NCBI GenBank assembly: GCA_964631145.1 | Contig: CAZVXT010000001.1 | Coordinates: 52,969-116,968 of the forward strand | Reading direction: 5' to 3' | Origin: an uncultured Candidatus Saccharibacteria bacterium | Lineage (GTDB): Bacteria > Patescibacteriota > Doudnabacteria > UBA920 | DNA: 64,000 bases | Part shown: one piece after another, positions 1 through 64,000 of the stretch | Position numbering within the stretch: the stretch's first letter is position 1 | How the letters are laid out: each line of letters starts with the position of its first letter | Notes under the pieces: generated by a model | Databases searched by the model: none | Seen by the model: only the letters and a program-made list of their open reading frames with translations | Told to the model about the DNA's origin: nothing | Translations under genes and position numbers: made by a program

Positions 1-1
1 T

Positions 2-850
2 GTTGGTTTAAAAATATTAGGAGAGAGTCAATTTAAAATCTTTACAGATAATTTTGCAAAACTATATTCTGATGCCGGTTATTATATTAGAGTTTACGGC
101 ACTTTGCCGCATGCCAATATCTTGGGTGGTGTTCTAGTTATTTGTTCTATATTCAACCTATACTTACTTAACAAAAATATACATAAGTATTTAAAAATTG
201 CTTTTAGTTTACTTTATATAATTACTGCGATAGTTATAGGTTTAACATTTTCCAGAAACGCAATTTTGGCTTATATAATTAGCACTACAATATTCTTAAC
301 CTTAAACTTATTTAAATATAGTTTCTCAAAGAACTTACTAGCAATAGTTACAGTTATACTATCAATTATAATTACCACATTAATAGTAAATCCCTTAATT
401 TCCGCAAGATTAAATATTAAAGATCAATCCATAACTGACAGATATCTTTATAATAAAGCAGCTATAAATATGATAATTCGAAATCCAATATCAGGCGTTG
501 GACTGGGAAACAGTGTTTTACAGCTAAATAAATACTCAGATCATAAATTTAACTCAACAGAAACTCAACCTATACACAATTCATATCTCGCAATTATTAG
601 CGAATGGGGGATAGTAGGACTAGCAACAATAATTGCCTATTTTTGGCTTATATATAAGACATTTTGGCTTTATGCAAAAACAAAAAGCAGCCAATTAGCT
701 GCTATTATATCTATTCTAATTGCAATTTCCATACTAGGTATTTTCGACCATTATCCTTATACATATTTTCCTTTTACGTTGCTAGTAATAATTATTTGTG
801 GAATATCATATAGGCATATCACTTATGATAATTCATCCCAGCTAAAATAG
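2..850 (+). CDS. O-antigen ligase (Wzy_C/WaaL-family) membrane protein, 3' part; reading frame is open to the window edge so the 5' end lies outside the window
   Basis: Multi-TM protein with the H-N-x-Y-L...E-W-G motif (IHNSYLAIISEWGIVGL) typical of Wzy_C; no in-frame stop between position 2 and the TTG at 104. Confidence 0.5.
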   Translation, partial: VGLKILGESQFKIFTDNFAKLYSDAGYYIRVYGTLPHANILGGVLVICSIFNLYLLNKNIHKYLKIAFSLLYIITAIVIGLTFSRNAILAYIISTTIFLTLNLFKYSFSKNLLAIVTVILSIIITTLIVNPLISARLNIKDQSITDRYLYNKAAINMIIRNPISGVGLGNSVLQLNKYSDHKFNSTETQPIHNSYLAIISEWGIVGLATIIAYFWLIYKTFWLYAKTKSSQLAAIISILIAISILGIFDHYPYTYFPFTLLVIIICGISYRHITYDNSSQLK

Positions 851-1289
851 TTCCAGCTCTGTACAACTGTTCTATTAATACAAGCCTTGCCATATTATGA
901 GGAAATGTTAACTTGCTCAAAGATAGAGTATAACTTGAATTTAAAACAGCCTCTCTAGACAAACCAACTCCACTACCCAACAAAAAACATAAGGTTTTTC
1001 CTGATTCTGTAATATGATTAATAAATGTTGCAAACTCTGTGCTATTAAAGGACTTACCTACTTCTTCCAAAGTGATTAAAATATCGTCTTCTTTTATATA
1101 CTTTTGGACCTTTTTCCACTCTACAAGCTTGATATTTTCTATACCTGAGGATTCACTATAAGATTCTTCTGGCAATTCTATTAACTCGTGCTTATAAAAC
1201 TTTGGAAAACGCTTAAGGTATTCGTTTTCCAATTGCTTATAACCAGGTTCTTTTAATTTTCCTAAACAAATAATTTTTAATTTAATCAT
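819..1289 (-). CDS. rlmH: 23S rRNA (pseudouridine1915-N3)-methyltransferase RlmH (SPOUT family)
   Basis: 156 aa; N-terminus MIKLKIICLGKLKEP..YLKRF and length are typical of RlmH. Confidence 0.8.
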   Translation of the reverse strand: MIKLKIICLGKLKEPGYKQLENEYLKRFPKFYKHELIELPEESYSESSGIENIKLVEWKKVQKYIKEDDILITLEEVGKSFNSTEFATFINHITESGKTLCFLLGSGVGLSREAVLNSSYTLSLSKLTFPHNMARLVLIEQLYRAGTILAGMNYHK

Positions 1290-1318
1290 ATATAAAAAGC
1301 CGCCTCATGGCGGCTAAA

Positions 1319-1549
1319 TTATTTAACTAATTTTGTATATAAATCTATTAAAAAATTAGTTTTCTTATCATAAAAATAAACCGCCAATACCGCAATAACA
1401 AAAGCAGAATTTACAAATAATACTCTCCAAAGATCACTTCTAACCAAATTATACTCGTGAGAGTGTTCATTGTATATTGAAGAATCAACATTATTAATCA
1501 AGCTTCTATTTTCTTGATTTTGGTGCTTATTTTTCATTTTTTTACTCAT
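1319..1549 (-). CDS. Hypothetical small protein with a C-terminal TM helix
   Basis: 76-aa ORF with a hydrophobic C-terminus; no recognisable domain. Confidence 0.3.
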   Translation of the reverse strand: MSKKMKNKHQNQENRSLINNVDSSIYNEHSHEYNLVRSDLWRVLFVNSAFVIAVLAVYFYDKKTNFLIDLYTKLVK

Positions 1550-1621
1550 AAAAACATGATACTATTTATTAGGTATATTAACAAGTTGTGAGCAAAAAAT
1601 ATTGATGCTAAAATAGCATTA

Positions 1622-2086
1622 ATGTCTAACAAACTGATTTATTTAAATATTATTGTTTCTTCTTTTGCTGTTTTAATAGGGATGGTTGGTTTAATTTTGA
1701 TACTCAGAAAAAATGAGTGGAAAAAATTATTTAGCCAAGAAGAGCAACCAGAAAACCTTGAGGATATCATTACAATAATTGGTCAAAAAATTAAAAATCT
1801 TCAAGAAAAACAACAAGAAACAATCGAAAACATTAAACAAATCTCAGAAATTTTAAATACCTCATTTAAGAAAATAGGTGTAATTCGATTTGATTCTACG
1901 GGGGATGATGGTGGAAATTTAAGCTTTAGCATTGCTTTACTTAATAGCCACAACTCAGGTATTATCATCACAAGCCTACATGGAAGGCAACATAATAGAA
2001 TTTACTGCAAACAAGTAGAAAATTCGGAGGTTATACAAACATTAAGTAACGAAGAGCAACAAGCTCTACAAACAGCATTAAACTAA
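1622..2086 (+). CDS. Hypothetical N-terminally membrane-anchored protein
   Basis: 154 aa with an N-terminal TM segment and a conserved-looking core (RFDSTGDDGGNLSFSIALLNSHNSGIIITSLHGRQ); family unknown. Confidence 0.4.
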   Translation: MSNKLIYLNIIVSSFAVLIGMVGLILILRKNEWKKLFSQEEQPENLEDIITIIGQKIKNLQEKQQETIENIKQISEILNTSFKKIGVIRFDSTGDDGGNLSFSIALLNSHNSGIIITSLHGRQHNRIYCKQVENSEVIQTLSNEEQQALQTALN

Positions 2087-2095
2087 TAAACTATC

Positions 2096-2476
2096 ATGGC
2101 ACAAGATACAACAGCAGAGACCGTAGTAGGTCCATCAGTAAAAATTCAAGGTGATCTAAACTCAGAAGGAAACATCAGAATTGAGGGGAGCGTAGTGGGA
2201 AAAGTGAACACTTCGCAAAGTGTTCATGTAGGCGAGCAAGCAAAAATCATGGCTGATATGCATGCTGGAAACGCTATAATCTCGGGAGAAGTTCAAGGAA
2301 ATATCAAAATTGTTGGTAATTTAATCCTACAAAAAACAGCTCGTGTTGCAGGTGATATATCATGTGGGGTTCTCAGAGTAGAAGATGGTGCATTATTTAC
2401 AGGCAAATGCAATATGAAGGGTGCTGCAGCGGAAAAAAGCAAAAACAGCAACACCGAACCAGAAGCAGAAGCCTAA
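2096..2476 (+). CDS. Bactofilin-family cytoskeletal protein
   Basis: 126 aa with a repetitive beta-helix pattern (KIQGDLNSEGNIRIEGSVVGKV...GEVQGNIKIVGNLILQKTARVAGDI) typical of bactofilin/DUF583. Confidence 0.7.
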   Translation: MAQDTTAETVVGPSVKIQGDLNSEGNIRIEGSVVGKVNTSQSVHVGEQAKIMADMHAGNAIISGEVQGNIKIVGNLILQKTARVAGDISCGVLRVEDGALFTGKCNMKGAAAEKSKNSNTEPEAEA

Positions 2477-2543
2477 ACCAGAATTGATATTCAAATTTTA
2501 ATTTTTAATTCCCGGTAGGTCTTACCGGGATTATTGTTCCAAA

Positions 2544-3386
2544 ATGTATTTTTATATTTTAGACGGACAAAATATACCGCAACCACAATTTGAAAAGGCT
2601 CAGGTGACGCTTCAAGGATTGCTAGCAGAATTTAGAATTAGCGGAGAAATGGCTAGAACTAGCAGCATCAGAACCATAAAGGATTTAGTAGAAACTGCTA
2701 GTGAAAGAGGTGTAAAAACCTTAATAGCGTGTGGAACTGACGACACTTTCAATATAATGATGGCGCATTTAAAGGGTCGTGATTTTGCATTAGGCTTTAT
2801 ACCTCTTACTGACGATTCTTATCTAGGACAAATTTTAGGTGTCGACAGCCTTCTTACCGCTGTCAAAACTGTAGCTGCAAGACGAATAGAAAAGATCGAT
2901 CTTGCATATTTAGATGAAAATTACTTTGTTTCTCAAGTAGAATTTGGCATCGCATCTACTCAAATTAAACAAATGAGCTGGTGGGCGAGTCTAACAAAGC
3001 TTAATAAAACCGAATATAAAATAAAAATCCGCATCGATAATTCCTACACCATGGATATCACTTGCTTAGGTGGTACCATCACCAATAGCCGTCCTCATAG
3101 TAGCAAAAAAAATAACATAGCAAATCCTACAGATGGCTATTTAGACCTAATGGTCTTAGAAAGTTTAAGCAAAGTAGACGTTTTAAAATACAAGCCGGAT
3201 ATAGCAAATGGGGTGCTTGAAAACATTCCTGGAACATCAGTAATTAAATGCAAAACTGTAGAATTTTTAGAACCAAAAGGGTTTCCGCTGACAATTGCAG
3301 GAAAAACCTTTGCAAAGGCCCCAGCAGCAATATCTATTATTCCTAGACAACTTCGCATGATAGTGGGTAAAAACCGAACATTTTAA
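2544..3386 (+). CDS. Diacylglycerol/lipid kinase catalytic-domain protein (YegS/BmrU-like)
   Basis: LIACGTDDTFNIMMAHL matches the DAGK_cat GGDGT-like motif region; 280 aa. Confidence 0.6.
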   Translation: MYFYILDGQNIPQPQFEKAQVTLQGLLAEFRISGEMARTSSIRTIKDLVETASERGVKTLIACGTDDTFNIMMAHLKGRDFALGFIPLTDDSYLGQILGVDSLLTAVKTVAARRIEKIDLAYLDENYFVSQVEFGIASTQIKQMSWWASLTKLNKTEYKIKIRIDNSYTMDITCLGGTITNSRPHSSKKNNIANPTDGYLDLMVLESLSKVDVLKYKPDIANGVLENIPGTSVIKCKTVEFLEPKGFPLTIAGKTFAKAPAAISIIPRQLRMIVGKNRTF

Positions 3387-3419
3387 ATTAAAAAAGAGAG
3401 TAGAAATACTCTCTTTAAA

Positions 3420-3875
3420 TTATTTATCAGCATTAAACTGTTTAATCACAATATGATCAATTTTGTTAGCGATCAACCTCTTAAAGTCGTTTGCTTTTAC
3501 AGTTACCCCTTTTTGATTCATAAACATATTGGCAATATTGCCAAGTAATAAAACCCATCTATCTTCAGATATTCCGATATTTTCTGGGGCTTTTAAAAAT
3601 TTATTAGTATTTTTTATTGCTTCCAAAACAGAATCATATAATTCTTCACCAGATTTTCTAACCTCTTGCGAACTAAATGAGTCTAGTTCTTTAAGATTGT
3701 CAGATATATAATCGTTTAGCGGTATTTGATCACCCGGGTAAAAATGACCCCCCAAATCCACCCCATGTAAATAAGCAAAATATAATTTTGCATAAACAAT
3801 ATCTATGCTCTTAATAGGTATTTCTATGCCTAAAGCTTTTAAGATTAGCACAAAGGCTATAATTCTAGAATTCAT
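3420..3875 (-). CDS. Hypothetical protein (accessory-class gene with a perfect SD)
   Basis: 151-aa ORF preceded by AGGAGGAATTATG; no recognisable domain. Confidence 0.5.
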   Translation of the reverse strand: MNSRIIAFVLILKALGIEIPIKSIDIVYAKLYFAYLHGVDLGGHFYPGDQIPLNDYISDNLKELDSFSSQEVRKSGEELYDSVLEAIKNTNKFLKAPENIGISEDRWVLLLGNIANMFMNQKGVTVKANDFKRLIANKIDHIVIKQFNADK

Positions 3876-3970
3876 AATTCCTCCTAAATAAAATTATCCT
3901 TAAGAATATCTAAATATTCTATATTCTGCAACTTGCCAAAATTAGATTTTTTTAGTATATTTAATAAGTT

Positions 3971-5911
3971 ATGAATTTATCATCCTTATCGCACGAATTA
4001 AATATCTCAATCGGGGAGTTGAGGCAGAAAGCTGCCGCAGCCGGTTTACCAATACCTGTTCGTGCAAATAAAATTGATAATCACTTTGCAAAACAGATTT
4101 TAGATAAACTTAAATCCGTAAAAACACCTGAAACAAAAGCAACAGAAAATTCTAATAAATCTATTACTCTACCAAGCTTTATTAAAGTTCGTGATTTTGC
4201 AGAAAACCTCAAACTTCCAGTTACCACAGTTATCAAAACACTTATTCAAAACGGTGTTATGGCAACAATTAATGAAGAAATAGATTTTGACACAGCAAGT
4301 ATTATAGCTAACGATTTAGGGTATGAAGTTAATTCAGCTGAAAATTCAAGTACAGAATTTGGTGCTGGCTACTTACAAGAACAACTTACTCACGAAAAAG
4401 AGAGCGGGGCTATATCCAGACCACCGATAGTTGCTGTAATGGGACACGTAGACCATGGGAAGACCACATTATTAGATGCAATTAGAAGTGCCAATGTAGT
4501 AGATACAGAATCTGGTGGTATAACTCAACATATTGGAGCTTATCAAATTAAGCACGACAATAAAGTTATAACCTTCTTAGACACTCCTGGACACGAAGCT
4601 TTTGTAGAAATGCGTGCCCGCGGTGCTAATGTAACAGATATTATCGTTTTAGTTGTAGCAGCTGACGACAGCGTAAGACCTCAAACTATTGAGGTTATTA
4701 ACCGTGCCAAATTTACCAATACTCCAATTATCGTTGCTATTAACAAGATCGATAAAGAAAATGCTAATGTTACCAAAACCAAGCAAGAATTAGCAGAGCA
4801 TGGAATTTTAACTGAAGACTGGGGAGGAAAAACAATAGCTGTAGAAATTTCAGCAAAACAAAACATCGGTATTGATAAGTTATTAGAAATGATCTTACTT
4901 CAAGCAGAAATAGAAAACTACACAGCAAATCCAAACGGTAAAACACTAGGAACTGTTATCGAATCCCATATTGCCCAAGGACAAGGATCAGTTGCGACTG
5001 TTATTGTACAAAACGGCAGCCTTAAAGTTGGAGATGTGATTTCTGCAGGAATTGGATATGGCAAAGTTAAGTCTTTAGAAGATGCGAAAGGTAAGAAGCT
5101 AAAGTTTGCAGGACCTGGTACACCTGCTGTAGTATCTGGTTTTTCAGACTTGCCAGAAGCAGGTGATATTTTGCAAACACCGCAGTCTTTGGAAGAAGCA
5201 AGAAATATTGCGATAACGGCACAAAAGCTTAAGCATAGTAGAAAACTAACCGCACGCAGCAAAATCCAAGGTGACACTGATTCAAAAACATTAAACCTTA
5301 TTCTTAAAGCTGATGTTGCCGGCTCATTAGAAGCTATAAAACAATCTTTAGCAAAACTAAAGAATGATGAAGTACAAATTAATATCCTTAATGAAGGTAT
5401 TGGTGAAGTAAATGAAAATGATGTGTTGCTTGCAGAAAACACCAAATCAACAGTCATTGGTTTTAGAGTAAAAACCAATCCTAAAGCTATCAACTTGGCA
5501 AAACAGAAGTCAATAACAATTGATAACTATGATGTTATTTATGAACTTCTAGAAACAATCACCAGCGCAGTTGTAGACATGTTCACCCCTGAAATGGAAA
5601 AAGTTACATTTGGCTCAGGTGAAGTATTAGCAATATTTAGAACTGAAAAGGGGCAAATGATTATCGGTGGTAAAGTTACAGAAGGTGAAGTTCGCAAAAA
5701 TAAGCAAATAGCAATCTTAAGAAAAGATAGCGAAGGACAACTACAAGAAGTAGCAAGGGGAGAAATACTAGAACTTCAACAAAATAAAATAGATACCAAA
5801 GAAGTTACCAAAGGCAATGAGTTTGGTATGAAGATCAAAACCAACTTCAAGCTTACAGCCGGCGATACCCTAGAAAGTTTCGAAGAAAATCTAAAAAAGA
5901 AAAGTTTATAA
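3971..5911 (+). CDS. infB: Translation initiation factor IF-2 (short form)
   Basis: G-domain motifs [23 protein letters not shown] and NKID; 646 aa. Confidence 0.95.
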
Positions 5912-5988
5912 AAACACTTAATTATTGACAATTAAGTGTTTTTTTGTTATATTAAATTTCTAAAATCGATTTTATTGGAGGAAAAATT

Positions 5989-6342
5989 ATGGCGATAATT
6001 GCCTATATACCAAAGCACGATTATGATACAAACCAAAGGCTAAAATCATTTTGTGAGTTGTTTTATCAAAATCAAGAGGACAACATAATTATAAACCCGG
6101 ATACACACGCCATAGCATTTGAGTGGGAAAATTTCTGCATTACGACAGCAGAAGTTTATCATCAAAACTTTGCATCACTTTGTAACAGAAACAATGTATT
6201 TGTATTAAAAACAGGGTTTAGAATTAATGCCGGTTTAAGGCTTCAAATCAATGAGCATATCAAAAGACTTGATCCAAACAACCAAGTCCATCCCATGGCT
6301 CATATTAATTTTGAAGAAGAAAAAGATTTCTATCTTTGGTAA
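5989..6342 (+). CDS. Hypothetical protein between infB and rbfA (sits where ylxP/DUF503 is found in other bacteria, but no clear DUF503 match)
   Basis: 117-aa ORF with GGAGGAAAAATTATG SD. Confidence 0.5.
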   Translation: MAIIAYIPKHDYDTNQRLKSFCELFYQNQEDNIIINPDTHAIAFEWENFCITTAEVYHQNFASLCNRNNVFVLKTGFRINAGLRLQINEHIKRLDPNNQVHPMAHINFEEEKDFYLW

Positions 6343-6445
6343 GCCAAACAATAGACTAAGCAACATATTTTGCTTAGTTTTTTATTTAGGCAAAATAAAC
6401 TACTTTTACTAAGAAGACTTGATATAATTAGCTTAGTTTGTTATA

Positions 6446-6841
6446 TTGAATCTTCAGTCTATTTTTATTATGTATAAGCAAAATCAAGACAATTCAAATC
6501 GCAATGCGAGATTATCATCTCTTATCCAGCAACTGCTAGGGCAAATTATTATACCTTACTTAGAGGGACAAAGCGGACTGACCACCATCAGTCAAGTTGA
6601 AGTTAGCGGCGACAATAGATGGGCGAAGGTGTGGCTTTCTATAGTTGGCGGTGATGACGACCAAATATTTAAAGCTCTTAAAGAAAATATCTATGATATC
6701 CAAGGAGATTTGAACAGACAATTAAAAATGAAGCTAGTCCCAAGAATTCAATTTTATTTAGACACTTCACCAAGATACGCTCAGCATATCAATGAGATTC
6801 TAGACGAAATAAAAAAAGAAGACCAATCACAAACAAACTAA
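6446..6841 (+). CDS. rbfA: Ribosome-binding factor A
   Basis: Size and sequence (..VSGDNRWAKVWLSI..) typical of RbfA; lies downstream of infB as expected. Confidence 0.8.
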   Translation: MNLQSIFIMYKQNQDNSNRNARLSSLIQQLLGQIIIPYLEGQSGLTTISQVEVSGDNRWAKVWLSIVGGDDDQIFKALKENIYDIQGDLNRQLKMKLVPRIQFYLDTSPRYAQHINEILDEIKKEDQSQTN

Positions 6842-6864
6842 AATATCTACTTCAAGGACATATT

Positions 6865-7830
6865 ATGACGGAAGATTTTCTTCAAGCAAAAAATTTAATA
6901 GAAAACTCACAAAATATTTTATTTACGACCCACGAAAAAACAGACGGTGATGATTTTGGTTCAGTCTCAGCTATTGCACTTCATTGCCAAAATCAAGGTA
7001 AAAATATCACAATTTCAACAGCTGGCGGTTTCCCGAGCCAGCTTAACTTTTTAGCGCTCGCAAGCCAAACCCAAGATGATGTTAAAGAAGGAGACTATGA
7101 TCTTTTGGTGATATCTGGATGCTCTAATATTGAGCGTATACGAAACCCTTTTATAGAAACCTTAAACATTCCAAAAATAAATTTTGATCATCATCCAGAC
7201 AACCAAATGTATGGTGATGTCAATGTAGTAGATCCCAATAAATCTTCTGTTGCAGAACTAGTTTATGATTTTTTTAAATTTTGCAATTGGCAAATCACTC
7301 CAAAGATAGCTCAATCCTTGCTAACAGGAATTGTTACCGATACTGGAATTTTTATGCATAGCAACACAGGCGCTACAACATTAGAAGCTGCAGCTAACTT
7401 ATTAGAAAATGGTGCAATATTAAACGAAATAACGAAAAGTACTTACGAGAATAAAAGTGCTTTAAGCATGCAAGCATGGGCAAAAGCCTTACAAAATTCA
7501 TATCTTAACAAAAGCACCGGAGTAATATATTCCATACTAACAGAAAAAGATTTGGAAGAATTAGGTAACCCAGAACTAACTATTTTTGAAGGCGTAGTAG
7601 AGACACTAAATAAAGCTCCAGAAGCAAAATATGCCATGTTCTTAAAAGAAGAAAAGGGTCGCATCAAAGGAAGTCTTAGAAGCGATCCCCACAAAGGCAC
7701 TAATGTTCAAGAAATTGCCCAAAAACTAGGTGGTGGCGGACACAAATGGGCATCTGGATTCTCTTTATATGGAAAACTAGAAAAAAGTGCAGACGGTAAC
7801 TGGCAAATTATAAGCACAAAAAACAGCTAG
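6865..7830 (+). CDS. nrnA: DHH/DHHA1 phosphoesterase (NrnA-like nanoRNase/pAp phosphatase)
   Basis: Motifs HEKTDGDD, NFDHHPDN and GGGGHKWASG (DHH + DHHA1 GGGH). Confidence 0.85.
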   Translation: MTEDFLQAKNLIENSQNILFTTHEKTDGDDFGSVSAIALHCQNQGKNITISTAGGFPSQLNFLALASQTQDDVKEGDYDLLVISGCSNIERIRNPFIETLNIPKINFDHHPDNQMYGDVNVVDPNKSSVAELVYDFFKFCNWQITPKIAQSLLTGIVTDTGIFMHSNTGATTLEAAANLLENGAILNEITKSTYENKSALSMQAWAKALQNSYLNKSTGVIYSILTEKDLEELGNPELTIFEGVVETLNKAPEAKYAMFLKEEKGRIKGSLRSDPHKGTNVQEIAQKLGGGGHKWASGFSLYGKLEKSADGNWQIISTKNS

Positions 7831-7915
7831 CTGCTGTTTTTTATACATAAATATTATAAAATTTAGGCAAAAATATTTATGCTAATTAATACTGGATTTT
7901 TTTTGAAGTTTGTAT

Positions 7916-7933
7916 TATAATACCTAAGTATTT
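7916..7933 (+). promoter_or_regulatory. Conserved 18-nt promoter-like motif TATAATACCTAAGTATTT upstream of the tRNA locus (a second identical copy is at 19230..19247)
   Basis: Exact 18-nt repeat containing a TATAAT hexamer, found upstream of two separate tRNA loci. Confidence 0.5.
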
Positions 7934-7940
7934 TTAGTTA

Positions 7941-8025
7941 GCTCGGGTGGCGGAATTGGTATACGCGTACGCTTGAGGTGCGTATGCCCTAGGGCTTGAG
8001 GGTTCGAGTCCCTCCTCGAGCACCA
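7941..8025 (+). tRNA. tRNA-Leu(GAG), type II with long variable arm
   Basis: Cloverleaf with anticodon loop TTGAGGT, T-arm GGTTCGAGTCC and 3' CCA. Confidence 0.85.
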
Positions 8026-8042
8026 GAGATAAAATACAATAA

Positions 8043-8062
8043 GGGCGATTAGCTCAGTTGGC
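8043..8062 (+). pseudogene. Orphan duplicate of the tRNA-Val 5' end (19-20 nt identical to the start of the downstream tRNA-Val); the tRNA-like sequence then degenerates
   Basis: GGGCGATTAGCTCAGTTGG repeated at 8043 and 8160; no T-arm or acceptor 3' half in the following ~100 nt. Confidence 0.5.
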
Positions 8063-8159
8063 GTAGGCGAGCTTTGCGAGCCGTTATTATAGACTCCCAA
8101 AACAAATTACAAATACAAGGAGCTGGAATTTATTTCAGCGACCAAAGAATATAAATTTA

Positions 8160-8236
8160 GGGCGATTAGCTCAGTTGGTTAGAGCGTCTCGTTTACACCG
8201 AGAAGGCCAAAGGTTCGAATCCTTTATCGCCCACCA
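8160..8236 (+). tRNA. tRNA-Val(TAC)
   Basis: Anticodon loop TTTACAC, T-arm GGTTCGAATCC, CCA end. Confidence 0.9.
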
Positions 8237-8251
8237 TAAAAATTACAATTA

Positions 8252-8326
8252 GCCCTGGTAGCTCAGTGGTAGAGCAGACGCCTGAAGAGCGTCGTGTCGT
8301 CAGTTCAATTCTGACCCGGGGCACCA
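8252..8326 (+). tRNA. tRNA-Phe(GAA)
   Basis: Anticodon loop CTGAAGA; cloverleaf; CCA end. Confidence 0.85.
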
Positions 8327-8337
8327 TAAAATATAAC

Positions 8338-8411
8338 GCGGCTATGGTTCAATGGTAGAATTCTTCCTTGCCAAGGAAGGGATAGGGGTTCGATTCCCCT
8401 TAGCCGCTCCA
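8338..8411 (+). tRNA. tRNA-Gly(GCC)
   Basis: Anticodon loop TTGCCAA, T-arm GGTTCGATTCC, CCA end. Confidence 0.9.
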
Positions 8412-8412
8412 A

Positions 8413-8440
8413 ACAAAACCCCCTACAGGGGGTTTTGTTA
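8413..8440 (+). terminator. Rho-independent terminator after the tRNA cluster
   Basis: AAAACCCCCTACAGGGGGTTTTGTT hairpin plus a T-tract; TATAAT of the Nudix gene follows immediately. Confidence 0.7.
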
Positions 8441-8450
8441 TAATTTAAAT

Positions 8451-8855
8451 ATGGAAAATAGAAAAATTAAATCTCGATGCATTATCCTAAACCAAGAAAA
8501 AATTCTTTTAGTTCATAATTCAGAACATGACTATTATTTCTTTCCTGGTGGTTCTTCTAATAATAACGAAAGTCCTGAAGAAACATTGATACGAGAAATA
8601 AACGAAGAGTTCAATTCTAATCTTGAAAACATAAAATTGATTGATATACTAAGAAACGTTGGCGTCAATCAAGATGAAACAATTTCAATGTTTAGTGCAG
8701 ACTTTTTAGATAAAGAGTTATATAAGCAACCAATAATCAAAATTGCCGATGTAAACATGTATGCAAAATGGATATCTTTAAATGATATTAAAAACAATAA
8801 TTTAAAGTTATTTCCTGAATATAACTATCCTAAAATGTTTGAAAAATTATATTAA
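8451..8855 (+). CDS. Nudix hydrolase
   Basis: Nudix box GGSSNNNESPEETLIREINEEF (GX5EX7REUXEEXGU pattern); start moved to the ATG at 8451 because the longer ORF overlaps tRNA-Gly; TATAAT lies at -12..-7. Confidence 0.8.
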   Translation: MENRKIKSRCIILNQEKILLVHNSEHDYYFFPGGSSNNNESPEETLIREINEEFNSNLENIKLIDILRNVGVNQDETISMFSADFLDKELYKQPIIKIADVNMYAKWISLNDIKNNNLKLFPEYNYPKMFEKLY

Positions 8856-8904
8856 CTACTTTAATTAAATAGCTCCTATATGGGAGCTATTTAATTAAAT
8901 GAAA

Positions 8905-9165
8905 TTATTTATTGTTTTCTTCCATTATAACCCCAAGCTTATCAATTACTTTGTCAGCCGTTTCTTCAGTTTCAAAAGACCAGTAATCATCCGCATTTCC
9001 ATCTTCATCTGATAATAAAATTTCATAGTAACCATCAGCATTTTGTTGTGGCTCCAAGTCCCATGACAAACCAGATTGATCCGCTATACCAAATATCTCT
9101 TGAGCTATTTTATTTATTTCTTCTTCAGATAAATTTCCTTTGTAACTACGAAAGTCTTCGTTCAT
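8905..9165 (-). CDS. Hypothetical highly acidic small protein
   Basis: 86-aa ORF rich in D/E; no recognisable domain. Confidence 0.4.
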   Translation of the reverse strand: MNEDFRSYKGNLSEEEINKIAQEIFGIADQSGLSWDLEPQQNADGYYEILLSDEDGNADDYWSFETEETADKVIDKLGVIMEENNK

Positions 9166-9225
9166 TTTGTTTTCCTATTAATTATATGTATCATACATTT
9201 ATAAATTAATTTATTCAACAATTCC

Positions 9226-9597
9226 ATGCTTAATCAATCAGAAATACTAGAGCTTTCAAAAAGCAATATTATCTTGCCTTTTGAACCAAATTCACTTAAA
9301 CCAGCTAGTTACACCTTTAGACTTGGCGGAAAGACAGAACAGACTATTATTAAACCAAGGGAGTTTAAGGTTTTACAATCACTAGAACAGATAAATTTTC
9401 CAAACAACCTAGTAGGGCAATTGTCTACTAGAGGGTCAATAGCAAAACTTGGGTTAGATTGCTTGCTTACCGATACAGTAATAGAACCCGGGAGTATTGG
9501 GCATTTAAGTTTTTGTACAAAAAATAATTCTACTGAACCAGTCATTTTAAAGCTAGGAGAACCTATTGTTAAATGTATTTTTACCTTAATAAATTAA
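9226..9597 (+). CDS. Minimal dCTP deaminase/dUTPase-fold protein (Dcd-like) with substitutions at catalytic positions
   Basis: NNLVGQLSTRGSIAKLGLDCLLTDTVIEPGSIG aligns with E. coli Dcd [33 protein letters not shown]; only 123 aa, C-terminal tail absent, and the position of catalytic Glu138 reads Cys. Confidence 0.6.
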   Translation: MLNQSEILELSKSNIILPFEPNSLKPASYTFRLGGKTEQTIIKPREFKVLQSLEQINFPNNLVGQLSTRGSIAKLGLDCLLTDTVIEPGSIGHLSFCTKNNSTEPVILKLGEPIVKCIFTLIN

Positions 9598-9912
9598 TAA
9601 GTCAATTTAACTTAAAGATAAGAGCAAAAACATATAATTTGGCTTAAATAAAGTATAAAATGCCAATTTAGCCTTGAAAATAACCTTCGAAACTGGTATA
9701 CTTATCTAGTAAATTACTGCTTTAGGCAGTCTTTTTTAATCAAAGCAAGTCCTGTAAAGGGATAGAAAAACTATTAAAAAAGCCAATAAAACAGTAAATT
9801 TACAGGTCATTTTATCGAGAAATTCATTAAGTCTTTAGCGCAATAGAAAGAATAGTGCTTACGATTGAACCTTTCGGCTTGCGAATCAAGATTAAGGAGT
9901 TGCCTTGAAATA

Positions 9913-10584
9913 ATGAAAGCTAATTTAAATCCAAACACTATCATAGAAAAATTAGTAGTAGTACTAGCTTTTCTACCACTTGTTACAATGGTATATCCAG
10001 AAACAGTGGCTGCTGCATATAATGAAGCGGAAGTGTCTGGGAGACAAGCTATAGTTTTTCAACTCAACTCAAAATCAAAAACAGAAATTGACAATGTATC
10101 CATGTTAACTTATGACCAAGCGGCAGCTGCCGATCCATTGGTAGGAAAAGTTAAAGCTTATTTACAGAGCAAAGGATCACCTTTGGCAATATATGCCGAT
10201 GAAATTGTTAAACAACCACAATGGCAACGTGCTTTAGCTATCAGTTACGTAGAAAGTAACTTTGGTAAGCGTTGTGCAAACAACAACTGTAGCGGTATTG
10301 GTGTAAAACCAGGACACCCGTCTTGGAGAAAATACAACACCAAACTAGATTGGTTTAAAGATATGTCTGCCTTGTTAGAAAAACCAACTTATAAAGAAAA
10401 ATATAAAACCTGTGCCCAAATGAAAGGTGTTTATGTAGTACCTGGAAGCAGCAGGTGGGTAAATGGTTGTAACCAAGTAAGCGGCGAATTACTAACTATT
10501 ACACGTGAAGCAGAACAAGAACGTCTTGCTTTGTCTAACACAAATAATACAGTAGTTGCTGCTACAACTTTGATTGAAAAATAA
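9913..10584 (+). CDS. Secreted GH73-like peptidoglycan hydrolase (N-acetylglucosaminidase family), tentative
   Basis: Signal-peptide-like N-terminus; YVESNFGKRCANNNCSGIGVK resembles the GH73 hallmark E-S-x-x-G ... N-N-x-F-G-I-K; AAGGAG SD 9 nt upstream of the ATG at 9913. Confidence 0.4.
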   Translation: MKANLNPNTIIEKLVVVLAFLPLVTMVYPETVAAAYNEAEVSGRQAIVFQLNSKSKTEIDNVSMLTYDQAAAADPLVGKVKAYLQSKGSPLAIYADEIVKQPQWQRALAISYVESNFGKRCANNNCSGIGVKPGHPSWRKYNTKLDWFKDMSALLEKPTYKEKYKTCAQMKGVYVVPGSSRWVNGCNQVSGELLTITREAEQERLALSNTNNTVVAATTLIEK

Positions 10585-10616
10585 AATGCAAAAGCCGCTA
10601 TAAATTAGCGGCTTTT
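10585..10616 (+). terminator. Rho-independent terminator
   Basis: AAAAGCCGCTATAAATTAGCGGCTTTTGTTTT. Confidence 0.7.
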
Positions 10617-10679
10617 GTTTTATATAATAACTTGAAGAAATTATTTGTTTAAGTTAAAATATGAAAGTATTTAAAAATT

Positions 10680-10754
<75 letters not shown>

Positions 10755-10770
10755 CTAAAAACCAACCCGT

Positions 10771-10857
10771 GCCTGGGTGGCGGAACTGGTATACGCACAG
10801 GACTTAAAATCCTGGGCCCGAAAGGGATTGAGGGTTCGATTCCCTCCTCAGGCACCA
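10771..10857 (+). tRNA. tRNA-Leu(TAA), type II
   Basis: Anticodon loop CTTAAAA, long variable arm, T-arm GGTTCGATTCC, CCA end. Confidence 0.85.
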
Positions 10858-10888
10858 AAAAAGACGTTATTTGATAACGTCTTTTTTA
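10858..10888 (+). terminator. Rho-independent terminator after tRNA-Leu
   Basis: AAGACGTTATTTGATAACGTCTTTTTT. Confidence 0.7.
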
Positions 10889-10940
10889 TTGACACAATAC
10901 AAAATGAGAGCTACAATCTAAAGTCACTATAGGAGGAAAT

Positions 10941-11516
10941 ATGACTGTTCAATATAATAATGAAATAGTGTTAGTTGACATAGATGGGACTAAAGCCAAT
11001 ATTGAAACTTCTTTTGATCCAAAGCTTAAATTAATTTTGCCGAAAGAAATATACGATACCAGAGATCGAAGCAAATACTGGATAGAAGAACAGTTTGATA
11101 AGAAATATCACCAAAAAATTTATGATATTTTTTTACAAGAAGGATTCTTTTTAAACTTAAATCCGATAGAGGGTGCAATAGAAGCAATTCATCAAATGAC
11201 AGATTTGGGATTAGATGTATTAATTTGCACAACACCACATCTTAATTCTAAATTTTGCATAAATGAAAAAATTGCTTGGATAAAAAAATATTTTGGAAAT
11301 GATTTTGAAAAAAGAATTCTGCCGGTGTATGACAAAACGCTAATTCATGGTCAAATCTTAATTGATGATAAACCAGAAATCTCTGGAAGAATTTCCAAAC
11401 CATCCTGGACACATATCATTTTTGACGCTCCCTATAACCAACATATTGATACAAAATACAGAATACGTAATTGGTCTAAGTGGAGAGAAACTGTAGATTT
11501 AATATTAAAGAGCTAG
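10941..11516 (+). CDS. 5'(3')-deoxyribonucleotidase (HAD superfamily, NT5C-like)
   Basis: N-terminal DxDGT motif (VLVDIDGT) and size typical of the 5'(3')-deoxyribonucleotidase family; perfect AGGAGGAAAT SD. Confidence 0.6.
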   Translation: MTVQYNNEIVLVDIDGTKANIETSFDPKLKLILPKEIYDTRDRSKYWIEEQFDKKYHQKIYDIFLQEGFFLNLNPIEGAIEAIHQMTDLGLDVLICTTPHLNSKFCINEKIAWIKKYFGNDFEKRILPVYDKTLIHGQILIDDKPEISGRISKPSWTHIIFDAPYNQHIDTKYRIRNWSKWRETVDLILKS

Positions 11517-11540
11517 CATTTTGCTAGCTCTTCTTTTTTA

Positions 11541-12767
11541 TTATTCAGGTTGAACTTCTGCAACTGGAGCAGATTCTTCTACAACTTCTTCTGCTTTAAC
11601 TTCTTTTTTAGGTGCTTCTGTTAATTGCTTAATAGAAAGACCTAAGCGATGTTCTGCAGGTTCGATAGAGATAACTTTAAATTCTCTTTCTTCACCTTCT
11701 TTAACTACTTGATCAGCAGATTTAACTTCTTCATGAGCAAGCTCGATAAGATGAGCCAAACCTTGAATATCATTATCAAGTTCTACAAACACACCAAATG
11801 GCATAATTTTAGAAACTTTTCCCTTTACAACTTGTCCTAGTTGATATTTTTTAACTGCTTCTTGCCATGGATCTACTTGAAGTTGTTTGATAGACAAACT
11901 AACACGACCCTTTTCGATAGCAATAATTTTTGCAGTTACAGTATCACCAACCTTAAATAAATCTTTTGGATTTTCAATACGTTGCCATGCAAGTTCTGAA
12001 ATATGAACCAAACCTTCTAATTCACCAAACTTAATGAATACACCAAAGTCTACAATACCAGTAATGCTTCCAGTAACAGTATCACCAATTTTAAGACTTG
12101 AAAGTCTGTTAGCCATTTCTTCTTCGAAGACAGCCTTTTCAGAAACGATCAATTTTTCTTCTTCTGGATCAGCTGTAATAACAGCAACATTAAAGAATTG
12201 ACCTACATAACTATTAAGGACACCCAAGATACGATTCTTATCACCCTCTTCAACACGAGGATAGTGCTCAATTGATAATTGAGATACTGGCAAGAAACCA
12301 ACAACATTGTTAATTTCTACCATCAAACCACCTTTATTAGCAGATAAAATCTTAGTAGCAACAATTTCACGGCTTTCCATAAGATCTTTAAGCTTCTGCC
12401 AAACGCGTTCGTGACCAGCTTGACGAAGAGACATTTCGACATTACCTTCACGGTTTTCTGTTTCTACAACAGAAGCAGCAATTAGATCACCAGGTTTTAG
12501 AGAGTTTAATGTAGCTTGATCATCATATAATTCACGACCTCTTACTACACCTACACCATAACCTGTTAAATCGATGTAAACTTCATTCTTAGAGACAGAG
12601 ATGATTTTACCTTCAACCATATCACCTGGCTTTAGCACACGAATCTCTGCGCCACTACCAAGCAAATCTGTCATGGTTTTTGCATTGTTATCACCAGTCA
12701 CGTCGGACGGAGTAACAGTTAAGTCGTCAGTCTTAACAACTTCTTCTTGCTTTATGTCTTCTGACAT
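11541..12767 (-). CDS. rpsA: 30S ribosomal protein S1
   Basis: Multiple S1 repeats (..GDMVEGKIISV.., GDTVTGSITGIVDFGVFIKF, GQVVKGKVSKIMPFGVFVEL). Confidence 0.9.
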   Translation of the reverse strand: MSEDIKQEEVVKTDDLTVTPSDVTGDNNAKTMTDLLGSGAEIRVLKPGDMVEGKIISVSKNEVYIDLTGYGVGVVRGRELYDDQATLNSLKPGDLIAASVVETENREGNVEMSLRQAGHERVWQKLKDLMESREIVATKILSANKGGLMVEINNVVGFLPVSQLSIEHYPRVEEGDKNRILGVLNSYVGQFFNVAVITADPEEEKLIVSEKAVFEEEMANRLSSLKIGDTVTGSITGIVDFGVFIKFGELEGLVHISELAWQRIENPKDLFKVGDTVTAKIIAIEKGRVSLSIKQLQVDPWQEAVKKYQLGQVVKGKVSKIMPFGVFVELDNDIQGLAHLIELAHEEVKSADQVVKEGEEREFKVISIEPAEHRLGLSIKQLTEAPKKEVKAEEVVEESAPVAEVQPE

Positions 12768-13043
12768 TTAATTAATTTCCTATCAATGTATAAAAATAAA
12801 AACAACGTTTAGACGTTGCAATAAAATCTAAAAAGTATTCAAATACATTAATTATTAAACACGCCAATTACTTAGACTTATTGGGGGTTAAGATTTAAGA
12901 AAGAATAGCTTAAACATTTAAATTATTCTTGAAAGGCGTGTACGCCAATAAGTGTTAAGATTATAGCGTTTTTATCTAGCTTTGACAAGTCCTAAATTTA
13001 ATGATATTTTTATATATAAAATTACAAATTAGGAGGAAAAATT

Positions 13044-13724
13044 ATGAGTTGGTTTGAAGAGTTAACCCAAAGTAATACGCAAATTGCTGAATTAAAAACA
13101 ATTCAATCAAAAATTAATAGTATAACTTATACAAAACAAGTTTTAGAAGAAAAAGAGCAAAGCCTTAATGGAGACAGCCAAAATTTAATAAAAAATTTGG
13201 CTGAATTAATTAAAAATGGCGAGCTGTATTTAGACAAAACTTTGAATTACATAATTTCTAGGAATACGAATTTTGAACTTTGGAAACCTTTATACGATAG
13301 GCTAGGAGCTTTAGATGAGTTATTAAGAAGGCACATTGATGATGAGTTGATGTTCATACAGATCGCTGATCAAAATGATGTTAGCTGTTTGCATTTTAAA
13401 AACCACGGTGGAGAGCTGGCATATCAAAACGGTATAGCCACTCTATTTATTAAAGCTGATGAAGCTTATTATAATAACACTTACAACACAAACCAAGAAC
13501 CTAGTTCTAAATTTAATCCTAGCAATATCCTTTCGGAACACGACAATTATATTAAACTGTGGGGTTTTGACATTAGATTCTGGAAATATGATCCGTTAGA
13601 ATTTGAGCCAATAATTAAAAATGAAAGTATTTTATATATATTATTTGGAAAAGACCAAATCATGAATTGTGCCGAACAAAACAAGATTGTTCCTTTGGTT
13701 GATGATTTGAGAATGCGAAAATAA
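13044..13724 (+). CDS. Hypothetical protein (accessory-class, perfect SD, own terminator)
   Basis: 226-aa ORF; AGGAGGAAAAATTATG; no recognisable domain. Confidence 0.5.
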   Translation: MSWFEELTQSNTQIAELKTIQSKINSITYTKQVLEEKEQSLNGDSQNLIKNLAELIKNGELYLDKTLNYIISRNTNFELWKPLYDRLGALDELLRRHIDDELMFIQIADQNDVSCLHFKNHGGELAYQNGIATLFIKADEAYYNNTYNTNQEPSSKFNPSNILSEHDNYIKLWGFDIRFWKYDPLEFEPIIKNESILYILFGKDQIMNCAEQNKIVPLVDDLRMRK

Positions 13725-13726
13725 TA

Positions 13727-13760
13727 AAAACCTCGAGAAATTTCTCGAGGTTATTTTTTT
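13727..13760. terminator. Bidirectional rho-independent terminator between convergent genes
   Basis: AAAAACCTCGAGAAATTTCTCGAGGTTATTTTTTT palindrome. Confidence 0.7.
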
Positions 13761-14280
13761 ATTTAGAGACAGACTGTGCGTTGTTTTGATTGATTAAATC
13801 AAGCACTAATTCTTCAATTAATTGGTGTGTTTTTTCTTGAGGCAAATGAACACATGTTTGATAATTTGTATCATTTATTAAAAACTGTTTATTACTGCCT
13901 AAAATTTTTGTTCCGTTTTTAGAATAAACAGAAACGTTTACATAGTTTAGGCAGTTAGTTTCAGTCCAAAACCAAATATCAATCTTTAATGACAACACTA
14001 TTCCATTTGGGTCATATTGAGCACCTGAAGAAAATAATAATGATTTAAATTGATTTAAAATTTCAGACTTTTGATCTAAAAAGCTTTGACCAGGACCTGA
14101 ATTATCTCTTTCAAAGTCAATTTGGGAAATTAATAATGGGGCTTTTGTAAAGCCAGCTTTTAGAGTATTTTGCCTAACCATAAACACACTATCATATGCC
14201 GAAATTGCCAGATAGATAAATAGTGGCATAAAGGCAAAAAGCACAATTGCAATCCGTTTGAAAGTAAAAACTTCTTTCAT
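13759..14280 (-). CDS. Hypothetical N-terminally anchored/secreted protein
   Basis: 173 aa with an N-terminal hydrophobic segment; GGAGGA SD. Confidence 0.45.
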   Translation of the reverse strand: MKEVFTFKRIAIVLFAFMPLFIYLAISAYDSVFMVRQNTLKAGFTKAPLLISQIDFERDNSGPGQSFLDQKSEILNQFKSLLFSSGAQYDPNGIVLSLKIDIWFWTETNCLNYVNVSVYSKNGTKILGSNKQFLINDTNYQTCVHLPQEKTHQLIEELVLDLINQNNAQSVSK

Positions 14281-14412
14281 ATTTCAATCCTCCAATTTTT
14301 GATTTAAACTTATCTACAATTTTAAAAACAAGCAGATAATTATGTTAATTAAACCAAAGAATTGCGTATTTGTCAAGATGCAATGCTTAAACAAAACTGT
14401 TATAATTTATGC

Positions 14413-15045
14413 ATGCAAATTCAATATTTTGGGCTTTCTAGCTATAAAATTACTACAAAGGAAGCAGTAGTGATTACCGATCCTTTTGACAAAGAATCAG
14501 GACTAACTCCACCGCGAGGTGCTGCCGATATAATTATTCTTGCAGAAGAGAAGAACAAGCTTTACACAGCAACCTCTGGATTTTCTGGAGAACCATTTAT
14601 TATCCCTGGACCAGGAGAATACGACACTAAAGGTGTAACAGTTACAGGAATACCGCTTAAACAAGATGAGGGAAGATATGTTACGGTTTATCTAATTGAA
14701 AGTGAGGGTATAAAAATTTTAAACCTTACCCACATTAGAGAGTGGAATATCAAGCACGATGATTTGGAAGATTTAGGAGAAATAGACATCTTAATTTTAC
14801 CTGTAGGTAGCAATAGCGTAATGCTTCCTAAACTAGCTTCGCAAATTGCACATGATATTGAACCAAAAATTGTAATCCCAAGTCACTACGAAACAAAAGG
14901 GCTTGCACTACCTTACGAAAAAGTTGATGAATTTCTAAAAATCTATGGCGTAAAAGATGTAGAAGCAATAGATAAGCTAAGCTTGAAGAAAAAAGACTTA
15001 ACACAAGAAAAAACCCAAGTGGTAATCCTAGACCCATTGAGGTAA
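14413..15045 (+). CDS. MBL-fold (UPF0173-like) protein with a degenerate metal-binding motif
   Basis: Overall pattern (ITDPF..., ...VIPSHYET) resembles UPF0173 metallo-hydrolases, but the HxHxDH position reads ILAEEKN; start chosen at 14413 because TATAAT lies at -12..-7. Confidence 0.4.
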   Translation: MQIQYFGLSSYKITTKEAVVITDPFDKESGLTPPRGAADIIILAEEKNKLYTATSGFSGEPFIIPGPGEYDTKGVTVTGIPLKQDEGRYVTVYLIESEGIKILNLTHIREWNIKHDDLEDLGEIDILILPVGSNSVMLPKLASQIAHDIEPKIVIPSHYETKGLALPYEKVDEFLKIYGVKDVEAIDKLSLKKKDLTQEKTQVVILDPLR

Positions 15046-15219
15046 ATATAAATTCTAGTATAGGGTATGCTTTTGAAAGTATTATAGTTTTTTCACTAGT
15101 CCTCGCTCTATAAATAAGTTTATAATAAAGAGCTGTGGAATTCGTTCAAAAACTATAATACTTGCAACAACAAATATAAACACTGCAATAAATTTCTAAC
15201 AAAAAACTAAAACAACAAA

Positions 15220-15435
15220 ATGAAAAAAGTTATTGAAAAAATTCGTCAAAAACCCGAACACGAACAAAATCGAATAATATGGGTTGTTGCAGCCATAGCA
15301 ATTATTATTCTATTGGGTTTATGGATCTTATTAGGAAATTCTAAAAGAGCCAATTCTCCAGGGGGAGTGATCAATAACATTAACCAAGAAGTAAACGATA
15401 ATAAAAATCTGTTTCCAAACTTATTTAATAAATAA
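15220..15435 (+). CDS. Small membrane protein immediately upstream of gyrA
   Basis: 71 aa with a single TM helix; 8-nt gap to gyrA. Confidence 0.35.
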
Positions 15436-15443
15436 CAGTTAAC

Positions 15444-17912
15444 ATGCCAAAAGAAGAAACTTTGACAAACAATAATGTAGGAGTGATCAAACAGCGTTTC
15501 CTTGAACAAGAAATGCAAGAATCATACCTCGATTACGCAATGAGCGTTATTGTTGCACGTGCTTTACCAGATGTTAGAGATGGAATGAAGCCAGTTCATC
15601 GCCGTATTTTGTATGCCATGCAATCCATGGGATTGCGACATAATGGAAAAACTACTAAGTCAGCAAAAGTTGTAGGTGAAGTTCTTGGTAAATATCACCC
15701 TCATGGAGATACCGCTGTATACGATTCTATGGTTCACATGGCGCAAGAATTCTCTATGCGTTATCCATTAGTAATTGGTCAGGGTAACTTTGGATCCATG
15801 GACGGCGATAGTCCCGCTGCGATGCGTTATACAGAAGCCAAGCTTAGCGCTTTAGCAGAAGAGATCTTAACAGATATAGAAAAAGATACAGTAGACTTTA
15901 GAGACAACTACGATACTACCGAGAAAGAACCTGTAGTACTTCCTGGTAAAGTACCTAATCTTTTACTAAATGGAACATTAGGTATTGCGGTTGGTATGGC
16001 GACTGACATGCCTCCTCATAACTTAAATGAAGTAGCAGATGCGATCGTTGCAACCATAGAAAATAACGATATCACCATAGATGAGTTAACCGATATTATC
16101 AAAGGACCTGACTTTCCTACCGGTGGAATTATTTACGACCGCAAAGCTATCAAAGAAGCTTACGCATTAGGAAAAGGGGGTATAGTAACCAGAGCAAGAG
16201 CAGAAATTGATGAAATGAAAAATGGACAACCGCGCATAGTTGTTACTGAAATTCCTTACCGAGTAAACAAAGCTACTTTATTAGAAAAAATCGCCGACTT
16301 AGTAAGAGATAAAAAGGTTGAAGGCATTAAAGATGTTCGTGATGAAAGCGATAAAGATGGAGTTCGAGTTGTAATAGAACTTAAGAAAGAAGCTTTAGCA
16401 AATAAAATCTTAAACCAACTTTACAAGTATACTCAATTGCAAGATACCTTCCATATGAACATGCTTGCATTAGTTGACGGAATAGAACCTCATGTACTTA
16501 ATCTAAAAACTATTTTAGAAAAATACATTGAGCACCGCCAAGTAGTAGTTCGTAGAAGAACAGAATATGAACTTCGCAAAGCAAAAGAACGAGCTCATAT
16601 TTTGGAAGGTTTAAAGATTGCTTTAGATCATATTGATGAAGTAATCGCCTTAATTAGAAAAAGTGGAGATAAGGTAGAAGCGAAAGCAAACTTAATTAAG
16701 AAGTTTAAGCTTACCGAAATACAAGCAGATGCAATCTTAGAAATGCGCCTTCAAACTTTAGCAGGATTAGAACGCAAAAAGATTGAAGATGAATTAAAAG
16801 AAAAGCTTAAACTGATCGCTGAATTAGAAGGAATATTAAAATCAGAAAAGAAAATTTTAGGCATTATCAAAACCGAAGTCCTCGAACTTAAAGACAAATT
16901 TGGAGATGAACGCCGAACAAGTATTGTGGCTCAAGGTATTGGGCAATTTAACGCTGAAGATCTGATTCCAGAAAATAGCGTTATTATCTCTACTACTAAA
17001 TCAGGATACATTAAACGTCAATCTCCAGACACCTATAGACAACAAAGTCGTGGCGGTAAAGGGGTTATCGGACAGACACTAAAAGAAGAAGATGTTATCG
17101 ATACTGTAATATCTGCCTCTAGTCATGATGATATGATGTTCTTTACCAACAAAGGAAGATTATTTGTAACCAAAGCTTACGAATTGCCAGAAAGCAGCCG
17201 TACCAGCAAAGGACAAGCCTTAGTAAACTTCCTACAATTGGGTAATGATGAACAAGCTACAGCCATATTAGCAGTTCCAAAAAACTCTACAGCAAAATAC
17301 TTGGTGATGGCAACCAAAAACGGACTTATCAAAAAAGTTGACCGCGATGCATTTGATAAAGTTAGGAAGAGTGGAATTATCGCTATTGGACTCAAAGATA
17401 CTGATGAACTAAAATGGGTTAAAACAAGTAGTGGTAATGACGAAATAATGCTTTCTACAGAAGATGGGCAAGCTATACGCTTTAAAGAATCTGATATCAG
17501 AGCCATGGGAAGAACAGCTAGCGGCGTTACAGGTATCAGACTAAAAAAGAGTGATCATGTAATTTCTATGGATATTATCGATAAAGAAATGGCTGGTCAG
17601 GGACGCGATGTACTTGTAGTTATGGAATTAGGGTTAAGCAAAAAAACCCCAGTGAAAGACTACAAGATTCAAAAAAGAGCAGGTAGTGGAATTAAGACTG
17701 TAAAGATAACTCCGAAAACAGGAAAAATAGTATCAATGGCAATTCTTAGCCCAGAAGATAATAATGACAAAGATTTATTAATTATTTCTAAGCAAGGGCA
17801 AACCATTAGAACATCTCTAAAATCAATCTCTACACTAGGTAGAACAACCCAAGGCGTTAGGGTCATGAAATTAGCAGACGGTGATACGATTGCCAGCGCA
17901 ACTGTTGTATAA
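15444..17912 (+). CDS. gyrA: DNA gyrase subunit A
   Basis: [26 protein letters not shown] and the active-site region; 822 aa. Confidence 0.95.
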
Positions 17913-17916
17913 AAAT

Positions 17917-17947
17917 AAAAAGACTATCGATTGATAGTCTTTTTTGT
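17917..17947. terminator. Bidirectional terminator between gyrA and the HD-domain gene
   Basis: AAAAGACTATCGATTGATAGTCTTTTTTG. Confidence 0.7.
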
Positions 17948-19132
17948 TTAAATTAAATTTTCTATTGCAAATTTTTCGGCTTGATCGATAATCTTATGAT
18001 TAATATATTCAGGAGCAATGTTAATATGAACCAAATAATTATTATCGTAAGGATTTCGATTAAGCATATAGCGTTCTCCATTAATCTCTGATAATGGAAT
18101 TTTGACAGAGCGACCTATTCTATCTTGCCCAAGATAAACAGTAACCGCATCTACTGGTAGATTATTTTGCTTAGCAAAAATGCATGCCATAACAAACCTG
18201 TTGTCCCAAATTGAAATACCTTTTAATCTTTGACTAGGACTAGAGCTTTTATAAGTATAAACCCTGTGCAAAAACCTCCATTCTTTGAGGCGATTCAGAA
18301 AACCCAACGCCACACTGTCCTGACAATAAGCTTTTCTTGATAAATAATTTAGAGCCTCTTGATCAGTGAATGTAAAAAATAATTTACTCTTAGCAATGTC
18401 ATTCTGCAAGTAATATAAAACAGAAGATAACATGCTCGCAATTATTAAGTGAGGTTCTCCGTATGCGTTTTCATATACGCTTTTTCTTGCATCCATCCAA
18501 CCAACTATTTGTTGATGCAAAATTCCACGCTCCTGAATAGGAAATTCAAAAATCCACTCTTCACCATTCCATCTAAAATGTTTTGCAATGGTAACCGGGT
18601 TATACCAACTTTTCCATCTATTAATAGATATTGCATATCTATTAATATTATCCAAATTATCTATATCTAAAGAACCATGGATAATATCAGAAAAGGGTTT
18701 ATTTTTTCCACAGATCATAGCGACTAAGTCTTTAATATCTATGTTACAGTCTTCTATTAGTTTTCTATCGTCCTTGTGCTTACTTAACAAAACTTCTAAA
18801 TAGCTTTCACCGTTATGGTTAATAAATTTCTTCATTAAAGGCTCAGATAAATGGGCAAATGGAGGGTTACCATAATCATGATAAAGAGCTGATAAAAAAA
18901 TCAATGTTAATTGACTTGTTGTTAGATGCGGGTTATTTTTCACCACCTGCAGAGCTAGATATAACACACCCAAACCATGATGAAACCTTGAAGGTAACGA
19001 AAATGGTAAAAATTGGTTTGGAATAATCCCCAAAGTAATATTTCTAGCCCTTTTGGACAAAACACTGGACATAAAAGGTTCCAGCCATTTAGGCAACTCA
19101 TATTCTCCATAAATTGTGTCGTAAATTTGCAT
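17948..19132 (-). CDS. HD-domain phosphohydrolase related to dGTPase/SAMHD1-type dNTP triphosphohydrolases, with a divergent HD-region signature
   Basis: PSRFHHGLGV and ALYHDYGNPPFAHLSE correspond to dGTPase motifs (H..H and HD..H.PF.H); AGGAGGA SD. Confidence 0.6.
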   Translation of the reverse strand: MQIYDTIYGEYELPKWLEPFMSSVLSKRARNITLGIIPNQFLPFSLPSRFHHGLGVLYLALQVVKNNPHLTTSQLTLIFLSALYHDYGNPPFAHLSEPLMKKFINHNGESYLEVLLSKHKDDRKLIEDCNIDIKDLVAMICGKNKPFSDIIHGSLDIDNLDNINRYAISINRWKSWYNPVTIAKHFRWNGEEWIFEFPIQERGILHQQIVGWMDARKSVYENAYGEPHLIIASMLSSVLYYLQNDIAKSKLFFTFTDQEALNYLSRKAYCQDSVALGFLNRLKEWRFLHRVYTYKSSSPSQRLKGISIWDNRFVMACIFAKQNNLPVDAVTVYLGQDRIGRSVKIPLSEINGERYMLNRNPYDNNYLVHINIAPEYINHKIIDQAEKFAIENLI

Positions 19133-19295
19133 AAATCCTCCTAATATTTAATATATTAAAGTAACAGCTTTGTTAAATTTAGTCAATTTAAAGGGTTTTT
19201 TAAAGATTGATCAAATTGTTAAGATAAACTATAATACCTAAGTATTTGATTTATAAGCAAGAATTTATTCCCAGCAATACAAATAAATAATTAAT

Positions 19296-19372
19296 GCGCG
19301 TGTAGCTCAGTTGGTTAGAGCACAAAGCTTATACCTTTGCGGTCCCTGGTTCGAGTCCAGGCACGCGCACCA
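19296..19372 (+). tRNA. tRNA-Ile with UAU anticodon (reads AUA), preceded by the conserved 18-nt motif at 19230..19247
   Basis: Canonical cloverleaf; anticodon loop CTTATAC; T-arm GGTTCGAGTCC; CCA end. Confidence 0.75.
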
Positions 19373-19385
19373 CTAAACACATTTT

Positions 19386-19652
19386 ATGGATATTGAAAAA
19401 CAAAAAGAAGTTTTTGAAGATAAATATCAATCCAAGCTTGGTATGGGATATGATGAATGGTTAGATCAAGCCCCAGAAACAGAAGATCAAGCATATGAAA
19501 AACTTGCAGAAATAGATAAAGAATTAAAGCAATTAGCAGATGCATTAAGTAACAGCCAAGGTGGTCATAGAGAAGAATTAGAAGACGAAAGAGATAGATT
19601 AAAATTAGAATACGATATCATTGAAGAAATGTTTGGTTTAGAATTAGATTAA
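19386..19652 (+). CDS. Hypothetical acidic protein
   Basis: 88 aa, D/E-rich. Confidence 0.4.
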   Translation: MDIEKQKEVFEDKYQSKLGMGYDEWLDQAPETEDQAYEKLAEIDKELKQLADALSNSQGGHREELEDERDRLKLEYDIIEEMFGLELD

Positions 19653-19693
19653 TAATTAACACCTTTTACCATAAAGGTGTTTTTGATAAAAAT

Positions 19694-20359
19694 ATGTTAT
19701 ATATTGTACCTACCCCAATAGGAAACTTAGAAGACATTACATTACGTTCTAAAAAAGCTTTAAGTGAAGCTGATTTTTTAATTGCAGAAAACCCTTCTAC
19801 AACTAAAAAGCTTTTAAACTTACTAGGTATAACAAAAAAAGAGGTGGTGCAATTAGCGGATCATAATGAAGCACGAGTTTTAGATACGTTAATTGAAAAA
19901 CCAAAAACACAGTCAGCGTGTTTGGTTAGTGATGCAGGTACTCCAACTATTTCTGATCCAGGATTTAAACTAGTCAGAGAATGTAGAAAAAATAATATTG
20001 AAATTATTTCGCTACCAGGTGCTACTGCAATTACAACCGCACTCGCAGGATCCGGGCTTCCTACAGATAAGTTTATATTTTCTGGATTCTTTCCTAAAAC
20101 TGAAATTAAAGTTTGTAGACAAATAGAAGAAGCTAAGAATATAGAAGCCACTCTAATAGCTTACGAATCTCCTCAAAGGTTAATCAAAACTTTAGAAATA
20201 ATAAACAAAAACTTTTCTGACGCCAAAGTGGTAGTAGCAAGAGAACTTACCAAAATGCACGAAGAATTTGTTTATGGAACTATAAAAGAAGTATTAGAAA
20301 AATTTAAGACCAGACAATCAATTAAAGGTGAAATAGTTATATTAATTTCTTTTAAATAA
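19694..20359 (+). CDS. rsmI: 16S rRNA (cytidine1402-2'-O)-methyltransferase RsmI
   Basis: MLYIVPTPIGNLEDIT...; tetrapyrrole-methylase-fold signature. Confidence 0.85.
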   Translation: MLYIVPTPIGNLEDITLRSKKALSEADFLIAENPSTTKKLLNLLGITKKEVVQLADHNEARVLDTLIEKPKTQSACLVSDAGTPTISDPGFKLVRECRKNNIEIISLPGATAITTALAGSGLPTDKFIFSGFFPKTEIKVCRQIEEAKNIEATLIAYESPQRLIKTLEIINKNFSDAKVVVARELTKMHEEFVYGTIKEVLEKFKTRQSIKGEIVILISFK

Positions 20360-20364
20360 TAATT

Positions 20365-21084
20365 ATGAGCGGTCATAGCAAATGGTCAACAATCAAAAGA
20401 GCAAAAGGAGCTGCAGATGCTAAACGCAGCAGTCTTTTTGGCAAGCTAGCAAAAAAAATTAGCATTGCTGTATGGGAAGGCAATAGTGGTGACCCTAGTC
20501 ATAATTCTAGATTACGCACAGAAATTGATCGTGCAAAAGAAGCGGGTCTACCAAACGATAATATAGATAGGGCAATTAAAAATGCGCTAGGTCAAAAGGA
20601 TTCTCAAATCAAAGAAGTTGTGTTTGAAGCTTACGGTCCATATGGTGTAGCTTTGCTCATAGAAGGAGCCACTAATAACAACAATCGCACAGTTCAAGAA
20701 ATCAAACACATACTAAACAAAGCTGGAGGAAGCTTAGGCGCGCAAGGTTCTACTGCATGGCAGTTTAAAGAGATTGGACAAATTATTATAGAAACTACTG
20801 GCGATAACAAATCAGAGATTGAATTATTAGCCATTGACTGTGGAGCAGAAGATATTATAGAAATTGATAATGGTTTAATCATAAAAATCTCCTCGCAAGA
20901 TTTAAACAAACTGAAAGATGCTTTACATAATCATGCAAATCAAATAATAGAAAGTACAATAACAAAAATCAGTGATCAAGAAATTGAACTCACTGAAGAA
21001 CAAACTAAGAAAATAGAAAACATAATTTCTTCTCTGGAAGAAAACGACGATATTGTTAACGTTTATTCAAATGCAAAAATATGA
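20365..21084 (+). CDS. yebC: YebC/PmpR-family transcriptional regulator
   Basis: MSGHSKWSTIKRAKGAADAKR N-terminus is diagnostic. Confidence 0.9.
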   Translation: MSGHSKWSTIKRAKGAADAKRSSLFGKLAKKISIAVWEGNSGDPSHNSRLRTEIDRAKEAGLPNDNIDRAIKNALGQKDSQIKEVVFEAYGPYGVALLIEGATNNNNRTVQEIKHILNKAGGSLGAQGSTAWQFKEIGQIIIETTGDNKSEIELLAIDCGAEDIIEIDNGLIIKISSQDLNKLKDALHNHANQIIESTITKISDQEIELTEEQTKKIENIISSLEENDDIVNVYSNAKI

Positions 21085-21551
21085 AAATACTAGGCATAGA
21101 CCCTGGCACAGCAACAACAGGGTTTGCAATTATTACAGAAAGTAAAAACAATTTTGTTATAGACCAGTTTGGGGTTATCTCAACACCAAAAACAGATACT
21201 GACCAACAAAGACTATTAACAGTTTTTGAAGATCTAGAAAGTTTAATCAAAAAGTACAAACCCGACAGACTTGGTGTAGAAAAATTATTTTTTACCAATA
21301 ATCAAAAAACAGCTATAACTGTAGCCCAAAGCAGAGGCGTCGTGTTATTACTTGCGGCAAAATACAAATTAGATATTTTTGAATTTACACCATTACAAGT
21401 AAAAAATATTTTATGTGGTTATGGCAAGGCAGATAAAAAACAAGTTCAACTTGCAGTAAAACAAATTTTCAAACTTAAACAAATACCAAAGCCAGATGAT
21501 GCGGCAGATAGTCTTGCTATAGCATTATGTGCTGCTTGGAAAAAGTTATAA
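21081..21551 (+). CDS. ruvC: Holliday junction resolvase RuvC
   Basis: MKILGIDPGTATTGFAI...; 156 aa; overlaps yebC by 4 nt. Confidence 0.9.
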   Translation: MKILGIDPGTATTGFAIITESKNNFVIDQFGVISTPKTDTDQQRLLTVFEDLESLIKKYKPDRLGVEKLFFTNNQKTAITVAQSRGVVLLLAAKYKLDIFEFTPLQVKNILCGYGKADKKQVQLAVKQIFKLKQIPKPDDAADSLAIALCAAWKKL

Positions 21552-21568
21552 AAAATTTAAAAATCCGC

Positions 21569-21597
21569 TTGCCAAAAAAATTTTTAAGTGTTACGAT
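21569..21597 (+). promoter_or_regulatory. Sigma70-like promoter (TTGCCA-17-TACGAT) for the acidic micro-ORF
   Basis: Sequence match to -35/-10 consensus with 17-nt spacing. Confidence 0.5.
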
Positions 21598-21677
21598 GAG
21601 CACACAGTTCAAGCTATTTATGGACTGATATTTTATCACTAAGTTCTTGCCTTCAAGCAAGGACAGGAGACGACATC

Positions 21678-21845
21678 ATGTTGTTAGAAGACGGCACAAT
21701 GATGCACGACGGTTCTGACGCTGGTCAAACAGAAGAAACTACAGAAGAAACTACTCCAGAAACCATGGAAGAAACTCCAATGGCTACTGAAGAAGAAACT
21801 TCTACTCCTTCTGAAGAAACCAAAGAAGAAGAAGCTGGAATGTAA
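21678..21845 (+). CDS. Unannotated 55-aa highly acidic Glu/Thr-rich micro-protein
   Basis: MLLEDGTMMHDGSDAGQTEETTEETTPETMEETPMATEEETSTPSEETKEEEAGM; GGAGA RBS; own promoter; followed by the terminator at 21848..21880. Confidence 0.45.
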   Translation: MLLEDGTMMHDGSDAGQTEETTEETTPETMEETPMATEEETSTPSEETKEEEAGM

Positions 21846-21847
21846 AA

Positions 21848-21880
21848 CAAAACCCTCGATTAATTCGAGGGTTTTGTTTT
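21848..21880 (+). terminator. Rho-independent terminator
   Basis: AACAAAACCCTCGATTAATTCGAGGGTTTTGTTTT. Confidence 0.7.
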
Positions 21881-21923
21881 ATCTTTTTTATATCAGAAGT
21901 AATTAAAAGTTTTATATTTGAAG

Positions 21924-23111
21924 TTAGTTTAATTTCACAAATTTTCTTTTTCCAGCTTGTAAAATAATAGTTTCTTTTAAATTAACAACAATATCCTTAC
22001 TTTCGATCTTTTGCTGATTAACTTTTATTCCACCTTGATCAAATAATCTCTTAGCTTCATTTTTACTATCAACCAACTTTACCATGACTAGTAACTCTAT
22101 AATATCGTATTTACCGGGCTTTATTTTAACTTTAGGAATATCATTTGGAATTTCTTTATTGCTAAACTGTGCAATAAATTGTTCTCGTGCTTGCAAAGCT
22201 TGCTTAGCTCCATGATACTGTTCTACCAATTTACTCGCTAATATTATTTTTTGGTCACGAGGATGAGAGTTATCCTTTAATAATTTCTCTATTTCTTCTA
22301 AAGAATAATTTGTAGCAAATTGTAAATATTTTTCTGTTAGATTGTCTGGTAAACTCATTGCTTTACCAAACATATCCTTAGGAGAATCTGTTAAGTTAAT
22401 TGTATTGCCCCATGAAGAAGACATTTTGCGACCATCAGTACCTTCTAAAATTTCTGTCATTAAAATATTCTGTGGATGTTGTCCATATGCTTCTTGCAAA
22501 ACTCTACCAGCCAAAAGATTAAATCTTTGATCTGTGCCGCCCAGTTCTACATCTGATTTTACCGCAACGCTATCATAACCCTGCATTAGAGGATATAGTA
22601 ATTCTCGAAGTGATACACGTTTTCCAGCATCCAAACGTTTTTTGATATTTTCCCTGACTGAAAATTCATGTAACCCAAATTGATTTGCCAAAAATCCAAT
22701 TTCTGCAAACCCTAATTTTTTTAACCATTTTGAATTGTAATGAAATTCTGTTTTACTCTTATCTAAAATTTTATATGCTTGGGATAAATAAGTTTTTAAG
22801 TTTTCTTTAATAGTTTTTTGATCCAACATTGGACGCTCTGCATCTTTATCAGAGGTATCACCAATCACACCTGTAAAATCTCCGATAATAAAAACCACCT
22901 GATGTCCTAAATCTTGAAAAGCTCTAAGTTTCCACAAAACAACACTTCTTCCCAGGTGAAGGTTTGGACTAGTAGGGTCTATTCCTAATTTTACACGCAA
23001 TTTCTTTTTCCCTTGCAATAACTTTTCTAAATCATCCTTATTAATTACTTCCGATACAGCTCTTTCCAAAATTTCTTTAATTAAGCTCTGTTTATTTATC
23101 TTTTTATTCAT
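21924..23111 (-). CDS. tyrS: Tyrosine--tRNA ligase
   Basis: HLGRSV (HIGH-type) motif, KMSSS motif, C-terminal S4 domain. Confidence 0.9.
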   Translation of the reverse strand: MNKKINKQSLIKEILERAVSEVINKDDLEKLLQGKKKLRVKLGIDPTSPNLHLGRSVVLWKLRAFQDLGHQVVFIIGDFTGVIGDTSDKDAERPMLDQKTIKENLKTYLSQAYKILDKSKTEFHYNSKWLKKLGFAEIGFLANQFGLHEFSVRENIKKRLDAGKRVSLRELLYPLMQGYDSVAVKSDVELGGTDQRFNLLAGRVLQEAYGQHPQNILMTEILEGTDGRKMSSSWGNTINLTDSPKDMFGKAMSLPDNLTEKYLQFATNYSLEEIEKLLKDNSHPRDQKIILASKLVEQYHGAKQALQAREQFIAQFSNKEIPNDIPKVKIKPGKYDIIELLVMVKLVDSKNEAKRLFDQGGIKVNQQKIESKDIVVNLKETIILQAGKRKFVKLN

Positions 23112-23208
23112 AGTTACTAATTTTATATTTAACCGTATATTTTACAGTATAACATTAAATTTGAAATAAATTTTTGGTAATTTTGCAAAAAATCAGTATA
23201 ATTTAACT

Positions 23209-26019
23209 ATGAAAATTTATAATTTTAACGGTACCGGGCAGGGTCATACCAAAAGCCGGTCATCAAAAATTTTAGGGAAAATATTATTTTACTTAAAAAC
23301 AGGTAATTGGTTTACTTGGGCTTTTAGAATTGCAGCTGCGGGTGTTTTGTTAGTTGCATTTTTATTTATCTATTATAGTAGAAGCTTACCTGATCCAAAT
23401 AGATTATTAGGTCGCAATGTTCCAGAGAGTACCAAGATTTATGCAGCAGATGGTAGCATGTTATACGAAGTTCATGGCGAAATTAAACGCACCCTAGTAA
23501 ACCTTGATCAAATTTCACCTGATCTAAAACACGCAACTATTGCAGCGGAAGATAAAAATTTTTACAAGCACGCAGGAGTGTCAGTTATGGGACTAGCAAG
23601 ATCGGTAATAGTAGATATAATCCATATGCAAAAAAAGCAAGGTGGAAGTACAATCACTCAACAATTTGTTAAAAATGCCGTATTAACTAGGGACAAATCT
23701 TTTACTAGAAAAATTAAAGAAATAATTATTGCAATAGAACTTGAAGCAAGGTTTTCAAAGGATGATATTCTCAAACTCTATTTAAATGAAATTCCTTATG
23801 GTCGAAATGCCTACGGTATTGAAGCAGCTAGCCAGACTTACTTTAACAAACATGCCAACGAGCTTAGCCTTGCCGAAAGTGCATACCTTGCTGCTTTACC
23901 TCAAGCACCAAGTTACTATAACCCAAGCGGTCCAAATTTTGACGCATTACAAGCAAGACAAAAAAATATCTTAAAGTTAATGGAAGAGGAAGGTTACATA
24001 ACCGCTGATCAACACGAACAAGCATTAAACGAAGAAGTAGCATTTCAAACTGTAAAAACAGCTATAGTTGCTCCTCACTTTGTACAATATGTAGAAGATT
24101 ATTTAGGACAAAAATATGGTGAAAGTACTCTTCAAGAAGGTGGTCTAAAAGTATATACAACTCTTGATCCAAAACTTCAAGCAATTGCAGAAAAAGCAGT
24201 AACAGACGGAGCGGCAAAAAATATCTCTGCTGGAGGTTATAACGCCGCATTGGTAGCAATGAATCCAAAAAATGGATACATATTAGCAATGGTTGGTAGT
24301 AAAGATTATTTCGGCGAATCTCAACCTAAAGGATGTGTTCCAGGAAAAAGCTGTTTATTTGAACCTAATGTTAACGTCGCAACAACATTACAGCAACCAG
24401 GAAGTAGCTTTAAACCTTACGCATACGTTACTGCTTTTGGACCAGACTTCAAATACTCTCCAGCTAGTATGTTAGTAGACGTTGTTACCAACTTTGGAGG
24501 AGGATACACTCCACAGAACTTTAACTTAGGTCAAAATGGACCAGTCTCTATGAGAAAAGCTTTAGCAGGAAGTTTGAACATCCCTGCTGTTAAAACAATC
24601 GCTCTAGTTGGTGCCGATAACGTAGTAAAGACTGCAAGAGATTTGGGTATAACCGCTCCTCTAAAAGATTGTGGTTTAGCGTTAGTTCTTGGTGGATGTG
24701 ATGTAAAATTAATCGATCACACTGCCGCTTATGCAACACTTGCAAACGGCGGAGTAAAAGTAGATAAAACAGCAATCTTAAAAGTTGAAAGTAAAGAAGG
24801 TCAAGTTTTAGAAGTACATGAAGAAAAGAAGACTCAAGTTTTGGATCCTCGAGCAGTTTATCAATTAATTGATATCATGACTGATAATTCTGCTAGAGCT
24901 TATGTATTTGGTGCTAATTCTGCATTAACCTTAAAAGATAGACTAGTGGCTGCAAAAACTGGTACAACTCAAGATTTTCGTGATGGATGGACCATGGGCT
25001 TTACCCCAAGCTTAGTAGCAGGAGTATGGACAGGAAACAATAATAACGCTCCTATGAAGCGTGATGCCGTACAAACCGCAGGTCCTATATGGAATCAATT
25101 TATGAGAGAAGCTCTAGCCGGAACACCAGTAGAAAAATTTGAAGAGCCAGAAGGTATTAAACACATAGCAGTAGATAGCGTTACCGGAAAGCTTCCAACT
25201 CAATATTCACCATCAACAAAAACAGAGACTTTTGCAGATTATAATGCACCGACAAAATATGATGACTTACATATTGGTATTAAAATCGATTCGTCTACAG
25301 GTCAGCCAGCGACAGATTCCACACCTGAAGAATTAATAGTTACAGAAATATACCAAGATTTACACAGTGAAAGACCAAAGGATCCTAATTGGGAAAATCC
25401 AGTTATTGCTTGGGCATTAGCAAATAGTTATAAATATCCGCCAGGTAGCGGTGTTAATAATAATCAAAGTCAAAATCAAACTAGTGTAAGCTTCGCTTCT
25501 CCACAAAATGATGCGATTATCAAACAACTACCTATCAGTATTAGTCTGGGAACACCACAAGATACAACTAAAGTAGAAATACTATTAGATAACCAGTTGG
25601 TAAAGACTTTAACATCAAGTCCTTATAACACCACTCTTGGACAAAGCATTGGTGATGGAAATCACACCTTAACAGCAAAAGCATATCTTCAAAGCGGGCA
25701 GACAGTAACTAGTAGTATAAATATAAAAGTAGCAATTACTGCAGACCTGGTAATAACAACCCCTGATTCTGGACTAACAGTACAATTTCCATTAACAATA
25801 GAAGCAGACAGCTCAACACTTTTTGGATCAGTAACATTTTGGTATCAAGGATCTAGTGGAAGTGCAAAGCAAATTGGTGCAGCTGAAATATCTGACATCG
25901 GAGGTAATTACAGATATTCAATTTCTTGGGATAGCCCGCCAAAATCTGGAAAGTACTCAGTATATGCAAAAAGTAATACTGGCGTAACTAGTAGTAAAAT
26001 ATCTATTACAGTTCCTTAA
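23209..26019 (+). CDS. Class A penicillin-binding protein (glycosyltransferase + transpeptidase) with a ~250-aa C-terminal Ig-like extension
   Basis: GT51 motifs (AAEDKNFYKHAGV, GGSTITQQ), transpeptidase SxxK/KTG (GSSFKP, KTGTT); TATAAT at -12..-7. Confidence 0.9.
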   Translation: MKIYNFNGTGQGHTKSRSSKILGKILFYLKTGNWFTWAFRIAAAGVLLVAFLFIYYSRSLPDPNRLLGRNVPESTKIYAADGSMLYEVHGEIKRTLVNLDQISPDLKHATIAAEDKNFYKHAGVSVMGLARSVIVDIIHMQKKQGGSTITQQFVKNAVLTRDKSFTRKIKEIIIAIELEARFSKDDILKLYLNEIPYGRNAYGIEAASQTYFNKHANELSLAESAYLAALPQAPSYYNPSGPNFDALQARQKNILKLMEEEGYITADQHEQALNEEVAFQTVKTAIVAPHFVQYVEDYLGQKYGESTLQEGGLKVYTTLDPKLQAIAEKAVTDGAAKNISAGGYNAALVAMNPKNGYILAMVGSKDYFGESQPKGCVPGKSCLFEPNVNVATTLQQPGSSFKPYAYVTAFGPDFKYSPASMLVDVVTNFGGGYTPQNFNLGQNGPVSMRKALAGSLNIPAVKTIALVGADNVVKTARDLGITAPLKDCGLALVLGGCDVKLIDHTAAYATLANGGVKVDKTAILKVESKEGQVLEVHEEKKTQVLDPRAVYQLIDIMTDNSARAYVFGANSALTLKDRLVAAKTGTTQDFRDGWTMGFTPSLVAGVWTGNNNNAPMKRDAVQTAGPIWNQFMREALAGTPVEKFEEPEGIKHIAVDSVTGKLPTQYSPSTKTETFADYNAPTKYDDLHIGIKIDSSTGQPATDSTPEELIVTEIYQDLHSERPKDPNWENPVIAWALANSYKYPPGSGVNNNQSQNQTSVSFASPQNDAIIKQLPISISLGTPQDTTKVEILLDNQLVKTLTSSPYNTTLGQSIGDGNHTLTAKAYLQSGQTVTSSINIKVAITADLVITTPDSGLTVQFPLTIEADSSTLFGSVTFWYQGSSGSAKQIGAAEISDIGGNYRYSISWDSPPKSGKYSVYAKSNTGVTSSKISITVP

Positions 26020-26024
26020 ATAAA

Positions 26025-26056
26025 AAATAACTAGCCAATGCTAGTTATTTTTTTAT
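26025..26056. terminator. Bidirectional terminator between the PBP gene and jag
   Basis: AAATAACTAGCCAATGCTAGTTATTTTTTT. Confidence 0.65.
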
Positions 26057-26520
26057 ATTTTTATCTTGATCTTCCTATTTGGTTCAACGCCTACACTTTC
26101 TGTATTTAAATGAGGAAACTGCTCTTGTATATAATTATGAACAAATTTTCTTTCAAATCTTGGTAAAGATGGCAATAAAACATATTCTAAACCATGTTTT
26201 AGTTCGGATACAGAATCTTTTACTATTTGCTTTAGTTGATACTTGCGGTTAGCTAAGTAATCATCTATATCAAGAGTAAATCTAACCGGTAAATCTTTAA
26301 ATTGTTTATTTACTATTGCAAATACTATATGTTGTAATGCTTGTAAATTTAAACCCTGCTTACCAATCAAAAGCTTTCTATCATAAGTAGAAATATTAAA
26401 CACCAAACCATTAGCTAAACTATTTTCATAGTTAATTGTTGCATTAAAACCTGCCACTTTTAATAAATCACCTATAAGTTGTTTAATAAATTCAATTTGC
26501 TCTTGATTTGGATTTTGCAT
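26053..26520 (-). CDS. khpB: Jag/KhpB (KH + R3H RNA-binding protein)
   Basis: Position downstream of yidC plus a C-terminal R3H-like region. Confidence 0.75.
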   Translation of the reverse strand: MQNPNQEQIEFIKQLIGDLLKVAGFNATINYENSLANGLVFNISTYDRKLLIGKQGLNLQALQHIVFAIVNKQFKDLPVRFTLDIDDYLANRKYQLKQIVKDSVSELKHGLEYVLLPSLPRFERKFVHNYIQEQFPHLNTESVGVEPNRKIKIKI

Positions 26521-26536
26521 AAGCTTTTTATATTAA

Positions 26537-27232
26537 TTATTCTTTGTGAAAATAATGAACGTAATATTGTTGAGCAATAGCAAACAAAGTTGTAACAATC
26601 CAATAAAGAGGAAGACCTGCCGGCAAATTCCATGCGATAAATACTGAAACCGCTGGTAATAAATAAGTTAACTGGGCATTCATTGCTTTTACAGTTATAT
26701 CAGCGTTTGTATTATTACCTTGCCATTTGATTGTTAAGTAAGACTGTACAAACTGAGCCACACCAGCCAATATTGCCAATACAGGGTTATGAGCACTTAA
26801 GTTAAGAACCCCAAGAAACATAGGATTAATAGCACCAGGATGAGAAACAAAGCTATACAATCCATCAAGATTACCTTTTAATGCTTTATCAAAAACTCTG
26901 TACAAAGCAATTAAAATTGGTAGCTGAATAAGCAAAGGTAAACACGATGATAAAGGATTAATATTATGTTCTTTATACAAATCCATCATTGCTTTTGCTT
27001 GTGCTTCGCGATCATCTTTATACTTTTCTTTCAAATCATTAAGCTTTGGCTGAAGAGAACTTAAAGCTTTTTGTCCTTTTAGTGATTTATGCATAAAAGG
27101 AGCTAAAACTATTCTAATTAGTATAGTAACTAATACAATCACCAAACCTATATCATGGATAGGTAAAACATTATATAAACCTATTAAAAGGTTTAAAATT
27201 GGTCGGTAAATTAATTCTGTGTATATAAACAT
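26537..27232 (-). CDS. yidC: Membrane protein insertase YidC (short form)
   Basis: Multi-TM 231-aa protein in the conserved rnpA–yidD–yidC–jag context. Confidence 0.85.
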   Translation of the reverse strand: MFIYTELIYRPILNLLIGLYNVLPIHDIGLVIVLVTILIRIVLAPFMHKSLKGQKALSSLQPKLNDLKEKYKDDREAQAKAMMDLYKEHNINPLSSCLPLLIQLPILIALYRVFDKALKGNLDGLYSFVSHPGAINPMFLGVLNLSAHNPVLAILAGVAQFVQSYLTIKWQGNNTNADITVKAMNAQLTYLLPAVSVFIAWNLPAGLPLYWIVTTLFAIAQQYYVHYFHKE

Positions 27233-27235
27233 ATT

Positions 27236-27466
27236 TTATATTTTATCTATTTTTGGTTGTGCAAACGGATTGCATTTAATAATTCTTATAAAACCCTTAG
27301 GTAAACCTTTAAATAAACCATAAGATTGCAGACTTTGAATCATATAAGTACTACATGAAGGATAAAACCTGCAAAACCCATAAGGATACTTATATTTTAG
27401 CAAACCATGGTCTGGAGAAAGAGTTTTTTGATAAATTTTTATAAAAAAGATTAAAATTTTAACCAT
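27236..27466 (-). CDS. yidD: Membrane protein insertion efficiency factor YidD
   Basis: C..YPSCS..C motif (CRFYPSCSTY); 76 aa. Confidence 0.85.
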   Translation of the reverse strand: MVKILIFFIKIYQKTLSPDHGLLKYKYPYGFCRFYPSCSTYMIQSLQSYGLFKGLPKGFIRIIKCNPFAQPKIDKI

Positions 27467-27797
27467 TTATTAATATTTTTGCTTTAATTAAAGCGGTTTT
27501 TAGTTCGTTTTTTATATCGATACTAGAATCTAATAAAATAGCTGGTTTTATAAGTAAAATATAATAACCTGGCTTTATATTAGGTAATTCTTTATACCAA
27601 TAATCTCGACATAATCTTTTAATTCGATTTCTTTTTACAGCACTTTTAGTGACTTTATTAGAAACAATTACCGTAAACTTTAAATCCTTACTTGGTAAAT
27701 ACTTTAAATTAAAAAGTGGCGAAAAAAAAGATCGCCCCTTTTTTAAAACTTTCTCAATGTCAAGAGTTTTATTAAGGCGATGTTCTTTTTTTAACAT
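27459..27797 (-). CDS. rnpA: RNase P protein component
   Basis: Basic 112-aa protein in the rpmH–rnpA context. Confidence 0.85.
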   Translation of the reverse strand: MLKKEHRLNKTLDIEKVLKKGRSFFSPLFNLKYLPSKDLKFTVIVSNKVTKSAVKRNRIKRLCRDYWYKELPNIKPGYYILLIKPAILLDSSIDIKNELKTALIKAKILING

Positions 27798-27800
27798 AAT

Positions 27801-27935
27801 TTATACTGTTAAGCGTTTGCGGCCTTTTTGGCGGCGGCGTGCCAAGACTGCTTTTCCAGTTCTAGTTTGAGATCTTTTTCTAAAACCATGGACCTTCTTA
27901 CGCTTCTTAGTTTTTGGCTGATAAGTTCGTTTCAT
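27801..27935 (-). CDS. rpmH: 50S ribosomal protein L34
   Basis: Hand translation: [44 protein letters not shown]; absent from the ORF track because it is under 60 aa. Confidence 0.9.
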
Positions 27936-28025
27936 CTGAGCAATATTATTTAAATTCTTTAAAATTATACCGTAAGAATATTAATAAGTCAATTAAAAAT
28001 ATCTCGATTTATTGAGTTTTACACA

Positions 28026-28115
28026 TTAACCACAAAATATCCACAAGTTATACACATGAAATTACTTTTTTGGCTTAAATAACAGGAAACTTATCCTATT
28101 TTACATGTTGATAAC
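28026..28115. promoter_or_regulatory. DnaA-box cluster upstream of dnaA (oriC/dnaA promoter region)
   Basis: TTAACCACA (28026), ATATCCACA (28038), TTATCCTAT (28091), TGTTGATAA (28107) in an AT-rich spacer. Confidence 0.6.
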
Positions 28116-28156
28116 TCTGTTGATATGATGAGAATAATTGGTTTATCAATAAAAAT

Positions 28157-29518
28157 ATGAATGAACAACAACTCTGGAAAGCAATTTTAGGAAACTTAGA
28201 AGTATCAATTAGTAGGGCAAACTACTTAACATGGTTTAAGAATACATCGATCATAGAACGGGGAGAAAACTATATCACAGTAAGCGTACCTAGTTTATTT
28301 ATCAAAAACTGGATTAATGATAAATACCATGGTTTTATTATTAAAGCCTTAAAGTCTATATCTCCTGATATTAAAGAGGTGAAATATCAAATAGGTGGAA
28401 CCAAGGTAGAAGAAAGTAATCAAGGAACACTTCTAAATAAGTCAGAGAAGACGGAAAAAAACACCGTTTTTTATCAAACTTCAGAAAGTGTTAATAGTAA
28501 TCACAATCTAAACAAACAATACACCTTTGAAACTTTCATCATTGGGCATAATAACGAGTTAGCCTATGCAGCTTCTACAGCAGTTTCAAAAAACCCTGGA
28601 AACCAATATAACCCTTTATTTATTTATGGTGGAGTAGGATTAGGGAAAACCCATTTAATGCAAGCGGTTGGTAATAAATTATTAGGAGAAAACCCTAGGG
28701 CAAGAGTCTTATACTCTTCTAGTGAAAAGTTTACTAACGACTTTATCAAATCTATTCAGCAAAAAAAAGTTGATGAATTCAAGAATGTATATAGAAGCGT
28801 TGATATGTTACTAATAGATGATATTCAATTTATTGCAGGTAAAGAACAGACTCAAGAAGAATTTTTCCATACGTTTAACGAATTAAGAGACAAAGGCAAG
28901 CAAATTATTATTACTTCCGACCGTCTGCCAAAAGATATTCCGGCAATTGAACAAAGGTTAATATCTAGGTTTGAATGGGGAATGGTTGTAGATATTAGTC
29001 CACCAAACCTTGAAACCAGAATAGCTATTATAAAAACTAAGTTAGCTAAAAAAGACATTAACTTATCAGAAGAAATTATTAACTATATTGCAGAAAATAT
29101 AGTTAGCAATGTCCGTGAACTAGAAGGTGCCTTAAACAAAATTACTGTGTTTAGCCAAGTTGGTAATAAGCAAATTTCGCTAGATCAAGTTAAAAGCGTA
29201 TTAGGTACAATAATTAATAGTAAAAAGAAGGTTGTTTCTATCAGAAAAATTGCCGAAACAGTAGCTAATTTTTATAGCGTTACAGTTGATGATCTTATAA
29301 AACAGTCTAGAAAAAAGGAATTTGTTAAACCAAGGCAAGTAGCAATGTACATAACTCGTAAAGAATTAGCTAGTTCTTTTCCTACAATAGGGGAATTTTT
29401 TGGGGGACGCGATCACACAACAGTTATGCATGGGGTAGAAAAACTAGAAAAAGCAGTAGCAATTGAAGATCCAATTAAGCAAGAACTGGAGCTAATTGTT
29501 GAAAAATTGTATGTATAA
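28157..29518 (+). CDS. dnaA: Chromosomal replication initiator DnaA
   Basis: AAA+ Walker A GGVGLGKTHL, box VII, C-terminal DNA-binding domain. Confidence 0.95.
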   Translation: MNEQQLWKAILGNLEVSISRANYLTWFKNTSIIERGENYITVSVPSLFIKNWINDKYHGFIIKALKSISPDIKEVKYQIGGTKVEESNQGTLLNKSEKTEKNTVFYQTSESVNSNHNLNKQYTFETFIIGHNNELAYAASTAVSKNPGNQYNPLFIYGGVGLGKTHLMQAVGNKLLGENPRARVLYSSSEKFTNDFIKSIQQKKVDEFKNVYRSVDMLLIDDIQFIAGKEQTQEEFFHTFNELRDKGKQIIITSDRLPKDIPAIEQRLISRFEWGMVVDISPPNLETRIAIIKTKLAKKDINLSEEIINYIAENIVSNVRELEGALNKITVFSQVGNKQISLDQVKSVLGTIINSKKKVVSIRKIAETVANFYSVTVDDLIKQSRKKEFVKPRQVAMYITRKELASSFPTIGEFFGGRDHTTVMHGVEKLEKAVAIEDPIKQELELIVEKLYV

Positions 29519-29521
29519 ACC

Positions 29522-29682
29522 TGTTGATAAGGTTGTGAAAAACTGTGTATCAATTTTAGATAAATCAAAAATCCTAAAATTATCCAGTTTTCATCAATAG
29601 TTAATCAAGTTTTTATCAACAACTAAATTACAATTTCGAGACCGTATTTATTAAACAAAATCAACTAATCCACTTATCCATA
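29522..29682. promoter_or_regulatory. DnaA-box cluster in the dnaA–dnaN spacer (likely oriC core)
   Basis: TGTTGATAA (29522), TTATCCAGT (29580), TTATCAACA (29613), adjacent TAATCCACT/TTATCCATA (29666-29682). Confidence 0.6.
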
Positions 29683-29715
29683 CGCCTTATTACTACTACT
29701 AAATATATATAAAAT

Positions 29716-30810
29716 ATGAAAATAATAAGTACTCAAGAAAATTTAAAAAACGGGTTACAAATAGTTTCTAAAATAGTAGGTAATAATACAACATTACCGA
29801 TTCTTAATAACTTATTATTTGAAACAGAAAACGGTTTATTAAAAGTTTCTGGCACAAACTTAGAAACAGGGATTAGTAATTTTATTCCATGTAAAATAGA
29901 AGTCGAAGGGAGTTTTTGTGTAGGCGTAAAAACTTTTAACGACCTTATTAACAACTTATCCGGAAATATAACTTTAGAGGTTAAGGATAGTGAATTGATT
30001 GTTTCTACAGAACATACTAATTCACGGTTAAAGACATTACCAACTGACGATTTTCCTGCAGTTCCAAAATTAGAAAACGAGCAAAAGATTAAACTTAATT
30101 CTATAGAATTTAAAAAGGCTTTAGATCAGGTTTTATTTGCTGCTAGCTTAAGTGAAACTCAACCAGAAATTTCCGGTGTATTATTCTGGTTTGGATTAGA
30201 AAAGGTTTTAATTACAGCTACAGATAGATACCGTTTAGCGGAATATGCTCTAAAGTATTCTGGTGGTTTGGAAAAAAAGATTATTATTCCTTCTAAATCA
30301 GTTGCGGAAATTTCTAGATTACTGCAATACGCAAATGGCGATGATATTGAAATGGTTGTTACTGATACTCAAGTTTCTGTGATGATAAACGATATTTACT
30401 TGTTAGCGAGAGTTATTGATGGACAATATCCGGATTATCAACAAATTATTCCTAATTCTTGTAATACCGAGATAACTTTGCAAAAAGATCAACTTCTTTC
30501 TTCTGTTAGGACAAGTAGCGTGTTCTCACGTGCTGTAGGAAGCTTAAATATCGCTTATGACGCGTCTAAACAGCTTTTGACTATAAATTCTATGTCTCAC
30601 GATATTGGGGAGAGTCTGATCGATATTCCGGTTAAAATTGATAACGGAGAAGGTGTGCTAATTTTTAATTACAAATACTTAATGGATTATCTTACTCATT
30701 TGTCTGACGATGATATTGTTATCAAAATTATTGATGATAATAGTCCTGTAATATTTGTTCCAAAAAATAGCAAAGATTATTTATATCTAGTAATGCCAAT
30801 TAAGCAATAA
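29716..30810 (+). CDS. dnaN: DNA polymerase III beta sliding clamp
   Basis: 364 aa; position after dnaA; three-domain clamp length. Confidence 0.9.
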   Translation: MKIISTQENLKNGLQIVSKIVGNNTTLPILNNLLFETENGLLKVSGTNLETGISNFIPCKIEVEGSFCVGVKTFNDLINNLSGNITLEVKDSELIVSTEHTNSRLKTLPTDDFPAVPKLENEQKIKLNSIEFKKALDQVLFAASLSETQPEISGVLFWFGLEKVLITATDRYRLAEYALKYSGGLEKKIIIPSKSVAEISRLLQYANGDDIEMVVTDTQVSVMINDIYLLARVIDGQYPDYQQIIPNSCNTEITLQKDQLLSSVRTSSVFSRAVGSLNIAYDASKQLLTINSMSHDIGESLIDIPVKIDNGEGVLIFNYKYLMDYLTHLSDDDIVIKIIDDNSPVIFVPKNSKDYLYLVMPIKQ

Positions 30811-30811
30811 T

Positions 30812-31894
30812 ATGAAAATTAATAAAATTATTTTAAAAAACTTTAGAAATTATCCAGAACTTGATTTGGAAATAAATAATGATACTGTTGTTTTGTCTGG
30901 TCCTAATGCGGTAGGTAAAACTAATTTATTAGAATCAGTTTATTTTGGCTCTTTATTTAAGTCTTTCCGCGATGATTCTGAATTTATTTTTTTGCGAGGA
31001 AGTAATGATACTGAAGTAAAGTTTGAACTAGATAAGAATGGAGAAACTCATTTATTAGAAATATTTATTGGTAAGCGTGAAAAGGTTGTTGCTAATTTTA
31101 AACTGGATGGAATAAAAAAGAAAAGAAAAGAAGTTCAAGGGTTTTTATCAGTAGTTATGTTTGAGCCAACAGATGTAGAACTATTTACTGCTTCACCAGA
31201 AGGAAGACGTAAATATTTGAACATGGTTTTGTCTCAAAAGCATCTAGAATATATTGATTTACTAAATAATTATAAAAAGGCAATGGTGCAAAAAAATAAA
31301 CTATTGCTTGGAAACAAACAGGGATTTAATAATTTAGATGCTTTGCCTTCATGGAATGAACAACTAGTAAATTATGGTAGTAAAATTACTTACTTACGCA
31401 AGCAATATGTTAATTTTTTAAATCAGCATTTATCAGAAGTTTATGCAGGTATTTCTAAATTTCATCGTCCAGTAGAAATAGTTTACGAAACTATAAACGG
31501 TGATACAGAGGAAGAAATTGCAGAAAACTTTAGAGCTTTTCTGCAAGAATATCAGCCTCGAGAAGTTGCTTCTGTAAGTTGTTTAGTTGGTCCTCATCGC
31601 GATGATATGAGGCTGCAGAGTGAGGGTTTGTATCTAGTATCTTTTTCTTCTCGTGGAGAAAAACGTAGTCAAATTTTGGCTTTAAAAATACTTGAATTAG
31701 AGTATTTAACAAAACAAGGTGATACACCAATATTGCTGCTTGATGATGTTTTATCGGAGTTAGATGATACAAGAAGAACTTTTTTACTTAAATATTTACA
31801 AGGGAAGTTTCAAACAATTATTACCACAACCCACCCCTTAGAAATGGTTGGTCAACATATTACACTTAGTCCTGGCACTCAAGAAGAAGAGTAA
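30812..31894 (+). CDS. recF: DNA replication/repair protein RecF
   Basis: Walker A GPNAVGKTNLLES; SMC-like; dnaA–dnaN–recF order. Confidence 0.9.
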   Translation: MKINKIILKNFRNYPELDLEINNDTVVLSGPNAVGKTNLLESVYFGSLFKSFRDDSEFIFLRGSNDTEVKFELDKNGETHLLEIFIGKREKVVANFKLDGIKKKRKEVQGFLSVVMFEPTDVELFTASPEGRRKYLNMVLSQKHLEYIDLLNNYKKAMVQKNKLLLGNKQGFNNLDALPSWNEQLVNYGSKITYLRKQYVNFLNQHLSEVYAGISKFHRPVEIVYETINGDTEEEIAENFRAFLQEYQPREVASVSCLVGPHRDDMRLQSEGLYLVSFSSRGEKRSQILALKILELEYLTKQGDTPILLLDDVLSELDDTRRTFLLKYLQGKFQTIITTTHPLEMVGQHITLSPGTQEEE

Positions 31895-31897
31895 AAC

Positions 31898-31925
31898 AAA
31901 AAAACCGCAAATGCGGTTTTTTTGT
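31898..31925. terminator. Bidirectional terminator between recF and manC
   Basis: AAAAAACCGCAAATGCGGTTTTTTTG. Confidence 0.7.
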
Positions 31926-31935
31926 TTCATAAAGA

Positions 31936-33015
31936 TTATAAATATTTTTTTAATTTTTTATAATTTTCTTTATTTTTAATTAAATCAATTATTTCCTTAA
32001 GTTCTTCGCTATTATTTTTATTAGCCACAAGTATCGAATCTTGAGTAACAACTATAACTAAATCTTTTACATGTAATGTTGTTATTAATTGTTTAGGGTG
32101 GTAATTATAAATCAAGCTCCCAGTTGTTTTATGTGGAATAACTAATCCTTTAGTTAAGTTATCCTTTTTATTTGATTGAATATCTTTAACCGCACTCCAT
32201 CTTCCAACATCTTGCCATCCAAATTCAGATGCAAGAACATGAAGTTCTGAAGGGTTGTTAATTAGTATTTCTTCGAAATCAAACGAAGGTATTTTGTTAT
32301 ATAATTCTTCTAATACTTTTTGGTAATTTTTTTTGCCAATTTCAGATTTTATCTTCATTAAAATATTATAAGCTTCAGGATAATATTTTTTATATAAGCT
32401 TAATATATGATTGATTGAAGATACAAAGTATCCAGTGTTCCAAAAATGCTTTCCACTTTCGTAATATCTAAGAGCTTCTTTATGATCTGGTTTGTCTGTA
32501 AATTTATTAACTTGTCTAACTTCAGAATTTTTTAATTGTTTACCTGATTGTATGTATCTAAATCCGATATGTGGGGAAGTTGGGGTTGCCCCAATTGCCA
32601 ATATTGTACTAGTGTTATTTTTTAAGTGTTCTTTAGCCTTTAGTAGAGTTTGTAAATACTTATCATTTTGATGGATATAGTCATCGCTCCATGCAGTTGC
32701 AAAAATATCTTCATCGCTTTGGCTTTGGATAGTAATTAATGCAAGTCCTAAAGCTGGTCCTCTGTTTCTAAGGCTTGGCTCTAATGAAAAATTAGAAACC
32801 GGCACTGCCGGTACTTGGTTTTTTGTATGTTTGCCGTAAGATTTTTGGGTGGCGATAAAGATTTGCTCTGGTTTAAACTTTGTTTTTAGTCGCTTGTATG
32901 TTTGTTGTAAAAGGGTATCTTTGCCAACCATTTCTAAGAATTGTTTAGGCTTGCTTTTTGTAGAAGCTGGCCATAATCTAGTGCCATTTCCACCAGCAAA
33001 AATAATAATATTCAT
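31936..33015 (-). CDS. Mannose-1-phosphate guanylyltransferase-like nucleotidyltransferase
   Basis: N-terminal IIFAGGNGTRLWP motif (G-x-G-T-R sugar nucleotidyltransferase); 359 aa. Confidence 0.75.
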   Translation of the reverse strand: MNIIIFAGGNGTRLWPASTKSKPKQFLEMVGKDTLLQQTYKRLKTKFKPEQIFIATQKSYGKHTKNQVPAVPVSNFSLEPSLRNRGPALGLALITIQSQSDEDIFATAWSDDYIHQNDKYLQTLLKAKEHLKNNTSTILAIGATPTSPHIGFRYIQSGKQLKNSEVRQVNKFTDKPDHKEALRYYESGKHFWNTGYFVSSINHILSLYKKYYPEAYNILMKIKSEIGKKNYQKVLEELYNKIPSFDFEEILINNPSELHVLASEFGWQDVGRWSAVKDIQSNKKDNLTKGLVIPHKTTGSLIYNYHPKQLITTLHVKDLVIVVTQDSILVANKNNSEELKEIIDLIKNKENYKKLKKYL

Positions 33016-33020
33016 ACCGA

Positions 33021-33557
33021 TTAGTCTTTTATATTCTTAATTCTTTGTTCATATAAAGCCAAAACTATATTAGTAATTTTTTCTGGTTTAGGAACATTGT
33101 TAAATTCAAATCTTTCTGTAGCTCCAGCAGTCTGAATAAACACGTTTCCATAATCAAAAATATTACCAAAGAAACCACTTTTTTCACTAGTTACATCTTC
33201 AATGGTTTCAAGGTTAAGTTCGGAGGCTTGTCTTTTTAATAATCCATTTTGATCTATGTCTACTACGCGTTTTTCGCTTACAATATGGACATTGAGATAG
33301 TATAGCACCCATATAACGAAAATGGCAATAATTAATCCTAGGTAATAAATCTGTGCTGCAAGGCTTAATAAATCAGATACTATACCACTAAAATTAAATA
33401 AATTAGAGCCACCAACAAAATAGTTAACTATCAAGGGGATAAAGATTAAAATAAAAAGCACTCCTAATTTAATTGATAGTGGAAACCAGTGTTCTCTAAC
33501 AACTAAAATAATTTTTTCGTTTGGTTGTTGGCTAGGAAATAAAATTTCTTCAGGCAT
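33021..33557 (-). CDS. Membrane-flanked bacterial PH-domain protein (YdbS/DUF304-like)
   Basis: Two TM helices followed by a ~100-aa domain; architecture typical of bPH_2. Confidence 0.45.
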   Translation of the reverse strand: MPEEILFPSQQPNEKIILVVREHWFPLSIKLGVLFILIFIPLIVNYFVGGSNLFNFSGIVSDLLSLAAQIYYLGLIIAIFVIWVLYYLNVHIVSEKRVVDIDQNGLLKRQASELNLETIEDVTSEKSGFFGNIFDYGNVFIQTAGATERFEFNNVPKPEKITNIVLALYEQRIKNIKD

Positions 33558-33765
33558 ATTTTTGGATAATATTATGTAATGTTAAAAAAGCAGTCGCTAT
33601 TGAGGCTGTTAAAAAAACACCAAATAGCACACTGACTATAATGGTGATTTTTTTACTTCTACCGTATGAATTTAGGATGTAAATAGATAATAATGAAATA
33701 ATAACAAAACCAATAATTAGTAGCCAGAAAACAATATTTATAATATTAACTATTATATTATTCAT
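33550..33765 (-). CDS. Small 2-TM membrane protein
   Basis: 71-aa hydrophobic ORF overlapping the downstream gene. Confidence 0.35.
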   Translation of the reverse strand: MNNIIVNIINIVFWLLIIGFVIISLLSIYILNSYGRSKKITIIVSVLFGVFLTASIATAFLTLHNIIQKYA

Positions 33766-33767
33766 TT

Positions 33768-34799
33768 TTATATTAGAGTCTCTTGATCTTTTGGTTGTTT
33801 ATAACCAAGGTGATCATAAGCAAGTTTGGTGGCAACTCTTCCTTTTGGTGTGCGGATTATAAAACCGCACCTAATTAGAAATGGTTCATGGACATCAGAT
33901 ATTGTATCTAATTCTTCACCTGTGCTCGCTGCGAGTGAAGATAGCCCAACTGGACCGCCATTAAACTGCTCGATAATAATTTGTAAAATTTTACGATCAT
34001 GTTTATCTAAGCCATACTCATCTATTTCCATCATATTTAAAGCTTGTTTTGCATGATCTATATTAATTTTATCATGTCCCGAGACTTGTGCGAAGTCTCT
34101 CACTCTCTTTAAAAGTCTATTAGCGATACGTGGCGTAAACCTTCCTCTATTAGCAATTTCCAGTGCTGCCATGTTATCAATATCATTATTTAATATTTGA
34201 CTAGACCTGGAAATTATTTTTTGAAGATCCGCATTATCGTAATAATCAAGATGGTAAATTAATCCAAATCTATCTCTCAGTGGGGCAGATAACATCCCCA
34301 ATCTTGTAGTTGCTCCAATTAATGTAAACTTTGGTAACTCCATTCTGACTGATCTTGCGCCAGGTCCTTTACCGATCATAATATCCAAAACCTTATCTTC
34401 AAGGGCTGGGTAAAGAATTTCTTCTACTGATTTATTTAAGCGATGAATTTCGTCGATAAATAAAGTGTCACCTTCATTTAGATTAGTAAGTAATGATGCT
34501 AAATCCCCAGCTCTTTCAATCGCTGGTCCTGTAGTAATTTTTAAGTTAGAACCTAGTTCTTGGCTAATAATATGGGCAAGAGTTGTTTTTCCTAAACCTG
34601 GAGGACCATAAAATAAAAGATGGTCTAATGGTTCGTTTCTTATTGCCGCTGCCTTGATAACAATGTTGAGATTGTCTTTTAAGCTTTGCTGTCCTATAAA
34701 TTGATCTAATGATTGTGGGCGTAAAGAAACTTCCCAAATTTTTTCTTCAGGCTCTGGTATATTATTTAGGATTGTTTCGTTATCGCTTGTATTAATCAT
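33768..34799 (-). CDS. ruvB: Holliday junction branch-migration ATPase RuvB
   Basis: Walker [18 protein letters not shown], RuvB C-terminal domain. Confidence 0.95.
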
Positions 34800-36100
34800 A
34801 TTGATGAATTAGTATGTGTTTGATTATTGGGGGTTATAGGTGTATTTTCTGGTGTAGTCGGGGTTGTTGGGTTGGTAGTCGGTGGTGTGTTTGGTGTCTG
34901 GTTATTAGGTATAAAAGTTTCGGTTTTATGAAATAATGCAGGAGGTAAGTAGGTAGAAGAAAAATTATCTTTACGAGTTTGTCCATCTATTATAACTGTT
35001 CTGTTCCATAATGCCTTCATAGAACCATCTGATTTTCGATCAAACTGACTTGGTTTTCCTAGTGTAACTTCTCGATTATCTCTGGTTCCATAAAAATCAA
35101 AAACCAAGTAATCATTATTTTTAAAATAAGGCCAGATTAAGATACTGCCAGGAGTGTCATTTTTAAACTTTAAATCTATAACACCAGGATAAATAGTTGC
35201 ATCAGTACCTTGGGGTGCATAATAATTTACGGCATATGAATGATTTCTTCGTTGGGTAATTGGTAGTCCCGCGTGCATTGCTGCGCGGAAAGTGGTTGAC
35301 GAAACTTGACACAAACCTCCACCTAATTCTGGGATAGTGCCTTTATCAGCTTTAATGACTAATTCTGGAAGAAATCCATATTCTGCTTCAACTGGCCCTA
35401 GATATTTATTAAAACTAAATTCTTCTCCTGGCTTGATAATTACACCCTTCATTTTAGAAACCCCAACTTTTATATTTACTCTTCTGTTAGCAGGGCTACC
35501 ATTAAACTTTGATTCTCCTCTTCCTATTAATTCTTTGATTCCTAAATCATTTAAATCTTTTAGCGAATTTTTAGGTGCAGTTTCTATTACAGGTAGCTTT
35601 ATATTTAAAGTATTATCTTTATTTAAGTTATCTAAAATTGCTAAGGTTGCGTTGTATCTATCAAGTATTCGTCCCACTGTTGGAGGGGTAAATTCTACAG
35701 CCTTATCATTTTTGATTACTAGTTTTGGTTCTTCCGTTTGACTATCTATATTAGTAGATAGTGTTTTTGTCCACAAATATATTTCCTTTGGGTTGTAATT
35801 GTATTTGGTGGTAAGAAATAATTGCCCTGTTGTAAAGTTAGAATATTGTTTTATATATTGATTAATGGGAAAAACAACATCTTTGATAAATACTTGTTCT
35901 TTAATATAATAATTTCCTTCCCATAGCTTTTTTTGACTATCAGGTATGGTTGCTGTAACTTCAGGATTAACTGTATTTACATCTTCAAAACTAGGAACTG
36001 GTTTTGGCAGATCGCTGGCATGACTAATTTTGCTGGGGATTAAGATAATACCTAAAACAAAAAAAGAATATATAATTAATTGTTTACTTGATGATGTCAT
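34796..36100 (-). CDS. VanW-family protein with a signal anchor and a Pro/Thr-rich C-terminal tail
   Basis: [29 protein letters not shown] matches the VanW core; C-terminal [18 protein letters not shown] tail. Confidence 0.7.
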
Positions 36101-36500
36101 TTTGAAGATATATTTTTATTGTATTTTTTGGCAGATTATTAAAAATTTTATCCGCCCACTCTATTATTGTTATGGTTTCTTGCCTTCCCCATATTTCTGT
36201 TAATTCTAAGCTTTTTAAATCTGAAAAGTTTTTTAAACGGTAAATATCAAGGTGGTAAAACCATTTTGCATTAATCTTATCTTGCTTTGGGATTTTATAC
36301 CTCTGCATGATTACAAAAGTGGGGCTACTAATATTATTTTTGATTTTTAGGTTTTTGCCTAAATGTTTGGTAAAGGTCGTTTTGCCACTGCCTAAATTTC
36401 CAATCAAAGCTATAATTTCTCCACCCCGTAAATCTTTTGCAAAACTTTGGCAAAAAGATTCGATTTCTGAGAGTTTTATTCGGTAGGTTTTTTTCATCAT
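36084..36500 (-). CDS. tsaE: tRNA threonylcarbamoyladenosine biosynthesis ATPase TsaE
   Basis: ALIGNLGSGKTTFTK P-loop; 138 aa. Confidence 0.85.
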   Translation of the reverse strand: MMKKTYRIKLSEIESFCQSFAKDLRGGEIIALIGNLGSGKTTFTKHLGKNLKIKNNISSPTFVIMQRYKIPKQDKINAKWFYHLDIYRLKNFSDLKSLELTEIWGRQETITIIEWADKIFNNLPKNTIKIYLQNDIIK

Positions 36501-36586
36501 AAACTTAAAAGTGATTATATTGTACCGATATTGACCCTATTAGTAAAATTGGCTATATTAAAAGACTGGACTTTGGTCCTAAAATT

Positions 36587-37726
36587 ATGAATCAAGACAT
36601 ATTATTACAAATCAATAAAAGCATTGAACAGTCTTCTTCCATTGGAATAGTATTACCTAGCTATGTAACAGTAGATATTTACGCTAGTAGTTTGGCTTTG
36701 CAAAACTGGTTAATTGGTATGGGAAAAACTGTTTTTTTGTATGGAGTGGGTAAGATTCCGCAGTATGAATTTTTTGATAACCCAGAAATACCTTTAGTAA
36801 ACTTTTCTGACAATAACCAACTCCAAATCAGTATTAGTAGTTTAAATGCTACTCCTAGCTCCTTGCGATATGAAAAAACAGAAAATGGCTTAACTGTTTA
36901 TATTAATATTAAAGACGGGCAGATTAAATCTGATGATGTAGTTGTAACTCCTCCAGCTCTAAACCCTGATTTATTATTTTTATTAGACGGAGCTGATTAT
37001 GAAGCATTTGGAGATTTTTATAAAAAAAACGTTGCTGTTATTACAACCACAAAAAAAATTAGCTTAAGCACTAATCCTTCTCATAATTATTTTGCAGCAA
37101 TAAACTTTGTTAATACAGAAGTTTCAAGTTTGAGCGAGCTGGTTTATGATTTAATTGATAGCAAAAATGTTGGTGAATTTAGCGAGCGTGTAGCGACTAA
37201 TTTATTAGCAGGGATAATTTCTCAGACACAAAGTTATAGAAGTAGTAAAACTAATCCTCAAACTTTAAATAAATCTGCAAAACTTATTAGAGCAGGTGCG
37301 CGTCAGCAAGACATTATAAAAGATTTATACAAAACTAAACCTTATAATTTTTTGCAGCTATGGGGAAGAGCTTTAGCAAGAGTTGTGTATTATACAGAAA
37401 ATAATTTTTTGCAAACCACTTTAACAAAACAAGATTTTATAAAAACTTCATTAACTACGCAGGTTATACCTCAAGTTTTGATTGATCTGATAGAAATGTC
37501 TAGTGGTTTTAATATCTTTGCTCTTGTTGTTGAACAGGATTCTGGTGTTAATTTGTATTTAGCAAGTTTGCCTCATGTAAACTTACAAAAATATTTTAAA
37601 GCTTTTGATATAGATTCTGATACAGAACTTTTGCCATTATTTGGTAATTATATTTATACTAGCTTTTTGATTCCCGATTTAGAACTCGCTACTGTAGAGC
37701 AAACTTTAGCAAAAATTAGCTTTTAA
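36587..37726 (+). CDS. Catalytically degenerate DHH/NrnA paralog (pseudo-enzyme)
   Basis: Collinear similarity to the nrnA-like gene at 6865 (SLSELVYDLI vs SVAELVYDFF; ATNLLAGIISQTQ vs AQSLLTGIVTDTG), but the DxD, DHH and GGGH motifs are all absent. Confidence 0.55.
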   Translation: MNQDILLQINKSIEQSSSIGIVLPSYVTVDIYASSLALQNWLIGMGKTVFLYGVGKIPQYEFFDNPEIPLVNFSDNNQLQISISSLNATPSSLRYEKTENGLTVYINIKDGQIKSDDVVVTPPALNPDLLFLLDGADYEAFGDFYKKNVAVITTTKKISLSTNPSHNYFAAINFVNTEVSSLSELVYDLIDSKNVGEFSERVATNLLAGIISQTQSYRSSKTNPQTLNKSAKLIRAGARQQDIIKDLYKTKPYNFLQLWGRALARVVYYTENNFLQTTLTKQDFIKTSLTTQVIPQVLIDLIEMSSGFNIFALVVEQDSGVNLYLASLPHVNLQKYFKAFDIDSDTELLPLFGNYIYTSFLIPDLELATVEQTLAKISF

Positions 37727-37782
37727 ATGATATAATCAAGACAAGATATATTGTAAACTTGAAACAAATACCAAAGTAAAAT

Positions 37783-39405
37783 ATGACAAACTTTTTATCT
37801 AACAATCAAAAAGATTTAGAAAAAAGTCTTAATGACCAAAAACAAAAAATAGAAGAAGCTCAGGCGCAGCAGTTGGCGGTAACTATGCAAATGCCTTATA
37901 TAAATTTAAGGACTTTTCCTGTTGATTTGCAGTCGCTTTCTTTGATGAGTAGAGAAGAGTCTTTGCAGTCAGAATCAGCGCCAATATATAAGGATCATAA
38001 AGATTTGAAGATTGCGACAGTAAACCCATCCAACCCTTTTTTGCATGTTTTAAAAGAAAAGCTTTCTAAAGAATACAAGATTAATATTTATTTTTGTTCT
38101 CGCGGCGGTTTGATGTCTTTGCAAAAATTTTATGACAAGGTATTAAGACCATCTAGTCCTACTAACGAGCAAATCGTTTTAGATCAGACATCACAAAAAA
38201 AGATTGCTGATGTTTTGCCTTCTACTCCAGTCACTGAAGTTTTGCAAATTTTGTTTTCCGGTGCTGTAAGTCTAGGAGCTTCTGATATTCATCTTGAACC
38301 GGAAGAGAAATCTCTCAAAATTCGTTATCGTATTGATGGGGTTTTGCAGGATGCTGCAAGTATGGATGCTGGGATGCATAAACAGTTAATTTCCCGCATT
38401 AAGTTATTAGCAAAACTAAAACTTAATATATCTAACGAAGCTCAAGATGGTAGATTTACAGTTATGAATAATGAAAAAGAGTTAGATGTACGTGTTTCTG
38501 TTTTACCATCTAGTTTTGGAGAAGCAGTTGTTTTAAGGCTTCTTGGTGTAGGTGTTTTGTCTCCTGATATTGATAATTTAGGGTTGTCTGGTAAAGCTTA
38601 TAAACAAGTTATGGAAGCTTTACAAAAAACAACTGGCATGATTATCGCAACTGGTCCCACAGGTAGTGGTAAAACTACTACTTTATACTCTTGTCTAAAA
38701 TTTTTAAATAAACCAGGTATAAAAATTATTACTTTAGAAGATCCGGTAGAATATAAGCTGTCTGGTATTCAGCAAACCCCAATTGATCATCGAGTTGATT
38801 TTAGTTTTGATAAAGCGCTCAGATCTGTCTTGAGACAAGATCCTGATGTTGTTATGGTTGGTGAAATCCGTGATCCAGAAACAGGCGACACCGCGTTGCA
38901 AGCCGCTTTGACTGGTCATGTTGTGCTAACTACTTTGCACACAAATGATGCTGCAGGCGCTATTCCAAGATTGTTAACCATGGGAATAAAACCATTTGTA
39001 ATTTCTCCAGCTGTTAATGTGATTATTGCCCAGCGCTTGGTCAGAAGGTTATGTGAGTTTTGTATGGTTCAAGCTACCCTGGATCAAGTATTGTTAGAAA
39101 AAGTAAAACATGAATTATATAATATCCATGCTTCTGCAGAAGTAGTTGTCCCTAAAGAATTTATCTTTTATAGTTCTCCTGGATGTGATAAATGTGATGG
39201 GCTGGGTTATAAAGGACGAATCGGAATATATGAAGTAGTGACAATTACTGATGAAATGCGGGAGTTAATTCTTACAGAGCCCTCTGGATTATCTATAAAA
39301 AAGATAGCTTTAGAAAACGGAAGTTTAACGATGCTTCAAGATGGTTTGCTTAAAGCCCTAAATAAATTAACTGATGTTACAGAAGTTATAAGAGTTGTAG
39401 GATAA
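37783..39405 (+). CDS. pilB: GspE/PilB-family type II/IV secretion ATPase (PilB-like)
   Basis: T2SSE N-terminal domain; Walker A GPTGSGKTTT; Asp box; His box; tetracysteine (CEFC...CDKCDGLG). Confidence 0.85.
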   Translation: MTNFLSNNQKDLEKSLNDQKQKIEEAQAQQLAVTMQMPYINLRTFPVDLQSLSLMSREESLQSESAPIYKDHKDLKIATVNPSNPFLHVLKEKLSKEYKINIYFCSRGGLMSLQKFYDKVLRPSSPTNEQIVLDQTSQKKIADVLPSTPVTEVLQILFSGAVSLGASDIHLEPEEKSLKIRYRIDGVLQDAASMDAGMHKQLISRIKLLAKLKLNISNEAQDGRFTVMNNEKELDVRVSVLPSSFGEAVVLRLLGVGVLSPDIDNLGLSGKAYKQVMEALQKTTGMIIATGPTGSGKTTTLYSCLKFLNKPGIKIITLEDPVEYKLSGIQQTPIDHRVDFSFDKALRSVLRQDPDVVMVGEIRDPETGDTALQAALTGHVVLTTLHTNDAAGAIPRLLTMGIKPFVISPAVNVIIAQRLVRRLCEFCMVQATLDQVLLEKVKHELYNIHASAEVVVPKEFIFYSSPGCDKCDGLGYKGRIGIYEVVTITDEMRELILTEPSGLSIKKIALENGSLTMLQDGLLKALNKLTDVTEVIRVVG

Positions 39406-39415
39406 CAGTATATTT

Positions 39416-39450
39416 AAAAAAGCCAGGGAGTCCTGGCTTTTTAATTTTTG
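39416..39450 (+). terminator. Rho-independent terminator after the pilB-like gene
   Basis: AAAAAGCCAGGGAGTCCTGGCTTTTTAATTTTT. Confidence 0.7.
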
Positions 39451-39501
39451 ACCTGCAAATTAATTTCATATACAATAGTTTATTAAAGGAGGAATAAGAA
39501 A

Positions 39502-39930
39502 ATGTTTTATCAATATAATTTATTTGGTTGGTTTATTATTTTTTGTATAGTCGCATTTTTTATTGCATTTGCATTGGCTGTGTATATAAAAATGACTAAA
39601 AAATATACATTTGATTTTGAATTTCCAAAAAATCAGCATGATCTTAATGAGATGGTAGATTATTTGGCAAGTATGCCTGAGTGGTGTGTTTATAATTACT
39701 TTTTAAGTAAAAGTAATAAGCAAAGTGGTTTAGTAATACAAATTTCTCATATTGCTAAACTCTGGGAAAAAGAAAATATTTTTATTATTAACACACACCC
39801 AAATTATGAAGAAGTTTATAAGTATTTAGAAAACTCAAATTATCAAGTAGAGTTAACGTTTTTAAAAAATAACCTTACTATAAGTAGTAATAATCCTCTA
39901 GATTATTTGCAAGTTAAAATTTCAGATTAA
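39502..39930 (+). CDS. Hypothetical N-terminally anchored membrane protein (standalone unit: promoter, SD, terminator)
   Basis: 142 aa; TTGACC...TATACAAT promoter; AAAGGAGGAATAAGAAAATG; hairpin with T-run at 39931-39953. Confidence 0.5.
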   Translation: MFYQYNLFGWFIIFCIVAFFIAFALAVYIKMTKKYTFDFEFPKNQHDLNEMVDYLASMPEWCVYNYFLSKSNKQSGLVIQISHIAKLWEKENIFIINTHPNYEEVYKYLENSNYQVELTFLKNNLTISSNNPLDYLQVKISD

Positions 39931-39983
39931 AGTCGGAAACCCCGGCTTTTTTTATTATTCTAAAATCGGTACAATGCCTATAT

Positions 39984-42746
39984 ATGGCTACAAAAAATGA
40001 TAAAAAACGATATTTATTAATAGATGGAAACGCTCTCGTCCATAGGGGCTTTCATGCAGTTCCTTTACTCTCCACTAAAGATGGTTTGTATACTAATGCT
40101 GTTTATGGATTTACTACAATACTTCTTAAGGCAATTAAGGATTTAAAGCCAACACATATTGCTTGTTGTTTTGATTTGGCTGGTCCAACCTTTCGCCATG
40201 AAGAATATGAAGACTATAAAGGTACTAGAACAAAAGCTGCTGACGAATTATATCAACAGTTCCCTTTGGTTAAGGAAGTGGTGTCAGCTTTAAATATTCC
40301 AATTTTTGAATTATCTGGTTTTGAAGCAGACGATTTGCTTGGCACTTTATCTGTAAAAATTTGTGAAGCCAATGATCATAATTGCGATGTTATGATTGCA
40401 ACAGGAGATCTAGATAGCTTGCAGTTGGTTAATAAATGCGTAAAGATTTATACTTTACGAAAAAGTATTGCAGATACAACTATTTATGACGAAAAAGCCA
40501 TCAAAGAAAGATATGGATTATTGCCAAAGCAAATGATAGATTATAAAGCGCTTCGAGGTGATCCCTCTGATAATATTAAAGGCGTTAAAGGAATAGGAGA
40601 AAAAACTGCAGGAGAATTGATTCAAGAATTTGGTAGTATCGAAGCTTTATACAATGCAATAAAATCCCAGTCAAAAAAAGTTGAAGAAAAAATTAAGCCA
40701 CGCGTAGTAAAATTGTTAACTGATGGCGAAGATGACGCGCGACTAAGTTATCGATTATCAAAAATAGTTTTAGATGTGCCAATCGAAATAGATATCAAGT
40801 CTTATAAATTTGTAACTACAAATTTTGATAAAACTGTTGATCTTTTTAAAAAGCTGGAGTTCAAATCTCTTTTAGATAAATTGCCAAAAAACTATGTAGA
40901 CTCTGAAGATTCTAAAAACGATATAACTAAATCAGAAGATCAGATTATGAGTCAAAATATCGGGGAGCAAAATTATCAACTTATCGATACCTCAGAAAAA
41001 TTAAATAAAATTTTACCGAACTTAAAAAAGCAAAAATACTTAGTAGTAGACACAGAAACTGATCAGTTAAATCCGATGGTTGCTAATGTTATTGGAATTT
41101 CTATTTCATATCAAAAAGGATTGGCTTATTATATTATCCAAGAACTGTTAAGTAATAAAGATTTACAAAATATATTATCTGATAGCCAAATCAAAAAAAT
41201 CGGACAAAATATTAAGTATGATTATTTAACATTGGAAAATAGAGAAATTAAATTATCTCCAGTGTGGTTTGATACCATGCTTGCTTCCTATTTGCTTAAC
41301 GCTGGGACCAGGCAACATGGTTTAGATACAATGGCTTTTAATATACTGGGGTATCAAATGCAGTCTATCGAAGAATTGATAGGAAAAGGAAGAAATCAAA
41401 TTTCTATGTCAGAAGTTCCGGTAGAAAAAGTGTCATGGTACGCAAGTGAAGACGCAGATATTACTTTCCGCTTGTATGAGATTTTATCAGATCAGTTACA
41501 ATCAGAAAAATTAGATAAAGTTTTTTTTGATATAGAAATGCCTTTAATTTTGGTTCTTGCAAAAATGGAACGTGCTGGTATTGGCGTTGATGTTAAATTA
41601 TTAAACGATTTATCTGTAAAAGCTGAAAAACAAATTGCAAAATTAGAAAGCAGTATTTATAAGCATGCAGGGCAAGAGTTTAACATTTCTTCTCCAAAAC
41701 AATTGCAGGTTATTTTGTATGAAAATTTAAATTTAACTTCTGGTAAAAAGAATAAAACTGGATTATCAACTGCAGCAGGAGAATTAGAAAGATTGCGTGA
41801 CGAGCACCCTATTGTTTCTGATATTTTGGAATATCGTGAATTAACTAAATTAAAATCTACTTATTTAGATGCGCTTCCTTCTATGGTTAATAGTTCGACT
41901 GGAAGAATTCATACAAACTATAATCAGACAATTGCTGCTACAGGAAGATTGTCTAGTACGGATCCAAATTTGCAAAATATTCCAATTCGTGGACAAGGTT
42001 TGGGCAGTGAGGTAAGAAAAGCTTTTGTTGCTAAGTCAGGGTATAAATTAGTATCTTTGGATTATTCTCAAATAGAACTTCGTATCGCTGCTCATTTGTC
42101 TGGTGATAAGACTATGGCAGAAACTTTTAAAAAGAATGAAGATATTCATACCGCTACCGCATCTATGGTATTTGGAGTAAAGCCAGAACTGGTAACTGCT
42201 GATATGCGTCGCGATGCAAAGATGGTTAACTTTGGAGTATTATATGGGTTGTCTAGTTTTGGTTTGTCTGATCGGTTAGTAAGCATGTCGCAAGGATCAG
42301 CACAAGACTTTATCAATAAATATTTTGGTGCGTTTCCTGATGTGCAAACTTATTTAGAAAAAGTAAAATTAGAGGTTAGAGAAAATGCTGCAGTTACAAA
42401 TATGTTAGGAAGAATTAGAAAGTTTCCAGAAATAAAATCCAGTCAATATTTTATTCTTCAGGCAGCAGAGCGTGCAGCAATTAATTTTCCAATCCAAAGT
42501 TTAAGTGCTGATATTATAAAACTAGCAATGCTAGAAATCTATAAAGAATTAGATGGACAAGAAGAAATTCAGATGTTGTTGCAAGTGCACGACGAACTAG
42601 TTTTTGAAATTAAATCCGATAAGGTTGATAAATGGATAAAAAAAATAAAGCCTATTATGGAAAACTCCCTAAAGCTTTCTGTTCCAATAGTTGTAGAGGC
42701 AAAGGTTGGCGATAATTGGGGCGATATGGAAAAGGTTAGTTTTTAA
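39984..42746 (+). CDS. polA: DNA polymerase I (5'-3' exonuclease + 3'-5' exonuclease-like + polymerase domains)
   Basis: 920 aa; 5' nuclease N-terminus; motif A DYSQIELR; motif C QVHDELVFE. Confidence 0.95.
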   Translation: MATKNDKKRYLLIDGNALVHRGFHAVPLLSTKDGLYTNAVYGFTTILLKAIKDLKPTHIACCFDLAGPTFRHEEYEDYKGTRTKAADELYQQFPLVKEVVSALNIPIFELSGFEADDLLGTLSVKICEANDHNCDVMIATGDLDSLQLVNKCVKIYTLRKSIADTTIYDEKAIKERYGLLPKQMIDYKALRGDPSDNIKGVKGIGEKTAGELIQEFGSIEALYNAIKSQSKKVEEKIKPRVVKLLTDGEDDARLSYRLSKIVLDVPIEIDIKSYKFVTTNFDKTVDLFKKLEFKSLLDKLPKNYVDSEDSKNDITKSEDQIMSQNIGEQNYQLIDTSEKLNKILPNLKKQKYLVVDTETDQLNPMVANVIGISISYQKGLAYYIIQELLSNKDLQNILSDSQIKKIGQNIKYDYLTLENREIKLSPVWFDTMLASYLLNAGTRQHGLDTMAFNILGYQMQSIEELIGKGRNQISMSEVPVEKVSWYASEDADITFRLYEILSDQLQSEKLDKVFFDIEMPLILVLAKMERAGIGVDVKLLNDLSVKAEKQIAKLESSIYKHAGQEFNISSPKQLQVILYENLNLTSGKKNKTGLSTAAGELERLRDEHPIVSDILEYRELTKLKSTYLDALPSMVNSSTGRIHTNYNQTIAATGRLSSTDPNLQNIPIRGQGLGSEVRKAFVAKSGYKLVSLDYSQIELRIAAHLSGDKTMAETFKKNEDIHTATASMVFGVKPELVTADMRRDAKMVNFGVLYGLSSFGLSDRLVSMSQGSAQDFINKYFGAFPDVQTYLEKVKLEVRENAAVTNMLGRIRKFPEIKSSQYFILQAAERAAINFPIQSLSADIIKLAMLEIYKELDGQEEIQMLLQVHDELVFEIKSDKVDKWIKKIKPIMENSLKLSVPIVVEAKVGDNWGDMEKVSF

Positions 42747-42749
42747 ATT

Positions 42750-42782
42750 TTGTAAAACCGCTCTAATTTAGGAGTGGTTTTA
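42750..42782 (+). terminator. Rho-independent terminator after polA
   Basis: AAACCGCTCTAATTTAGGAGTGGTTTTATG forms a 9-bp stem with one G·U pair. Confidence 0.55.
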
Positions 42783-42904
42783 TGTAGATTTTATAATTAT
42801 TTTATGTGGTTGTGATATTATAAACGAGAAGAAATAATCAAAGCAAAAATTGAAACTCAAAGTAATGTGCAAAAATTACATAGAAAAAAATTAAAATTTA
42901 GGAT

Positions 42905-43894
42905 ATGGATACAGGAGAAATAATAATTTATAAAGATAATAGTGGTCCTCAAATTGAGGTAAATTTTGTTGATGATACTATATGGCTCACCCAGTCGCAG
43001 ATGGCTGATCTGTTTGGTAAAGACATTAGAACTATCTCTGAACATATCAAAAATATCTTTAAAACCGGGGAATTAGCAAAAGATTCAGTTATCCGGAATT
43101 TCCGGATAACTGCAAAAGATGGTAAAAACTATAATACGGCACATTACAATTTAGATATGATAATTTCTGTAGGATATAGAGTTAATTCTAAGCGCGGTAC
43201 TCAGTTTCGTATTTGGGCTACTTCAAAAATTCGAGATTTTTTACTAAAAGGTTATGTAGTAAATAAAAACGTTTTGCAATCTGGTGCTCTTGCAAAAGTT
43301 AAAGAGTTAGAGGGGGCGGTTAGGTTGATTCAATTAGCAATACAAAATAAAAAATTAGAAGGATATGAAAAGGAGGTTTTAGATATTATTACAGATTATG
43401 CTGCAACTTGGACTTTACTATATCAGTACGATGAACAAAAGCTACAACCAGAGCATGTGGTAAAGAAGGTAACTAGAAAATTAGATTATGAACAAGTTAC
43501 AAAATCTATTGATAAATTTCGAGACCGATTACTAAAAGATAAACAGGCTAGCAAGTTATTTGGAAAAGAACAAGATGGTAAGCTCCAGGCATTGTTAGGA
43601 AATATAGAGCAAACTTATGACGGCAAGTCTGTGTATGAAGGTTTTGAACAAAAGGCTGCTCATTTATTATACTTTGCAATTAAGGATCATCCTTTTGCAG
43701 ACGGTAATAAACGAATTGGTTCTTTATTATTTATTTTATACTTAGTAGAAAATGATCGCATTTATAACAAGCGAGGCGATAGAATAATTAATGACAATGC
43801 ATTAACAGCAATTGCATTATTAATTGCAGAAAGTAGTCCCAGTGAAAAAAGCACAATGGTTAATTTAGTGGCAAGTTTGATTGCAAAAAAATAA
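42905..43894 (+). CDS. RhuM-family N-terminal domain fused to a Doc/Fic (death-on-curing type) C-terminal domain
   Basis: C-terminal HPFADGNKRIGS matches the Doc variant of the Fic motif HxFx(D)GNKR; the N-terminal ~200 aa resemble virulence-protein RhuM-family proteins. Confidence 0.7.
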   Translation: MDTGEIIIYKDNSGPQIEVNFVDDTIWLTQSQMADLFGKDIRTISEHIKNIFKTGELAKDSVIRNFRITAKDGKNYNTAHYNLDMIISVGYRVNSKRGTQFRIWATSKIRDFLLKGYVVNKNVLQSGALAKVKELEGAVRLIQLAIQNKKLEGYEKEVLDIITDYAATWTLLYQYDEQKLQPEHVVKKVTRKLDYEQVTKSIDKFRDRLLKDKQASKLFGKEQDGKLQALLGNIEQTYDGKSVYEGFEQKAAHLLYFAIKDHPFADGNKRIGSLLFILYLVENDRIYNKRGDRIINDNALTAIALLIAESSPSEKSTMVNLVASLIAKK

Positions 43895-43990
43895 TTTTAA
43901 AAAAGCCTTGGTACAGCCGAGGTTTTTGTTTTATTGACTCAATGCTATTTTTAGCGTAATATTTATTTTTTATATAAGTTAGGAGGAAAT

Positions 43991-44527
43991 ATGCTAGAGC
44001 AAATTCAAGACAATAAAGATCTGCTTTTGGTTGATTACAACATCAAGCCATTTGTCCCAGAAGGATGGTATTTTTATAAACCTGTCACCAAACTCGGTGT
44101 TTATGTTTATAGAATGCAAGATTTTATCATTATTCCGGCAATGAATTTTAAAATCAATAATGAAGATAAAATTAATTACCGGAAATTTCGTGAACGGTTT
44201 GAAGAGTCGCAATTAATATCGCCTGATGTGAGAGTTATGGAAGAAATGATTAAGCAAAAATCTAATTTATTGCCTCTGTCTTGGTTTAAATTAGATATGC
44301 ACTATCATTTTTTAGAAACTTTATATGGCGTTCCTCATGGTGAAAGAATGCGAAGGTATATGTGTTGGGGGTATGCTAGGTGGGCTGTAGAATATCGTTA
44401 TCATCCAAGACAAATTCTAAAATGGCGTTCCGATTATTCGTTTGGCGAAAGCCCCTTCGGTGAAAATGACTTTATTGTAATTTTAAAACAAGATGCTGTT
44501 ATTGAATATATAGATAAGTTAGATTAA
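43991..44527 (+). CDS. Hypothetical protein downstream of the RhuM–Doc gene (own promoter, perfect SD)
   Basis: 178 aa; TTAGGAGGAAATATG; Trp/Tyr/Arg-rich C-terminal half; no recognisable domain. Confidence 0.5.
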   Translation: MLEQIQDNKDLLLVDYNIKPFVPEGWYFYKPVTKLGVYVYRMQDFIIIPAMNFKINNEDKINYRKFRERFEESQLISPDVRVMEEMIKQKSNLLPLSWFKLDMHYHFLETLYGVPHGERMRRYMCWGYARWAVEYRYHPRQILKWRSDYSFGESPFGENDFIVILKQDAVIEYIDKLD

Positions 44528-44564
44528 ACTAAATATCATAGATATTTTAAATTAAATATTTTTA

Positions 44565-44592
44565 ACAAAAACACCCAATTAAGGGTGTTTAA
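44565..44592. terminator. Bidirectional terminator shared with rpsT
   Basis: AAAAACACCCAATTAAGGGTGTTTAATTTTG. Confidence 0.65.
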
Positions 44593-44599
44593 TTTTGTT

Positions 44600-44869
44600 C
44601 TATTTAGCAGAAAGTTTGTTTAAAGCTTTTGCAAGTCTAGATTTTTTGCGAGAAGCAGTATTTTTGTGAATTACATTCTTCTTTGCAGCTTTATCTAAAG
44701 CAGACATTGCTTTCTTTAAATCTTCCGCAGCAGTTTTGCTGTCTCCAGTTGTTATGCTTTTGCGTGCTACTTTTACCGCATCTTTAGTTTTGAACTTGGT
44801 GCGAGTATTAATAGTGTTGCGGCGTCTAGATTGACGCATTGCCTTTTGGGCAGACTTGGTATTTGGCAT
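44600..44869 (-). CDS. rpsT: 30S ribosomal protein S20
   Basis: MPNTKSAQKAMRQSRRRNTINTRTKF... is the canonical S20 N-terminus. Confidence 0.9.
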   Translation of the reverse strand: MPNTKSAQKAMRQSRRRNTINTRTKFKTKDAVKVARKSITTGDSKTAAEDLKKAMSALDKAAKKNVIHKNTASRKKSRLAKALNKLSAK

Positions 44870-45071
44870 TGAAGGTTATTATTTGATTTAAGTTTGTAAT
44901 TAAGCAATTGATTCCTTATCTGTTTTTAGACACGGCAGAAAGGAAAAATCTTTAGTTATTATACCGACAAACAATAGAAAAATCAAGTCACTGTCTTTTT
45001 AATATATAGTTGACTCAAGAGCATTTTTTAGTTAAAATGATTAGAAAATTTAAATAGGAGGAAATTTTATA

Positions 45072-45827
45072 ATGAATAGTAATAAAAGCGAAGCTTTGCA
45101 AGTTGATAATGTTCAGAATAACCTAAAAGCAAAAATTGCAATTCAGGCGTGCGAACAATTGGGTTTTACTGGGTATCTTAGGTATTTTCAAGAAAATAAA
45201 CAAGCTTTGACAAAAGATTTAAACGAAGTAAGTTTAAGTTCGGTTTTAGGTAACGTAGGAATAAATTTTTATCCTGAACAAGCCTTTAATAGAATTATTG
45301 ATGAATATTTTTGGGCTAATTTTAGTAAAGGTAAATTTAATTTATGGTTGCATAACTTAGAAATTAATCACTGGGTAAAATTGTATTTTTCTATATTTTT
45401 ATTATTTTACTCTATATCGTATTATACTCTTCATTCTTATGTATGGGGTAATAATACACCCGCTTGTATTTTGATGTCGTTAATTATTTCATTTTTTGCT
45501 TTTGCCGCAATTAAGGATTTGGTTTTAAATCCAAGAGAAGAAAAAGTAGAAAAGCTAAAAATTAAAAAATCAGATTTAAGTAAAACTAGCCTAGATGTAA
45601 ACCCAGAATTTATTACCATGGCGTTGCAAATTAAATCGTTTGACTCAACTGCGAAATTTAATATTTGCTATTATTATAAAGATTGGGGTATTGATTCAAA
45701 TAAACCTCAATGGCTAGAAGTAACTAATGCTTCTGGAGAAAAGTGTTATATTCCTGAACACGAAGGTGATTGGCAAAATTATTGTGACCTACCTTCATCT
45801 AGTGAACAAGTATTAAATTATTTATAG
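45072..45827 (+). CDS. Novel membrane protein, paralog A of a tandem pair
   Basis: 251 aa; N-terminal soluble domain with ACEQLGFTGYLRYFQENKQ; central TM helices; C-terminal domain MALQIKSFDSTAKFNICYYY; own promoter TTGACT-17-TAAAAT, AGGAGGAA SD and terminator. Confidence 0.55.
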   Translation: MNSNKSEALQVDNVQNNLKAKIAIQACEQLGFTGYLRYFQENKQALTKDLNEVSLSSVLGNVGINFYPEQAFNRIIDEYFWANFSKGKFNLWLHNLEINHWVKLYFSIFLLFYSISYYTLHSYVWGNNTPACILMSLIISFFAFAAIKDLVLNPREEKVEKLKIKKSDLSKTSLDVNPEFITMALQIKSFDSTAKFNICYYYKDWGIDSNKPQWLEVTNASGEKCYIPEHEGDWQNYCDLPSSSEQVLNYL

Positions 45828-45917
45828 TCGACAAGTTCGACTATTTTTTTATTTTCATAGTCTTTACATGACTATTTATAAATGTTAATATTTATAGAAT
45901 TTAAAAAGGAGGAATAT

Positions 45918-46607
45918 ATGAAAACAGATTTAGATTTATTAGATTATAAAAAAACTTTAGCAAAAGAAGCTGCTAATAAGCTTGGATTTAGAGGGTATTT
46001 GCCTCAAGGTAACCAACAAGTTGTTAAGCAAAATTACCCTGAAATTCCATTAATGCCATTACTAACTCAATATGGATTTCCGGTTTATGACCAATGTTTT
46101 TTTAATAATAGAGCCAACCAAATTTTTGAAGAAAATTTAGAACAGGCGGGGTTATTAAAAAAGTATAATTTTAGAAATAAGGTCCAAATAACTTTTAACA
46201 AATGGTTTGTCTTATATCCTTTTTTAATAATAGTTTGTGGACTAGAGTTGTTTTTTGCTTATTTAGTTATAACAACTAACTACGAATCATTGGGAGCGGT
46301 ATGTATGTTATCAGGTATAGTGTTTTTGTTTGTATTGATGATAGTGTTAATGAGATTTGCATTGTTTTTATCCGGAAAAAACTTTCAACACCGTTTTCAT
46401 TCGATGGATCTTAAAAGTTTGAAAAACGACTGGGTTCATCCTATTGTGATTGAAATGGCATTGAAGATTTTTGACCAAGACAATTCTGCTAAATTTGAAG
46501 TTGGATATTTTCTTGACGAAGCACAAAAGCCTGCGAGTCAAAATCAATTTTTGGTAGTTCAGAATTATTATTCCGGTGATCAGAAATATTATATGAAGAT
46601 CACTTAA
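45918..46607 (+). CDS. Novel membrane protein, paralog B of the tandem pair
   Basis: Homologous motifs AANKLGFRGYLPQGNQQ and MALKIFDQDNSAKFEVGYFL; start set at the ATG at 45918 after AAGGAGGAATAT; own terminator at 46609-46641. Confidence 0.55.
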   Translation: MKTDLDLLDYKKTLAKEAANKLGFRGYLPQGNQQVVKQNYPEIPLMPLLTQYGFPVYDQCFFNNRANQIFEENLEQAGLLKKYNFRNKVQITFNKWFVLYPFLIIVCGLELFFAYLVITTNYESLGAVCMLSGIVFLFVLMIVLMRFALFLSGKNFQHRFHSMDLKSLKNDWVHPIVIEMALKIFDQDNSAKFEVGYFLDEAQKPASQNQFLVVQNYYSGDQKYYMKIT

Positions 46608-46656
46608 CAAAAAAGCACTGCATTAATTAGCAGTGCTATTTTATTTACAAAAATTA

Positions 46657-48723
46657 TTACCCCTTCTTTTTTAATTTTTGAATTTTTTTAACTTCGCCAA
46701 TCCTGTCACGTAAGGTAGCGGCGAGTTCAAATTCCAAATTTTGAGCAGCGAGTTCCATTTGGGCTTCTAGTTCATCAATATAAAGTTTTGATTCTTTGCT
46801 GTCCAGCTTGGTGATATCAATAGCTGTATCTGTATTTCCATCAGGCAGGCTTTCTTTACTTCCTGCAAGTCTGCTTTCTGCAATCTTTTTTTGAATGCTC
46901 ACAGGTGTGATACCGTTTGCATTATTATACTCTTCTTGAATTTTTCTGCGTCTTGTTGTTTCATCTATTGCTGCTTTCATGGATTTGGTAATTCGATCGG
47001 CATACATTATTACATGTCCATTCAAATGCCTAGCTGCTCGACCCATAATTTGCATAAACGATGTTTCGCTTCTCAAAAAGCCTTCTTTATCTGCATCCAA
47101 AATTGCTACTAAAGAAACTTCTGGTAAGTCCAGTCCTTCACGTAGAAGATTGATCCCAATTAAACAGTCATAAATTCCTAAACGTAGGTCTCTTAAAATT
47201 TCTAACCTTTCAAATGTATCAACCTCGCTATGAAGATATTGTGCTTTTATACCAGCTTCATTGATATAGGTTGATAATTCTTCTGCCATGCGTTTGGATA
47301 ATGTGGTAACCAAAACACGTTCGTGGTTTTTAATCCGCTCTTTAATTTGCTCTAGGAGGTGATCAACTTGGTTTTTGATTGGACGAATTTCTATGGTTGG
47401 ATCTAGTAACCCTGTCGGACGGTTTATTTGTTGTGCAATAACTGTTTTGGCTAGCTTGTCTGCATCTTTAAAATCATTTTTAGATTGCTTTTTTTTGCCT
47501 ATAATCAAATTTTCTTCAATACACTTTCTTGCTTCATATGGACCTGGTGTTGCAGAGACATACACAGCTTGATTTATCTTGCCTTCAAATTCAGTAAATT
47601 TAAGTGGGCGATTATCCATGGCGCTTGGTAATCGGAATCCGTATTCTACTAATGTTGATTTGCGACTTTTATCGCCTTCGTACATAGCACCGATTTGAGG
47701 AATGGTTTGGTGGGATTCATCGATAAATAGTAAAAAGTCATCAGGGAAATAATCGAGAAGGGTGGATGGAGGGTCTCCAGGTGCTCTTCCGTCAAGGTGT
47801 CTTGAGTAGTTTTCTATACCTGCGACAAAGCCTGTATTATTTAAAATTTCTAAATCGTAATTTGTACGTTGTTCTAATCTTGCAGCTTCTAAAATTTTTC
47901 CATCTTTGCGAAGTTGATTTAGTCTTAGCCTTAATTCTGTGCGTATTGCTTCCATCGCGGATTTCACTTTTTCTTCTGGGGTTACGAAATGTTTGGCTGG
48001 AAAGATTTTAATAGCTTTAAGTTTTTCTAGCAATTCTCCAGAGACCATATGTAATCTTTCAATTTCTTCTAACTCGTCACCAAAAAACTTTAATCTTATA
48101 ATTGTGTCTTCAGAAGCAAGGACGATTTCTAATGTATCTCCTTGTGCTCTAAAAGTTCCGCGCTTTAGATCGTAATCATTGCGGGCATATTGCAAATCAG
48201 TTAAGCGTCTAAGTAGTTTATCTCTTTTGTATGTTTGTCCTGCGGTTAATTCCATGGATAGCTCTAAGTAGTTATCTGGATTGCCTAGTCCGTAGATGCA
48301 AGAGACTGATGCAACAATTAACACATCGCTTCGACTCATTAAAGAGGTTGTCGCTGCGTTGCGAAGCCTATCAATCTCTTCATTAATTTGTGTTTCTTTT
48401 TCTATAAAAGTATCACTACGGGGAATGTATGCTTCCGGTTGATAATAATCATAGTAGGAGACAAAATAATGTACTGCGTTGTCAGGGAAAAATTCTTGAA
48501 ACTCACTAGCTAGCTGCGCTGCTAAAGTTTTGTTGTGACACATTATCAAAGTTGGTTTTTGGATTTTCTCTACAACGCTGGCCATGGTAAAAGTTTTACC
48601 GCTACCTGTAACTCCAAGTAGGGTTTGATGTTTGTATCCAGACTCCAGAGAGTTAACCAAAGTGCTGATTGCTTTTGGTTGGTCTCCTGCTGGGGCAAAT
48701 TTGCTTTTCATCTTAAACTTCAT
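46657..48723 (-). CDS. uvrB: Excinuclease ABC subunit B
   Basis: Walker [13 protein letters not shown], helicase motifs, C-terminal UvrB/UvrC interaction helix. Confidence 0.95.
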
Positions 48724-48756
48724 AGTTCTTGTATTATAGCGAAGTTTCTTACCAAA

Positions 48757-48782
48757 ATAAAAACTGACCTATTTGGTCAGTT
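48757..48782 (-). terminator. Terminator of the small-protein operon
   Basis: AACTGACCTATTTGGTCAGTT hairpin (8-bp stem). Confidence 0.55.
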
Positions 48783-49070
48783 GGTAATTAGAACAATAAT
48801 GCCTAAGTGTTTGCGAGCTATTTGCTCGGCTAATAATATAAGATTATGGTCTGGTGGACAGCCGATAATAATTAAATTTGGGCTTCCTGTATTCTTTACT
48901 GATTCTTCTGGTAAATAAAATTCTGGGATTTTAAAATCAAGTTTTGGTTCTTGATGTTTATTAGCGTCAGAATTTTTATGAGGAAGCCATTTATCGTTTT
49001 TGCCAAATCTCATATTTGTTCTAGATTTGTTAAAATGTTTTGTATTTTTAAAGTTTTGCCTTCTATACAT
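48777..49070 (-). CDS. Hypothetical small basic protein (third gene of a 3-gene accessory operon)
   Basis: 97 aa; N-terminus MYRRQNFKNTKHF shares the RRQNF motif and a 15-nt DNA repeat with the upstream micro-ORF; start overlaps the upstream stop (TAAAATG); GAGGAGG SD. Confidence 0.45.
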   Translation of the reverse strand: MYRRQNFKNTKHFNKSRTNMRFGKNDKWLPHKNSDANKHQEPKLDFKIPEFYLPEESVKNTGSPNLIIIGCPPDHNLILLAEQIARKHLGIIVLITN

Positions 49071-49072
49071 TT

Positions 49073-49215
49073 TACCTCCTCTTTTTATGATGAGATTGGC
49101 GACTTTGCCATATTTGTTTTAAAGATCTAATCGAGTGAGTAATTTTTACAACAGTTAAATAATTAAAAAAGTTTTGCCTTCTACGACGAAAACTTGCAAA
49201 GAAGTGGCTATTCAT
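49073..49215 (-). CDS. Unannotated 47-aa very basic micro-protein
   Basis: Hand translation: MNSHFFASFRRRRQNFFNYLTVVKITHSIRSLKQIWQSRQSHHKKRR; TTGGAGGAAATTATG SD; its last codons encode the next gene's SD. Confidence 0.4.
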
Positions 49216-49281
49216 AATTTCCTCCAAATTAAAAATGAAAAACTTTAATTTTATTGTAACGTAAATGATGCTCCGGTCAAG

Positions 49282-49758
49282 TTAATCTTTAATTATTGAA
49301 ACAGCTTTGGTCTTTCTAACTTGGCTTGGTGCGGTTGCCCATAAAATTACTCCAACGATTTGCAGCACTAATGCTGTAATTAACCATATTTGATAAAAAG
49401 CATTAGGATTCCATAATTTTCCGTATGAAATAAATAACGATATTGCTACTGGTATTACCGCAAAAATATCACAGATGGTTAAATACAATTTGTCATATTT
49501 TAGTTTTGTTCTAAAAATTTCCCAAGGGTCAGATTTTTGTTCAAGAAATTTTCCTAAACGATGAACCATTGTATCTAGTCTGATAATAGAGCCAACAAAA
49601 GCTAATCCAAAAACAATATTCCAACCCGAGAAATAATTATTGTTAAAGATCTCAGCGGTAATGCATAAACCCACACATATTAATCCCAAGACGAAAGCCA
49701 AAATTTTGTGAAATAAGTCATTCACAATAATTTCTAATCTATAACTATTATTTTCCAT
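49282..49758 (-). CDS. Hypothetical 4-TM membrane protein (first gene of the small-protein operon)
   Basis: 158 aa; TAGGAGGATTTATG. Confidence 0.5.
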   Translation of the reverse strand: MENNSYRLEIIVNDLFHKILAFVLGLICVGLCITAEIFNNNYFSGWNIVFGLAFVGSIIRLDTMVHRLGKFLEQKSDPWEIFRTKLKYDKLYLTICDIFAVIPVAISLFISYGKLWNPNAFYQIWLITALVLQIVGVILWATAPSQVRKTKAVSIIKD

Positions 49759-49837
49759 AAATCCTCCTACCTAAATTTTCTGATCATTATAATTAAATTG
49801 TGTTTACTAGTCAAGGTGTCCTTGATATAATTTTTGT

Positions 49838-50791
49838 ATGAATAATGTTATTGAAATTAGTAATTTACGCAAAAAATACAAATTACCAAAACAAGACCAG
49901 CAAAAAAATAAAACCCACTTCGAAGCTGTTAAGGGAATTAATTTTGAAGTAAGACAAGGAGAAGTGTTTGGAATACTTGGTCCTAATGGAGCTGGTAAAA
50001 CAACTACATTAGAAATTATTGAAGGACTTAAGCAGCAATCTGAAGGGAAAGTTTTGGTATTAGGCTTTGATAATATAGATAACGCTGATGATTTAAGGAA
50101 AAATATCGGAGTACAGCTACAGTCCAGTGAGTACATTAACTTAATGACTTTATCGGAGCTTCTAGTATTGTTTGCATCTTTATATAATACGACTGCAAAT
50201 GTGGATCAATTGTTGGGCTTTGTAAATTTACAAGATAAGAAAAATTCTTTAGTAAAAGATTTATCTGGTGGACAAAAGCAAAGATTTACTTTAGCTTCTA
50301 GTTTGGTCAATAATCCAAAAATTTTGTTTTTAGATGAACCTACAACGGGATTGGATCCACGCGCGCGCCATGATATTTGGGCTTTGATTAAGAAAATAAA
50401 TAATCAAGGGGTGACAATAGTTTTGACAACTCATTATATGGAAGAAGCTGAGTATTTGTGTAACCGTGTAGCAATTATGGACGCTGGAAAGATTCTCGCG
50501 ATCAATCATCCAAAAAAGTTAATTGAAGATTTGTCTCATACAACTCAAGTAAGTTTTTTGACAGAAGGTTCTATTAAAGAATCATTATTTGAGAATATTG
50601 CAGAGGTTCAAAAAATATATTCAGAACCTCCAAAAATTATTTTAGAAATATCTAGTCTTAATTGTTTGAGTAATATTGTAGAGACTCTGCAAAATAATCA
50701 AGTTTCGTTTAGCAGTTTTACTGTTAAAACCGCAAGCTTGGAAGATGTATATTTGGATTTAACGGGTAAGTCATTTGAACAAATAAATTAA
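49838..50791 (+). CDS. ABC transporter ATP-binding protein (ABC-2 exporter type)
   Basis: Walker A GPNGAGKTTT, signature LSGGQKQR, Walker B ILFLDEPTTGLD. Confidence 0.9.
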   Translation: MNNVIEISNLRKKYKLPKQDQQKNKTHFEAVKGINFEVRQGEVFGILGPNGAGKTTTLEIIEGLKQQSEGKVLVLGFDNIDNADDLRKNIGVQLQSSEYINLMTLSELLVLFASLYNTTANVDQLLGFVNLQDKKNSLVKDLSGGQKQRFTLASSLVNNPKILFLDEPTTGLDPRARHDIWALIKKINNQGVTIVLTTHYMEEAEYLCNRVAIMDAGKILAINHPKKLIEDLSHTTQVSFLTEGSIKESLFENIAEVQKIYSEPPKIILEISSLNCLSNIVETLQNNQVSFSSFTVKTASLEDVYLDLTGKSFEQIN

Positions 50792-50795
50792 CTTT

Positions 50796-51542
50796 ATGAA
50801 CTCTAGTTTTTATCAATTATTTTTAATGAATTGGCGTTTGCTGTATCGCAATAGAACCGGGTTGTTTTTTACTTTGGCTATGCCTTTAATTATTTTTACT
50901 GCACTTTCTATTTTGGCAATTAGTAGGTTTATTCAAGGCGGCATCAATTATTCTCAATATATTTTACCTGGAATTATTGCGATGACAATAATGCAAGGTG
51001 GTATTTATAGCCTTGCATATTGGATGATAGATTTAAAATCTCGCAATGTTATTAAACGCTTTTTAGTTACTCCACTAAAGACAAAAGATTTAATTAGTAG
51101 CGTACTTCTTAGTAGAATTTTAGTTGCTGTATTGCAAGCAATATTTTTAACAGCAGTGGGTGCTTTGTTTTTTGGAATCGACTTAAAGTTAAACATGGTA
51201 TTTGCTTTTATATTTATTATTTTGGGAGCATCAATATTTTTGCTCGCTGGATTATTAATTTCTACTATCGCTGATACTTACGAAGCCGCTGCGCCAATTA
51301 CTTCGGTAGTCGGATTGCCTTTAACTTTTTTGGGAAATATTTTTTATCCAATTGATGGATTACCTATTGCTCTTAAAAAATTTGCAGAAGTCTTGCCAAT
51401 TACATATATGGCGGATGGTATAAGACAATCGTTTTTCGGTAATCCTACATGGAGCAGTGTGGGCTTTAATATTTTAATTTTAATGGCTTGGTTGGTATTT
51501 ATGATTTTGATTACTTTCAGAGTGTTCAAATTAAAGGAGTAG
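50796..51542 (+). CDS. ABC-2 family transporter permease
   Basis: 248 aa, 6 predicted TM helices, adjacent to the ATPase. Confidence 0.8.
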   Translation: MNSSFYQLFLMNWRLLYRNRTGLFFTLAMPLIIFTALSILAISRFIQGGINYSQYILPGIIAMTIMQGGIYSLAYWMIDLKSRNVIKRFLVTPLKTKDLISSVLLSRILVAVLQAIFLTAVGALFFGIDLKLNMVFAFIFIILGASIFLLAGLLISTIADTYEAAAPITSVVGLPLTFLGNIFYPIDGLPIALKKFAEVLPITYMADGIRQSFFGNPTWSSVGFNILILMAWLVFMILITFRVFKLKE

Positions 51543-51770
51543 CTAGTTATTAATTAAGCAGTAATATATTTTTTTACTAACCTAGTCTCTATAAAATAAA
51601 TTCATAAATAGAGCCGCGAAGTTGTTCGAAATGTTATAGTGCTGCTTTTTATATAATTTAAAATAGCTGACATTTGAATTAGTTAGTTTTTTATTAGGAT
51701 CAATATATTTGACAAAAACTTAATTTTTAGGTATAATTGGATTATTAATTTAGTTTAGGAGGATTTTAAA

Positions 51771-52178
51771 ATGTTAACATATTCTAGGATTGCAACTATG
51801 TCGCTAATAGTCGTTTCGTGGCTATTATTTATTTTCGGATTTACTTCCACAGATAATTTTGTCCTCCTAGGAGGATTGATTACAATAATTGCTGTGGCTT
51901 TGTGTTTATTTGCTACGCAAGTTGAAAGTAGTAGTATGGGGGTATCTATTATAGAGTTTTATATTGTTGCCTTACATTATGGGGCGACAATAGCAATTGC
52001 TTTTTACCAAAGACTTCCTTTTGGGGTCACTTACACTCTTATAAGTATATTTGCGCTAATTTCATTTTCTGCACTGGCAATGTTTGGCGGTGCTGTATTC
52101 AATAATGCCTCTGCTGTCCGAATTAACTTTTGGACACCTAATTATGGAGACATATGGAAAAGGAAACCTGGCAAATAA
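51771..52178 (+). CDS. Hypothetical 4-TM membrane protein (perfect SD)
   Basis: 135 aa; TTAGGAGGATTTTAAAATG. Confidence 0.45.
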   Translation: MLTYSRIATMSLIVVSWLLFIFGFTSTDNFVLLGGLITIIAVALCLFATQVESSSMGVSIIEFYIVALHYGATIAIAFYQRLPFGVTYTLISIFALISFSALAMFGGAVFNNASAVRINFWTPNYGDIWKRKPGK

Positions 52179-52281
52179 TCAATTATTTGTTAATTAATAT
52201 TTTTGGTTTCGCGTTAGTTTTTATTATGCGAACAATATTTAAAATTTTAAGAATTTTATAAAAATAAAAGCGTAAGAGTTC

Positions 52282-52677
52282 TTACGCTTTTTTCTTTTTT
52301 GCTTTTGTTATATTTGGTTTTTGACCATAGTGCAGCTTTATGTTTTTAGAAGGTTCTGATTTATCTAACTTCAAAAAATTTTCAACCACTTTATTATTAG
52401 GCAAAACTATTACTGGGATATTTAATCCAAGTGCAAGGCTTTGTCCCAAAGCTGTTCCAACTCTAATCCCTGTAAAAGACCCTGGTCCGCTGGCGGTAAT
52501 AATTTTTGATATTTGATTAAACTTAAGTTTGTTGGATTTTAAAAACCTTTCTAGTAACTCTAAAGTTTTGTAGTTCTCATTAAAGGCTATCTCAAAAGTT
52601 TGTTTAATGATTTTTTCTTTGGATACGATTTTAAATTCTGCCTGTCCAAAATTAGTTGTATTGATAACTAAAATCAT
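52282..52677 (-). CDS. tsaB: tRNA t6A biosynthesis protein TsaB (N-terminal-domain-only short form)
   Basis: ITASGPGSFTGIRVGTALGQSLALGLNIPVIVL is the TsaB/YeaZ signature; only 131 aa. Confidence 0.75.
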   Translation of the reverse strand: MILVINTTNFGQAEFKIVSKEKIIKQTFEIAFNENYKTLELLERFLKSNKLKFNQISKIITASGPGSFTGIRVGTALGQSLALGLNIPVIVLPNNKVVENFLKLDKSEPSKNIKLHYGQKPNITKAKKKKA

Positions 52678-53975
52678 GATTCTAAAATTTGCTTAATAAT
52701 CTCTCTATCGTCCCACAAAATTCTTTTGTTGCCAGGTAGAACTAGAAACTGTTCACTGCCTTTTCCTGTGACAAGAAGAATATCTTTAGGCTGTAAAATT
52801 TTGATAGCAAATTGTAATGCTTCTAATCTGCTCAGTATTACTTCGTGTTGGATTTTAGGATTTTCAGATCTTATTCCTTTTACTATTTCTGCTGCGATTT
52901 CTTGGGGATTGCTTTCGTATACATCATCGTTGGTCACGATTATATAGTCAGCAAATTGTGCAGAGATTTGTCCAAACTCAAATCTTTTGCTTTTATCACG
53001 ATGTCCGCCAGTCGCACCAAAAACATGAATCAATCTGTTATGTGGCAATTTATGAACTGTTTGAATACTGTTATAAAGCGGCTTGGGCTCTGGTGCGTAA
53101 TCAACAATAATATTTGCGTCTAAATTATTTTTTATAAATTCCATTCTTCCGGCAGCTCCATTATAAGATGCAAGTGCTGTTGCGGATTGTTGTAATGTGA
53201 TGCCATAAAATTTTGCGGCCGTGGTTGCTAATAAAGCATTATAGATATTGAACCTGCCGATGATATTTAAGTTAAACTTAACATCATTAACCATGTAAGA
53301 AGCTGCCCCTTTATCGTTAATCTCAGCGGCTGTAATTAAGTTTGTAATATGTGTCTCTATTTTTTGTTTTAAAGTGACTCCAAACAAATTACTTACTGGT
53401 TGGTTGGCAAAAACTTCATAATGTTTGTCATCAACATTAACTACAATAAATCCATCTTCTGGAATCAATTTAAATAATTTTAATTTAGCATTTCTATAAT
53501 TATCAAAATTACCATGGCTATCCAAATGAGCAGGTGATAGGTTGGTAAAAATTGCCCCAGAAAAATTAATTTTTAAGTGACGATTTTGAGCCATGCCTTC
53601 GGAGGTGCATTCGATAATTGCAAACTGGCAACCATTGCTAACAAGTTGTGCTAAATTTTTTTGAAGTAGCCAACCGCCTGGCATAGATAATCCATGTTTG
53701 TTTAAAATGCTTGTATCTCCATCGCTAAAACCAACTGTTGTAATGTAACCAGTTTTTTTATTATTTTGATTTAAGATATGAGCCAGCATCATGACAGTAG
53801 AAGATTTTCCTGCTGTGCCAGTAACACCAATACAGATTAGCTTTTGACTAGGGTGATCGAAATATAAATCTGCTAAAGTTGCGATCATTCCATGCCAATA
53901 AGGTTGAGCAAGTTTAAAGATGCTTCTGGGAATAAAAATTTTTATAACTTTTTTTATTTGGCTTAACATAAACAA
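52674..53975 (-). CDS. MurE-like Mur ligase lacking the N-terminal UDP-binding domain
   Basis: [30 protein letters not shown] parallels E. coli MurE [42 protein letters not shown] and [16 protein letters not shown] are Mur-ligase motifs; C-terminal [10 protein letters not shown]...WDDRE; overlaps tsaB by 4 nt. Confidence 0.7.
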   Translation of the reverse strand: [433 protein letters not shown]

Positions 53976-54055
53976 ATTATACCTGATATTAATATATTTG
54001 ACAAAAATTGATTTTTATGATAAAATAACAAAAAAAATATGGAGGAATTTTGATA

Positions 54056-54912
54056 TGAATCAAATTCAAAAAATGCAGCAAATTTCCAGTGAAATTCGAC
54101 TTTGGTTAATCAGTTTCGCGATCAGTGTTGTGTTATTGATTTGTGGTGGCGCGCATATTACTTATTTGTCATTTTATAGGGTAGATTGGGGGTTCTGGGG
54201 TAGTCTTTTATTATATTTTTCTATAATAATAGTGCAAGTGGCTGGGGTTGTCTCAATTGCGACTTGTCGCAAGGTTCCTGTATTACATCAGACCTTTAAT
54301 ATTGAGGCAACAAAATATTTTCGGCAAAACCCAAAATTCGTTACTCTTAGAAAAAGTAAAACTGCCCCCGTTTACTTTACGGTTAGAAATATATTTTTCA
54401 TGATTTTTATGGATGACTTTATTCAAAAAGTTGATGAAAATATTAATGAGCAGTATATAGAAATGTTAAATAATATTTCTATAAGTAAAATTGATGAACG
54501 TCATTATGAAAAAGATGAGATCCTACAAAACTTTTTAGAGTCAAACGAAGTTGCCATTGATTATAAAATTTCTAAAAGAATTTTAAAAGCCATTGGAAAT
54601 TACGCAATGGCGATAAATCAAAAGCAGTTGTTGATTGATGAAGTAGAAGCCAGATTTTTTGCCAAGGATCAATCCAAGGTAGTTGAGCAAAAAGTAGAAC
54701 CTCCAAAAGTTCTATCTAAGTTTGAAAGACGGCTACAAGAATTTGAAAAAGAAGTTGGAAGTAATAAACTTTCTACTATGGCTCAAGACCTAATTAACCA
54801 GGCTATTCTTAAAGAAGATCCAAACCTCGTTAGTGGTGCTTTGACAATTTACCGCCAAGACTTAAAAAAGAAAAAAGACTTGGAACAAAAAGCCAAAAAG
54901 GTGAAGGTGTAA
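54056..54912 (+). CDS. Hypothetical membrane-anchored coiled-coil protein
   Basis: Start set at MNQIQKMQQ (ATGGAGGAATTTTGATATG) because the longer ORF overlaps the murE-like start; 2 TM helices plus a charged C-terminal half. Confidence 0.45.
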
Positions 54913-54980
54913 ATTATTTAAAGGATGTTAAAACCATCCTTTTTTATTTTGCATAAAAATAAAACCAAGCAAGCTTGGTT

Positions 54981-55946
54981 TTAAAAAAAGTTTCTAATTA
55001 ATTTAAGAGCTTTATAAATTTGATAAGAAAAATTCTTGATAACAATATCTTGTGCTGGCGGGTATTTGATAGCAAATCCTGGAAACTTTTTTTTGAAATC
55101 ACTAAATCCTGCATTTTTTCCGCTAGAGGTTTGTAATCCCCACCAATCGTATTTTTGTTTGCCTATATTTTGCGCATCTTGGATTATTTTCCAGTGCATC
55201 AAATATGGCGCCATATATTTGCGGTACTCGTAGTTACTGCCGCCAAATAAATAAGTTCGTGTATTTAAAAAGTCTATAGTGATTGCCGAAGTAATAATTT
55301 TGTTGTGATAAGTAGCGGCATAGAGATGATTGCTAACTTGGGAGCTTTTTAAATTATTTATTAAAGTTTTGTAGTATTCAAAATTATGATCTTTGTATTG
55401 CTGCCGTTCGGCTGTGTTATTAATTAGCTTTAGTCCTTCGTTAATTTCCTCTTCTTTATCAAGTATTTTTATTTCAACATTATGCCTTTGTGCCAGATTT
55501 ATATTGTATCTAGTTTTGTGATGCATACTAGATAATATGTCTGGTGCATTATCTGTTAAATCTGTAATCCAAGTAATGCCTGGTTGAATTCTAGAGCCAA
55601 TTTTGCCACGGCAGTTAAATTCTTGTTGAGGTTCTATTTTTATATAAATAAAGTCTTTGTTTAAAGATTTAAGATTATTTAATAAAAAAGCTATACCTAT
55701 TTTGCTTCCTAATGGACCATATGGGCAGTATAAAAACTTTTTGTTTATAAATGGAATTGTTTGAATGAAAAACTGTGCAGAAGCAATAATTTGATTATTA
55801 TCTTCAACTAAATATTTTAACGAAACTTTATTTTGTTGTGCTTGAAAATCTCCCCACTCTATACTTTGCAAAAAAGAGGAGTGTTGCTTTTCGATAAATT
55901 GATTATATAAATCTTTGTTGAGATCGCTAACTTCTATAACTTGCAT
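54981..55946 (-). CDS. FemAB-family (FemX/MurM-like) aminoacyl-tRNA-dependent peptidoglycan branch transferase
   Basis: 321 aa with the FemAB-family layout and conserved C-terminal region (KYMAPYLMHWKIIQDAQNIG). Confidence 0.65.
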   Translation of the reverse strand: MQVIEVSDLNKDLYNQFIEKQHSSFLQSIEWGDFQAQQNKVSLKYLVEDNNQIIASAQFFIQTIPFINKKFLYCPYGPLGSKIGIAFLLNNLKSLNKDFIYIKIEPQQEFNCRGKIGSRIQPGITWITDLTDNAPDILSSMHHKTRYNINLAQRHNVEIKILDKEEEINEGLKLINNTAERQQYKDHNFEYYKTLINNLKSSQVSNHLYAATYHNKIITSAITIDFLNTRTYLFGGSNYEYRKYMAPYLMHWKIIQDAQNIGKQKYDWWGLQTSSGKNAGFSDFKKKFPGFAIKYPPAQDIVIKNFSYQIYKALKLIRNFF

Positions 55947-56507
55947 TTATATTTTCCCAATTAGTTTTAACGCTTCTTTAATTTGCTCTCCGGTATCAAC
56001 AGTTGTATCGATTTTACCAATAACTTCTCGTACTTCTCGAGGATTGTAGCCAAGAGAAATTAATGCATCAAATAAGTCACTGCTTGGTCCAGAAGTAGAT
56101 TGAAGAATATTGCCAGACATTTTATTTTTAAGTTCTAAAATAATTCTTTCGGCAGTTTTTTTACCTACCCCGGACATGCGAGTAAATATATCGCTATCGC
56201 CAGAAAGAATAGCTTGTTCTAACATATCTAATTTACCAGCAGAGATAATGGTAAGAGCCATCTTTGGTCCAACCCCTGTGACAGTTAGGAGCAATTCAAA
56301 AAATTGTAAGCTAGTAAAATCGCTCATACCAAATAAAGTTTGACCGTCATCGCTGGATTTATGGTAAATATATAAAGAAATATTTGAACCAGCTGTTTGA
56401 TCTAAAATCTCTGGAGTTGTAAAAATTTTATAACCAACTCCGTTATTTACCAATATGATAAATTGAGCAGTTTTTTGTAAGATTTTTCCTTCAAGATAAC
56501 TAATCAT
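55947..56507 (-). CDS. ruvA: Holliday junction DNA helicase subunit RuvA
   Basis: MISYLEGKI...; HhH motifs (GVGPKMALTIIS, GVGKKTAERIILEL); 186 aa. Confidence 0.9.
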   Translation of the reverse strand: MISYLEGKILQKTAQFIILVNNGVGYKIFTTPEILDQTAGSNISLYIYHKSSDDGQTLFGMSDFTSLQFFELLLTVTGVGPKMALTIISAGKLDMLEQAILSGDSDIFTRMSGVGKKTAERIILELKNKMSGNILQSTSGPSSDLFDALISLGYNPREVREVIGKIDTTVDTGEQIKEALKLIGKI

Positions 56508-56587
56508 ATAATTGATTATAGCATTGCCCTGGCTTGCACAAAAGACAATTGCGGTTATAATAAATAGAAATATAAGGAGGGGTTAAA

Positions 56588-57376
56588 ATGTCTAGTATTG
56601 TTACTTTCAATAGCGGTGTGTCAGAATTTTATTATTTAATACCAGATAGATTTCAAAATAAAAAAATCCATGGAATTAAAATATGTGTAACAGAAAAAGC
56701 AAATGAGCATATATGTAAATTTTTTACGTCCAACTCACCCTTAATAGCTAGAGCTCTAAAAGAACGCAAAACAATTAATTTTGTTGAGCCAACATTCAAA
56801 GGTGCTTGGGGTTTAGATTCTTGTTGTATTTCAAAGAAAAAAAATAATATAGTCGAGCACACTTTTTCTTTTGATGCTAAATGGTCTTTGATTAGAGAAA
56901 TGCTAAATATAATGTTTTTACTCTTAAGCATAATAGAAGATGATTATTTGGTAAATTCGCAATACAAACAACTAATGATAATTGAATCCTTAGGCGTAAC
57001 AAGTGGATTAAGCCACTCTTATATATCAGGTTCTGTATCATCAATATTTAAAAACTCTTCAGATTTTTTATTTGAACGTGGTAATAAAAACCATCAAGAG
57101 GTTTTAAAAAATATGCAGTATGTATATTCAGAATATTCTTCAGAGCGTAATAAAAGTAGTTTTAGGTTTAGTGTGGACAATGGTGGTCAATTTGGATTAT
57201 CAGTTCCTGGAGATTGTTGCTGTTTAAGTATTCCTTATGACGAACTGGGAGAATTAAAAGATGTTAGTCGATTTGCCTCTCATAACGTTGATGGTATCAC
57301 TCAGCAATTCTCGTTACTAATTGGTTTGGCGACCATGTGGGAAATCGTAAGAAATAACTATCTACTTAAGGTCTAG
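56588..57376 (+). CDS. Hypothetical Cys-containing protein (accessory-class; perfect SD, own terminator)
   Basis: 262 aa; AAGGAGGGGTTAAAATG; contains a CCC triplet and a hydrophobic central segment. Confidence 0.45.
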   Translation: MSSIVTFNSGVSEFYYLIPDRFQNKKIHGIKICVTEKANEHICKFFTSNSPLIARALKERKTINFVEPTFKGAWGLDSCCISKKKNNIVEHTFSFDAKWSLIREMLNIMFLLLSIIEDDYLVNSQYKQLMIIESLGVTSGLSHSYISGSVSSIFKNSSDFLFERGNKNHQEVLKNMQYVYSEYSSERNKSSFRFSVDNGGQFGLSVPGDCCCLSIPYDELGELKDVSRFASHNVDGITQQFSLLIGLATMWEIVRNNYLLKV

Positions 57377-57437
57377 TATTAGACCTTTTTTATTTTCTTA
57401 TACTTTGCTATGTTAAAGAAAAATTAGGAGGATAATT

Positions 57438-58301
57438 ATGGCTCAATATACTAGTATTGGAAACCTTTTTACTATATATAAAGAATCCGTGCCGCAATGG
57501 TATAAAATTAGTTTTGATTTTGTATCAAAATCTTTTGAGTTTATTGTTCAAAAGCAAATCGCAGAATGGTGCGAGGAAAATTTTATAAATAAAAACTTTG
57601 GACATGTTCAAGGCTACTGCAAAGATTTTGGCTTTGAATTTACTAAGCCGTTTAAAAATCAAAATTGGGGATTTAATAAAAATATTTCTGCAAAAAAAAT
57701 AATAAATCAAAATTGGGTTAAATATAAAATTAAGATCCCTACAAAAAATTATTATCAAGGAATTCCTGTTTTTACCCAAAAAAGTAATAAGCAAATACTA
57801 GCAACCTGTGCTTCCATATCGGAATTTGCTTTAATGCTTGGTTGTGTTCCGTTTGATTTGCCTATAGATTATGGACAAAAACAAGTATTACATTTTTATT
57901 CAAGCCTAAACAGCGATGTTGGTGCTTTAAATAGATTTCCGGTTTCTGCTTATGTATCAAGTTCTGTTTGTGAGTGGGCGCTTTTAGCTGGACAAGATAA
58001 TTTAAATATCCTGGCTTATAATATTGATAAAGTAGAAAATATTATCTGTGGTTACCAAAACTATTCGGAGCGTCCCCGAGCATGGATAAATTTAATCAGT
58101 GACTTTTATATAGGAATTAACATTGGTGTGCATTTGGGAATGAGTCCTAACATGCATAATGCTAAAGCTTCTAACTATGATATTGGCTATACATTAGTTT
58201 CTGATAATGCGGATAATTGCACAAATCAGTTGATATTAATGTGTAGCTTGGCTTTATTGCACAATGAAGTAGAAGTTTGTTCAACAGAAGTTTGGGGGTA
58301 A
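57438..58301 (+). CDS. Hypothetical Cys-containing protein (accessory-class; possible distant paralog of the preceding gene)
   Basis: 287 aa; TTAGGAGGATAATTATG; terminator hairpin TGCTAATTTTACATGAATTAGCA at 58311-58344. Confidence 0.45.
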   Translation: MAQYTSIGNLFTIYKESVPQWYKISFDFVSKSFEFIVQKQIAEWCEENFINKNFGHVQGYCKDFGFEFTKPFKNQNWGFNKNISAKKIINQNWVKYKIKIPTKNYYQGIPVFTQKSNKQILATCASISEFALMLGCVPFDLPIDYGQKQVLHFYSSLNSDVGALNRFPVSAYVSSSVCEWALLAGQDNLNILAYNIDKVENIICGYQNYSERPRAWINLISDFYIGINIGVHLGMSPNMHNAKASNYDIGYTLVSDNADNCTNQLILMCSLALLHNEVEVCSTEVWG

Positions 58302-58372
58302 TTTAATATGTTCTGCTAATTTTACATGAATTAGCAGTTTTTTTATTTTTTTCAAAATTTTGGCAAAATCAC

Positions 58373-58400
58373 TTGACAAAAAATACTTGACGTTTATAAT
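58373..58400 (+). promoter_or_regulatory. Near-consensus sigma70 promoter (TTGACA-16-TATAAT) driving a ~360-nt rpoB leader
   Basis: Exact hexamers; the only strong promoter in the 466-nt gap upstream of rpoB. Confidence 0.6.
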
Positions 58401-58767
58401 AAAAAAGTGAATAAATCATAAGAAATCCAGGCAAATCATAAAGCCCTATTTTGCGTCCGCGAAATTGGGAATCTTTTTTTTGAAAAAGCCAAAAAAGCTT
58501 TAAAAATCTGGATTTTAAACACAAAATCACATTACTAATAGAACTTTTGCGTTTGTGGCTAGTTTTGAGAAAAATTGCTCTTGTTAGCAGAATAGCCCAT
58601 AACTACCTCACGAGCATAAAGGCTCTATTACTCCTGAAAAAACACGACTGTTGGTAGCTTAACTGATCAAAAACAAAAATCTCCTCCCAAAGACCTGTTT
58701 TGGGCTTTAAATCATTAAAACTTTTGCTTTATTTAAGGGCAAAAGTAAGGAAAGCTACGTTTAAAGT

Positions 58768-61700
58768 ATGCCAAATGTGCAGCTAGAAGCAATTGGTAGT
58801 ATTGACATACCTGGACAAAGACCTGTTCCCCGCAAGTTTTTCTCCCGTCAACACGAAACCGCTCAATTGCCTAACTTAATTGAGATCCAACTCAATTCAT
58901 ACAAATGGTTTTTTGATAAAGGTCTAAAAGAATTGTTAGATGAAATCAATCCAATTCATGATTTTACTAGCAAAAACCTCGAGTTATATTTTGGTGACTT
59001 CTTCTTTGATAAGCCAAAATATGATGAGATGACAGCTCGTGAGCGTAATACAACTTACGAAGCTCCTCTATATGTAAGTGCAAAATTAGTTAACAAGGTC
59101 ACTGGTAAAACTAAAACACAAGATGTGTATTTTGGTGATTTTCCATTGATGACCCCTCGCGGAACTTTTGTAATTAATGGCGTAGAACGTGTAGTAGTTA
59201 GTCAGCTTATCAAGTCTCCTGGTGTTTTCTTTACTAGTGAGTTTAGTCGTGGTCGCAATCTTTATGGTGCAAAAATTGTACCAAACAGAGGTGCGTGGTT
59301 AGAACTTGATACAGATAACGCTGGTGTTATTGGTGTAAAAATTGATCGCAAACGCCGTATTCCAATTACTGCATTATTGCGTGTTTTTGGTTTGTCTAGT
59401 AATCAAGAAATTTTAGAAGCATTTAAGGATGTTGATACAAATCCAGAAATGAAATACATCCAAGCGACTTTAGATAAAGATGTAAGTACAAATACTGATG
59501 AAGGTTTTAAAGAAGTTTATAAGCGTATCCGTCCTGGCGATTTGGCTACAGTAGATAATGCAAAGTCTTTGATCTCTGCAATGTTCTTTAACTTCGAACG
59601 TTATGATTTGTCTGAAGTGGGACGTTATAAATTTAATCAGCGTTTAGATATTGATGTAAAAAATGAAGATCGCATTCTTTCTTTAGAAGATATGCTTTTG
59701 GTTGTAAAAGAAATTATTCGTTTAAACAATACTGGCGAAGCTGCTGATGATATTGATCACTTAGCTAACCGTCGCATTCGTGCTGTAGGAGAGCTTATTC
59801 AAACTCGTTACCGTGTTGGTCTTGCTCGTATGGCTCGTATCGCAAAAGATCGTATGAGTTTGGCAGATTTAGAAACTGTTACTCCTGCACAATTAATCCA
59901 TGTTCGTCCTATTGTTGCTGCAAGTCAAGAATTTTTCTCTTCTTCTCAGCTATCTCAATTTATGGACCAAACAAATCCTTTGGCTGAGTTGGAGCACAAG
60001 CGTCGCTTGTCAGCAATGGGTCCTGGTGGTTTGTCCCGCGAACGTGCTGGTTTCGAAGTTCGTGACGTTCACCGTAGTCACTACGGACGTCTTTGTCCAA
60101 TTACTACACCTGAAGGTCCAAACATTGGTTTGGTTGCCCATATGGCAACTTATGCTCGTTTAAACGATTTTGGATTTATTGAAACCCCTTATCGAATTGT
60201 TAAAAAATTTGCAAAAAATGATGGAAAAGATGCTGTTGATGAAATAGCCTCCTTTGATATTAAAAACGAAAATGGTGATGTAATAGTAGAGGCTGGAAAA
60301 AAGATTTCTGAATCCGATGCAAAGAAGTTGCAAAAAATTGCAGACTTGGATCAGGTCCGTATTAAAGTTCGTGTTACCAAGAAGGTTCAATACATGGACG
60401 CTTACGAAGAAGAAAAGTTAACAATTGGTCCAGCTAATTTAGATACAGATGAAAATGGTTATTTTGTAGAAGATCGTGTTTCTGTTCGTGTACGTGGAGT
60501 TCCAACTATTGCCGATAGTAATGAAATTGACTGTATAGATATTTCTCCAAAGCAAATTATTTCTGTTACCACTTCTTTGATTCCATTTTTGGAACACGAT
60601 GATGCTAACCGTGCGTTGATGGGTTCTAACATGCAACGTCAAGCTGTTTCTTGTATCGTTCCCCGTGCTCCTATAATTGGTACTGGTATGGAAGGTAAAG
60701 CTGCTCGCGATAGTGGACAGGTGATTATGGCGGAAGAAGATGGTGAGGTTACCTCTGTAACCGGAAACAAAATTACTGTAAAGGGTGAAAGTGGTAAGAC
60801 TTATGAACATACTTTACTTAAGTTTTTACGCACCAACAGTGGTACTTCTATTAACCAGATTGCTCGCGCACAAAAGTATCAAAAAGTTAAAGCTGGTGAT
60901 GTTTTGGCCGATGGTACTTCAACAGAACATGGAGAATTGGCTTTAGGTCAAAATGTATTGGTTGCCTTTATGTCTTGGGAAGGTGGTAACTATGAAGATG
61001 CTATTTTGTTATCTAGTCGTTTAGTACAAGATGATTATTATACTTCTGTTCATATCGAAGACTTTAAGATCGACATTCGTGATACTAAATTAGGCGCAGA
61101 ACAAGTTACTCGTGATATTCCTAATGTAGGTGAAGAAAAATTGAAGAACTTGGATGAAACTGGTGTTGTAAGAATTGGTTCTCAAGTAAAAGCTGGTGAT
61201 ATCTTGGTAGGTAAAATTACACCTAAAGGTGAAACTGATTTAACTGCAGAAGAAAAATTGCTTCGTGTGATCTTTGGAGAAAAGAGCCGTGATGTAAAAG
61301 ATACTTCTCTTACTCTTCCACATGGTGAATACGGTAAGGTAGTAAACATTCGCGAGTTTAGTCGCGAAAATGGCGACAAGCTACAAAGCGGTGTTATAAG
61401 ATCTATTCAAGTTTCTATCGCCGTGCTTCGCAAGATTCAAGTTGGAGATAAAATGGCTGGGCGTCATGGTAACAAAGGTGTTATCTCTCGTATTATTCCA
61501 GTAGAAGATATGCCGTTTATGGCAGACGGAACTCAAGTTGATATTATTTTGAATCCTCTTGGTATCGTCTCTCGTATGAACCTTGGTCAAGTGCTCGAAA
61601 CTCATATGGGTTTTGCAGCTCGTAAACTTGGATATAAAGTTGCAACTCCAGTTCTTGATGGTTTGACTGAAGATATTATTAAAGAAGAATTGCAAAAAGC

Positions 61701-62247
61701 AGGAGTTTCTACTACTGGTAAAGTTACCTTGTATGATGGTAAAACCGGTGAAGCATTTGATGAGCCTGTAACTGTAGGTATGAAATACATGCTTAAACTC
61801 CATCACTTGGTTGATGACAAAATGCATGCTCGTTCTACAGGTCCTTACTCTTTAATTACTCAGCAACCTCTTGGTGGTAAAGCTCAAATGGGTGGACAGC
61901 GTTTCGGTGAAATGGAAGTATGGGCTTTAGAAGGATATGGGGCTGCTCATACATTACAAGAAATGTTGACTATCAAATCTGATGACGTTGTTGGAAGAAG
62001 TAAAACTTACGAATCTATTGTAAAAGGTGAACCAATCAAAAAACCTAATGTTCCAGAAAGTTTCCGTGTACTTGTAAAAGAGTTACAAAGCTTAGGTCTT
62101 GATGTAGAGTTGATTGGTGAACATGGAATAATGAGTGCTACAGAAGAACCTCCAATTATGGAAGAAGCACAGCCAGAGCCAGCGGTCGAAGCTTTGGGTG
62201 GTCCGTCTTTGTTTGATGAACCAGAGAAACCGAAAAAGAAAAAATAG
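58768..62247 (+). CDS. rpoB: DNA-directed RNA polymerase subunit beta
   Basis: 1159 aa; conserved beta motifs throughout (e.g. GFEVRDVH, NMQRQAVSCIVP, GDKMAGRHGNKGV). Confidence 0.97.
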   Translation: MPNVQLEAIGSIDIPGQRPVPRKFFSRQHETAQLPNLIEIQLNSYKWFFDKGLKELLDEINPIHDFTSKNLELYFGDFFFDKPKYDEMTARERNTTYEAPLYVSAKLVNKVTGKTKTQDVYFGDFPLMTPRGTFVINGVERVVVSQLIKSPGVFFTSEFSRGRNLYGAKIVPNRGAWLELDTDNAGVIGVKIDRKRRIPITALLRVFGLSSNQEILEAFKDVDTNPEMKYIQATLDKDVSTNTDEGFKEVYKRIRPGDLATVDNAKSLISAMFFNFERYDLSEVGRYKFNQRLDIDVKNEDRILSLEDMLLVVKEIIRLNNTGEAADDIDHLANRRIRAVGELIQTRYRVGLARMARIAKDRMSLADLETVTPAQLIHVRPIVAASQEFFSSSQLSQFMDQTNPLAELEHKRRLSAMGPGGLSRERAGFEVRDVHRSHYGRLCPITTPEGPNIGLVAHMATYARLNDFGFIETPYRIVKKFAKNDGKDAVDEIASFDIKNENGDVIVEAGKKISESDAKKLQKIADLDQVRIKVRVTKKVQYMDAYEEEKLTIGPANLDTDENGYFVEDRVSVRVRGVPTIADSNEIDCIDISPKQIISVTTSLIPFLEHDDANRALMGSNMQRQAVSCIVPRAPIIGTGMEGKAARDSGQVIMAEEDGEVTSVTGNKITVKGESGKTYEHTLLKFLRTNSGTSINQIARAQKYQKVKAGDVLADGTSTEHGELALGQNVLVAFMSWEGGNYEDAILLSSRLVQDDYYTSVHIEDFKIDIRDTKLGAEQVTRDIPNVGEEKLKNLDETGVVRIGSQVKAGDILVGKITPKGETDLTAEEKLLRVIFGEKSRDVKDTSLTLPHGEYGKVVNIREFSRENGDKLQSGVIRSIQVSIAVLRKIQVGDKMAGRHGNKGVISRIIPVEDMPFMADGTQVDIILNPLGIVSRMNLGQVLETHMGFAARKLGYKVATPVLDGLTEDIIKEELQKAGVSTTGKVTLYDGKTGEAFDEPVTVGMKYMLKLHHLVDDKMHARSTGPYSLITQQPLGGKAQMGGQRFGEMEVWALEGYGAAHTLQEMLTIKSDDVVGRSKTYESIVKGEPIKKPNVPESFRVLVKELQSLGLDVELIGEHGIMSATEEPPIMEEAQPEPAVEALGGPSLFDEPEKPKKKK

Positions 62248-62481
62248 GACGACTTCTAAATTTGAATAACTTCTTCGTTAAAATGCTCCGGTAATTTTCA
62301 CCGTAACAATTATTACGGCTCAAATTATCCTCACATTTTGCCTCGAGTTTATTTCAAATTTATAAGCCTTAAGAATTTAAAATAATTTTCTTAGCTTTCT
62401 ATTTAACAATTTTAAAAAGTGAGAGTACGGTGTTGTAAAATATTTCACTCTCACTTCTATCAAAGATAATTTAAATAAATT

Positions 62482-64000
62482 ATGTTTACACAAACTGAAG
62501 AATTTAAAGGTGTAAAAATCAAACTCGCTAGTCCGGAAACTATTTTAGAATGGTCTCATGGTGAAGTTACCAAACCAGAAACCATTAACTATCGTACTCA
62601 GCGTCCAGAAAAAGAAGGTTTGTTTGATGAAAAGATTTTTGGTCCTATTAAGGATTGGGAATGTTACTGTGGTAAATACAAGCGTATTCGTTACAAAAAT
62701 ATTATTTGTGACAAATGTGGTGTGGAAGTTACCAAAAGCAGTGTTCGCCGCGAACGCATGGGACATATTACTTTAGCTGTTCCTGTAGTTCATATTTGGT
62801 TTTTGCGCAGCGTTCCAAGTCGCTTAGGTTTAGTATTAGACTTAGGTGTTCAAGAACTAGAGCGCTTGGTGTATTTTGCAGCTTATATTATTACTGGTGT
62901 TGATGAAGAAGCTCGCAACGCAACTTTAGAACAAATTGAAGGTGAGTTTAAATCTAAAAAGAAAGAAATTGAAACTCGTTACGAAGGACTGCTTGGTAAA
63001 GCTCGTACCCAAATGGGACAAGATCTAAAAGGCGATCAAGACGTGGTTGCTGCAAAAATTGATGCAGAAGTTACTCGTCTAAAAGACATGTGGCAAAAAG
63101 AAGTTGATGCTTTAGAATCTATTCGCGATCAGGCTCGCAGCGAACTTAAGAGTATTCGCAAAATGCAAATTATTTCTGAACTTGCATACCGCGACCTTTC
63201 TCTAAAGTATGGACCTGTATTTACCGCTGGTATTGGTGCGGAAGCTCTTAAAGGTTTGTTGGAAGAAATTAACTTAGAAGAATTAGCAGCAGAATTAGAA
63301 ACCAGTTTAAAGAACAGTGAAGGGCAGGCTGCTAAAAAGATTTTACGTAGAGTTAAGTTAATCAAATCTATGGTGCGTAGTGGGGTTCGTCCAGAATGGA
63401 TGTTAATTACTCACTTGCCTGTAATACCACCAGATTTGCGTCCAATGGTTCAATTAGATGGTGGACGTTTTGCTACATCAGATTTAAACGATTTGTACCG
63501 TCGTGTTATTAACCGTAATAACCGTCTAAGAAAACTTCTAGAAATTAAATCTCCAGAAGTTATTACCAGAAACGAAAAGCGCATGCTTCAAGAAGCTGTT
63601 GATGCGCTAATTGATAACTCGGTTCGTCATGGTAAAGAAGTCACTGCTTCTACTGGGCAAAAGCGCAAGCTTCGCAGTTTGGCAGATATGCTTAAAGGTA
63701 AGCAAGGACGCTTCCGTCAAAACTTGCTTGGTAAACGTGTAGATTATAGTGGACGTAGTGTTATTGTGGTTGGTCCAAATTTACAATTGCACCAATGTGG
63801 TTTGCCAAAACAAATGGCTTTAGAATTATTTAAACCATTTGTAATTTCTAAACTTATTTCTAGAGAATATGCTCATAACGTCCGTAGTGCTAATCGTTTG
63901 ATCGAGCAGGGACGCAATGAAGTATGGGATATTTTAGAAGAAGTAACTAAAGATCACTTTGTACTTCTTAACCGTGCTCCGACCTTGCACAGACTTGGTT
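62482..64000 (+). CDS. rpoC: DNA-directed RNA polymerase subunit beta', 5' part (continues beyond the window)
   Basis: Hand translation [55 protein letters not shown]...[23 protein letters not shown] (zinc-binding motif) ...[10 protein letters not shown]; absent from the ORF track because there is no stop in the window. Confidence 0.95.

Follow-up and report, generated by a model that had tools for sequence, protein, structure and literature searches.

Genes in the window, the whole 64-kb stretch of DNA analyzed here, appear to begin translation in three different ways, and we consider it likely that the mode follows how well a gene is conserved, with Shine-Dalgarno (SD) sequences placed almost only on stand-alone, lineage-specific genes. 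The window covers the dnaA region of the chromosome of a 32% GC bacterium with a small, AT-rich genome, which belongs to the Patescibacteria (candidate phyla radiation, CPR). Its 68 genes comprise 18 that are SD-led, 14 that are leaderless-like, 18 that are coupled to a preceding gene, and 18 other SD-less genes. A genome that mixes leaderless and SD-led genes is of a known kind, and the mixed -10/SD architecture seen here is the one that GeneMarkS-2 describes as its "group C" pattern (PMC6028130); what is unusual is the partition along gene conservation. We compared the window with ~250 kb of relatives' DNA around two anchor genes, using ~13 syntenic Patescibacteria with a UvrB identity of 73-79%. 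SD strength was scored as the energy of the duplex that positions -22..-1 form with ACCUCCUUA; 16S 3′ ends were found only in the distant loci L152 and L156 (both CCUCCUUUCU) and may differ from the host's own. Starts of conserved genes were pinned by ortholog alignment from residue 1.

The SD-led genes form a discrete and non-random set. GGAGG-N{4,10}-ATG occurs 17 times on the two strands, against 4.5 ± 2.0 in shuffled sequence, and none of 100 shuffles reached 17. All 17 matches open ORFs of 47-394 aa, and they are exactly the gene starts that an earlier note on this DNA had listed as a separate SD class. Duplex energies were bimodal: These 17 genes lie at or below -9.3 and every other gene above -8, except the gene at 9913, whose AAGGAG scored -8.7. 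The 4- to 10-nt spacing given in the earlier note was borne out when measured from the end of GGAGG to the ATG; its description of a perfect AGGAGG(A) holds for 13 of the 17 genes, whereas four (5989, 14280(-), 49215(-), and 54055) have only TGGAGGA. Two coordinates shifted by one nucleotide (a start at 54056 is 54055, and 49073-49215 is 49072-49215), and the remaining listed starts match. The SD-led genes are as follows.

3420..3885, minus strand: hyp151, 151 aa, no Pfam domain; AGGAGGA at 3885-3879, 4-nt spacer after GGAGG
5977..6342, plus strand: hyp117, no Pfam domain; GGAGGA only (TGGAGGA); promoter TTGACA-17-TATATT at 5925-5953
9894..10584, plus strand: hyp223, possible 18th SD-led gene, no Pfam domain; AAGGAG 13 nt before ATG 9913, start uncertain
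10931..11516, plus strand: NT5C-family 5′-nucleotidase; AGGAGGA; promoter TTGACA-17-TACAAT at 10889-10917
13031..13724, plus strand: hyp226, no Pfam domain; AGGAGGA
13759..14293, minus strand: hyp173, no Pfam domain, 1 transmembrane (TM) segment; GGAGGA only
17948..19142, minus strand: HD-domain protein, 394 aa; AGGAGGA
39487..39930, plus strand: hyp142, no Pfam domain, 1 TM; AAGGAGGA
43981..44527, plus strand: hyp178, no Pfam domain; AGGAGGA
45056..45827, plus strand: hyp251, no Pfam domain; tandem paralog of hyp229
45907..46607, plus strand: hyp229, no Pfam domain, 2 TM; true start 45918 (SD-led), the longest-ORF ATG at 45882 being rejected
48777..49080, minus strand: hyp97; GAGGAGGT; the final two Arg codons of hyp47 make up its SD
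49072..49225, minus strand: hyp47, a very basic mini-ORF of 47 aa; GGAGGA only; the least certain in coding status
49282..49768, minus strand: hyp158, 3 TM; homologs in 3 relatives (34-40% identity), every one with an SD
51757..52178, plus strand: hyp135, 4 TM, no Pfam domain; TTGACA-like -35, TATAAT 33 nt upstream
54041..54912, plus strand: hyp285, 2 TM; GGAGGA only; ATG 54055
56575..57376, plus strand: hyp262; AAGGAGGGG; distant paralog of hyp287; a word-seeded search of 5.8e9 proteins returned only itself
57426..58301, plus strand: hyp287, SD-led; sparse family syntenic with ruvA (11 matches among 1.84e9 representatives)

As the earlier note had proposed, most of these genes are stand-alone transcription units of poor annotation, many of them encoding membrane proteins. 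Of the 18, 15 have a -10-like hexamer at 17-40 nt upstream, and a terminator-like hairpin follows 15 of 18 (21/49 for the other genes); their promoters are of the canonical -35/-10 type, whereas leaderless genes lean on extended -10 boxes. No Pfam domain was found in 16/18 SD genes versus 6/48 SD-less genes (odds ratio ~56, p=1e-8), and at least one TM segment was predicted in 10/18 versus 10/49 (p=0.014). The comparison of phyletic distribution suggested in the earlier note likewise separated the two groups: Within the syntenically covered region, a homolog in the relatives was detectable for 2/11 SD genes versus 12/12 SD-less genes (p=7e-5). With short membrane proteins, BLAST has limits that account for part of the "not conserved" label, and some slot-mates are probably diverged orthologs. 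"Lineage-specific and fast-evolving" fits these genes better than "accessory" or "acquired."

Pfam confirmed every gene name given in the earlier note. No housekeeping gene named there has an SD; rpoB comes closest, at -5.9, and is badly spaced. Instead, ~10-14 first genes in the window carry a -10 box that ends 6-9 nt before the ATG, so that the first transcribed nucleotide would be expected to fall on the start codon or 1-3 nt ahead of it; in mapped leaderless promoters, the -10 box typically lies 5-7 nt from the transcription start (PMC8079986). Judged solely from this spacing, the genes are putatively leaderless. TATAAT stands at exactly -12..-7 before 8451, 14413, and 23209, as had been reported, and also before the ABC ATPase (49838) and Mur ligase (53969(-)) genes, which had been missed; the genes described as coming near that spacing proved to do so, with TATAAT at -13..-8 (ruvA) and -15..-10 (uvrB) and TACAAT at -14..-9 (polA). 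The equation of housekeeping with leaderless genes, however, survives only in part: About 14 of the 50 SD-less genes look leaderless, ~10 of them convincingly, and the remainder are coupled, leadered, or otherwise SD-less. Weak hexamers (AATAAT or TAAAAT) underlie 4 of the 14 calls, namely rpmH, rpsT, fic, and tyrS, and for rpmH a better TATAAT is found 28 nt upstream. The leading examples are listed below.

3933..5911, plus strand: infB; TTGCCA-17-TATATT ends 9 nt before ATG 3971, predicted leader ≤3 nt
8439..8855, plus strand: Nudix; TGT-TATAAT at 8439-8444, 6 nt, ATG 8451
14401..15045, plus strand: MBL-fold; TGT-TATAAT, 6 nt, ATG 14413
23197..26019, plus strand: PBP1; TTGGTA-17-TATAAT, 6 nt, ATG 23209
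39970..42746, plus strand: polA, near-leaderless; TACAAT 8 nt before ATG 39984
46657..48738, minus strand: uvrB, near-leaderless; TATAAT 9 nt before ATG 48723
49826..51542, plus strand: ABC ATPase; TGA-TATAAT, 6 nt, ATG 49838; then a coupled ABC-2 permease (4-nt gap, no SD)
52282..53981, minus strand: Mur ligase; TTGTCA-17-TATAAT, 6 nt, ATG 53969; then overlapping tsaB (no SD)
54981..56520, minus strand: ruvA; TGC-TATAAT, 7 nt, ATG 56507; then an abutting FemAB gene (0-nt gap, no SD)

The 18 operon-internal SD-less genes lie within 25 nt of the preceding gene (-17 to +25 nt, including overlaps). Because they overlap or abut the preceding stop and lack an SD, their translation most likely relies on termination-reinitiation or coupling. 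The last 18 genes are leadered or otherwise SD-less, with A-rich leaders at dnaA, dnaN, rpoB, rpoC, rbfA, pilB, and the small gene before gyrA. Three further features with SD-less genes are listed here.

11541..12767, minus strand: bS1, short four-domain form; SD-less itself, relevant to SD-independent initiation
26053..27935, minus strand: rpmH-rnpA-yidD-yidC-jag operon; internal gaps -8 to 16 nt, no SD, translational coupling class
31936..36500, minus strand: tsaE-vanW-ruvB-hyp71-bPH_2-manC operon; overlaps and gaps of -17 to 5 nt, no SD

The same arrangement recurred in relatives. Across 13 of them, an SD was present on 3 of 148 orthologs of SD-less window genes, and a -10 box 5-10 nt upstream on 50 of 148; all of these 50 begin with ATG, and 19 have the TGn extension. 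The trait is gene-specific: It was seen at ruvA (10/11), the ABC ATPase (10/14), uvrB (8/13; TATAAT 6-8 nt before the ATG), Mur ligase (7/12), and polA (7/13), and at none of the internal FemAB (0/12) and ABC-2 permease (0/13) genes. TATAAT-N6-ATG at the MBL-fold gene was also found in L087 and L094, its retention in L087 coming from the second region, anchored on gyrA. Relatives' ORFs without a homolog in the window were SD-led in 35/144 cases, and in 33/81 (41%) of those of at least 80 aa; Pfam matched ~5 of the 35 SD-led ORFs, versus 37 families among 39 SD-less ORFs. Homologs of window SD genes, where found in relatives, had an SD in 4/4 cases. SD frequency in non-conserved versus conserved ORFs was 49% versus 9% in the window's family, unlike the Clostridia (46% versus 52%) and Chloroflexi (35% versus 67%) loci, which displayed no such split by conservation. 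The association weakened to an odds ratio of 2.6 among more distant Patescibacteria, and the metagenome set gave a nonsignificant 1.4.

Could chance produce these patterns? TAAAAT and AATAAT are common in DNA of 32% GC, the seven copies of TATAAT-N6-ATG are reached by 1 of 100 shuffles, and a few starts (9913, rbfA, and Mur ligase) are ambiguous, so that one might suspect fortuitous hexamers and ATGs, wrong starts that hide SDs, and chance ORFs behind the SD motifs. The controls largely refute this reading, to which we give almost no weight. Among 1777 ATG triplets in the window, only 10 have TATAAT 6-9 nt upstream and 7 of these are gene starts; in addition to the alignment-fixed starts and the uniformly open ORFs behind GGAGG, taking the best SD over all candidate starts still let only 9 of 148 orthologs score, the spacing histogram in relatives peaks sharply at 6 nt (28 hexamers, 14 of them exact TATAAT), and a -10 box at 5-9 nt precedes 24% of ORFs in the window's family versus 2% in equally AT-rich Clostridia loci. 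A regime like that of the Bacteroidota, in which the anti-SD would normally be occluded, most genes SD-less, and a special ribosome population reserved for few SD mRNAs, shares with the window an SD-less majority with A-rich bases at -5..-2 and a small gene set with very strong SDs, and CPR ribosomes are reduced, with bS21 variably present across lineages (PMC9297842). Yet the promoters here are of the sigma-70 TATAAT type rather than the Bacteroidota type, the leaderless spacing of the -10 box at many first genes is foreign to the Bacteroidota, and SDs occur on about a quarter of genes, far above a handful; we regard such a regime as improbable.

The SD genes could also be recent horizontal cassettes from SD-dependent donors or phages, brought in with their own promoter, SD, and terminator, so that the SD would mark foreign origin. 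Their self-contained layout and absence from syntenic relatives would agree with this, as would the unrelated SD-led ORFs that fill the same slot in different genomes (the HD-gene slot of the closest relative, L087, holds a different one). The GC3 of SD-led variable genes is slightly above that of the core in 11/11 genomes, which leaves room for older imports, but it tracks the host (r=0.92, from 24% to 60% GC3), and in the window it is indistinguishable from the core (0.25 versus 0.23, p=0.08). SD genes had no close viral homologs, no PADLOC matches, and no PHROG matches except the generic NT5C family; no integrases, transposases, or flanking repeats were found around them, and they are scattered one by one over at least 10 slots. 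Tandem paralog pairs (hyp251/hyp229 and hyp262/hyp287) indicate local duplication. The hyp287 family (26-33% identical) adjoins ruvA and keeps its SD in the three homologs inspected, with AAGGAGG or GGAGGA upstream in L167, L168, and L169; in L167, the protein has the identical length and is 30% identical where the neighboring RuvA is 75% identical. At least this family (hyp287/hyp262) is vertically inherited. The "acquired" part of the earlier description is not supported, and recent import seems unlikely to us. Somewhat more credible, although we hold it only tentatively, is a regulatory or expression device in which SD genes would need very high or switchable translation. As the only genes that would rely on 30S/anti-SD initiation, they would gain or lose output relative to the leaderless/coupled core whenever IF3, IF2, bS1, bS21, or free 30S changed. 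Near-perfect, optimally spaced SDs conserved within families, the enrichment of predicted membrane proteins, and the different promoter types point this way, and a study of mycobacteria describes leaderless and SD-led translation as differing in their response to growth state (PMC8485053). Against it, mRNA folding around the start did not differ between classes (p=0.99), which means that the SD does not serve to offset structure, and the highly expressed rpmH, rpsT, rpsA, rpoB, rpoC, and infB all lack an SD, which argues against high expression as a general rule for SDs. A separate translational regime for the SD class, as the earlier note had raised, would be plausible.

We favor a partition by conservation, with three modes of starting. 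First genes of conserved operons have a sigma-70-type -10 box immediately upstream, in many cases an extended TGnTATAAT, and their leaderless mRNA would be bound without an SD by the 70S ribosome with initiator tRNA and IF2. Downstream operon genes would be read by termination-reinitiation or coupling, alongside a further set with A-rich SD-less leaders. Canonical 30S/anti-SD initiation, at a near-perfect (A)GGAGG(A) that precedes the ATG by 4-10 nt, would serve almost only stand-alone genes, each equipped with a -35/-10 promoter and a terminator of its own and with a leader of ~10-33 nt; these are lineage-specific, fast-evolving genes, often for small membrane proteins, in variable slots between conserved operons. 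Since selection has kept the SD within families, it would be a functional, gene-class-specific signal rather than a relic of import. As to the reason for the partition, our preferred reading is that streamlining has left old operons with leaderless and coupled starts, while stand-alone genes that are young or change rapidly need a self-sufficient promoter-SD-terminator unit, an arrangement that would also allow the two gene sets to be regulated differently.

In the 68 genes of our curated set for the window, we recognise two arrangements of promoter and start codon, which never occur together at one gene: In the first, the -10 box lies 6 to 9 nt from the ATG, and in the second, a -35/-10 promoter is followed by a leader of ~10-33 nt carrying (A)GGAGG(A). 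A third set of genes has tight stop-start junctions without a Shine-Dalgarno (SD) sequence. The 64 kb are bacterial chromosome of 32% GC, with rpmH-rnpA-yidD-yidC-jag and dnaA-dnaN-recF at the centre and a turn in GC skew near 28 kb, and their content is typical of Patescibacteria/CPR (FemAB, VanW, PilB, a four-domain bS1, short genes, and seven tRNAs including tRNA-Ile(UAU)). Identical contigs occur in the Logan assemblies of SRR12712853, SRR12712864, and SRR12712865 and in one NCBI record; the nearest genomes, all of them MAGs, have 73-79% UvrB identity and carry the label Candidatus Saccharibacteria, Candidatus Doudnabacteria, or Patescibacteria group UBA926. Individual features of the window that the text draws on are as follows.

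15220-15435, forward strand: conserved single-TM gene of 71 aa, 8 nt upstream of gyrA, masked by a 90-aa shadow ORF on the opposite strand
33768-34799, reverse strand: ruvB
21924-23111, reverse strand: tyrS
11541-12767, reverse strand: bS1 with four S1 domains, 408 aa, without SD; best promoter match ~190 nt upstream (12988-12960)
19296-19372, forward strand: tRNA-Ile, anticodon UAU

With this tRNA-Ile(UAU), AUA is read directly and not via a lysidine-modified CAU tRNA, which is notable for a reduced AT-rich genome. We also noted a 466-nt gap ahead of rpoB (58302-58767) with neither an ORF nor an Rfam match, and a 370-nt region past ruvC (21552-21923) whose sole content is a strongly acidic ORF of 55 aa; an RNA or leader not yet catalogued may lie in either.

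The SD class is sharply delimited. A search for GGAGG-N4-10-ATG returned 17 matches (4.5 ± 2.0 in shuffles), and these are exactly the 17 starts for which the earlier note had claimed an SD. Its description of the motif as AGGAGG(A) applies to most of them, with the exception of four that read TGGAGGA (5989, 14280(-), 49215(-), and 54055), and the gene it placed at 54056 is indeed SD-led but starts at 54055. AGGAGG itself occurs 23 times on the two strands of the window, 13 times at 4-10 nt upstream of an ORF's ATG. Upon scoring the -22..-1 region of every gene by its duplex energy with ACCUCCUUA, we obtained a bimodal distribution: The 17 genes, all with GGAGG at a canonical spacer of 4-10 nt before the start, range from -9.3 to -13.3 kcal/mol and, together with a possible eighteenth member at 9913 (AAGGAG), lie at or below -8.7, whereas the other 50 genes lie above -8 and nearly all above -6. 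The base 3' of GGAGG is A in 15 of the 17 window sites and in 24/35 sites in relatives (loci L007-L049), which may reflect a preference for an A-rich spacer. A variant anti-SD was considered and rejected, as the canonical anti-SD and the available 16S tails alike predict U at this position. These tails come from the only two loci with a 16S gene, both distant gyrA-anchored metagenome loci (L152:9443-10917 and L156:12895-14473), where the genes are complete and end in GGATTACCTCCTTTCT; we found no rRNA in the window or among the 86 uvrB-anchored loci. In L156, a 23S gene starts ~4 kb past the 16S gene.

The genes led by an SD differ from the remainder in what they encode and in how they are arranged. 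Sixteen of 18 lack a Pfam domain, compared to 6/48 SD-less genes (Fisher p = 1e-8), the two exceptions being an NT5C nucleotidase and an HD-domain protein. TM segments are predicted in 10/18 versus 10/49 (p = 0.014), and a terminator hairpin follows 15/18 versus 21/49. A -10-like hexamer is present 17-40 nt upstream in 15/18, nine of which also have a match of at least 5/6 to TTGACA. The SD is confined to these 18 stand-alone genes (~26% of the genes), which occupy 10 or more slots, alone or as pairs, and include two tandem paralogue pairs, hyp251/hyp229 and hyp262/hyp287 (hyp followed by a number denotes an ORF without Pfam match and its length in aa). Between SD genes and other window genes, there was no significant difference in GC, GC3, or length. 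The idea that the SD offsets mRNA structure at the start was dismissed, since predicted folding does not differ between the classes (p = 0.99). We further observed perfect palindromic hairpins with flanking T-runs on either strand (3393-3416, 13729-13752, 17917-17944, 10588-10618, and others), which are shared bidirectional terminators of convergent pairs, many of them pairing an SD-led with a conserved gene.

Among the SD-less genes, the housekeeping genes named in the earlier note are all present, and by duplex energy each is without an SD. A TATAAT at -12..-7 is exact for the Nudix gene at 8451, the MBL-fold gene at 14413, and the PBP1 gene at 23209, as had been claimed, and occurs also upstream of the ABC ATPase gene at 49838 and the Mur ligase gene at 53969(-). 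The near-leaderless spacing proposed for ruvA, uvrB, and polA was likewise borne out (TATAAT at -13..-8, TATAAT at -15..-10, and TACAAT at -14..-9, respectively). In the window, exact TATAAT boxes thus stand 6 nt from the start in five cases, 7 nt in one, and 9 nt in one; four of the seven are extended -10 elements (TGnTATAAT), and a good -35 accompanies two of the rest. TATAAT lies 6-9 nt ahead of ten of the window's 1777 ATG triplets, and 7/10 are gene starts. With a hexamer match of at least 5/6 at the same distance, the count is 16/49 for SD-less genes versus 0/18 for SD genes. In mapped leaderless promoters, the -10 box lies 5-7 nt from the transcription start (PMC8079986), and given the spacings seen here, the predicted 5' end is the A of the ATG or 1-3 nt upstream of it, hence inside the limit of ≤5 nt used to define a leaderless mRNA (PMC4007540). 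We therefore infer that transcription of the leaderless-like genes would start at the start codon or within 3 nt ahead of it. The start codon is ATG in 14/14 leaderless-like window genes and in 50/50 leaderless-like orthologues, with start picking having slightly favoured ATG. Leaderless genes use AUG (or GUG) as start, and essentially never UUG.

Leaderless-like genes account for only about a third of the SD-less picture, as the class splits into 14 leaderless-like first genes, 18 coupled internal genes, and 18 genes that are leadered or have an unclear promoter. The description of the housekeeping genes as leaderless accordingly stands for the first group and not for the other two. Of the 14, about 10 are convincing, the hexamers of rpmH, rpsT, fic, and tyrS being weak. 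The 18 internal genes lie -17 to +25 nt from the upstream stop, with ATGA- or TAATG-type junctions, and none has an SD (0/18). Such junctions fit the geometry of termination-reinitiation or coupling, and translation at them may depend on that of the upstream gene. In most bacteria, coupled junctions still bear an SD within the upstream gene, whereas in the window none does except that of hyp97: The upstream hyp47 (47 aa, very basic; 49068-49225(-)) ends AAA AAG AGG AGG TAA, the ATG of hyp97 follows one base on, and the SD of hyp97 is formed by the final two Arg codons of hyp47. The SD is equally missing (0/18) from the last group, which includes dnaA, dnaN, rpoB, rpoC, rbfA, pilB, and the 71-aa gene before gyrA. 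The latter has an A-rich leader of ~55 nt downstream of a TATAAT at 15154, and orthologues of 69-77 aa precede gyrA in four relatives (L087, L088, L089, and L094). Positions -5..-2 showed A-richness and no discrete motif.

Two starts deserve separate mention. The public gene call for the Nudix gene (167 aa, start 8352; 8352-8855(+)) overlaps tRNA-Gly (8338-8411). Position 8451, which follows TGTTATAAT-N6, is a far more probable start than 8352, and the gene is a case of standard callers mis-starting leaderless genes. At 42792-42815(+), TATAAT-N6-ATG opens a 3-codon ORF ~100 nt upstream of the Fic/RhuM gene. This may represent a leaderless mini-ORF, or the TATAAT may simply be the promoter of fic, whose leader would then be ~100 nt long.

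We compared the uvrB region across thirteen syntenic loci from different species, all of which keep the order polA, rpsT, uvrB, ABC transporter, tsaB, Mur ligase, FemAB, ruvA, rpoB. A homologue was detectable in these loci for 2/11 SD genes of the region versus 12/12 SD-less genes (p = 7e-5). Among the orthologues of SD-less genes from the window, an SD is present in 3/148, and in 9/148 when each is scored at whichever candidate start has the best SD; homologues of window SD genes kept theirs in 4/4. The slots of absent SD genes are occupied in the relatives by other small ORFs with a strong SD. ORFs without a window homologue are SD-led in 35/144 cases (33/81 for those of at least 80 aa), and about 5 of these 35 have a Pfam match. 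By comparison, 39 SD-less ORFs, also without a window homologue, yielded 37 families. The slot between the ABC ATPase gene and uvrB, held by hyp97 in the window, contains in six relatives a family of peptides of 78-122 aa, SD-led in all, with an N-terminal MYHD or MYD, one TM segment, and a C-terminal NRSGGFF, to which hyp97 looks unrelated. Its members are:

L008:9720-9989, MYHD...NRSGGFF peptide
L011:9146-9379, MYHD...NRSGGFF peptide
L012:9085-9450, MYHD...NRSGGFF peptide
L015:2709-2966, MYHD...NRSGGFF peptide
L014:9091-9339, MYHD...NRSGGFF peptide
L049:9747-9989, MYHD...NRSGGFF peptide

The gyrA region behaves alike. In L087 (77% GyrA identity), the MBL gene retains TATAAT-N6-ATG, and the slot after gyrA that holds the HD gene in the window is taken by an unrelated 200-aa ORF with CAGGAGGA; in L094, a 96-aa SD-led ORF lies between rpsA and the MBL gene. 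The -10 spacing over the 148 orthologues peaks sharply at 6 nt, with 28 hexamers at this distance, half of which (14) are exact TATAAT, and 19/50 leaderless-like orthologues have TGn. The trait varies by gene: Leaderless-like starts are frequent at ruvA (10/11), the ABC ATPase (10/14), uvrB (8/13), the Mur ligase (7/12), and polA (7/13), and rare at FemAB (0/12), the ABC-2 permease (0/13), and tsaB (1/13).

For controls outside this family of syntenic loci, one procedure that needs no annotation was applied uniformly. Of the family ORFs, 24% have a -10 box 5-9 nt upstream and no SD; in Clostridia loci of equal AT-richness the share is 2%, and in Chloroflexi and Proteobacteria it is 1-5%. These figures, together with the SD frequencies listed below, argue that the split is lineage-specific and strongest in the family and that it does not arise from AT-richness or ORF calling.

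SD frequency in ORFs without any homologue versus ORFs conserved in at least three loci.
Window: 67% versus 13%; odds ratio 13
Family: 49% versus 9%; odds ratio 9.5 (p = 2e-8)
Other CPR, uvrB set: 32% versus 15%; odds ratio 2.6
Mixed metagenome gyrA set: 23% versus 17%; odds ratio 1.4 (not significant)
Clostridia: 46% versus 52%; odds ratio 0.8
Chloroflexi: 35% versus 67%; odds ratio 0.3

Are the SD genes then imported, as the earlier note proposed in calling the class a candidate accessory, acquired, or condition-specific set, or do they belong to the lineage and diverge fast? At the level of single proteins, relatives are scarce: A word-seeded search among 5.8e9 proteins matched hyp262 to itself alone, and an exhaustive HMMER search of 1.84e9 representatives gave 11 matches to hyp287, nine of them full-length at 26-33% identity. 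An HMM of the hyp287 family nevertheless detects hyp262 (E = 2.6e-9) and one ORF of L049, and the locus L167 has a homologue of the same length (287 aa) that is divergent from the adjoining ruvA as in the window, with AAGGAGG 4 nt before its ATG. There, ruvA has TATAAT-N6-ATG, and RuvA is 75% identical versus 30% for the hyp287 homologue. In the window, the starts of ruvA and the SD-led hyp262 are divergent across 56507-56588. In L168 and L169, the homologues have GGAGGA or AAGGAGG upstream. Composition is not atypical either: GC3 in the window is 0.25 for SD genes versus 0.23 for core genes (p = 0.08), and across 11 genomes (the window and L007-L049) the GC3 of SD-led variable genes tracks that of the host (r = 0.92). 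It also exceeds that of the core in 11/11 genomes, by 0.01-0.13, which may stem from relaxed codon selection, a younger age, or an older import. A phage origin was discarded, as scans of viral contigs with hyp287, the HD protein, and hyp226 returned no viral relatives and PHROGs gave nothing specific, only NT5C; so was a defence-system origin, for which PADLOC yielded nothing beyond a marginal HD/dGTPase match. The SD genes do not cluster with mobility functions. The label "acquired" is thus not supported, given the host-tracking GC3, the lack of phage or defence homologues, and a hyp287 family that sits beside ruvA with its SD kept. Taking the hyp287 family, the slot peptides, GC3, and the lack of phage or defence homologues together, the class fits a description as lineage-specific genes that diverge rapidly, with a degree of turnover, better than one as recent acquisitions. 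Purifying selection acts on the SD itself.

Mixed leaderless/SD genomes have precedents. Group C of GeneMarkS-2 comprises bacteria with leaderless plus SD-led genes, mainly Actinobacteria and Deinococcus-Thermus (PMC6028130). The window resembles it in having a Pribnow box ~6-8 nt from first-gene starts and an SD at a similar distance elsewhere. It differs in that group C models internal and leadered first genes as SD-using, compared to 0/18 and 0/18 here, and in its host, a low-GC member of the Patescibacteria, a phylum that we did not find in the description of group C (PMC6028130). [quoted passage not shown] The window architecture is a variant of these two patterns (PMC6028130, PMC4007540) and departs from them by its SD-less internal genes, the limitation of the SD to poorly conserved stand-alone genes, and its Patescibacteria lineage. 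Mycobacterium tuberculosis has a substantial leaderless fraction alongside SD-led genes, with different responses of the two to growth state (PMC3898074, PMC8485053), and its toxin-antitoxin and other non-growth functions are mostly leaderless (PMC8485053), the reverse of the window, where the conserved core looks leaderless. A relative enrichment of leaderless genes in information-processing COGs was seen in an earlier survey (PMC3160421), in the same direction and much weaker. With Bacteroidota and group B (PMC6028130), the window shares a majority of genes without SD, A-richness before the start, and a strong-SD minority. Unlike there, its promoters are canonical TATAAT/TTGACA, many first genes have leaderless spacing, and the SD minority of ~26% is set by low conservation; the group B trait of one non-SD motif before all genes with non-canonical promoters does not fit. 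In Bacteroidota, the anti-SD is occluded. In the literature searched, we found no paper on SD or leaderless usage in Patescibacteria/CPR.

Established knowledge suggests how the three arrangements would be read. 70S ribosomes bind leaderless mRNAs at the 5'-AUG (PMC9031893), and the leaderless-like mRNAs would be bound in this way; junction genes would be translated via reinitiation or coupling, and SD genes would initiate via pairing of the 30S subunit's anti-SD. The four-domain bS1, short as in CPR generally (PMC9297842), may bear on the recruitment of SD-less leadered mRNAs such as those of dnaA and rpoB. Highly expressed genes such as rpmH, rpsT, rpsA, rpoB, rpoC, and infB are without an SD, so that it does not just mark high expression. 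A more far-reaching reading, which we regard as rather unlikely, holds that Patescibacteria run two separable and globally re-weightable translation programmes, an SD-less core and a periphery dependent on the 30S anti-SD, which new genes could enter only as a complete unit. If true, the conserved core would be translated from mRNAs that are leaderless, coupled, or SD-less; the periphery would consist of rapidly evolving, largely membrane or surface and possibly host-interaction genes; re-weighting would act via the IF3/IF2 balance, bS1/bS21 occupancy, or the ratio of 70S to free 30S; and new genes would establish only with a full promoter-SD-terminator unit.

Overall, the observation made in the earlier note is confirmed, and its interpretation is supported in part. 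While mixed genomes are already known, in the cases examined (Deinococcus, mycobacteria, and Streptomyces) the modes are spread over functions or even biased in the opposite direction. In the window and, reproducibly, across its family of uncultured Patescibacteria, by contrast, initiation mode predicts whether a gene belongs to the core or to the fast-evolving, lineage-specific set, with odds ratios of ~10-50. If this holds genome-wide, it would improve start-site and small-gene annotation in CPR, where leaderless genes receive wrong starts from callers that look for an SD (as in the Nudix call over a tRNA), and allow the "dark" lineage-specific proteome of these episymbionts to be flagged from sequence only. 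It would also offer a natural system for the coexistence of SD-dependent and SD-independent initiation on reduced ribosomes and bear on how new genes gain expression signals.

Follow-up and report, generated by a model that had tools for sequence, protein, structure and literature searches.

The stretch of DNA analysed here (the window, 64 kb in full) is the dnaA/gyrA chromosomal origin region of a Patescibacteria (CPR) genome with 33% GC, and GC content within it ranges from 30 to 38%. The gene order begins with infB, rbfA, nrnA, two tRNA clusters, rpsA, gyrA, a gene for an HD-domain protein and a gene for tRNA-Ile(UAU), and continues with an ORF of 88 aa, rsmI, yebC, ruvC, tyrS, the gene for PBP1A and jag-yidC-yidD-rnpA-rpmH; further on lie dnaA-dnaN-recF, ruvB, pilB, polA, uvrB, murE, ruvA and rpoB. 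The window sequence is also found in the Logan assemblies SRR12712864 and SRR12712853. The features around the tRNA-Ile(UAU) gene, and those elsewhere in the window that bear on it, are as follows.

7916–7933, + strand: second exact copy of an 18-nt signature, 8 nt upstream of tRNA-Leu(GAG)
10655–10672, + strand: third site of the signature (TAAAATATGAAAGTATTT), 8 nt ahead of a tRNA-Cys / tRNA-Leu(UAA) pair
11541–17912, mixed strands: rpsA (−) ... MBL-fold hydrolase (+) and gyrA (+), a conserved CPR block; in the window, rpsA has neither tilS nor ftsH beside it
19207–19235, + strand: sigma-70-type promoter, −35 TTGATC, 17-nt spacer, −10 TATAAT, 10/12 consensus matches
19230–19247, + strand: 18-nt tRNA-promoter signature (TATAAT + N5 + AGTATTT), identical to 7916–7933 and related to 10655–10672
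19248–19295, + strand: predicted precursor leader on the 5' side of the tRNA, some 50 nt long, which RNase P would cut away
19296–19372, + strand: tRNA-Ile(UAU), 77 nt, CCA encoded (ARAGORN, Rfam, direct reading)
19330–19332, + strand: anticodon TAT (U34 A35 U36), followed by A37, invariant in 14/14 aligned CPR UAU tRNAs
19386–19652, + strand: acidic ORF of 88 aa, beginning 13 nt after the 3' end of the tRNA
19658–19681, strand not assigned: hairpin formed by the palindrome AACACCTTT...AAAGGTGTT, with a run of T's after it, which probably terminates the tRNA-orf88 unit ahead of rsmI (19694)

Seven tRNA genes were called across the window by ARAGORN, none of them with a CAU anticodon. A preliminary description of this DNA had read a canonical cloverleaf with the anticodon loop C-T-T-A-T-A-C and the anticodon UAU, and ARAGORN, the Rfam model RF00005 (72.1 bits, where the gathering score is 29; only one other tRNA of the window scores higher) and direct reading agree on it; the isotype family likewise agrees, as ARAGORN assigns Ile, with anticodon tat, at exactly 19296–19372 on the + strand. 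The acceptor stem is GCGCGTG/CACGCGC with A as the discriminator, the D stem GCTC/GAGC, the anticodon stem CAAAG/CTTTG enclosing the loop CTTATAC, and the T stem CCTGG/CCAGG, with the variable loop CGGTC. Set beside the E. coli identity set, the tRNA body has A73, A37, C4-G69 and U12-A23, with A29-U41 in place of C29-G41, an E. coli IleRS identity element, and with C instead of A at position 38. C stands at position 38 in the window clade and also in a number of further CPR UAU tRNAs, the rest having A or U there, and no universal anticodon-loop signature was seen among the CPR UAU tRNAs. The D arm is identical to that of the CPR Ile(GAU) and Ile2(CAU) tRNAs, and the nearest neighbours of the window tRNA are other CPR Ile(UAU) tRNAs: the body of the UAU tRNA in the window clade is up to 85% identical to UAU tRNAs linked to ftsH (see later), and the anticodon arm is the same in the UAU tRNAs of loci L002 and L052.

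Relatives were gathered in a GyrA-anchored scan with one genome per GTDB species, which returned only MAGs of Patescibacteria/CPR; the source is accordingly an uncultured, ultra-small bacterium of the CPR. The closest six (L002–L007, from the MAGs CAZRKK01, CAZXPB01, CAZSSN01, CAZYMS01, CAZDEP01 and JAHFJH01; GyrA identity 72–82%, one labelled Candidatus Doudnabacteria) all carry tRNA-Ile(tat) beside gyrA, and the gene is found at eight more genome loci and 13 metagenome loci of more distant CPR lineages, giving 27 UAU tRNA-Ile genes in total from the sampling around gyrA and ftsH. In a rough neighbour-joining tree of GyrA the UAU loci fall into at least four clusters. An alignment of 19 CPR tRNAs (14 UAU, four CAU and one GAU) retains cloverleaf pairing in 100% of 399 cells, with compensatory changes on both sides at 13 of the 21 pairs and a covariation score of 0.72 vs 0.06–0.09 for slid controls. 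The gene at 19296–19372 is a real, conserved and canonical tRNA gene. The covariation contradicts a pseudogene.

A side observation concerns the naming of the sampled genomes. Records titled 'uncultured Bdellovibrionales' or 'Gammaproteobacteria' account for twelve loci (L008, L009, L011, L013–L015, L017, L018, L023, L025, L026 and L032), which have GyrA sequences 60–63% identical to that of the window and the CPR-type gene order around gyrA; for these TPA assemblies the organism names given at NCBI look unreliable.

The promoter predicted for tRNA-Ile(UAU) lies 61 nt upstream of the gene, and all six relatives, L002–L007, keep a TATAAT box ahead of the orthologous tRNA. An 18-nt motif had been noted upstream of both this tRNA and another tRNA locus, and exact copies (TATAATACCTAAGTATTT) do start at 19230 and 7916, with as many matches in none of 100 shuffled sequences. 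Relaxed to TAWAAT-N5-RGTATTT, the pattern has three matches in 64 kb (7916, 10655 and 19230) vs 0.1 expected, and all three precede tRNA transcription units, one per unit, with none elsewhere in the window; the pattern recurs in relatives, ahead of tRNA-Cys in L002 and L003 and of tRNA-Ile in L002. The motif is predicted to comprise a −10 box and start region, that is, a tRNA promoter core, and the relaxed pattern looks like a clade-specific promoter and start-site element for stable RNAs. Since the signature is shared by all tRNA units of the window, tRNA-Ile(UAU) appears to use the genome's own tRNA-type promoter. Downstream, no terminator was found between the tRNA and the 88-aa ORF, and the two are probably co-transcribed; the ORF itself (19386–19652) has no Pfam or NCBIfam match.

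These surroundings bear on the proposal that a phage or mobile element introduced the gene, as an accessory or foreign tRNA outside the core decoding set. Phages often carry tRNAs for rare codons, the gene sits between divergent genes, and its leader is longer than in the relatives, where the −10 box lies 22–44 nt from the tRNA. Against such an origin, six species share the position by gyrA, the gene has the tRNA-promoter signature of the host, and the flanking genes (for the HD-domain protein, rsmI, yebC and ruvC) provide no integrase or repeat context. A phage database gave generic tRNA similarity only (at most 78% full-length, to tRNA-Lys genes), and the window tRNA found no match in E. coli genomes. 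Synteny, a host-type promoter and the generic level of similarity to phage tRNAs contradict a phage or mobile origin, and a place outside the core decoding set is very improbable.

Elsewhere in the window, a 19-nt stretch at 8044–8062 (GGGCGATTAGCTCAGTTGG) is identical to the 5' end of tRNA-Val(UAC) (8160–8178) and then diverges from it. It is located 116 nt upstream of tRNA-Val, between tRNA-Leu(GAG) and tRNA-Val, and neither ARAGORN nor Rfam makes a call there; it is probably a truncated duplicate or remnant of tRNA-Val.

AUA codons had been described as abundant in this DNA, and the count bears this out: in 29 window genes (12,278 codons), 281 of the 1052 Ile codons (27%) are AUA, or 22.9 per 1000 codons, the share being lower in rpsA (3%) and rpoB (9%). 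The meaning of the codon was examined in gyrA, by comparison with 62 distant homologues. Positions occupied by AUA in the window gene hold 55% Ile, 19% Val, 14% Leu and 2% Met in the homologues, the corresponding figures being 61% Ile for ATT columns, 58% Ile for ATC columns and 54% Met for ATG columns, and two of the AUA codons stand in columns that are Ile in 62/62 and 60/62 sequences. Since the AUA columns are like those of ATT and ATC, and unlike those of ATG, the comparison indicates that AUA means Ile in the source genome and that an efficient reader of this codon would be needed.

A changed meaning, with the UAU tRNA charged with an amino acid other than Ile or AUA reassigned (e.g., to Met, as in many mitochondria), can be weighed on the same data. 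Some IleRS identity elements differ from those of E. coli (A29-U41 and C38). Changes of the code are known in CPR, namely UGA to Gly, and CGA/CGG in Absconditabacteria (PMC8629427). On the other side stand the Ile-dominated AUA columns of GyrA, with 2% Met and indistinguishable from ATT/ATC columns, the presence of A73, A37, C4-G69 and U12-A23, the nearest neighbours, which are other Ile(UAU) tRNAs, and the ORFs, which are intact under table 11. The column comparison contradicts AUA reassignment, and a changed meaning of any kind has next to no likelihood.

The usual bacterial route to AUA is a tRNA-Ile2 with a CAU anticodon, the C34 of which is turned to lysidine (LAU) by the enzyme TilS. Neither TilS nor IleRS was found in the window by NCBIfam searches of about 50 ORFs combined with motif scans, and a contig extension of about 1.8 kb (RNase HII, DUF5665) holds no ftsH, tilS, ileS or CAU tRNA. 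TilS is likewise lacking from the loci of L002–L007 as from the window, and IleRS from the window and 160 related loci, where only two ValRS-like ORFs were seen.

Among other genes related to tRNA maturation, rnpA lies at 27459–27797. The rpmH-rnpA-yidD-yidC-jag group (26053–27797) adjoins the PBP1A gene (23209–26019), not the common mnmE-mnmG-rsmG. Genes of MnmE, MnmG or MnmA type often sit next to jag/yidC, and no ORF resembling these was found in the 64-kb window, including beside jag/yidC. An ORF of 131 aa on the − strand (52282–52677) has a match to the TsaD/TsaB family (PF00814) in precomputed Pfam annotations; possibly it encodes a TsaB, truncated or minimal, for the t6A37 pathway, which serves ANN-reading tRNAs, this one among them.

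The relatives provide a locus at which tilS and the UAU tRNA can be followed together. In loci that carry tilS, the genes rpsA, cmk, tilS and ftsH follow one another on one strand, with an MBL-fold hydrolase gene and gyrA divergent beyond rpsA. The window has the rpsA-hydrolase-gyrA part of this locus. In the window clade ftsH lies away from rpsA, which means that the diagnostic arrangement is broken up there. At 14 genome loci (L015–L017, L020–L025, L027, L028, L034, L035 and L042) a PP-loop ORF bearing VGVSGGPDS is found between rpsA/cmk and ftsH; six of the 14 ORFs were scanned with TIGR02432 (TilS N-terminal domain) and all six match it (150–191 bits, cutoff 93.6), the others being called as TilS by the SGGxDS motif together with tblastn. 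These loci are mainly from Moranbacteria-like Parcubacteria, plus one Saccharibacteria chromosome (L042), and most of them fall into a single Moranbacteria-like cluster of the rough GyrA tree. None of the 14 has a tat tRNA. In three (L034, L035 and L042) a CAU tRNA gene adjoins the 3' end of ftsH; that of L034 has the anticodon arm GCAGGCGACTCATAATCGC, the same as in an E. coli tRNA-Ile, with a CAT anticodon according to the PGAP annotation, and the best E. coli matches of that in L042 are likewise tRNA-Ile. By these likenesses the three tRNAs appear Ile2-like, and would be substrates of TilS.

The TilS proteins of CPR are short (about 315–365 aa) and type II-like, lacking the second C-terminal domain, the exception being that of L042 (Saccharibacteria), with 452 aa and the TilS C-terminal domain. 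In a TilS profile search of a set of 5.8 billion proteins, which gave 7232 matches, all named entries among the best 120 are from Moranbacteria, Parcubacteria, the Patescibacteria group or an unclassified bacterium.

At seven genome loci (L019, L047, L051, L052, L059, L063 and L072) tilS is missing and ftsH adjoins rpsA. The gap between the two genes is only 18–198 bp in L019, L047 and L063, and in the others it is filled by TruD (L072), an RNA-metabolising MBL hydrolase (L052 and L059) or proteins of unknown function; no remnant of TilS was detected in the gaps by tblastn. The TruD gene of L072, for a tRNA pseudouridine-13 synthase, lies at 4217–5611 (− strand), between rpsA and ftsH. The tRNA-Ile(tat) gene is present at all seven, on the strand of ftsH and downstream of it by 7 to about 1100 nt, in the slot that the CAU tRNA occupies in L042. 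Several of the tilS-less loci lack cmk, too, between rpsA and ftsH, and gene order thus leaves relocation of tilS possible as an alternative to its loss.

An independent, FtsH-anchored scan of metagenome contigs served as replication. At 13 metagenome loci tRNA-Ile(tat) follows ftsH, often with tRNA-Val(GAC) after it, and none of them has tilS; together with the seven genome loci, the tRNA is found 0–2.2 kb downstream of ftsH. At about 40 metagenome loci tilS lies upstream of ftsH, and a tat tRNA is present at none. When the count is confined to the 53 loci whose sequence extends 2.5 kb or more to either side of ftsH, the two genes are distributed as follows.

tilS present: UAU tRNA present at 0 loci, absent at 32
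tilS absent: UAU tRNA present at 14 loci, absent at 7

The UAU tRNA thus occurs at 0/32 loci with tilS and 14/21 without (Fisher p = 4.8e-8, uncorrected for phylogeny), and the two genes are mutually exclusive at the conserved rpsA-tilS-ftsH locus in the relatives. The link between a UAU tRNA and loss of tilS, which the preliminary description had put forward, is borne out in the relatives by these counts.

Two further groups of loci were seen in the scans. Eight loci (L008, L012, L091, L095, L108, L113, L135 and L144) lack tilS upstream of ftsH and, except for L012, where the flank is too short to score, also lack a UAU tRNA within 2.5 kb downstream; in these either tilS or the UAU tRNA may lie elsewhere. 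In six metagenome loci with tilS (L100, L115, L117, L133, L153 and L162), CAU tRNA genes are found directly upstream of tilS, sometimes two or three together and including initiator-like ones, and these are possibly Ile2 substrates clustered with their enzyme.

The exclusion bears directly on the proposal that the window tRNA is a redundant decoder, tilS and tRNA-Ile2(CAU) being kept elsewhere in the genome and the UAU tRNA adding capacity for a frequent codon. Co-occurrence is possible, since tilS and a TAT tRNA are found together in Lactobacillus plantarum and L. casei (PMC3575796); moreover, with the rpsA-ftsH linkage broken in the window clade, tilS could adjoin ftsH elsewhere, and AUA at 23 per 1000 codons would reward extra capacity. 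The combination seen in the lactobacilli was present at none of the 53 loci with enough flank. In addition, the UAU gene is stable in at least seven species of the window clade, and very similar tRNAs (best 85% identity, with the anticodon arms of L002 and L052 identical) are found in lineages that lack tilS. On this evidence a redundant role is unlikely, though it retains some weight.

The explanation we favour, with a probability of roughly 0.78, is that the gene encodes a functional minor tRNA-Ile whose encoded UAU anticodon reads AUA by pairing of U34 with A, and that it replaces tRNA-Ile2(CAU) together with TilS. Going by the relatives, the source genome, covered here by the 64-kb window and about 2 kb more, has likely lost tilS, and would have lost tRNA-Ile2(CAU). 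Transcription would begin at the tRNA-type promoter, and RNase P would trim the leader of the precursor, the CCA end being already encoded. An A37 that follows U36 is a normal substrate for t6A formation, and A37 of this tRNA would be converted to t6A. IleRS would then charge the tRNA, and U34 would pair with the A of AUA. AUG would be avoided in the manner of Mycoplasma mobile and the Bacillus subtilis ΔtilS suppressor, that is, by an unmodified U34 with an adapted IleRS and ribosome.

The suppressor, a tRNA-Ile1(G34U), was reportedly described by Fabret in 2011. With unmodified U34, which binds AUA strongly and AUG weakly, it decodes AUA with little misreading of AUG and allows near-normal growth (Kohrer 2013, PMC3919564). 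It is a laboratory mutant of the GAU tRNA, whereas the CPR gene is a long-established, separate gene with a body sequence of its own. The closer counterpart is the tRNA-Ile2(UAU) of M. mobile, which provides lysidine-independent decoding of AUA (Taniguchi et al. 2013, PMC3575796): its unmodified U34 binds AUA strongly and AUG weakly, its IleRS has a Trp-to-Arg change, and its ribosome is discriminating (PMC3575796). More generally, an IleRS that accepts U34 has either Trp to Arg/Lys in the C-terminal Zn-binding domain or is of type 2 (eukaryote-like), and Bifidobacterium and Neorickettsia use the eukaryote-type enzyme (PMC3575796). M. mobile and the window share a genomic TAT Ile tRNA, a small AT-rich genome and frequent AUA, along with the absence of tilS, in the latter case from the window's relatives. 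They differ in lineage, the window belonging to Patescibacteria, which are unrelated to the Mollicutes. The M. mobile paper assigns the lysidine-free route to nine species in three clades (PMC3575796), whereas the CPR trait spans many lineages.

Under the name tRNA-Ile3(UAU), a tRNAscan-SE 2.0 survey reported UAU tRNA-Ile in 17 genomes; in Bifidobacterium, Neorickettsia and the archaea Nanoarchaeum equitans and Korarchaeum cryptofilum it replaces the CAU tRNA and TilS/TiaS (PMC8450103). Several of these organisms are reduced or symbiotic, like CPR. Compared with the canonical tRNA-Ile2(CAU) and TilS, the job is the same and, in CPR, so is the neighbourhood by ftsH (L034, L035 and L042), but the canonical tRNA has a C34 that needs lysidine, whereas the window tRNA has T there and needs no TilS. 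Genomic tRNA-Ile(TAT) alongside tilS, as in L. plantarum and L. casei, was unseen in the CPR loci examined. The window tRNA probably belongs to a type of AUA decoding that is already known, that of M. mobile, Bifidobacterium and Neorickettsia; among the open-access papers searched, none linking CPR/Patescibacteria with lysidine, tilS or UAU tRNA-Ile was found.

The genomic UAU route is stated in the field to be exceptional, and the preliminary description had also called it rare. This stands for cultured bacteria (17 genomes, PMC8450103) and fails for Patescibacteria, where sampling around gyrA and ftsH gave 27 genes; within CPR the UAU tRNA-Ile is apparently common rather than rare. It is somewhat better than an even bet that lysidine has been given up for good by a large, phylogenetically scattered part of Patescibacteria (at least four GyrA clusters). 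There, the rpsA-cmk-tilS-ftsH locus would have lost tilS, and a UAU tRNA would stand where tilS-bearing relatives keep tRNA-Ile2(CAU). TilS is regarded as an essential enzyme that nearly all bacteria have and that is confined to bacteria (PMC11947777); its use as a marker and its proposal as a drug target rest on this view. If the loss is real, TilS would be neither near-universal nor essential across Bacteria. For annotation and completeness pipelines, a missing tilS or tRNA-Ile2(CAU) should not be scored as a gap in such MAGs. If whole CPR lineages run on a UAU tRNA, the census of AUA-decoding systems would change, and CPR would offer many natural replicates of how IleRS, U34 modification and the ribosome prevent misreading of AUG. 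The data would also be relevant to the proposal of an ancestral AUA reader with an unmodified UAU anticodon, and TilS-free decoding would rank as a major strategy among bacteria, possibly ancestral, and no longer as an oddity seen in about 17 cultured genomes.

Follow-up and report, generated by a model that had tools for sequence, protein, structure and literature searches.

Layout of the locus

The stretch of DNA analysed, referred to here as the window, comprises 64,000 nucleotides from an uncultured Candidatus Saccharibacteria bacterium (GCA_964631145.1 CAZVXT010000001.1:52969-116968). It contains two closely spaced genes on the plus strand. The first (36587..37726, +) encodes an NrnA-type DHH/DHHA1 protein of 379 amino acids which is predicted to be non-catalytic and is called pDHH here. 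The second (37783..39405, +) encodes an orphan ATPase of the PilB/GspE family with 540 amino acids, called PilB3. They are separated by a spacer of 56 nucleotides (37727..37782, +), exactly the distance given in the preliminary description, whose coordinates for both genes, the spacer and a downstream reading frame of 142 codons were all exact on rechecking. No terminator-like site was found in the spacer, and a strong terminator-like hairpin with an 11 bp stem and a T-run (39417..39442, +), located 12 nucleotides after the stop codon of PilB3, marks the end of the unit. In 65 related loci the spacer has a median length of 72 nucleotides, the shortest being 4–7 nucleotides. A two-gene, operon-like transcription unit (36587–39405) is the best explanation for this short, terminator-free spacer and the terminator behind the ATPase gene. 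As the spacer carries an extended -10-like element (TGaTATAAT, 37728–37736), PilB3 may also have transcription of its own.

Upstream, pDHH shares an intergenic region (36501..36586) with the divergently oriented tsaE (36084..36500, minus strand, Pfam TsaE 8e-33). This region contains back-to-back promoter-like sites (36531–36559 on the plus strand, 36547–36519 on the minus strand), which are consensus matches only, their total count not exceeding that in shuffled sequences. The wider conserved neighbourhood includes ruvB (33768..34799, minus strand), followed by genes for a 71 amino acid transmembrane protein and a bPH_2 protein, and polA (39984..42746, +), which lies no more than 6 kb away in 34 of the 80 loci anchored on pDHH. 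A conventional NrnA-like DHH/DHHA1 gene (6865..7830, +; 321 amino acids; Pfam DHH 40.8 bits, DHHA1 34.7 bits) is available in the window for comparison.

Between PilB3 and polA lies an ORFan unit (39448..39949, +), which is self-contained as had been described: a promoter-like site (39448–39476), a AAAGGAGG Shine-Dalgarno sequence, the reading frame (39502–39930, +) for a 142 amino acid protein with a single N-terminal transmembrane helix, and a terminator (39929–39949). The GC content of the unit is 24%, that of its neighbours 31–36%. Its grouping with pDHH and PilB3 had to be abandoned. Apart from the protein itself no homologue was found among 5.8 billion proteins, tblastn yielded nothing in 80 loci, and the slot 3' of PilB varies among relatives. 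As an ORFan in a variable slot the protein was rejected as a third component and placed outside the conserved module.

A DHH/DHHA1 protein with a degenerate active site

The AF2 model of pDHH (pLDDT 88.7) has the two-domain DHH plus DHHA1 fold, and Foldseek returned full-length matches to TM1595, NrnA and Pde2 with E values of about 1e-21. Profile scores are low: 15 bits for Pfam DHH (cut-off 28.1), no Pfam match for DHHA1, and 17 bits for NCBIfam NrnA (cut-off 350). Comparison with the NrnA-like protein of the window by BLASTP gave E=1e-15 with 25% identity over 174 amino acids in an alignment spanning both of the sequence blocks on which a collinearity of the two proteins had originally been based; the homology is real and distant. 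The DHH domain of pDHH contains a beta insertion of about 50 amino acids (about residues 75–125) between motifs I and II, which is common to a subfamily of catalytically intact CPR enzymes. A recent duplication of the window nrnA was ruled out by the 25% identity, the partial length of the match and the insertion from another intact subfamily. pDHH derives from an old DHH subfamily of its own that carries the insertion. The earlier term pseudo-enzyme paralog is appropriate for a degenerate homologue but not for a recent copy of the window nrnA.

The active site was defined by seven residues of Bacillus subtilis NrnA, H20, D24, D26, D80, H103, H104, and D156, and the GGGH sequence and an arginine of the DHHA1 domain are the substrate-recognition motifs of this enzyme (PMC9757072). 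Alignment of the DHH proteins to structures confirmed the loss of catalytic residues in pDHH, where two of the seven are kept and five are lost, together with RxRxR and GGGH. In motif I, His-x3-Asp-x-Asp, the sequence reads PSYVTVD, the histidine and the first aspartate being gone, while the second aspartate (D30) is retained and invariant across the family. The aspartate of motif II corresponding to D80 is kept (LLFLLDGA). Motif III is changed from DHH to STN, and the aspartate of motif IV corresponding to D156 is replaced by glutamine (GIISQTQSY) and is absent from all 80 genome loci. In the DHHA1 domain LYLAS stands in place of GSLRS, with alanine for the arginine, and LFGN in place of GGGH. 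The reported loss of DxD, DHH and GGGH thus applies fully to the latter two and in part to DxD, the second aspartate of which stays in TVD, and it does not extend to the motif II aspartate. As most metal-binding and catalytic residues and the DHHA1 motifs are lost, pDHH cannot, as judged from these residues, act as a canonical nanoRNase, pAp phosphatase or phosphodiesterase.

The NrnA-like comparison protein, whose motifs were read from PDB alignments to TM1595 and SH1221, keeps DxD, DHH, the motif IV aspartate and GGGH. It had been regarded as a genuine NrnA, which is right for most motifs but not for the motif II aspartate, where a glycine is found; its NCBIfam NrnA score is 120 bits, under the cut-off of 350.

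pDHH belongs to a large, previously unannotated pseudoenzyme family of Patescibacteria. There are at least 240 distinct full-length members, full-length orthologues occur in more than 170 species-level genomes, and dN/dS values of 0.04–0.11 indicate strong purifying selection.

The orphan ATPase and the conservation of the gene pair

PilB3 has a T2SSE domain (Pfam 392.9 bits, 1.4e-117) and an N-terminal N1E/GSPII-type domain (PF05157, 24.8 bits versus 23.1, residues 36–108). Walker A (291), Walker B (356), the His box (377) and an Asp box region are present and invariant across the orthologues, which have 540–551 amino acids and 52–63% identity. A tetracysteine zinc motif (CEFC at 424, CDKC at 468) has cysteines which are invariant in A3. 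The best PDB match is PilB 5zfr (4e-103), and the PilB equivalog model TIGR02538 of NCBIfam scores 460.2 bits, below its cut-off of 675.65. From these features a catalytically competent, hexameric-type ATPase is predicted. A c-di-GMP-sensing N-terminus was ruled out, as the 24-residue MshEN motif RLGxx(L/V/I)(L/V/I)xxG(L/V/I/F)(L/V/I)xxxxLxxxLxxQ had no match in the protein, its relaxed core included.

The lack of pilC, pilM and pilN partner genes noted earlier was borne out in the 64-kb window and extends to pilins: no T2SSF/PilC, PilM, PilN/O or prepilin peptidase occurs among its 49 larger reading frames, and no GFTLIE-type prepilin motif in any of its frames. The regions around the pair in 64 related loci have tsaE, ruvB and polA in place of pilus platform, alignment or pilin genes, none of which were found there. 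PilBs which are linked to pDHH or lie in the tsaE/ruvB/polA context group together, separately from some 60 PilBs lacking such a context, the contrast set consisting of the metagenome matches listed, mostly generic PilBs at 35–49% identity. By its sequence the window ATPase is thus assigned to a distinct Patescibacteria 'orphan PilB' group with a tsaE/ruvB/polA setting.

In cultured Saccharibacteria PilB1 and PilB2 are encoded within type IV pilus loci and a third gspE is an orphan. In S. epibionticum this is SEML1_0527 (1623 bp, 540 amino acids), annotated as GspE/PulE, a member of a core Patescibacteria-enriched family lying outside both T4P loci, with Tn-seq calls of GD/ES/ES (PMC10633639 Table S1). 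In TM7x it is TM7x_02335, the locus tag of which is outside the published T4P locus ranges. Going by length and domain layout only, both are likely counterparts of the window ATPase, and the one in S. epibionticum, the only Saccharibacterium for which Tn-seq data exist, is essential there. No discussion of this essential orphan GspE was found in the literature searched. No DHH gene adjoins it in S. epibionticum.

The sequence downstream of pDHH was long enough in 69 species-level genomes, and in 64 of these pDHH is followed on the same strand by a gene for a PilB/GspE-type ATPase. The pairing is conserved over much of the Patescibacteria (CPR) and is present in several class-level groups despite differing flanks, among them Sungbacteria, Doudnabacteria and Kerfeldbacteria. 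With the catalytic residues lost and the adjacency strongly conserved, the central part of the preliminary description stands. In a neighbour-joining tree the PilB-linked members of the pDHH family form one group, and a clade of about eight relatives has no PilB neighbour. A Rosetta-stone fusion of the two proteins was looked for and rejected: long PilB matches (806–936 amino acids) are tandem PilB duplications, and long DHH matches (470–662 amino acids) are enzymes with an intact active site and a disordered tail rich in proline, glutamate and glutamine. No published description of a DHH/DHHA1 protein paired with PilB/GspE in CPR bacteria was found in a literature search.

The most constant neighbour of pDHH is the divergent tsaE, located at most 1 kb upstream in 69–71 of 76 loci; further genes met repeatedly around related loci are ruvB, polA and vanW. 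tsaE adjoins PilB3 also in lineages without pDHH, and ruvB lies directly 3' of PilB3 in Sungbacteria, Moranbacteria and six metagenome loci, four of which combine PilB with the tsaE/ruvB/polA context in the absence of pDHH. More distant lineages likewise have tsaE-pilB-ruvB without the dead DHH gene. Among the matches listed, 15 PilB-anchored loci have the tsaE/ruvB/polA context, eight of them with polA and four with pDHH. The dead DHH protein beside the orphan ATPase is thus frequent and not universal, and the deeper conserved context of the ATPase is tsaE/ruvB/polA.

A possible accessory role of pDHH and comparison with known systems

Since the two genes have stayed together in many related lineages, it is probable that the dead enzyme works for the PilB-type motor. 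The reading preferred here, with a probability of roughly 50% and derived from gene order alone, is that pDHH is a non-catalytic accessory subunit of the orphan ATPase. It would dock on the motor as an adaptor or regulator, or alternatively connect the motor with a substrate or a partner. pDHH would be an accessory and not a core component, as related lineages have the ATPase in this gene neighbourhood but no pDHH. Comparable services to ring ATPases are known from other pseudoenzymes.

Since tsaE is equally constant, the linkage could also stem from an ancient, conserved block of housekeeping genes close to the origin of replication, polA-tsaE <> pilB-ruvB, which is rarely rearranged in Patescibacteria and in which pDHH rides along with a non-catalytic role of its own, for example in RNA or DNA metabolism or together with TsaE. 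This conserved synteny in the absence of direct coupling is a possible but rather unlikely explanation. It agrees with the recurrence of tsaE, ruvB, polA and vanW, with the existence of the same block without pDHH, with the three unrelated genes which separate pDHH and PilB in Moranbacteria, and with a PilB-less pDHH relative which still has tsaE-tsaD nearby. However, the same-strand, short-spacer pair persists where the flanks are completely different, as in Sungbacteria and in the locus of P0104, the gaps go down to 4–7 nucleotides, and the arrangement was seen in none of three catalytically intact relatives, whose neighbours are rpsO-pnp, recJ or unrelated genes. Moreover, over such evolutionary distances gene order as a rule survives only where genes function together.

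The preliminary description had proposed a nucleotide-sensing regulator of the ATPase. In this reading pDHH would be a receptor for nanoRNA, pAp, pApA or a cyclic dinucleotide which passes nucleotide status on to the ATPase, in analogy to the control of PilB by c-di-GMP via MshEN or FimX-PilZ. DHH/DHHA1 proteins do bind such ligands, the D80N D156N variant of NrnA still binds dinucleotides (PMC9757072), PilB3 has no MshEN motif of its own, and one motif I aspartate is invariant in the pDHH family. Yet GGGH, the DHHA1 arginine and most metal ligands are lost, and the loss of the substrate-binding motifs in particular weakens the idea. The extent of the loss varies across the family, a pattern that fits a pocket under relaxed constraint and not a conserved ligand site. 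Furthermore, no diadenylate or diguanylate cyclase (DisA, CdaA, GGDEF) is among the annotations listed for the sequence- and structure-annotated S. epibionticum. The proposal thus found no support and appears improbable.

It is still less probable that pDHH is an enzyme with a remodelled site made up of D30, D133 and other residues and acting on some other substrate. Two acidic ligands are left in pDHH, and three family members still have DHH and part of DxD, but the surviving key residues differ from member to member, the commonest state being the loss of six of eight, and glycine replaces the motif II aspartate in most close relatives. The invariant positions of the family are mostly core residues common to intact relatives, and they include no conspicuous second cluster of conserved polar residues. 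A decaying pseudogene or annotation artefact, which the Pfam score under threshold might suggest, is ruled out for practical purposes by the dN/dS values, the spread of full-length orthologues and the confident AF2 model.

Much of bacterial diversity belongs to the Patescibacteria, in which a role is known for only a minority of the conserved genes. Defined here are a large family of pseudoenzymes, the ATPase that is regularly encoded with it in an operon-like arrangement, and orphan PilBs as a group of their own. In its fold over the full length pDHH resembles the stand-alone DHH/DHHA1 phosphoesterases NrnA, Pde2, TM1595, CnpB/Rv2837c and DhhP (Foldseek E 1e-18 to 1e-22, profile to PDB E 1e-21 to 1e-27). 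It differs from them in having only two of the seven active-site residues, no GGGH and arginine motifs and the insertion of about 50 amino acids, and in being encoded beside an ATPase and not beside RNA-decay genes. The ATPase shares the T2SSE and N1E-type domains, Walker A and B, the His box and the tetracysteine motif with PilB/GspE proteins, its nearest PDB relatives being the PilBs of Geobacter, Myxococcus and Thermus, and GspE, whereas it scores under the equivalog cut-off and has no pilC, pilM, pilN, pilO, pilD or pilin gene nearby.

Small cytoplasmic proteins or domains which gate PilB-type motors are known from MshEN/c-di-GMP, FimX-PilZ and the cyanobacterial Hfq-EbsA-PilB system. In the latter, Hfq is an RNA-metabolism fold reused as a PilB partner, and pDHH may be analogous as a fold of RNA metabolism beside a PilB-type motor. 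It is unrelated to all of these regulators by sequence and fold, and their ATPases drive complete pilus machines. Should pDHH and the ATPase cooperate, this would be a new way to equip or control an ATPase of the secretion superfamily.

Another possible analogy is provided by Cdc45 and the degenerate archaeal RecJ proteins (GAN/RecJdbh-type) of CMG helicases, where a nuclease-dead DHH fold assists a hexameric ATPase non-catalytically; the weaker Foldseek matches of pDHH include RecJ-Cdc45 structures (rank 48). Since ruvB, polA and tsaE constantly accompany them near the origin, the orphan ATPase and its dead DHH protein would be tied to nucleic-acid transactions. A Patescibacteria-specific, possibly essential non-pilus machine of this kind, with pDHH as a Cdc45-like scaffold or substrate adaptor, is a doubtful extension of the accessory-subunit reading. 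In contrast to the CMG components pDHH is NrnA-like and not RecJ-like, the ATPase is of the PilB/secretion and not of the MCM AAA+ type, and there is no equivalent of GINS. If pDHH and the ATPase do act together, they would be a case from bacteria in which the fold of a DHH nuclease has been reused as the non-catalytic partner of a ring ATPase.

The degenerate DHH/DHHA1 protein and its family

The 379 amino acids protein encoded at 36587-37726 (+), here termed pDHH, aligns with the conventional NrnA-like protein of the window (6865-7830) over 174 amino acids with 25% identity (BLASTP, E=1e-15), and both sequence blocks by which the preliminary description had related the two proteins fall within this alignment. 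Pfam gave only 15 bits for the DHH domain against a cut-off of 28.1 and did not detect DHHA1. An AlphaFold2 model with 30 homologues as input was confident (mean pLDDT 88.7) and matched stand-alone DHH/DHHA1 enzymes over the full length with E values of 1e-14 to 6e-22; structural matches were TM1595, the NrnA proteins of S. aureus and B. subtilis, Rv2837c, and the GdpP catalytic domain. The active site of B. subtilis NrnA comprises H20, D24, D26, D80, H103, H104, and D156, and the substrate is recognized by GGGH and RxRxR of DHHA1 (PMC9757072). From the active site residues only the equivalents of D26 and D80 are retained in pDHH. Motif I, HxxxDxD, reads PSYVTVD, DHH is changed to STN, the aspartate of motif IV to glutamine, the DHHA1 arginine to alanine, and GGGH to LFGN. 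Most metal ligands are thus replaced in the alignment to NrnA structures, and the loss of DxD, DHH, and GGGH suggested earlier is correct for DHH, GGGH, and the first aspartate, but not for the D26 equivalent, which is kept. An insertion of ~50 amino acids forming four strands lies between motifs I and II, at about residues 75-125. pDHH retains the DHH/DHHA1 fold but lacks an active site.

The NrnA-like protein at 6865-7830, which had been called genuine, has a glycine at the motif II aspartate (D80 in both TM1595 and B. subtilis NrnA), but every other motif is present. D80 is one of two residues which had been mutated to make an inactive NrnA (PMC9757072). The NCBIfam NrnA model scores 120 on this protein against a cut-off of 350.

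A word-indexed search yielded 131 relatives of pDHH, mostly of about 380 amino acids and largely without names, and when 1.84 billion cluster representatives were searched in full with an HMM, 3,591 proteins were obtained at E<=1e-30. Eight key residues were scored in 252 family sequences. Ten were fully intact enzymes, which share the insertion of pDHH and are often longer proteins, with disordered tails. The remaining 242 had lost two to eight of the eight residues, six being the commonest number, so that the family grades from intact enzymes into fully degenerate ones. Comparison of related genomes gave dN/dS of 0.04-0.11, for example with dN 0.032 and dS 0.49 for the pDHH genome loci L020 and L031. 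From the graded series and these ratios it follows that pDHH is a pseudoenzyme descended from an insert-bearing DHH subfamily of CPR bacteria, and it represents a large family under selection rather than a decaying copy. The view of pDHH as a pseudoenzyme relative of the window nrnA therefore holds in the sense of a degenerate homologue; a recent duplication of that gene was rejected, as the origin lies in the insert-bearing subfamily.

The adjoining ATPase and the layout of the locus

The coordinates of the three reading frames at 36587-37726, 37783-39405, and 39502-39930, all on the (+) strand, proved exact. The second encodes a protein of 540 amino acids with a T2SSE domain (Pfam, 1.4e-117), an N1E-type N-terminal domain, Walker A, Walker B, a His box, and two CxxC pairs. 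Its closest solved relatives are PilB (4e-103) and GspE (about 1e-92), and by sequence it is judged a bona fide PilB/GspE-type ATPase. It scores under the NCBIfam equivalog cut-offs, and the MshEN c-di-GMP motif was not found in it. Orthologues are very uniform, with 540-551 amino acids and 52-63% identity. As had been noticed, the ATPase has no pilC, pilM, or pilN partners in the window: in Pfam scans none of the 49 larger ORFs matched PilC/T2SSF, PilM, PilN/O, or prepilin peptidase, and no prepilin motif occurs in any reading frame of the window.

The window, which is from a Patescibacteria (CPR) genome, has a G+C content of 33% and contains an origin-proximal region with rnpA, yidC, dnaA, dnaN, and recF at 26.5-31.9 kb. 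A tightly packed series of genes on the opposite strand heads away from the pair, namely tsaE, a VanW-domain gene, ruvB, a gene for 71 amino acids, a bPH_2 gene, and a nucleotidyltransferase gene. A promoter-like site precedes pDHH, the 56 nt spacer between pDHH and PilB contains no terminator, and a strong hairpin with a T-run follows 12 nt past the PilB stop; the arrangement can be classified as operon-like. The spacer also contains an extended -10-like TGaTATAAT, from which PilB could have a transcription start of its own.

The third reading frame, for 142 amino acids, was rightly described as a self-contained unit (39448-39949) with a promoter-like site and a terminator of its own, a perfect AAAGGAGG, and a single transmembrane helix at the N-terminus of the protein. 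No homologue was found among 5.8 billion proteins, the G+C content of the gene is only 24%, and its slot is taken in relatives by unrelated secreted or membrane proteins, polA, or valS. It therefore stands outside the conserved pDHH-PilB unit. No obvious Shine-Dalgarno sequence precedes pDHH or PilB, in contrast to the perfect one of this ORFan.

Further downstream are polA (39984-42746), a gene for a 329 amino acids protein with Virulence_RhuM and Fic domains (42905-43894), and several ORFs without Pfam matches (43991-46607), the stretch from the Virulence_RhuM/Fic gene onwards being possibly a small variable or mobile region. Sizeable ORFs (173-394 amino acids) without a Pfam match at E<=1e-4 were seen at 17948-19132, 13044-14280, 45072-46607, 53920-54912, and 56588-58301.

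Conservation of the pair and the orphan PilB group

A pDHH family profile was run on one genome per species (GTDB), and 80 of the 173 loci found were fetched for comparison. The adjacency, observed at first in the window only, is kept: pDHH was followed within 1.6 kb by a co-oriented PilB homologue in 64 of 69 loci for which 1.8 kb or more of downstream sequence was available, with a median stop-to-start gap of 72 nt. Divergent tsaE was counted by script upstream of pDHH in 69 of 76 loci, and of its seven negatives, L034 and L040 were ORF-extension artefacts, which raises the count to 71. Loci inspected one by one showed the pair with unrelated flanking genes in Sungbacteria, Doudnabacteria, and other groups. 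None of three catalytically intact relatives had a PilB neighbour; they lie beside rpsO-pnp-RNase J, recJ, or unrelated genes. In a neighbour-joining tree of the family the intact proteins branch first and about eight members without PilB form a clade. All others are linked to PilB, L045 being the only exception; here pDHH is followed by genes for a methyltransferase and a transposase. Some contigs with the tsaE-pDHH-PilB order typical of Patescibacteria belong to MAGs that carry the labels Acidobacteriaceae, Vicinamibacterales, Pirellulales, or Gammaproteobacteria (L047, L056, L058, L061, L065, L090, L092), which probably reflects mis-binning.

A scan of metagenome contigs anchored on PilB gave at least 80 generic relatives with 35-49% identity. 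Among the matches listed, tsaE, ruvB, and/or polA flank PilB in 15 of 80, usually in the order polA-tsaE <> (pDHH) pilB -> ruvB, and all three are absent from the flanks of the remaining 65. In a neighbour-joining tree of the ATPase core, the PilBs linked to pDHH or found in this context cluster together and separately from about 60 context-free PilBs, which places the window ATPase in an orphan group of its own, set in a wider neighbourhood that is also conserved. pDHH is present in only four of the 15 listed context loci (L102, L103, L110, L125), the same block occurring without it in L105, L106, L118, and L119, and in Moranbacteria three unrelated genes separate pDHH from PilB. It is hence a frequent accessory of the orphan ATPase and not an obligate partner.

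Several variants of this neighbourhood were seen. The gene immediately after orphan PilB, and in the same orientation, is ruvB in many lineages. A trio of ruvB, a ~70 amino acids transmembrane protein, and a bPH_2-domain protein recurs in distant Patescibacteria (window 33021-34799 (-); L006-L008, L097, L102, L105, L110, L119), and ruvA (55947-56507) and ruvC (21081-21551) are found elsewhere in the window. Tandem duplications of orphan PilB, called as single proteins of 806-936 amino acids, occur in some Moranbacteria-type genomes (proteins P0123, P0144, P0170, P0218, P0221; L097 8001-10551). In the sublineage L099-L101 an FtsH-like gene and a ~330 amino acids multi-pass membrane protein replace tsaE/pDHH directly upstream. 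Short orphan PilBs of ~435 amino acids without the N1E domain (L110 3806-6221; L112, L115, L125) occur both with and without pDHH, and any contact of pDHH with PilB therefore need not involve this domain. In L110 the gap between pDHH and PilB is only 4 nt.

Possible role and comparison with known systems

A non-catalytic DHH/DHHA1 fold under selection thus stands in an operon-like arrangement with an intact ATPase of the orphan group, and this arrangement is conserved over deep divergence. We infer that the pseudoenzyme would serve as an adaptor, regulator, or scaffold, acting either upon the ATPase or together with it. The main rival explanation is a conserved housekeeping synteny without direct coupling of the two proteins, since tsaE, ruvB, and polA are neighbours as faithful as PilB. 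No DHH-PilB fusions were found among long PilB and long DHH matches. The role as nucleotide sensor proposed in the preliminary description is weakened, because pDHH has lost the motifs by which DHHA1 recognizes substrates along with most metal ligands, to an extent that varies across the family, and the part of the S. epibionticum annotation consulted lists no cyclic-dinucleotide cyclase.

In S. epibionticum each of two type IV pilus loci has its own GspE/PilB, and a third gene, SEML1_0527 (1623 bp, 540 amino acids, N1E and ATPase domains), stands alone with no DHH gene beside it (PMC10633639). It belongs to a core, Patescibacteria-enriched family, has Tn-seq calls of GD/ES/ES, and is not discussed in the text of that paper. 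A 603 amino acids hypothetical protein with a DHH fold, SEML1_0073 (NE/GD/GD), is encoded elsewhere in that genome (PMC10633639). The TM7x gspE gene TM7x_02335 has a locus tag outside the four described type IV pilus loci (PMC11623550, PMC10768705). Judged by length and architecture, SEML1_0527 and TM7x_02335 are likely orthologous to the window ATPase. In the literature searched for DHH/DHHA1 with PilB/GspE in CPR bacteria neither the pairing nor the pseudoenzyme family was found described. The pDHH-PilB association and the context of the orphan ATPase appear to be undescribed, while the components themselves are of known kinds.

Follow-up and report, generated by a model that had tools for sequence, protein, structure and literature searches.

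Introduction

Proteins in which an N-terminal RhuM domain is joined to a C-terminal Fic domain form a known class. Anantharaman et al. described this architecture in 2013 (PMC3710099); it has a RefSeq name and a candidate-defence model in PADLOC, and one member has been studied. That member, BifA of Streptococcus equi subsp. zooepidemicus, promotes threonine phosphorylation of its target, and its activity requires the catalytic histidine of the Fic domain; it is reported to be a secreted virulence factor acting on host moesin (PMC6529018). The Fic motif of Doc proteins is defined as HxFx(D/N)(A/G)NKR, and the lysine at motif position 8 makes Doc a kinase (PMC4177925). The RhuM-Fic family as a whole is patchy over phyla and is found on plasmids, in viral contigs and inside type I restriction-modification operons (see also PMC3710099). 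Outside the Patescibacteria, many of its members lie in such operons or on plasmids.

Several other systems bear on a gene of this kind. The target of Doc, the toxin of the phage P1 Phd-Doc system, is EF-Tu, and its action stops translation. EzeT and CapRel(SJ46) are single-chain (fused) toxin-antitoxin proteins, in which a toxin domain has no separate antitoxin gene and is presumably controlled by a domain of the same chain. Intragenic roadblock operators are known for PurR in purB and for lac O2 in lacZ; in both, a dyad-symmetric site is embedded in codons and the coding sequence must accommodate it.

Here we describe a RhuM-Doc fusion gene in a 64-kb stretch of DNA (the window), whose host is probably a free-living or epibiotic Patescibacterium. 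The gene shares with the RhuM/Fic/DOC family (PDC-S23 in PADLOC) the same two Pfam domains in the same order, its length, the HxFxDGNKR motif and a palindrome in the coding sequence. Unlike the members in restriction-modification operons or on plasmids, it keeps a stable place beside polA and rpsT, and the longest contig of its genome measures 654 kb. [quoted passage not shown] It differs from Doc of phage P1 in that there is no phd gene and no operon, and in that the Doc domain forms the last third of a 329-aa chain. The toxin domain without a separate antitoxin gene recalls EzeT and CapRel(SJ46), but the folds are unrelated, and neutralization of the Doc domain by RhuM is only putative here. 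In PurR and lac repression the site does not diversify and the gene for the repressor lies elsewhere; the putative site described here is part of the very codons that specify the DNA-binding domain, and it falls into at least four classes.

Results and discussion

Organization of the locus

The features of the locus are listed by position in the window.

39984..42746, + strand: polA (DNA polymerase I), a 920-aa open reading frame and conserved upstream neighbour; Pfam 5_3_exonuc and DNA_pol_A
42751..42784, + strand: intrinsic terminator 3' of polA; 14-pair stem, then a T-run
42905..43894, + strand: RhuM/Fic/DOC fusion gene, 329 aa; winged helix-turn-helix (wHTH), long helical linker and Doc-like domain
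43019..43045, + strand: codons 39-47, helix-turn-helix (HTH) turn and start of the recognition helix; K39, D40, R42, T43, E46 and the invariant H47
43086..43112, no strand assigned: perfect 13+1+13 palindrome CAGTTATCCGGAA-T-TTCCGGATAACTG in the coding sequence, codons S61-A70
43487..43888, + strand: Doc-like (Fic-fold) domain, residues ~195-328
43688..43714, + strand: Doc-type catalytic motif HPFADGNKR, H262-R270
43901..43927, + strand: intrinsic terminator directly 3' of the RhuM-Fic stop codon; 12-pair stem AAAAGCCTTGG-TAC-AGCCGAGGTTTTT, then GTTTTATT
43934..43962, + strand: promoter-like site for the 178-aa gene, TTGACT-17-TAATAT; 9 of 12 positions match, a consensus match only
43981-43986: AGGAGG (Shine-Dalgarno) of the 178-aa gene, 4 nt upstream of its start
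43991..44527, + strand: orphan 178-aa gene, a lineage-specific insertion; no family match
44569..44590, no strand assigned: terminator between the 178-aa gene and the convergent rpsT; 8-pair stem AAACACCC-AATTAA-GGGTGTTT
44600..44869, - strand: rpsT (ribosomal protein S20), conserved downstream neighbour; Pfam Ribosomal_S20p

The initial annotation of this DNA had reported the 329-aa and 178-aa genes and had given the latter a promoter-like site, a perfect Shine-Dalgarno sequence and a terminator shared with rpsT; all of these are present in the sequence, the open reading frames lying at 42905-43894 and 43991-44527 on the + strand. It had also noted that no Phd-like gene lies upstream, and this holds: the 158 nt between the polA stop at 42746 and the start of the RhuM-Doc gene are too short for one, and they contain the polA terminator and no open reading frame. 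Two features were absent from that annotation, the strong terminator at 43901-43927 between the two genes and the 27-nt palindrome at 43086-43112.

The 329-aa protein is a known type of RhuM-Doc fusion

The 329-aa gene belongs, as an ordinary member, to the RhuM/Fic/DOC fusion family, which is widespread and has already been named. Pfam placed Virulence_RhuM (PF13310) on residues 61-195 (E 1.6e-24; 87 bits against a gathering cutoff of 33.7), a match that spans only positions 1-128 of the 252 in the model, and Fic (PF02661) on residues 209-280 (E 1.8e-10; 42 bits against a cutoff of 24). The PADLOC model for PDC-S23, PDLC04965, matched end to end (residues 1-328 on model positions 1-325 of 327; E 4e-118), and a PHROG family annotated 'Doc-like toxin' matched at 6e-13. 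At least 8000 homologues were found, all with both PF13310 and PF02661, and plasmid copies are named 'virulence protein RhuM/Fic/DOC family protein' in RefSeq. PDC-S23 has the status of a candidate system in PADLOC, and a literature search found no mention of it. The AlphaFold2 model of the protein had a pLDDT of 75, with a helix at residues 41-54 and a low-confidence linker (pLDDT 51-66), and the C-terminal domain had the Doc fold, a six-helix Fic core. The assignment in the initial annotation of a RhuM-type N-terminal part fused to a Doc-type Fic domain was borne out by the agreement of Pfam, PHROG and the aligned motif.

A search of PDB sequences with the single RhuM-Fic sequence gave no match at E 0.01, and a profile search was needed to reach 9vzc_A, a solved Doc-family protein. 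In that comparison the Doc motif residues did align as had been proposed, the nine-residue motif HPFADGNKR (residues 262-270, within HPFADGNKRIGS at 262-273) pairing with HCFYNANKR of 9vzc_A, which has the form HxFx(D/N)(A/G)NKR. Among close homologues D-G-N-K-R and F264 were invariant, and the position of H262 was histidine in 44 of 45; all 82 genes recovered from genome loci carried H-x-[FL]-x-DGNKR. The protein missed the NCBIfam cutoff for TIGR01550 (DOC_P1), scoring 32.9 against 38.65 bits. The canonical AMPylating Fic motif, HxFx(D/E)GNGRxxR, was considered and rejected: glycine at position 8 is replaced by lysine and the last arginine by serine (HPFADGNKRIGS).

The lysine at position 8 and the missing trailing arginine point to Doc-type phosphotransfer by the putative kinase domain. 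By analogy with Doc, the domain would pass phosphate from ATP to a protein target. The inhibitory helix of Fic proteins has the motif (S/T)xxxE(G/N), in cis or in a partner; no match to it was found anywhere in the 329-aa protein.

The fusion gene is inherited vertically between polA and rpsT

The order polA … RhuM-Fic … rpsT (- strand) was found in eight loci (L002, L003, L005, L087, L088, L089, L008 and L014), and in six of these, those with sequence reaching that far, uvrB (- strand) came next after rpsT. Identities to the window's RhuM-Fic and PolA proteins were, respectively, 69 and 63%, 68 and 64%, 64 and 63%, 65 and 67%, 64 and 60%, 60 and 61%, and 55 and 57%; in the syntenic relatives PolA was 57-67% and the rpsT product 54-78% identical. 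The divergence of the RhuM-Doc protein thus tracks that of PolA which, together with the kept position, argues for vertical inheritance between polA and rpsT. Base composition around the gene was native, and no mobile-element genes were found near it. In another lineage (L024), a RhuM-Fic gene lies 10 nt upstream of a split polA. No conserved small neighbour of RhuM-Fic was found across 82 loci. Outside the Patescibacteria, the sole recurrent neighbours in this set were type I restriction-modification genes: 8 loci had a large gene taken as hsdR, which in 6 of them lay directly downstream, and 7 had an hsdS-like gene. We conclude that the RhuM-Doc gene in this small-genome Patescibacteria lineage is solitary, predicted to be separately transcribed, and vertically inherited.

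A family usually regarded as mobile toxin, virulence or defence genes is stable here beside polA and rpsT in a reduced genome, and this stability raises the question of the role of a Doc-type enzyme there without an antitoxin. One answer, which we regard as unlikely, is that the gene has been domesticated as a regulator, neither toxin nor defence gene in this lineage, whose product phosphorylates a translation or replication factor upon a DNA signal. The position near polA kept in eight relatives, the placing of the L024 gene directly before polA, the divergence equal to that of PolA, the native composition and the lack of mobile-element genes nearby would all suit such a regulator. It fits poorly with a family that is patchy as a whole, plasmid- and virus-borne and present inside type I restriction-modification operons (PMC3710099), and with an N-terminal module whose class varies even among the syntenic relatives, a pattern more typical of conflict genes.

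Long vertical retention near polA at a housekeeping-like rate is unusual for toxin or defence genes and runs counter to such a role. This retention could reflect a non-toxic regulatory role.

The downstream gene is an orphan and not a partner

The initial annotation had suggested that the 178-aa protein might be an immunity, antitoxin or target-related partner of the RhuM-Doc protein, the two genes forming a toxin/immunity or defence module. Their adjacency on the same strand across a 96-nt gap, the lack of a Phd-like gene upstream and a 178-aa product without a known family (none in Pfam, NCBIfam, PADLOC or PHROGs) would be expected of such a pair. Its distribution argues otherwise. Among 1.8 billion representative proteins, the 178-aa protein had one distant relative, P0122 (36% identity, E 2e-10). 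A word-indexed search returned only the protein itself, a profile of the two known members recovered no further relatives, and tblastn found no paralogue in the window. P0122 adjoins infA, with no Fic gene there, and tblastn with both proteins gave no matches in 88 other RhuM-Fic loci, the eight syntenic relatives included. The proposed check, conservation of the gene pair across genomes, thus fails both ways, P0122 occurring without Fic and RhuM-Fic loci without the 178-aa gene, so that a two-gene module is not supported.

In the closest syntenic relatives rpsT directly follows RhuM-Fic; elsewhere there is either no gene before rpsT or one of several unrelated kinds, among them NUDIX, DinB-like and weakly DUF202-like genes. 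The two genes are also predicted to be transcribed separately, with the terminator at 43901-43927 between them and a promoter-like site and Shine-Dalgarno sequence of the second gene's own. Taken with the distribution, this makes the module very improbable. The 178-aa gene is an unrelated orphan in a variable slot, with no antitoxin, immunity or target role; an AlphaFold2 model of its product made without an alignment was unusable (pLDDT 32.6). As first flagged, therefore, the locus is routine, a known fusion family next to an unrelated orphan gene.

A palindrome in the RhuM codons is conserved by paired changes

The palindrome at 43086-43112 comprises 27 bases, is perfect, and occupies codons 61-70, which encode the first strand of the predicted wing. 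It is present in a single copy in 64 kb and did not arise in shuffles. Both of its arginine codons are CGG, a codon that makes up 1.6% of arginine codons in the window's large open reading frames, and an identical 27-mer was found in two genes with only 51-57% overall nucleotide identity. When all centres were scanned in a 987-nt codon alignment of 83 genes, there was a single peak at nt 195 with 87.2% pairing, against a gene mean of 26.6% (sd 6.9) and 49.6% at the next-best centre. In a set of 92 sequences 87.1% of cells were paired, as compared with 55.8% in shuffles, none of 500 shuffles reaching 87.1%, and the covariation score was 0.784 as compared with 0.234. Sliding the partner columns by 1-3 positions as a control reduced pairing to 20-41%. 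Double-sided changes were seen at all 11 of 11 stem pairs.

A palindrome at these codons also occurs in the RhuM genes of many phyla, whether or not Fic is present, and in the E. coli rhuM beside selC. Its length across RhuM genes is 25-31 bp, and GC-rich hosts keep it through AT-rich codons. Around a centre that is A/T in every case, the core half-sites are spaced by ~10-11 bp, one helical turn, the arrangement usually seen with HTH dimers. In some 15% of the family the palindrome has decayed (e.g. L089). The palindrome is thus maintained across bacterial phyla by paired changes.

No second copy was found in the promoter or the window, and nothing beyond chance within 6 kb; loose matches to the arms numbered 14 in 810 kb of flanks, against roughly 13 estimated by chance. 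The lack of a second copy means that there is no classical upstream operator. A literature search found no published description of a rhuM palindrome.

Several known elements were considered and dropped. An intrinsic terminator was rejected since the T-run is not conserved, and a LexA box since the spacing is wrong, the site treated in PMC3998124 being one in a promoter. Readings as a restriction site, as an inversion site or as a frameshift signal were also discarded.

We think it improbable that the palindrome acts as RNA, whether as an mRNA hairpin or by serving an antisense RNA as terminator or target, and that, like a type I antitoxin, it throttles the translation or stability of a toxic product. 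The missing protein antitoxin would leave room for this, predicted folding is strong on both strands (-20.0 kcal/mol, z -5.2, on the + strand; -18.9 kcal/mol, z -5.7, on the - strand), and a consensus scan marked the - strand as terminator-like. The T-run on the - strand is, however, found in AT-rich members only and is missing in the GC-rich L031 and L033. G-U pairs make up ~2% of cells without strand bias, G.T and A.C mismatches being about equally rare, so that no strand can be assigned. Rfam gave no family for the window or for eight other loci. An RNA role would also leave unexplained why the core class follows HTH residues, as described below.

Palindrome class co-varies with the recognition helix

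The class of the palindrome core corresponded to the residue at position 46. CCGG cores were found with Glu (14 of 14), TTCCA/TGGAA with Lys (20 of 20), TGCA with Arg or Lys (39 of 39) and TAAG with Met or Gln (5 of 5); in an independent set, CCGG was again accompanied by Glu (8/8) and TGCA by Arg or Lys (7/7). Adjusted mutual information (AMI) between residue and core class was 0.45-0.78 at residues 39, 40, 42, 43 and 46, at most 0.13 at residues 47-60, and 0.02 on average at residues 100-329. No link was found between palindrome class and the wing-length class, which is encoded immediately 3' of the palindrome. The N-terminal module is shuffled with respect to the C-terminal 230 residues, and its class differs even among syntenic relatives. 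The core class therefore co-varies specifically with recognition-helix residues 39-46. A coding palindrome whose class tracks the HTH recognition helix is carried by RhuM genes across bacteria, E. coli strains included.

Proposed control by an intragenic operator

As there is no antitoxin gene, control of the Doc domain must lie in cis, as in single-chain toxin-antitoxin proteins. Our best guess is that the palindrome is an intragenic operator controlling a single-chain toxin. A dimer of the wHTH domain would bind the palindrome within its own gene and act as a transcriptional roadblock, limiting expression, and the N-terminal part and linker would keep the Doc domain inactive until a trigger arrives. 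Intramolecular inhibition is here purely our inference, the linker having been modelled at a pLDDT of 51-66. We give a probability of roughly 0.6 to the explanation as a whole, namely a standard, vertically inherited fusion, an unrelated orphan, and a palindrome that serves as the gene's own intragenic operator. Should the palindrome be a binding site, the control of these solitary toxin-like proteins would be explained, and there would be a simple natural system in which to study the co-evolution of a protein and its DNA site.

More tentatively, RhuM domains may carry their own operator in their own codons, reader and site diversifying together into at least four specificity classes. The base readers would be residues 39-46, possibly with residues 64 and 67, which the palindrome itself encodes; specificity classes would be shuffled between otherwise near-identical genes, and a single-chain toxin or defence protein would have self-contained control without a separate antitoxin. 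Were this so, it would be a rare case of a binding site and its reader in the same nucleotides.

It is possible, though doubtful, that the palindrome has no function and perpetuates itself by mutation: given a near-perfect inverted repeat, template switching in replication would copy changes from arm to arm, so that the arms evolve in concert, the protein would tolerate the resulting residue pairs, and the link to residue 46 would be a salt bridge. Such homogenization has been documented for short inverted repeats (PMC7202029, PMC8604942). Watson-Crick complementarity of the arms is nearly always perfect, and the roughly equal rarity of G.T and A.C is what copying at the DNA level predicts. 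The charges at position 46 and at 64/67 would suit a Glu-Arg or Lys-Glu salt bridge, there is no second site elsewhere, and the window contains two other intragenic perfect palindromes. Template switching accounts less readily for a palindrome fixed at identical codon positions in RhuM genes of both architectures across many phyla, kept by AT-rich codons in GC-rich hosts and here by the rare CGG. Inverted repeats seldom overlap coding sequence owing to the cost to the protein (PMC6649704). Moreover, five positions of the HTH turn and helix start, not one, co-vary with core class, the centre is always A/T, and the core half-sites are one helical turn apart. If the palindrome is nevertheless a by-product of template switching, it would show clearly, in a natural case, how the arms of a coding inverted repeat evolve in concert.

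For the intragenic operator, which we prefer, one pattern runs counter to base reading: residue 46 and residues 64/67 pair as Glu-Arg, Lys-Glu and Met-Leu. This pattern could reflect a contact within the protein.

A RhuM-Doc fusion protein encoded next to polA

The ORF that follows polA encodes a RhuM-type N-terminus joined to a Doc-type Fic domain, as the initial annotation had proposed. The features of the locus are as follows.

39984–42746: polA
42751–42784: terminator after polA (terminator scan)
42905–43894 (+): RhuM-Fic ORF, 329 aa
43086–43112: perfect palindrome CAGTTATCCGGAA-T-TTCCGGATAACTG, codons S61–A70 of RhuM-Fic
43901–43927: second terminator, after the RhuM-Fic ORF (terminator scan)
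43934–43962: promoter-like site before the 178-aa ORF
43981–43986: AGGAGG before the 178-aa ORF
43991–44527 (+): 178-aa ORF
44569–44590: terminator between the 178-aa ORF and rpsT
44600–44869: rpsT, convergent

Both Pfam domains exceeded their cutoffs in the 329-aa protein (RhuM, residues 61–195; Fic, residues 209–280). PADLOC PDC-S23, a candidate single-gene system, matched it end to end (E 4e-118), and the PHROG family 'Doc-like toxin' matched at 6e-13. TIGR01550 (Doc of P1) fell short of its 38.65-bit cutoff, scoring 32.9. The best match of the family profile was a solved Doc-family protein, with the motifs aligned. In the AlphaFold2 model (mean pLDDT 75) the C-terminal domain reached 78–93, and residues 96–176 were modelled as long helices with low confidence. 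There are at least 8000 homologues at E ≤ 1e-10; both domains were present in 120/120 homologues among the matches listed, some of them named 'virulence protein RhuM/Fic/DOC family protein', as are RefSeq plasmid copies. D-G-N-K-R and F264 were invariant among 45 close homologues, and position 262 was His in 44. The other homologue, P0078, reads KPFSDGNKR, with Lys replacing the catalytic His, and to judge from this motif its Doc domain may be inactive. H-x-[FL]-x-DGNKR was found in 82/82 genes recovered from genome loci. A search of the 329-aa protein for the (S/T)xxxE(G/N) inhibitory motif gave none. Lys at motif position 8 makes Doc a kinase (PMC4177925), and by analogy we infer Doc-type kinase chemistry for the window protein.

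The fusion was already noted by Anantharaman et al. (PMC3710099), and the window's copy adds one member to a known, named family. A studied RhuM-Fic protein is BifA of S. equi zooepidemicus, whose His-dependent activity leads to moesin Thr phosphorylation (PMC6529018). Outside Patescibacteria, the only recurrent neighbours in 82 loci were type I restriction-modification genes: 8 loci had a large hsdR-like gene, placed immediately downstream in 6 of them, and 7 loci had one like hsdS (calls made from the sequences, not from a family scan).

A palindrome conserved within the coding sequence of RhuM genes

The part of this locus that deserves follow-up is the coding palindrome of RhuM genes, first flagged by the terminator scan as a 12-pair stem inside RhuM-Fic. 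It occurs once in the window and never in shuffles. Its two Arg codons are each CGG, a codon that specifies 7/434 Arg residues across the large ORFs of the window. Other perfect palindromes with arms of at least 10 bp lie within window ORFs only at 18619–18647 and 29080–29105; the remaining 16 perfect palindromes fall between genes, at gene ends, and are terminator-like.

Relatives carry a palindrome at the equivalent codons (loci L002–L089 and L091–L172) with another sequence and another peptide, for example CAGTTGTTGCA-AAAAA-TGCAACAACTG (SVVAKNATTA) and CAGTATGTTCCA-TTT-TGGAACATACTG (SVCSILEHTA). The codons of 83 distinct genes, drawn from many phyla, were aligned with the proteins as guide. 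When every possible centre in this alignment was scanned, a single peak appeared at gene nt 195, with 87.2% Watson-Crick pairing at distances 3–12, against a gene mean of 26.6% (sd 6.9) and 49.6% at the second-best centre. In 92 sequences in gapless register, 87.1% of cells were paired, as compared with 55.8% in shuffles (0/500 reached the observed value), the covariation score was 0.784 versus 0.234, and double-sided changes were seen at 11/11 stem pairs. Sliding the partner columns by 1–3 positions as controls gave 20–41% pairing. Residues 64 and 67 vary as pairs with the palindrome (R..R, A..A, S..E, Q..H, K..L), and the identical 27-mer is present in two genes just 51–57% identical in nucleotide sequence to the window gene. 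RhuM genes lacking Fic share the feature: a stem of at least 9 bp was present in 40/51 distinct genes from viral contigs.

The E. coli type strain, ATCC 11775, carries a RhuM family gene 52 nt past tRNA-Sec (selC; locus L171, 4646–5830), the tRNA gene at which rhuM of Salmonella SPI-3 also sits. The palindrome of this rhuM has one mismatch, and ATCC 11775 is a convenient organism for work on it. RhuM genes are present in 843/5426 complete E. coli genomes. No Rfam family matched the palindrome in the window and eight other loci, and a literature search found no published description of it.

The palindrome class follows the predicted recognition helix

Palindromes were classed by their core, in which two half-sites flank a centre made up only of A/T and are separated by about one turn of the helix. 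The class matches residue 46. In the predicted recognition helix of the N-terminal winged helix-turn-helix (wHTH), this position immediately precedes His47, which is invariant.

Palindrome core class and residue 46
CCGG: Glu, 14/14
TTCCA/TGGAA: Lys, 20/20
TGCA: Arg or Lys, 39/39
TAAG: Met or Gln, 5/5

An independent viral and E. coli set gave CCGG-Glu in 8/8 and TGCA-Arg/Lys in 7/7. Adjusted mutual information with core class was 0.45–0.78 at residues 39, 40, 42, 43 and 46, as compared with ≤ 0.13 at 47–60, ≤ 0.20 at 68–97 and an average of 0.02 at 100–329. Wing length is encoded just 3' of the palindrome, and its class showed no tie to core class. The class often differs between genes 80–85% identical over the C-terminal 230 residues and agrees with that of the nearest neighbour in just 41/83 cases; syntenic Patescibacteria relatives also differ (CCGG, TGCA, TTCCA, TAAG).

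The mechanism we prefer is that a wHTH dimer may bind the palindrome within its own gene, a reading to which we give a probability of about 0.3. The bound dimer would limit expression of its own gene, a control in cis, and the rest of the N-terminal part would keep the Doc domain restrained. One main rival is that the arms may evolve in concert, neutrally, by template switching, a known source of such evolution (PMC7202029, PMC8604942), with the residue 46 link reflecting a salt bridge between that residue and 64/67. Inverted repeats seldom fall in coding sequence, given the constraint they place on the protein (PMC6649704), so long retention at one codon position needs explaining under either model. 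The other main rival, an mRNA or antisense hairpin, leaves the helix link unexplained, and the variation lacks a G-U signature; we consider it improbable.

Vertical inheritance beside polA

The close relatives come from Patescibacteria assemblies, and among contigs encoding these proteins the longest measures 653,896 bp. The order polA … RhuM-Fic … rpsT(-) was found in L002, L003, L005, L087, L088, L089, L008 and L014, with uvrB(-) next in six of the eight, all those whose sequence extends far enough. Across the syntenic relatives, RhuM-Fic has diverged from its window counterpart in parallel with PolA (identity, RhuM-Fic/PolA, %: 69/63, 68/64, 64/63, 65/67, 64/60, 60/61, 55/57), and GC around the locus is flat at 0.29–0.34, the same as in adjoining genes. 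Such vertical inheritance is unusual for a family that is otherwise patchy, plasmid-borne and found in viral contigs.

In L014 (3436–6660; a MAG labelled Saccharibacteria) a single 1074-aa ORF joins PolA 1–802 in frame with RhuM-Fic 111–328, either by a real gene-fusing deletion or through an assembly error. In L024 (5977–9453), from a more distant Patescibacterium (48% identity), polA is split into separate genes for an exonuclease (388 aa) and a polymerase (419 aa), and RhuM-Fic precedes them by 10 nt, a second and different adjacency to polA.

The 178-aa gene occupies a variable slot

The initial annotation had further raised, as an idea worth testing, that RhuM-Doc and the downstream 178-aa gene might form a toxin or defence module; they do not. 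The 178-aa protein had no family in Pfam, NCBIfam, PADLOC or PHROG, and a word-indexed search of 5.8 billion proteins returned only itself. Exhaustive HMMER against 1.84 billion representatives gave a single relative, the 230-aa protein P0122 (36% identity, E 2e-10). Clear blocks common to both, among them LLV(D/N)YNIKP and SPD.RV.EEM..QK, indicate that the ORF is a real gene. P0122 adjoins infA on a 1982-bp contig, where the upstream space is too small for a Fic gene, and a profile built from the two proteins found no further members. Conservation of the pair failed entirely: tblastn with both proteins gave no match in any of the 88 other RhuM-Fic loci, and RhuM-Fic has no partner gene. The terminator at 43901–43927 also argues against co-transcription.

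In the nearest relatives (L002, L003, L005, L087) rpsT begins 36–116 nt after RhuM-Fic. Elsewhere the interval holds a NUDIX gene (L014, after the joined ORF and before rpsT), a DinB-family gene together with an 81-aa ORF (L089) or a 108-aa ORF weakly like DUF202 (L088). Because occupants differ among relatives, the slot is a variable insertion point, and the 178-aa gene is one more unrelated occupant.

The region between rpsT and uvrB is another variable slot, with tandem paralogous ORFs (45072–45827 and 45882–46607; 251 and 241 aa) that are 26% identical (E 6e-11) and have hydrophobic central segments; they had no significant Pfam family and no relative in any related locus. The 142-aa ORF at 39502–39930, flanked by the pilus ATPase gene and polA, had no family and no counterpart among the relatives' loci. 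At 19296–19372 the window encodes a tRNA-Ile with anticodon UAU, which is uncommon among bacteria.
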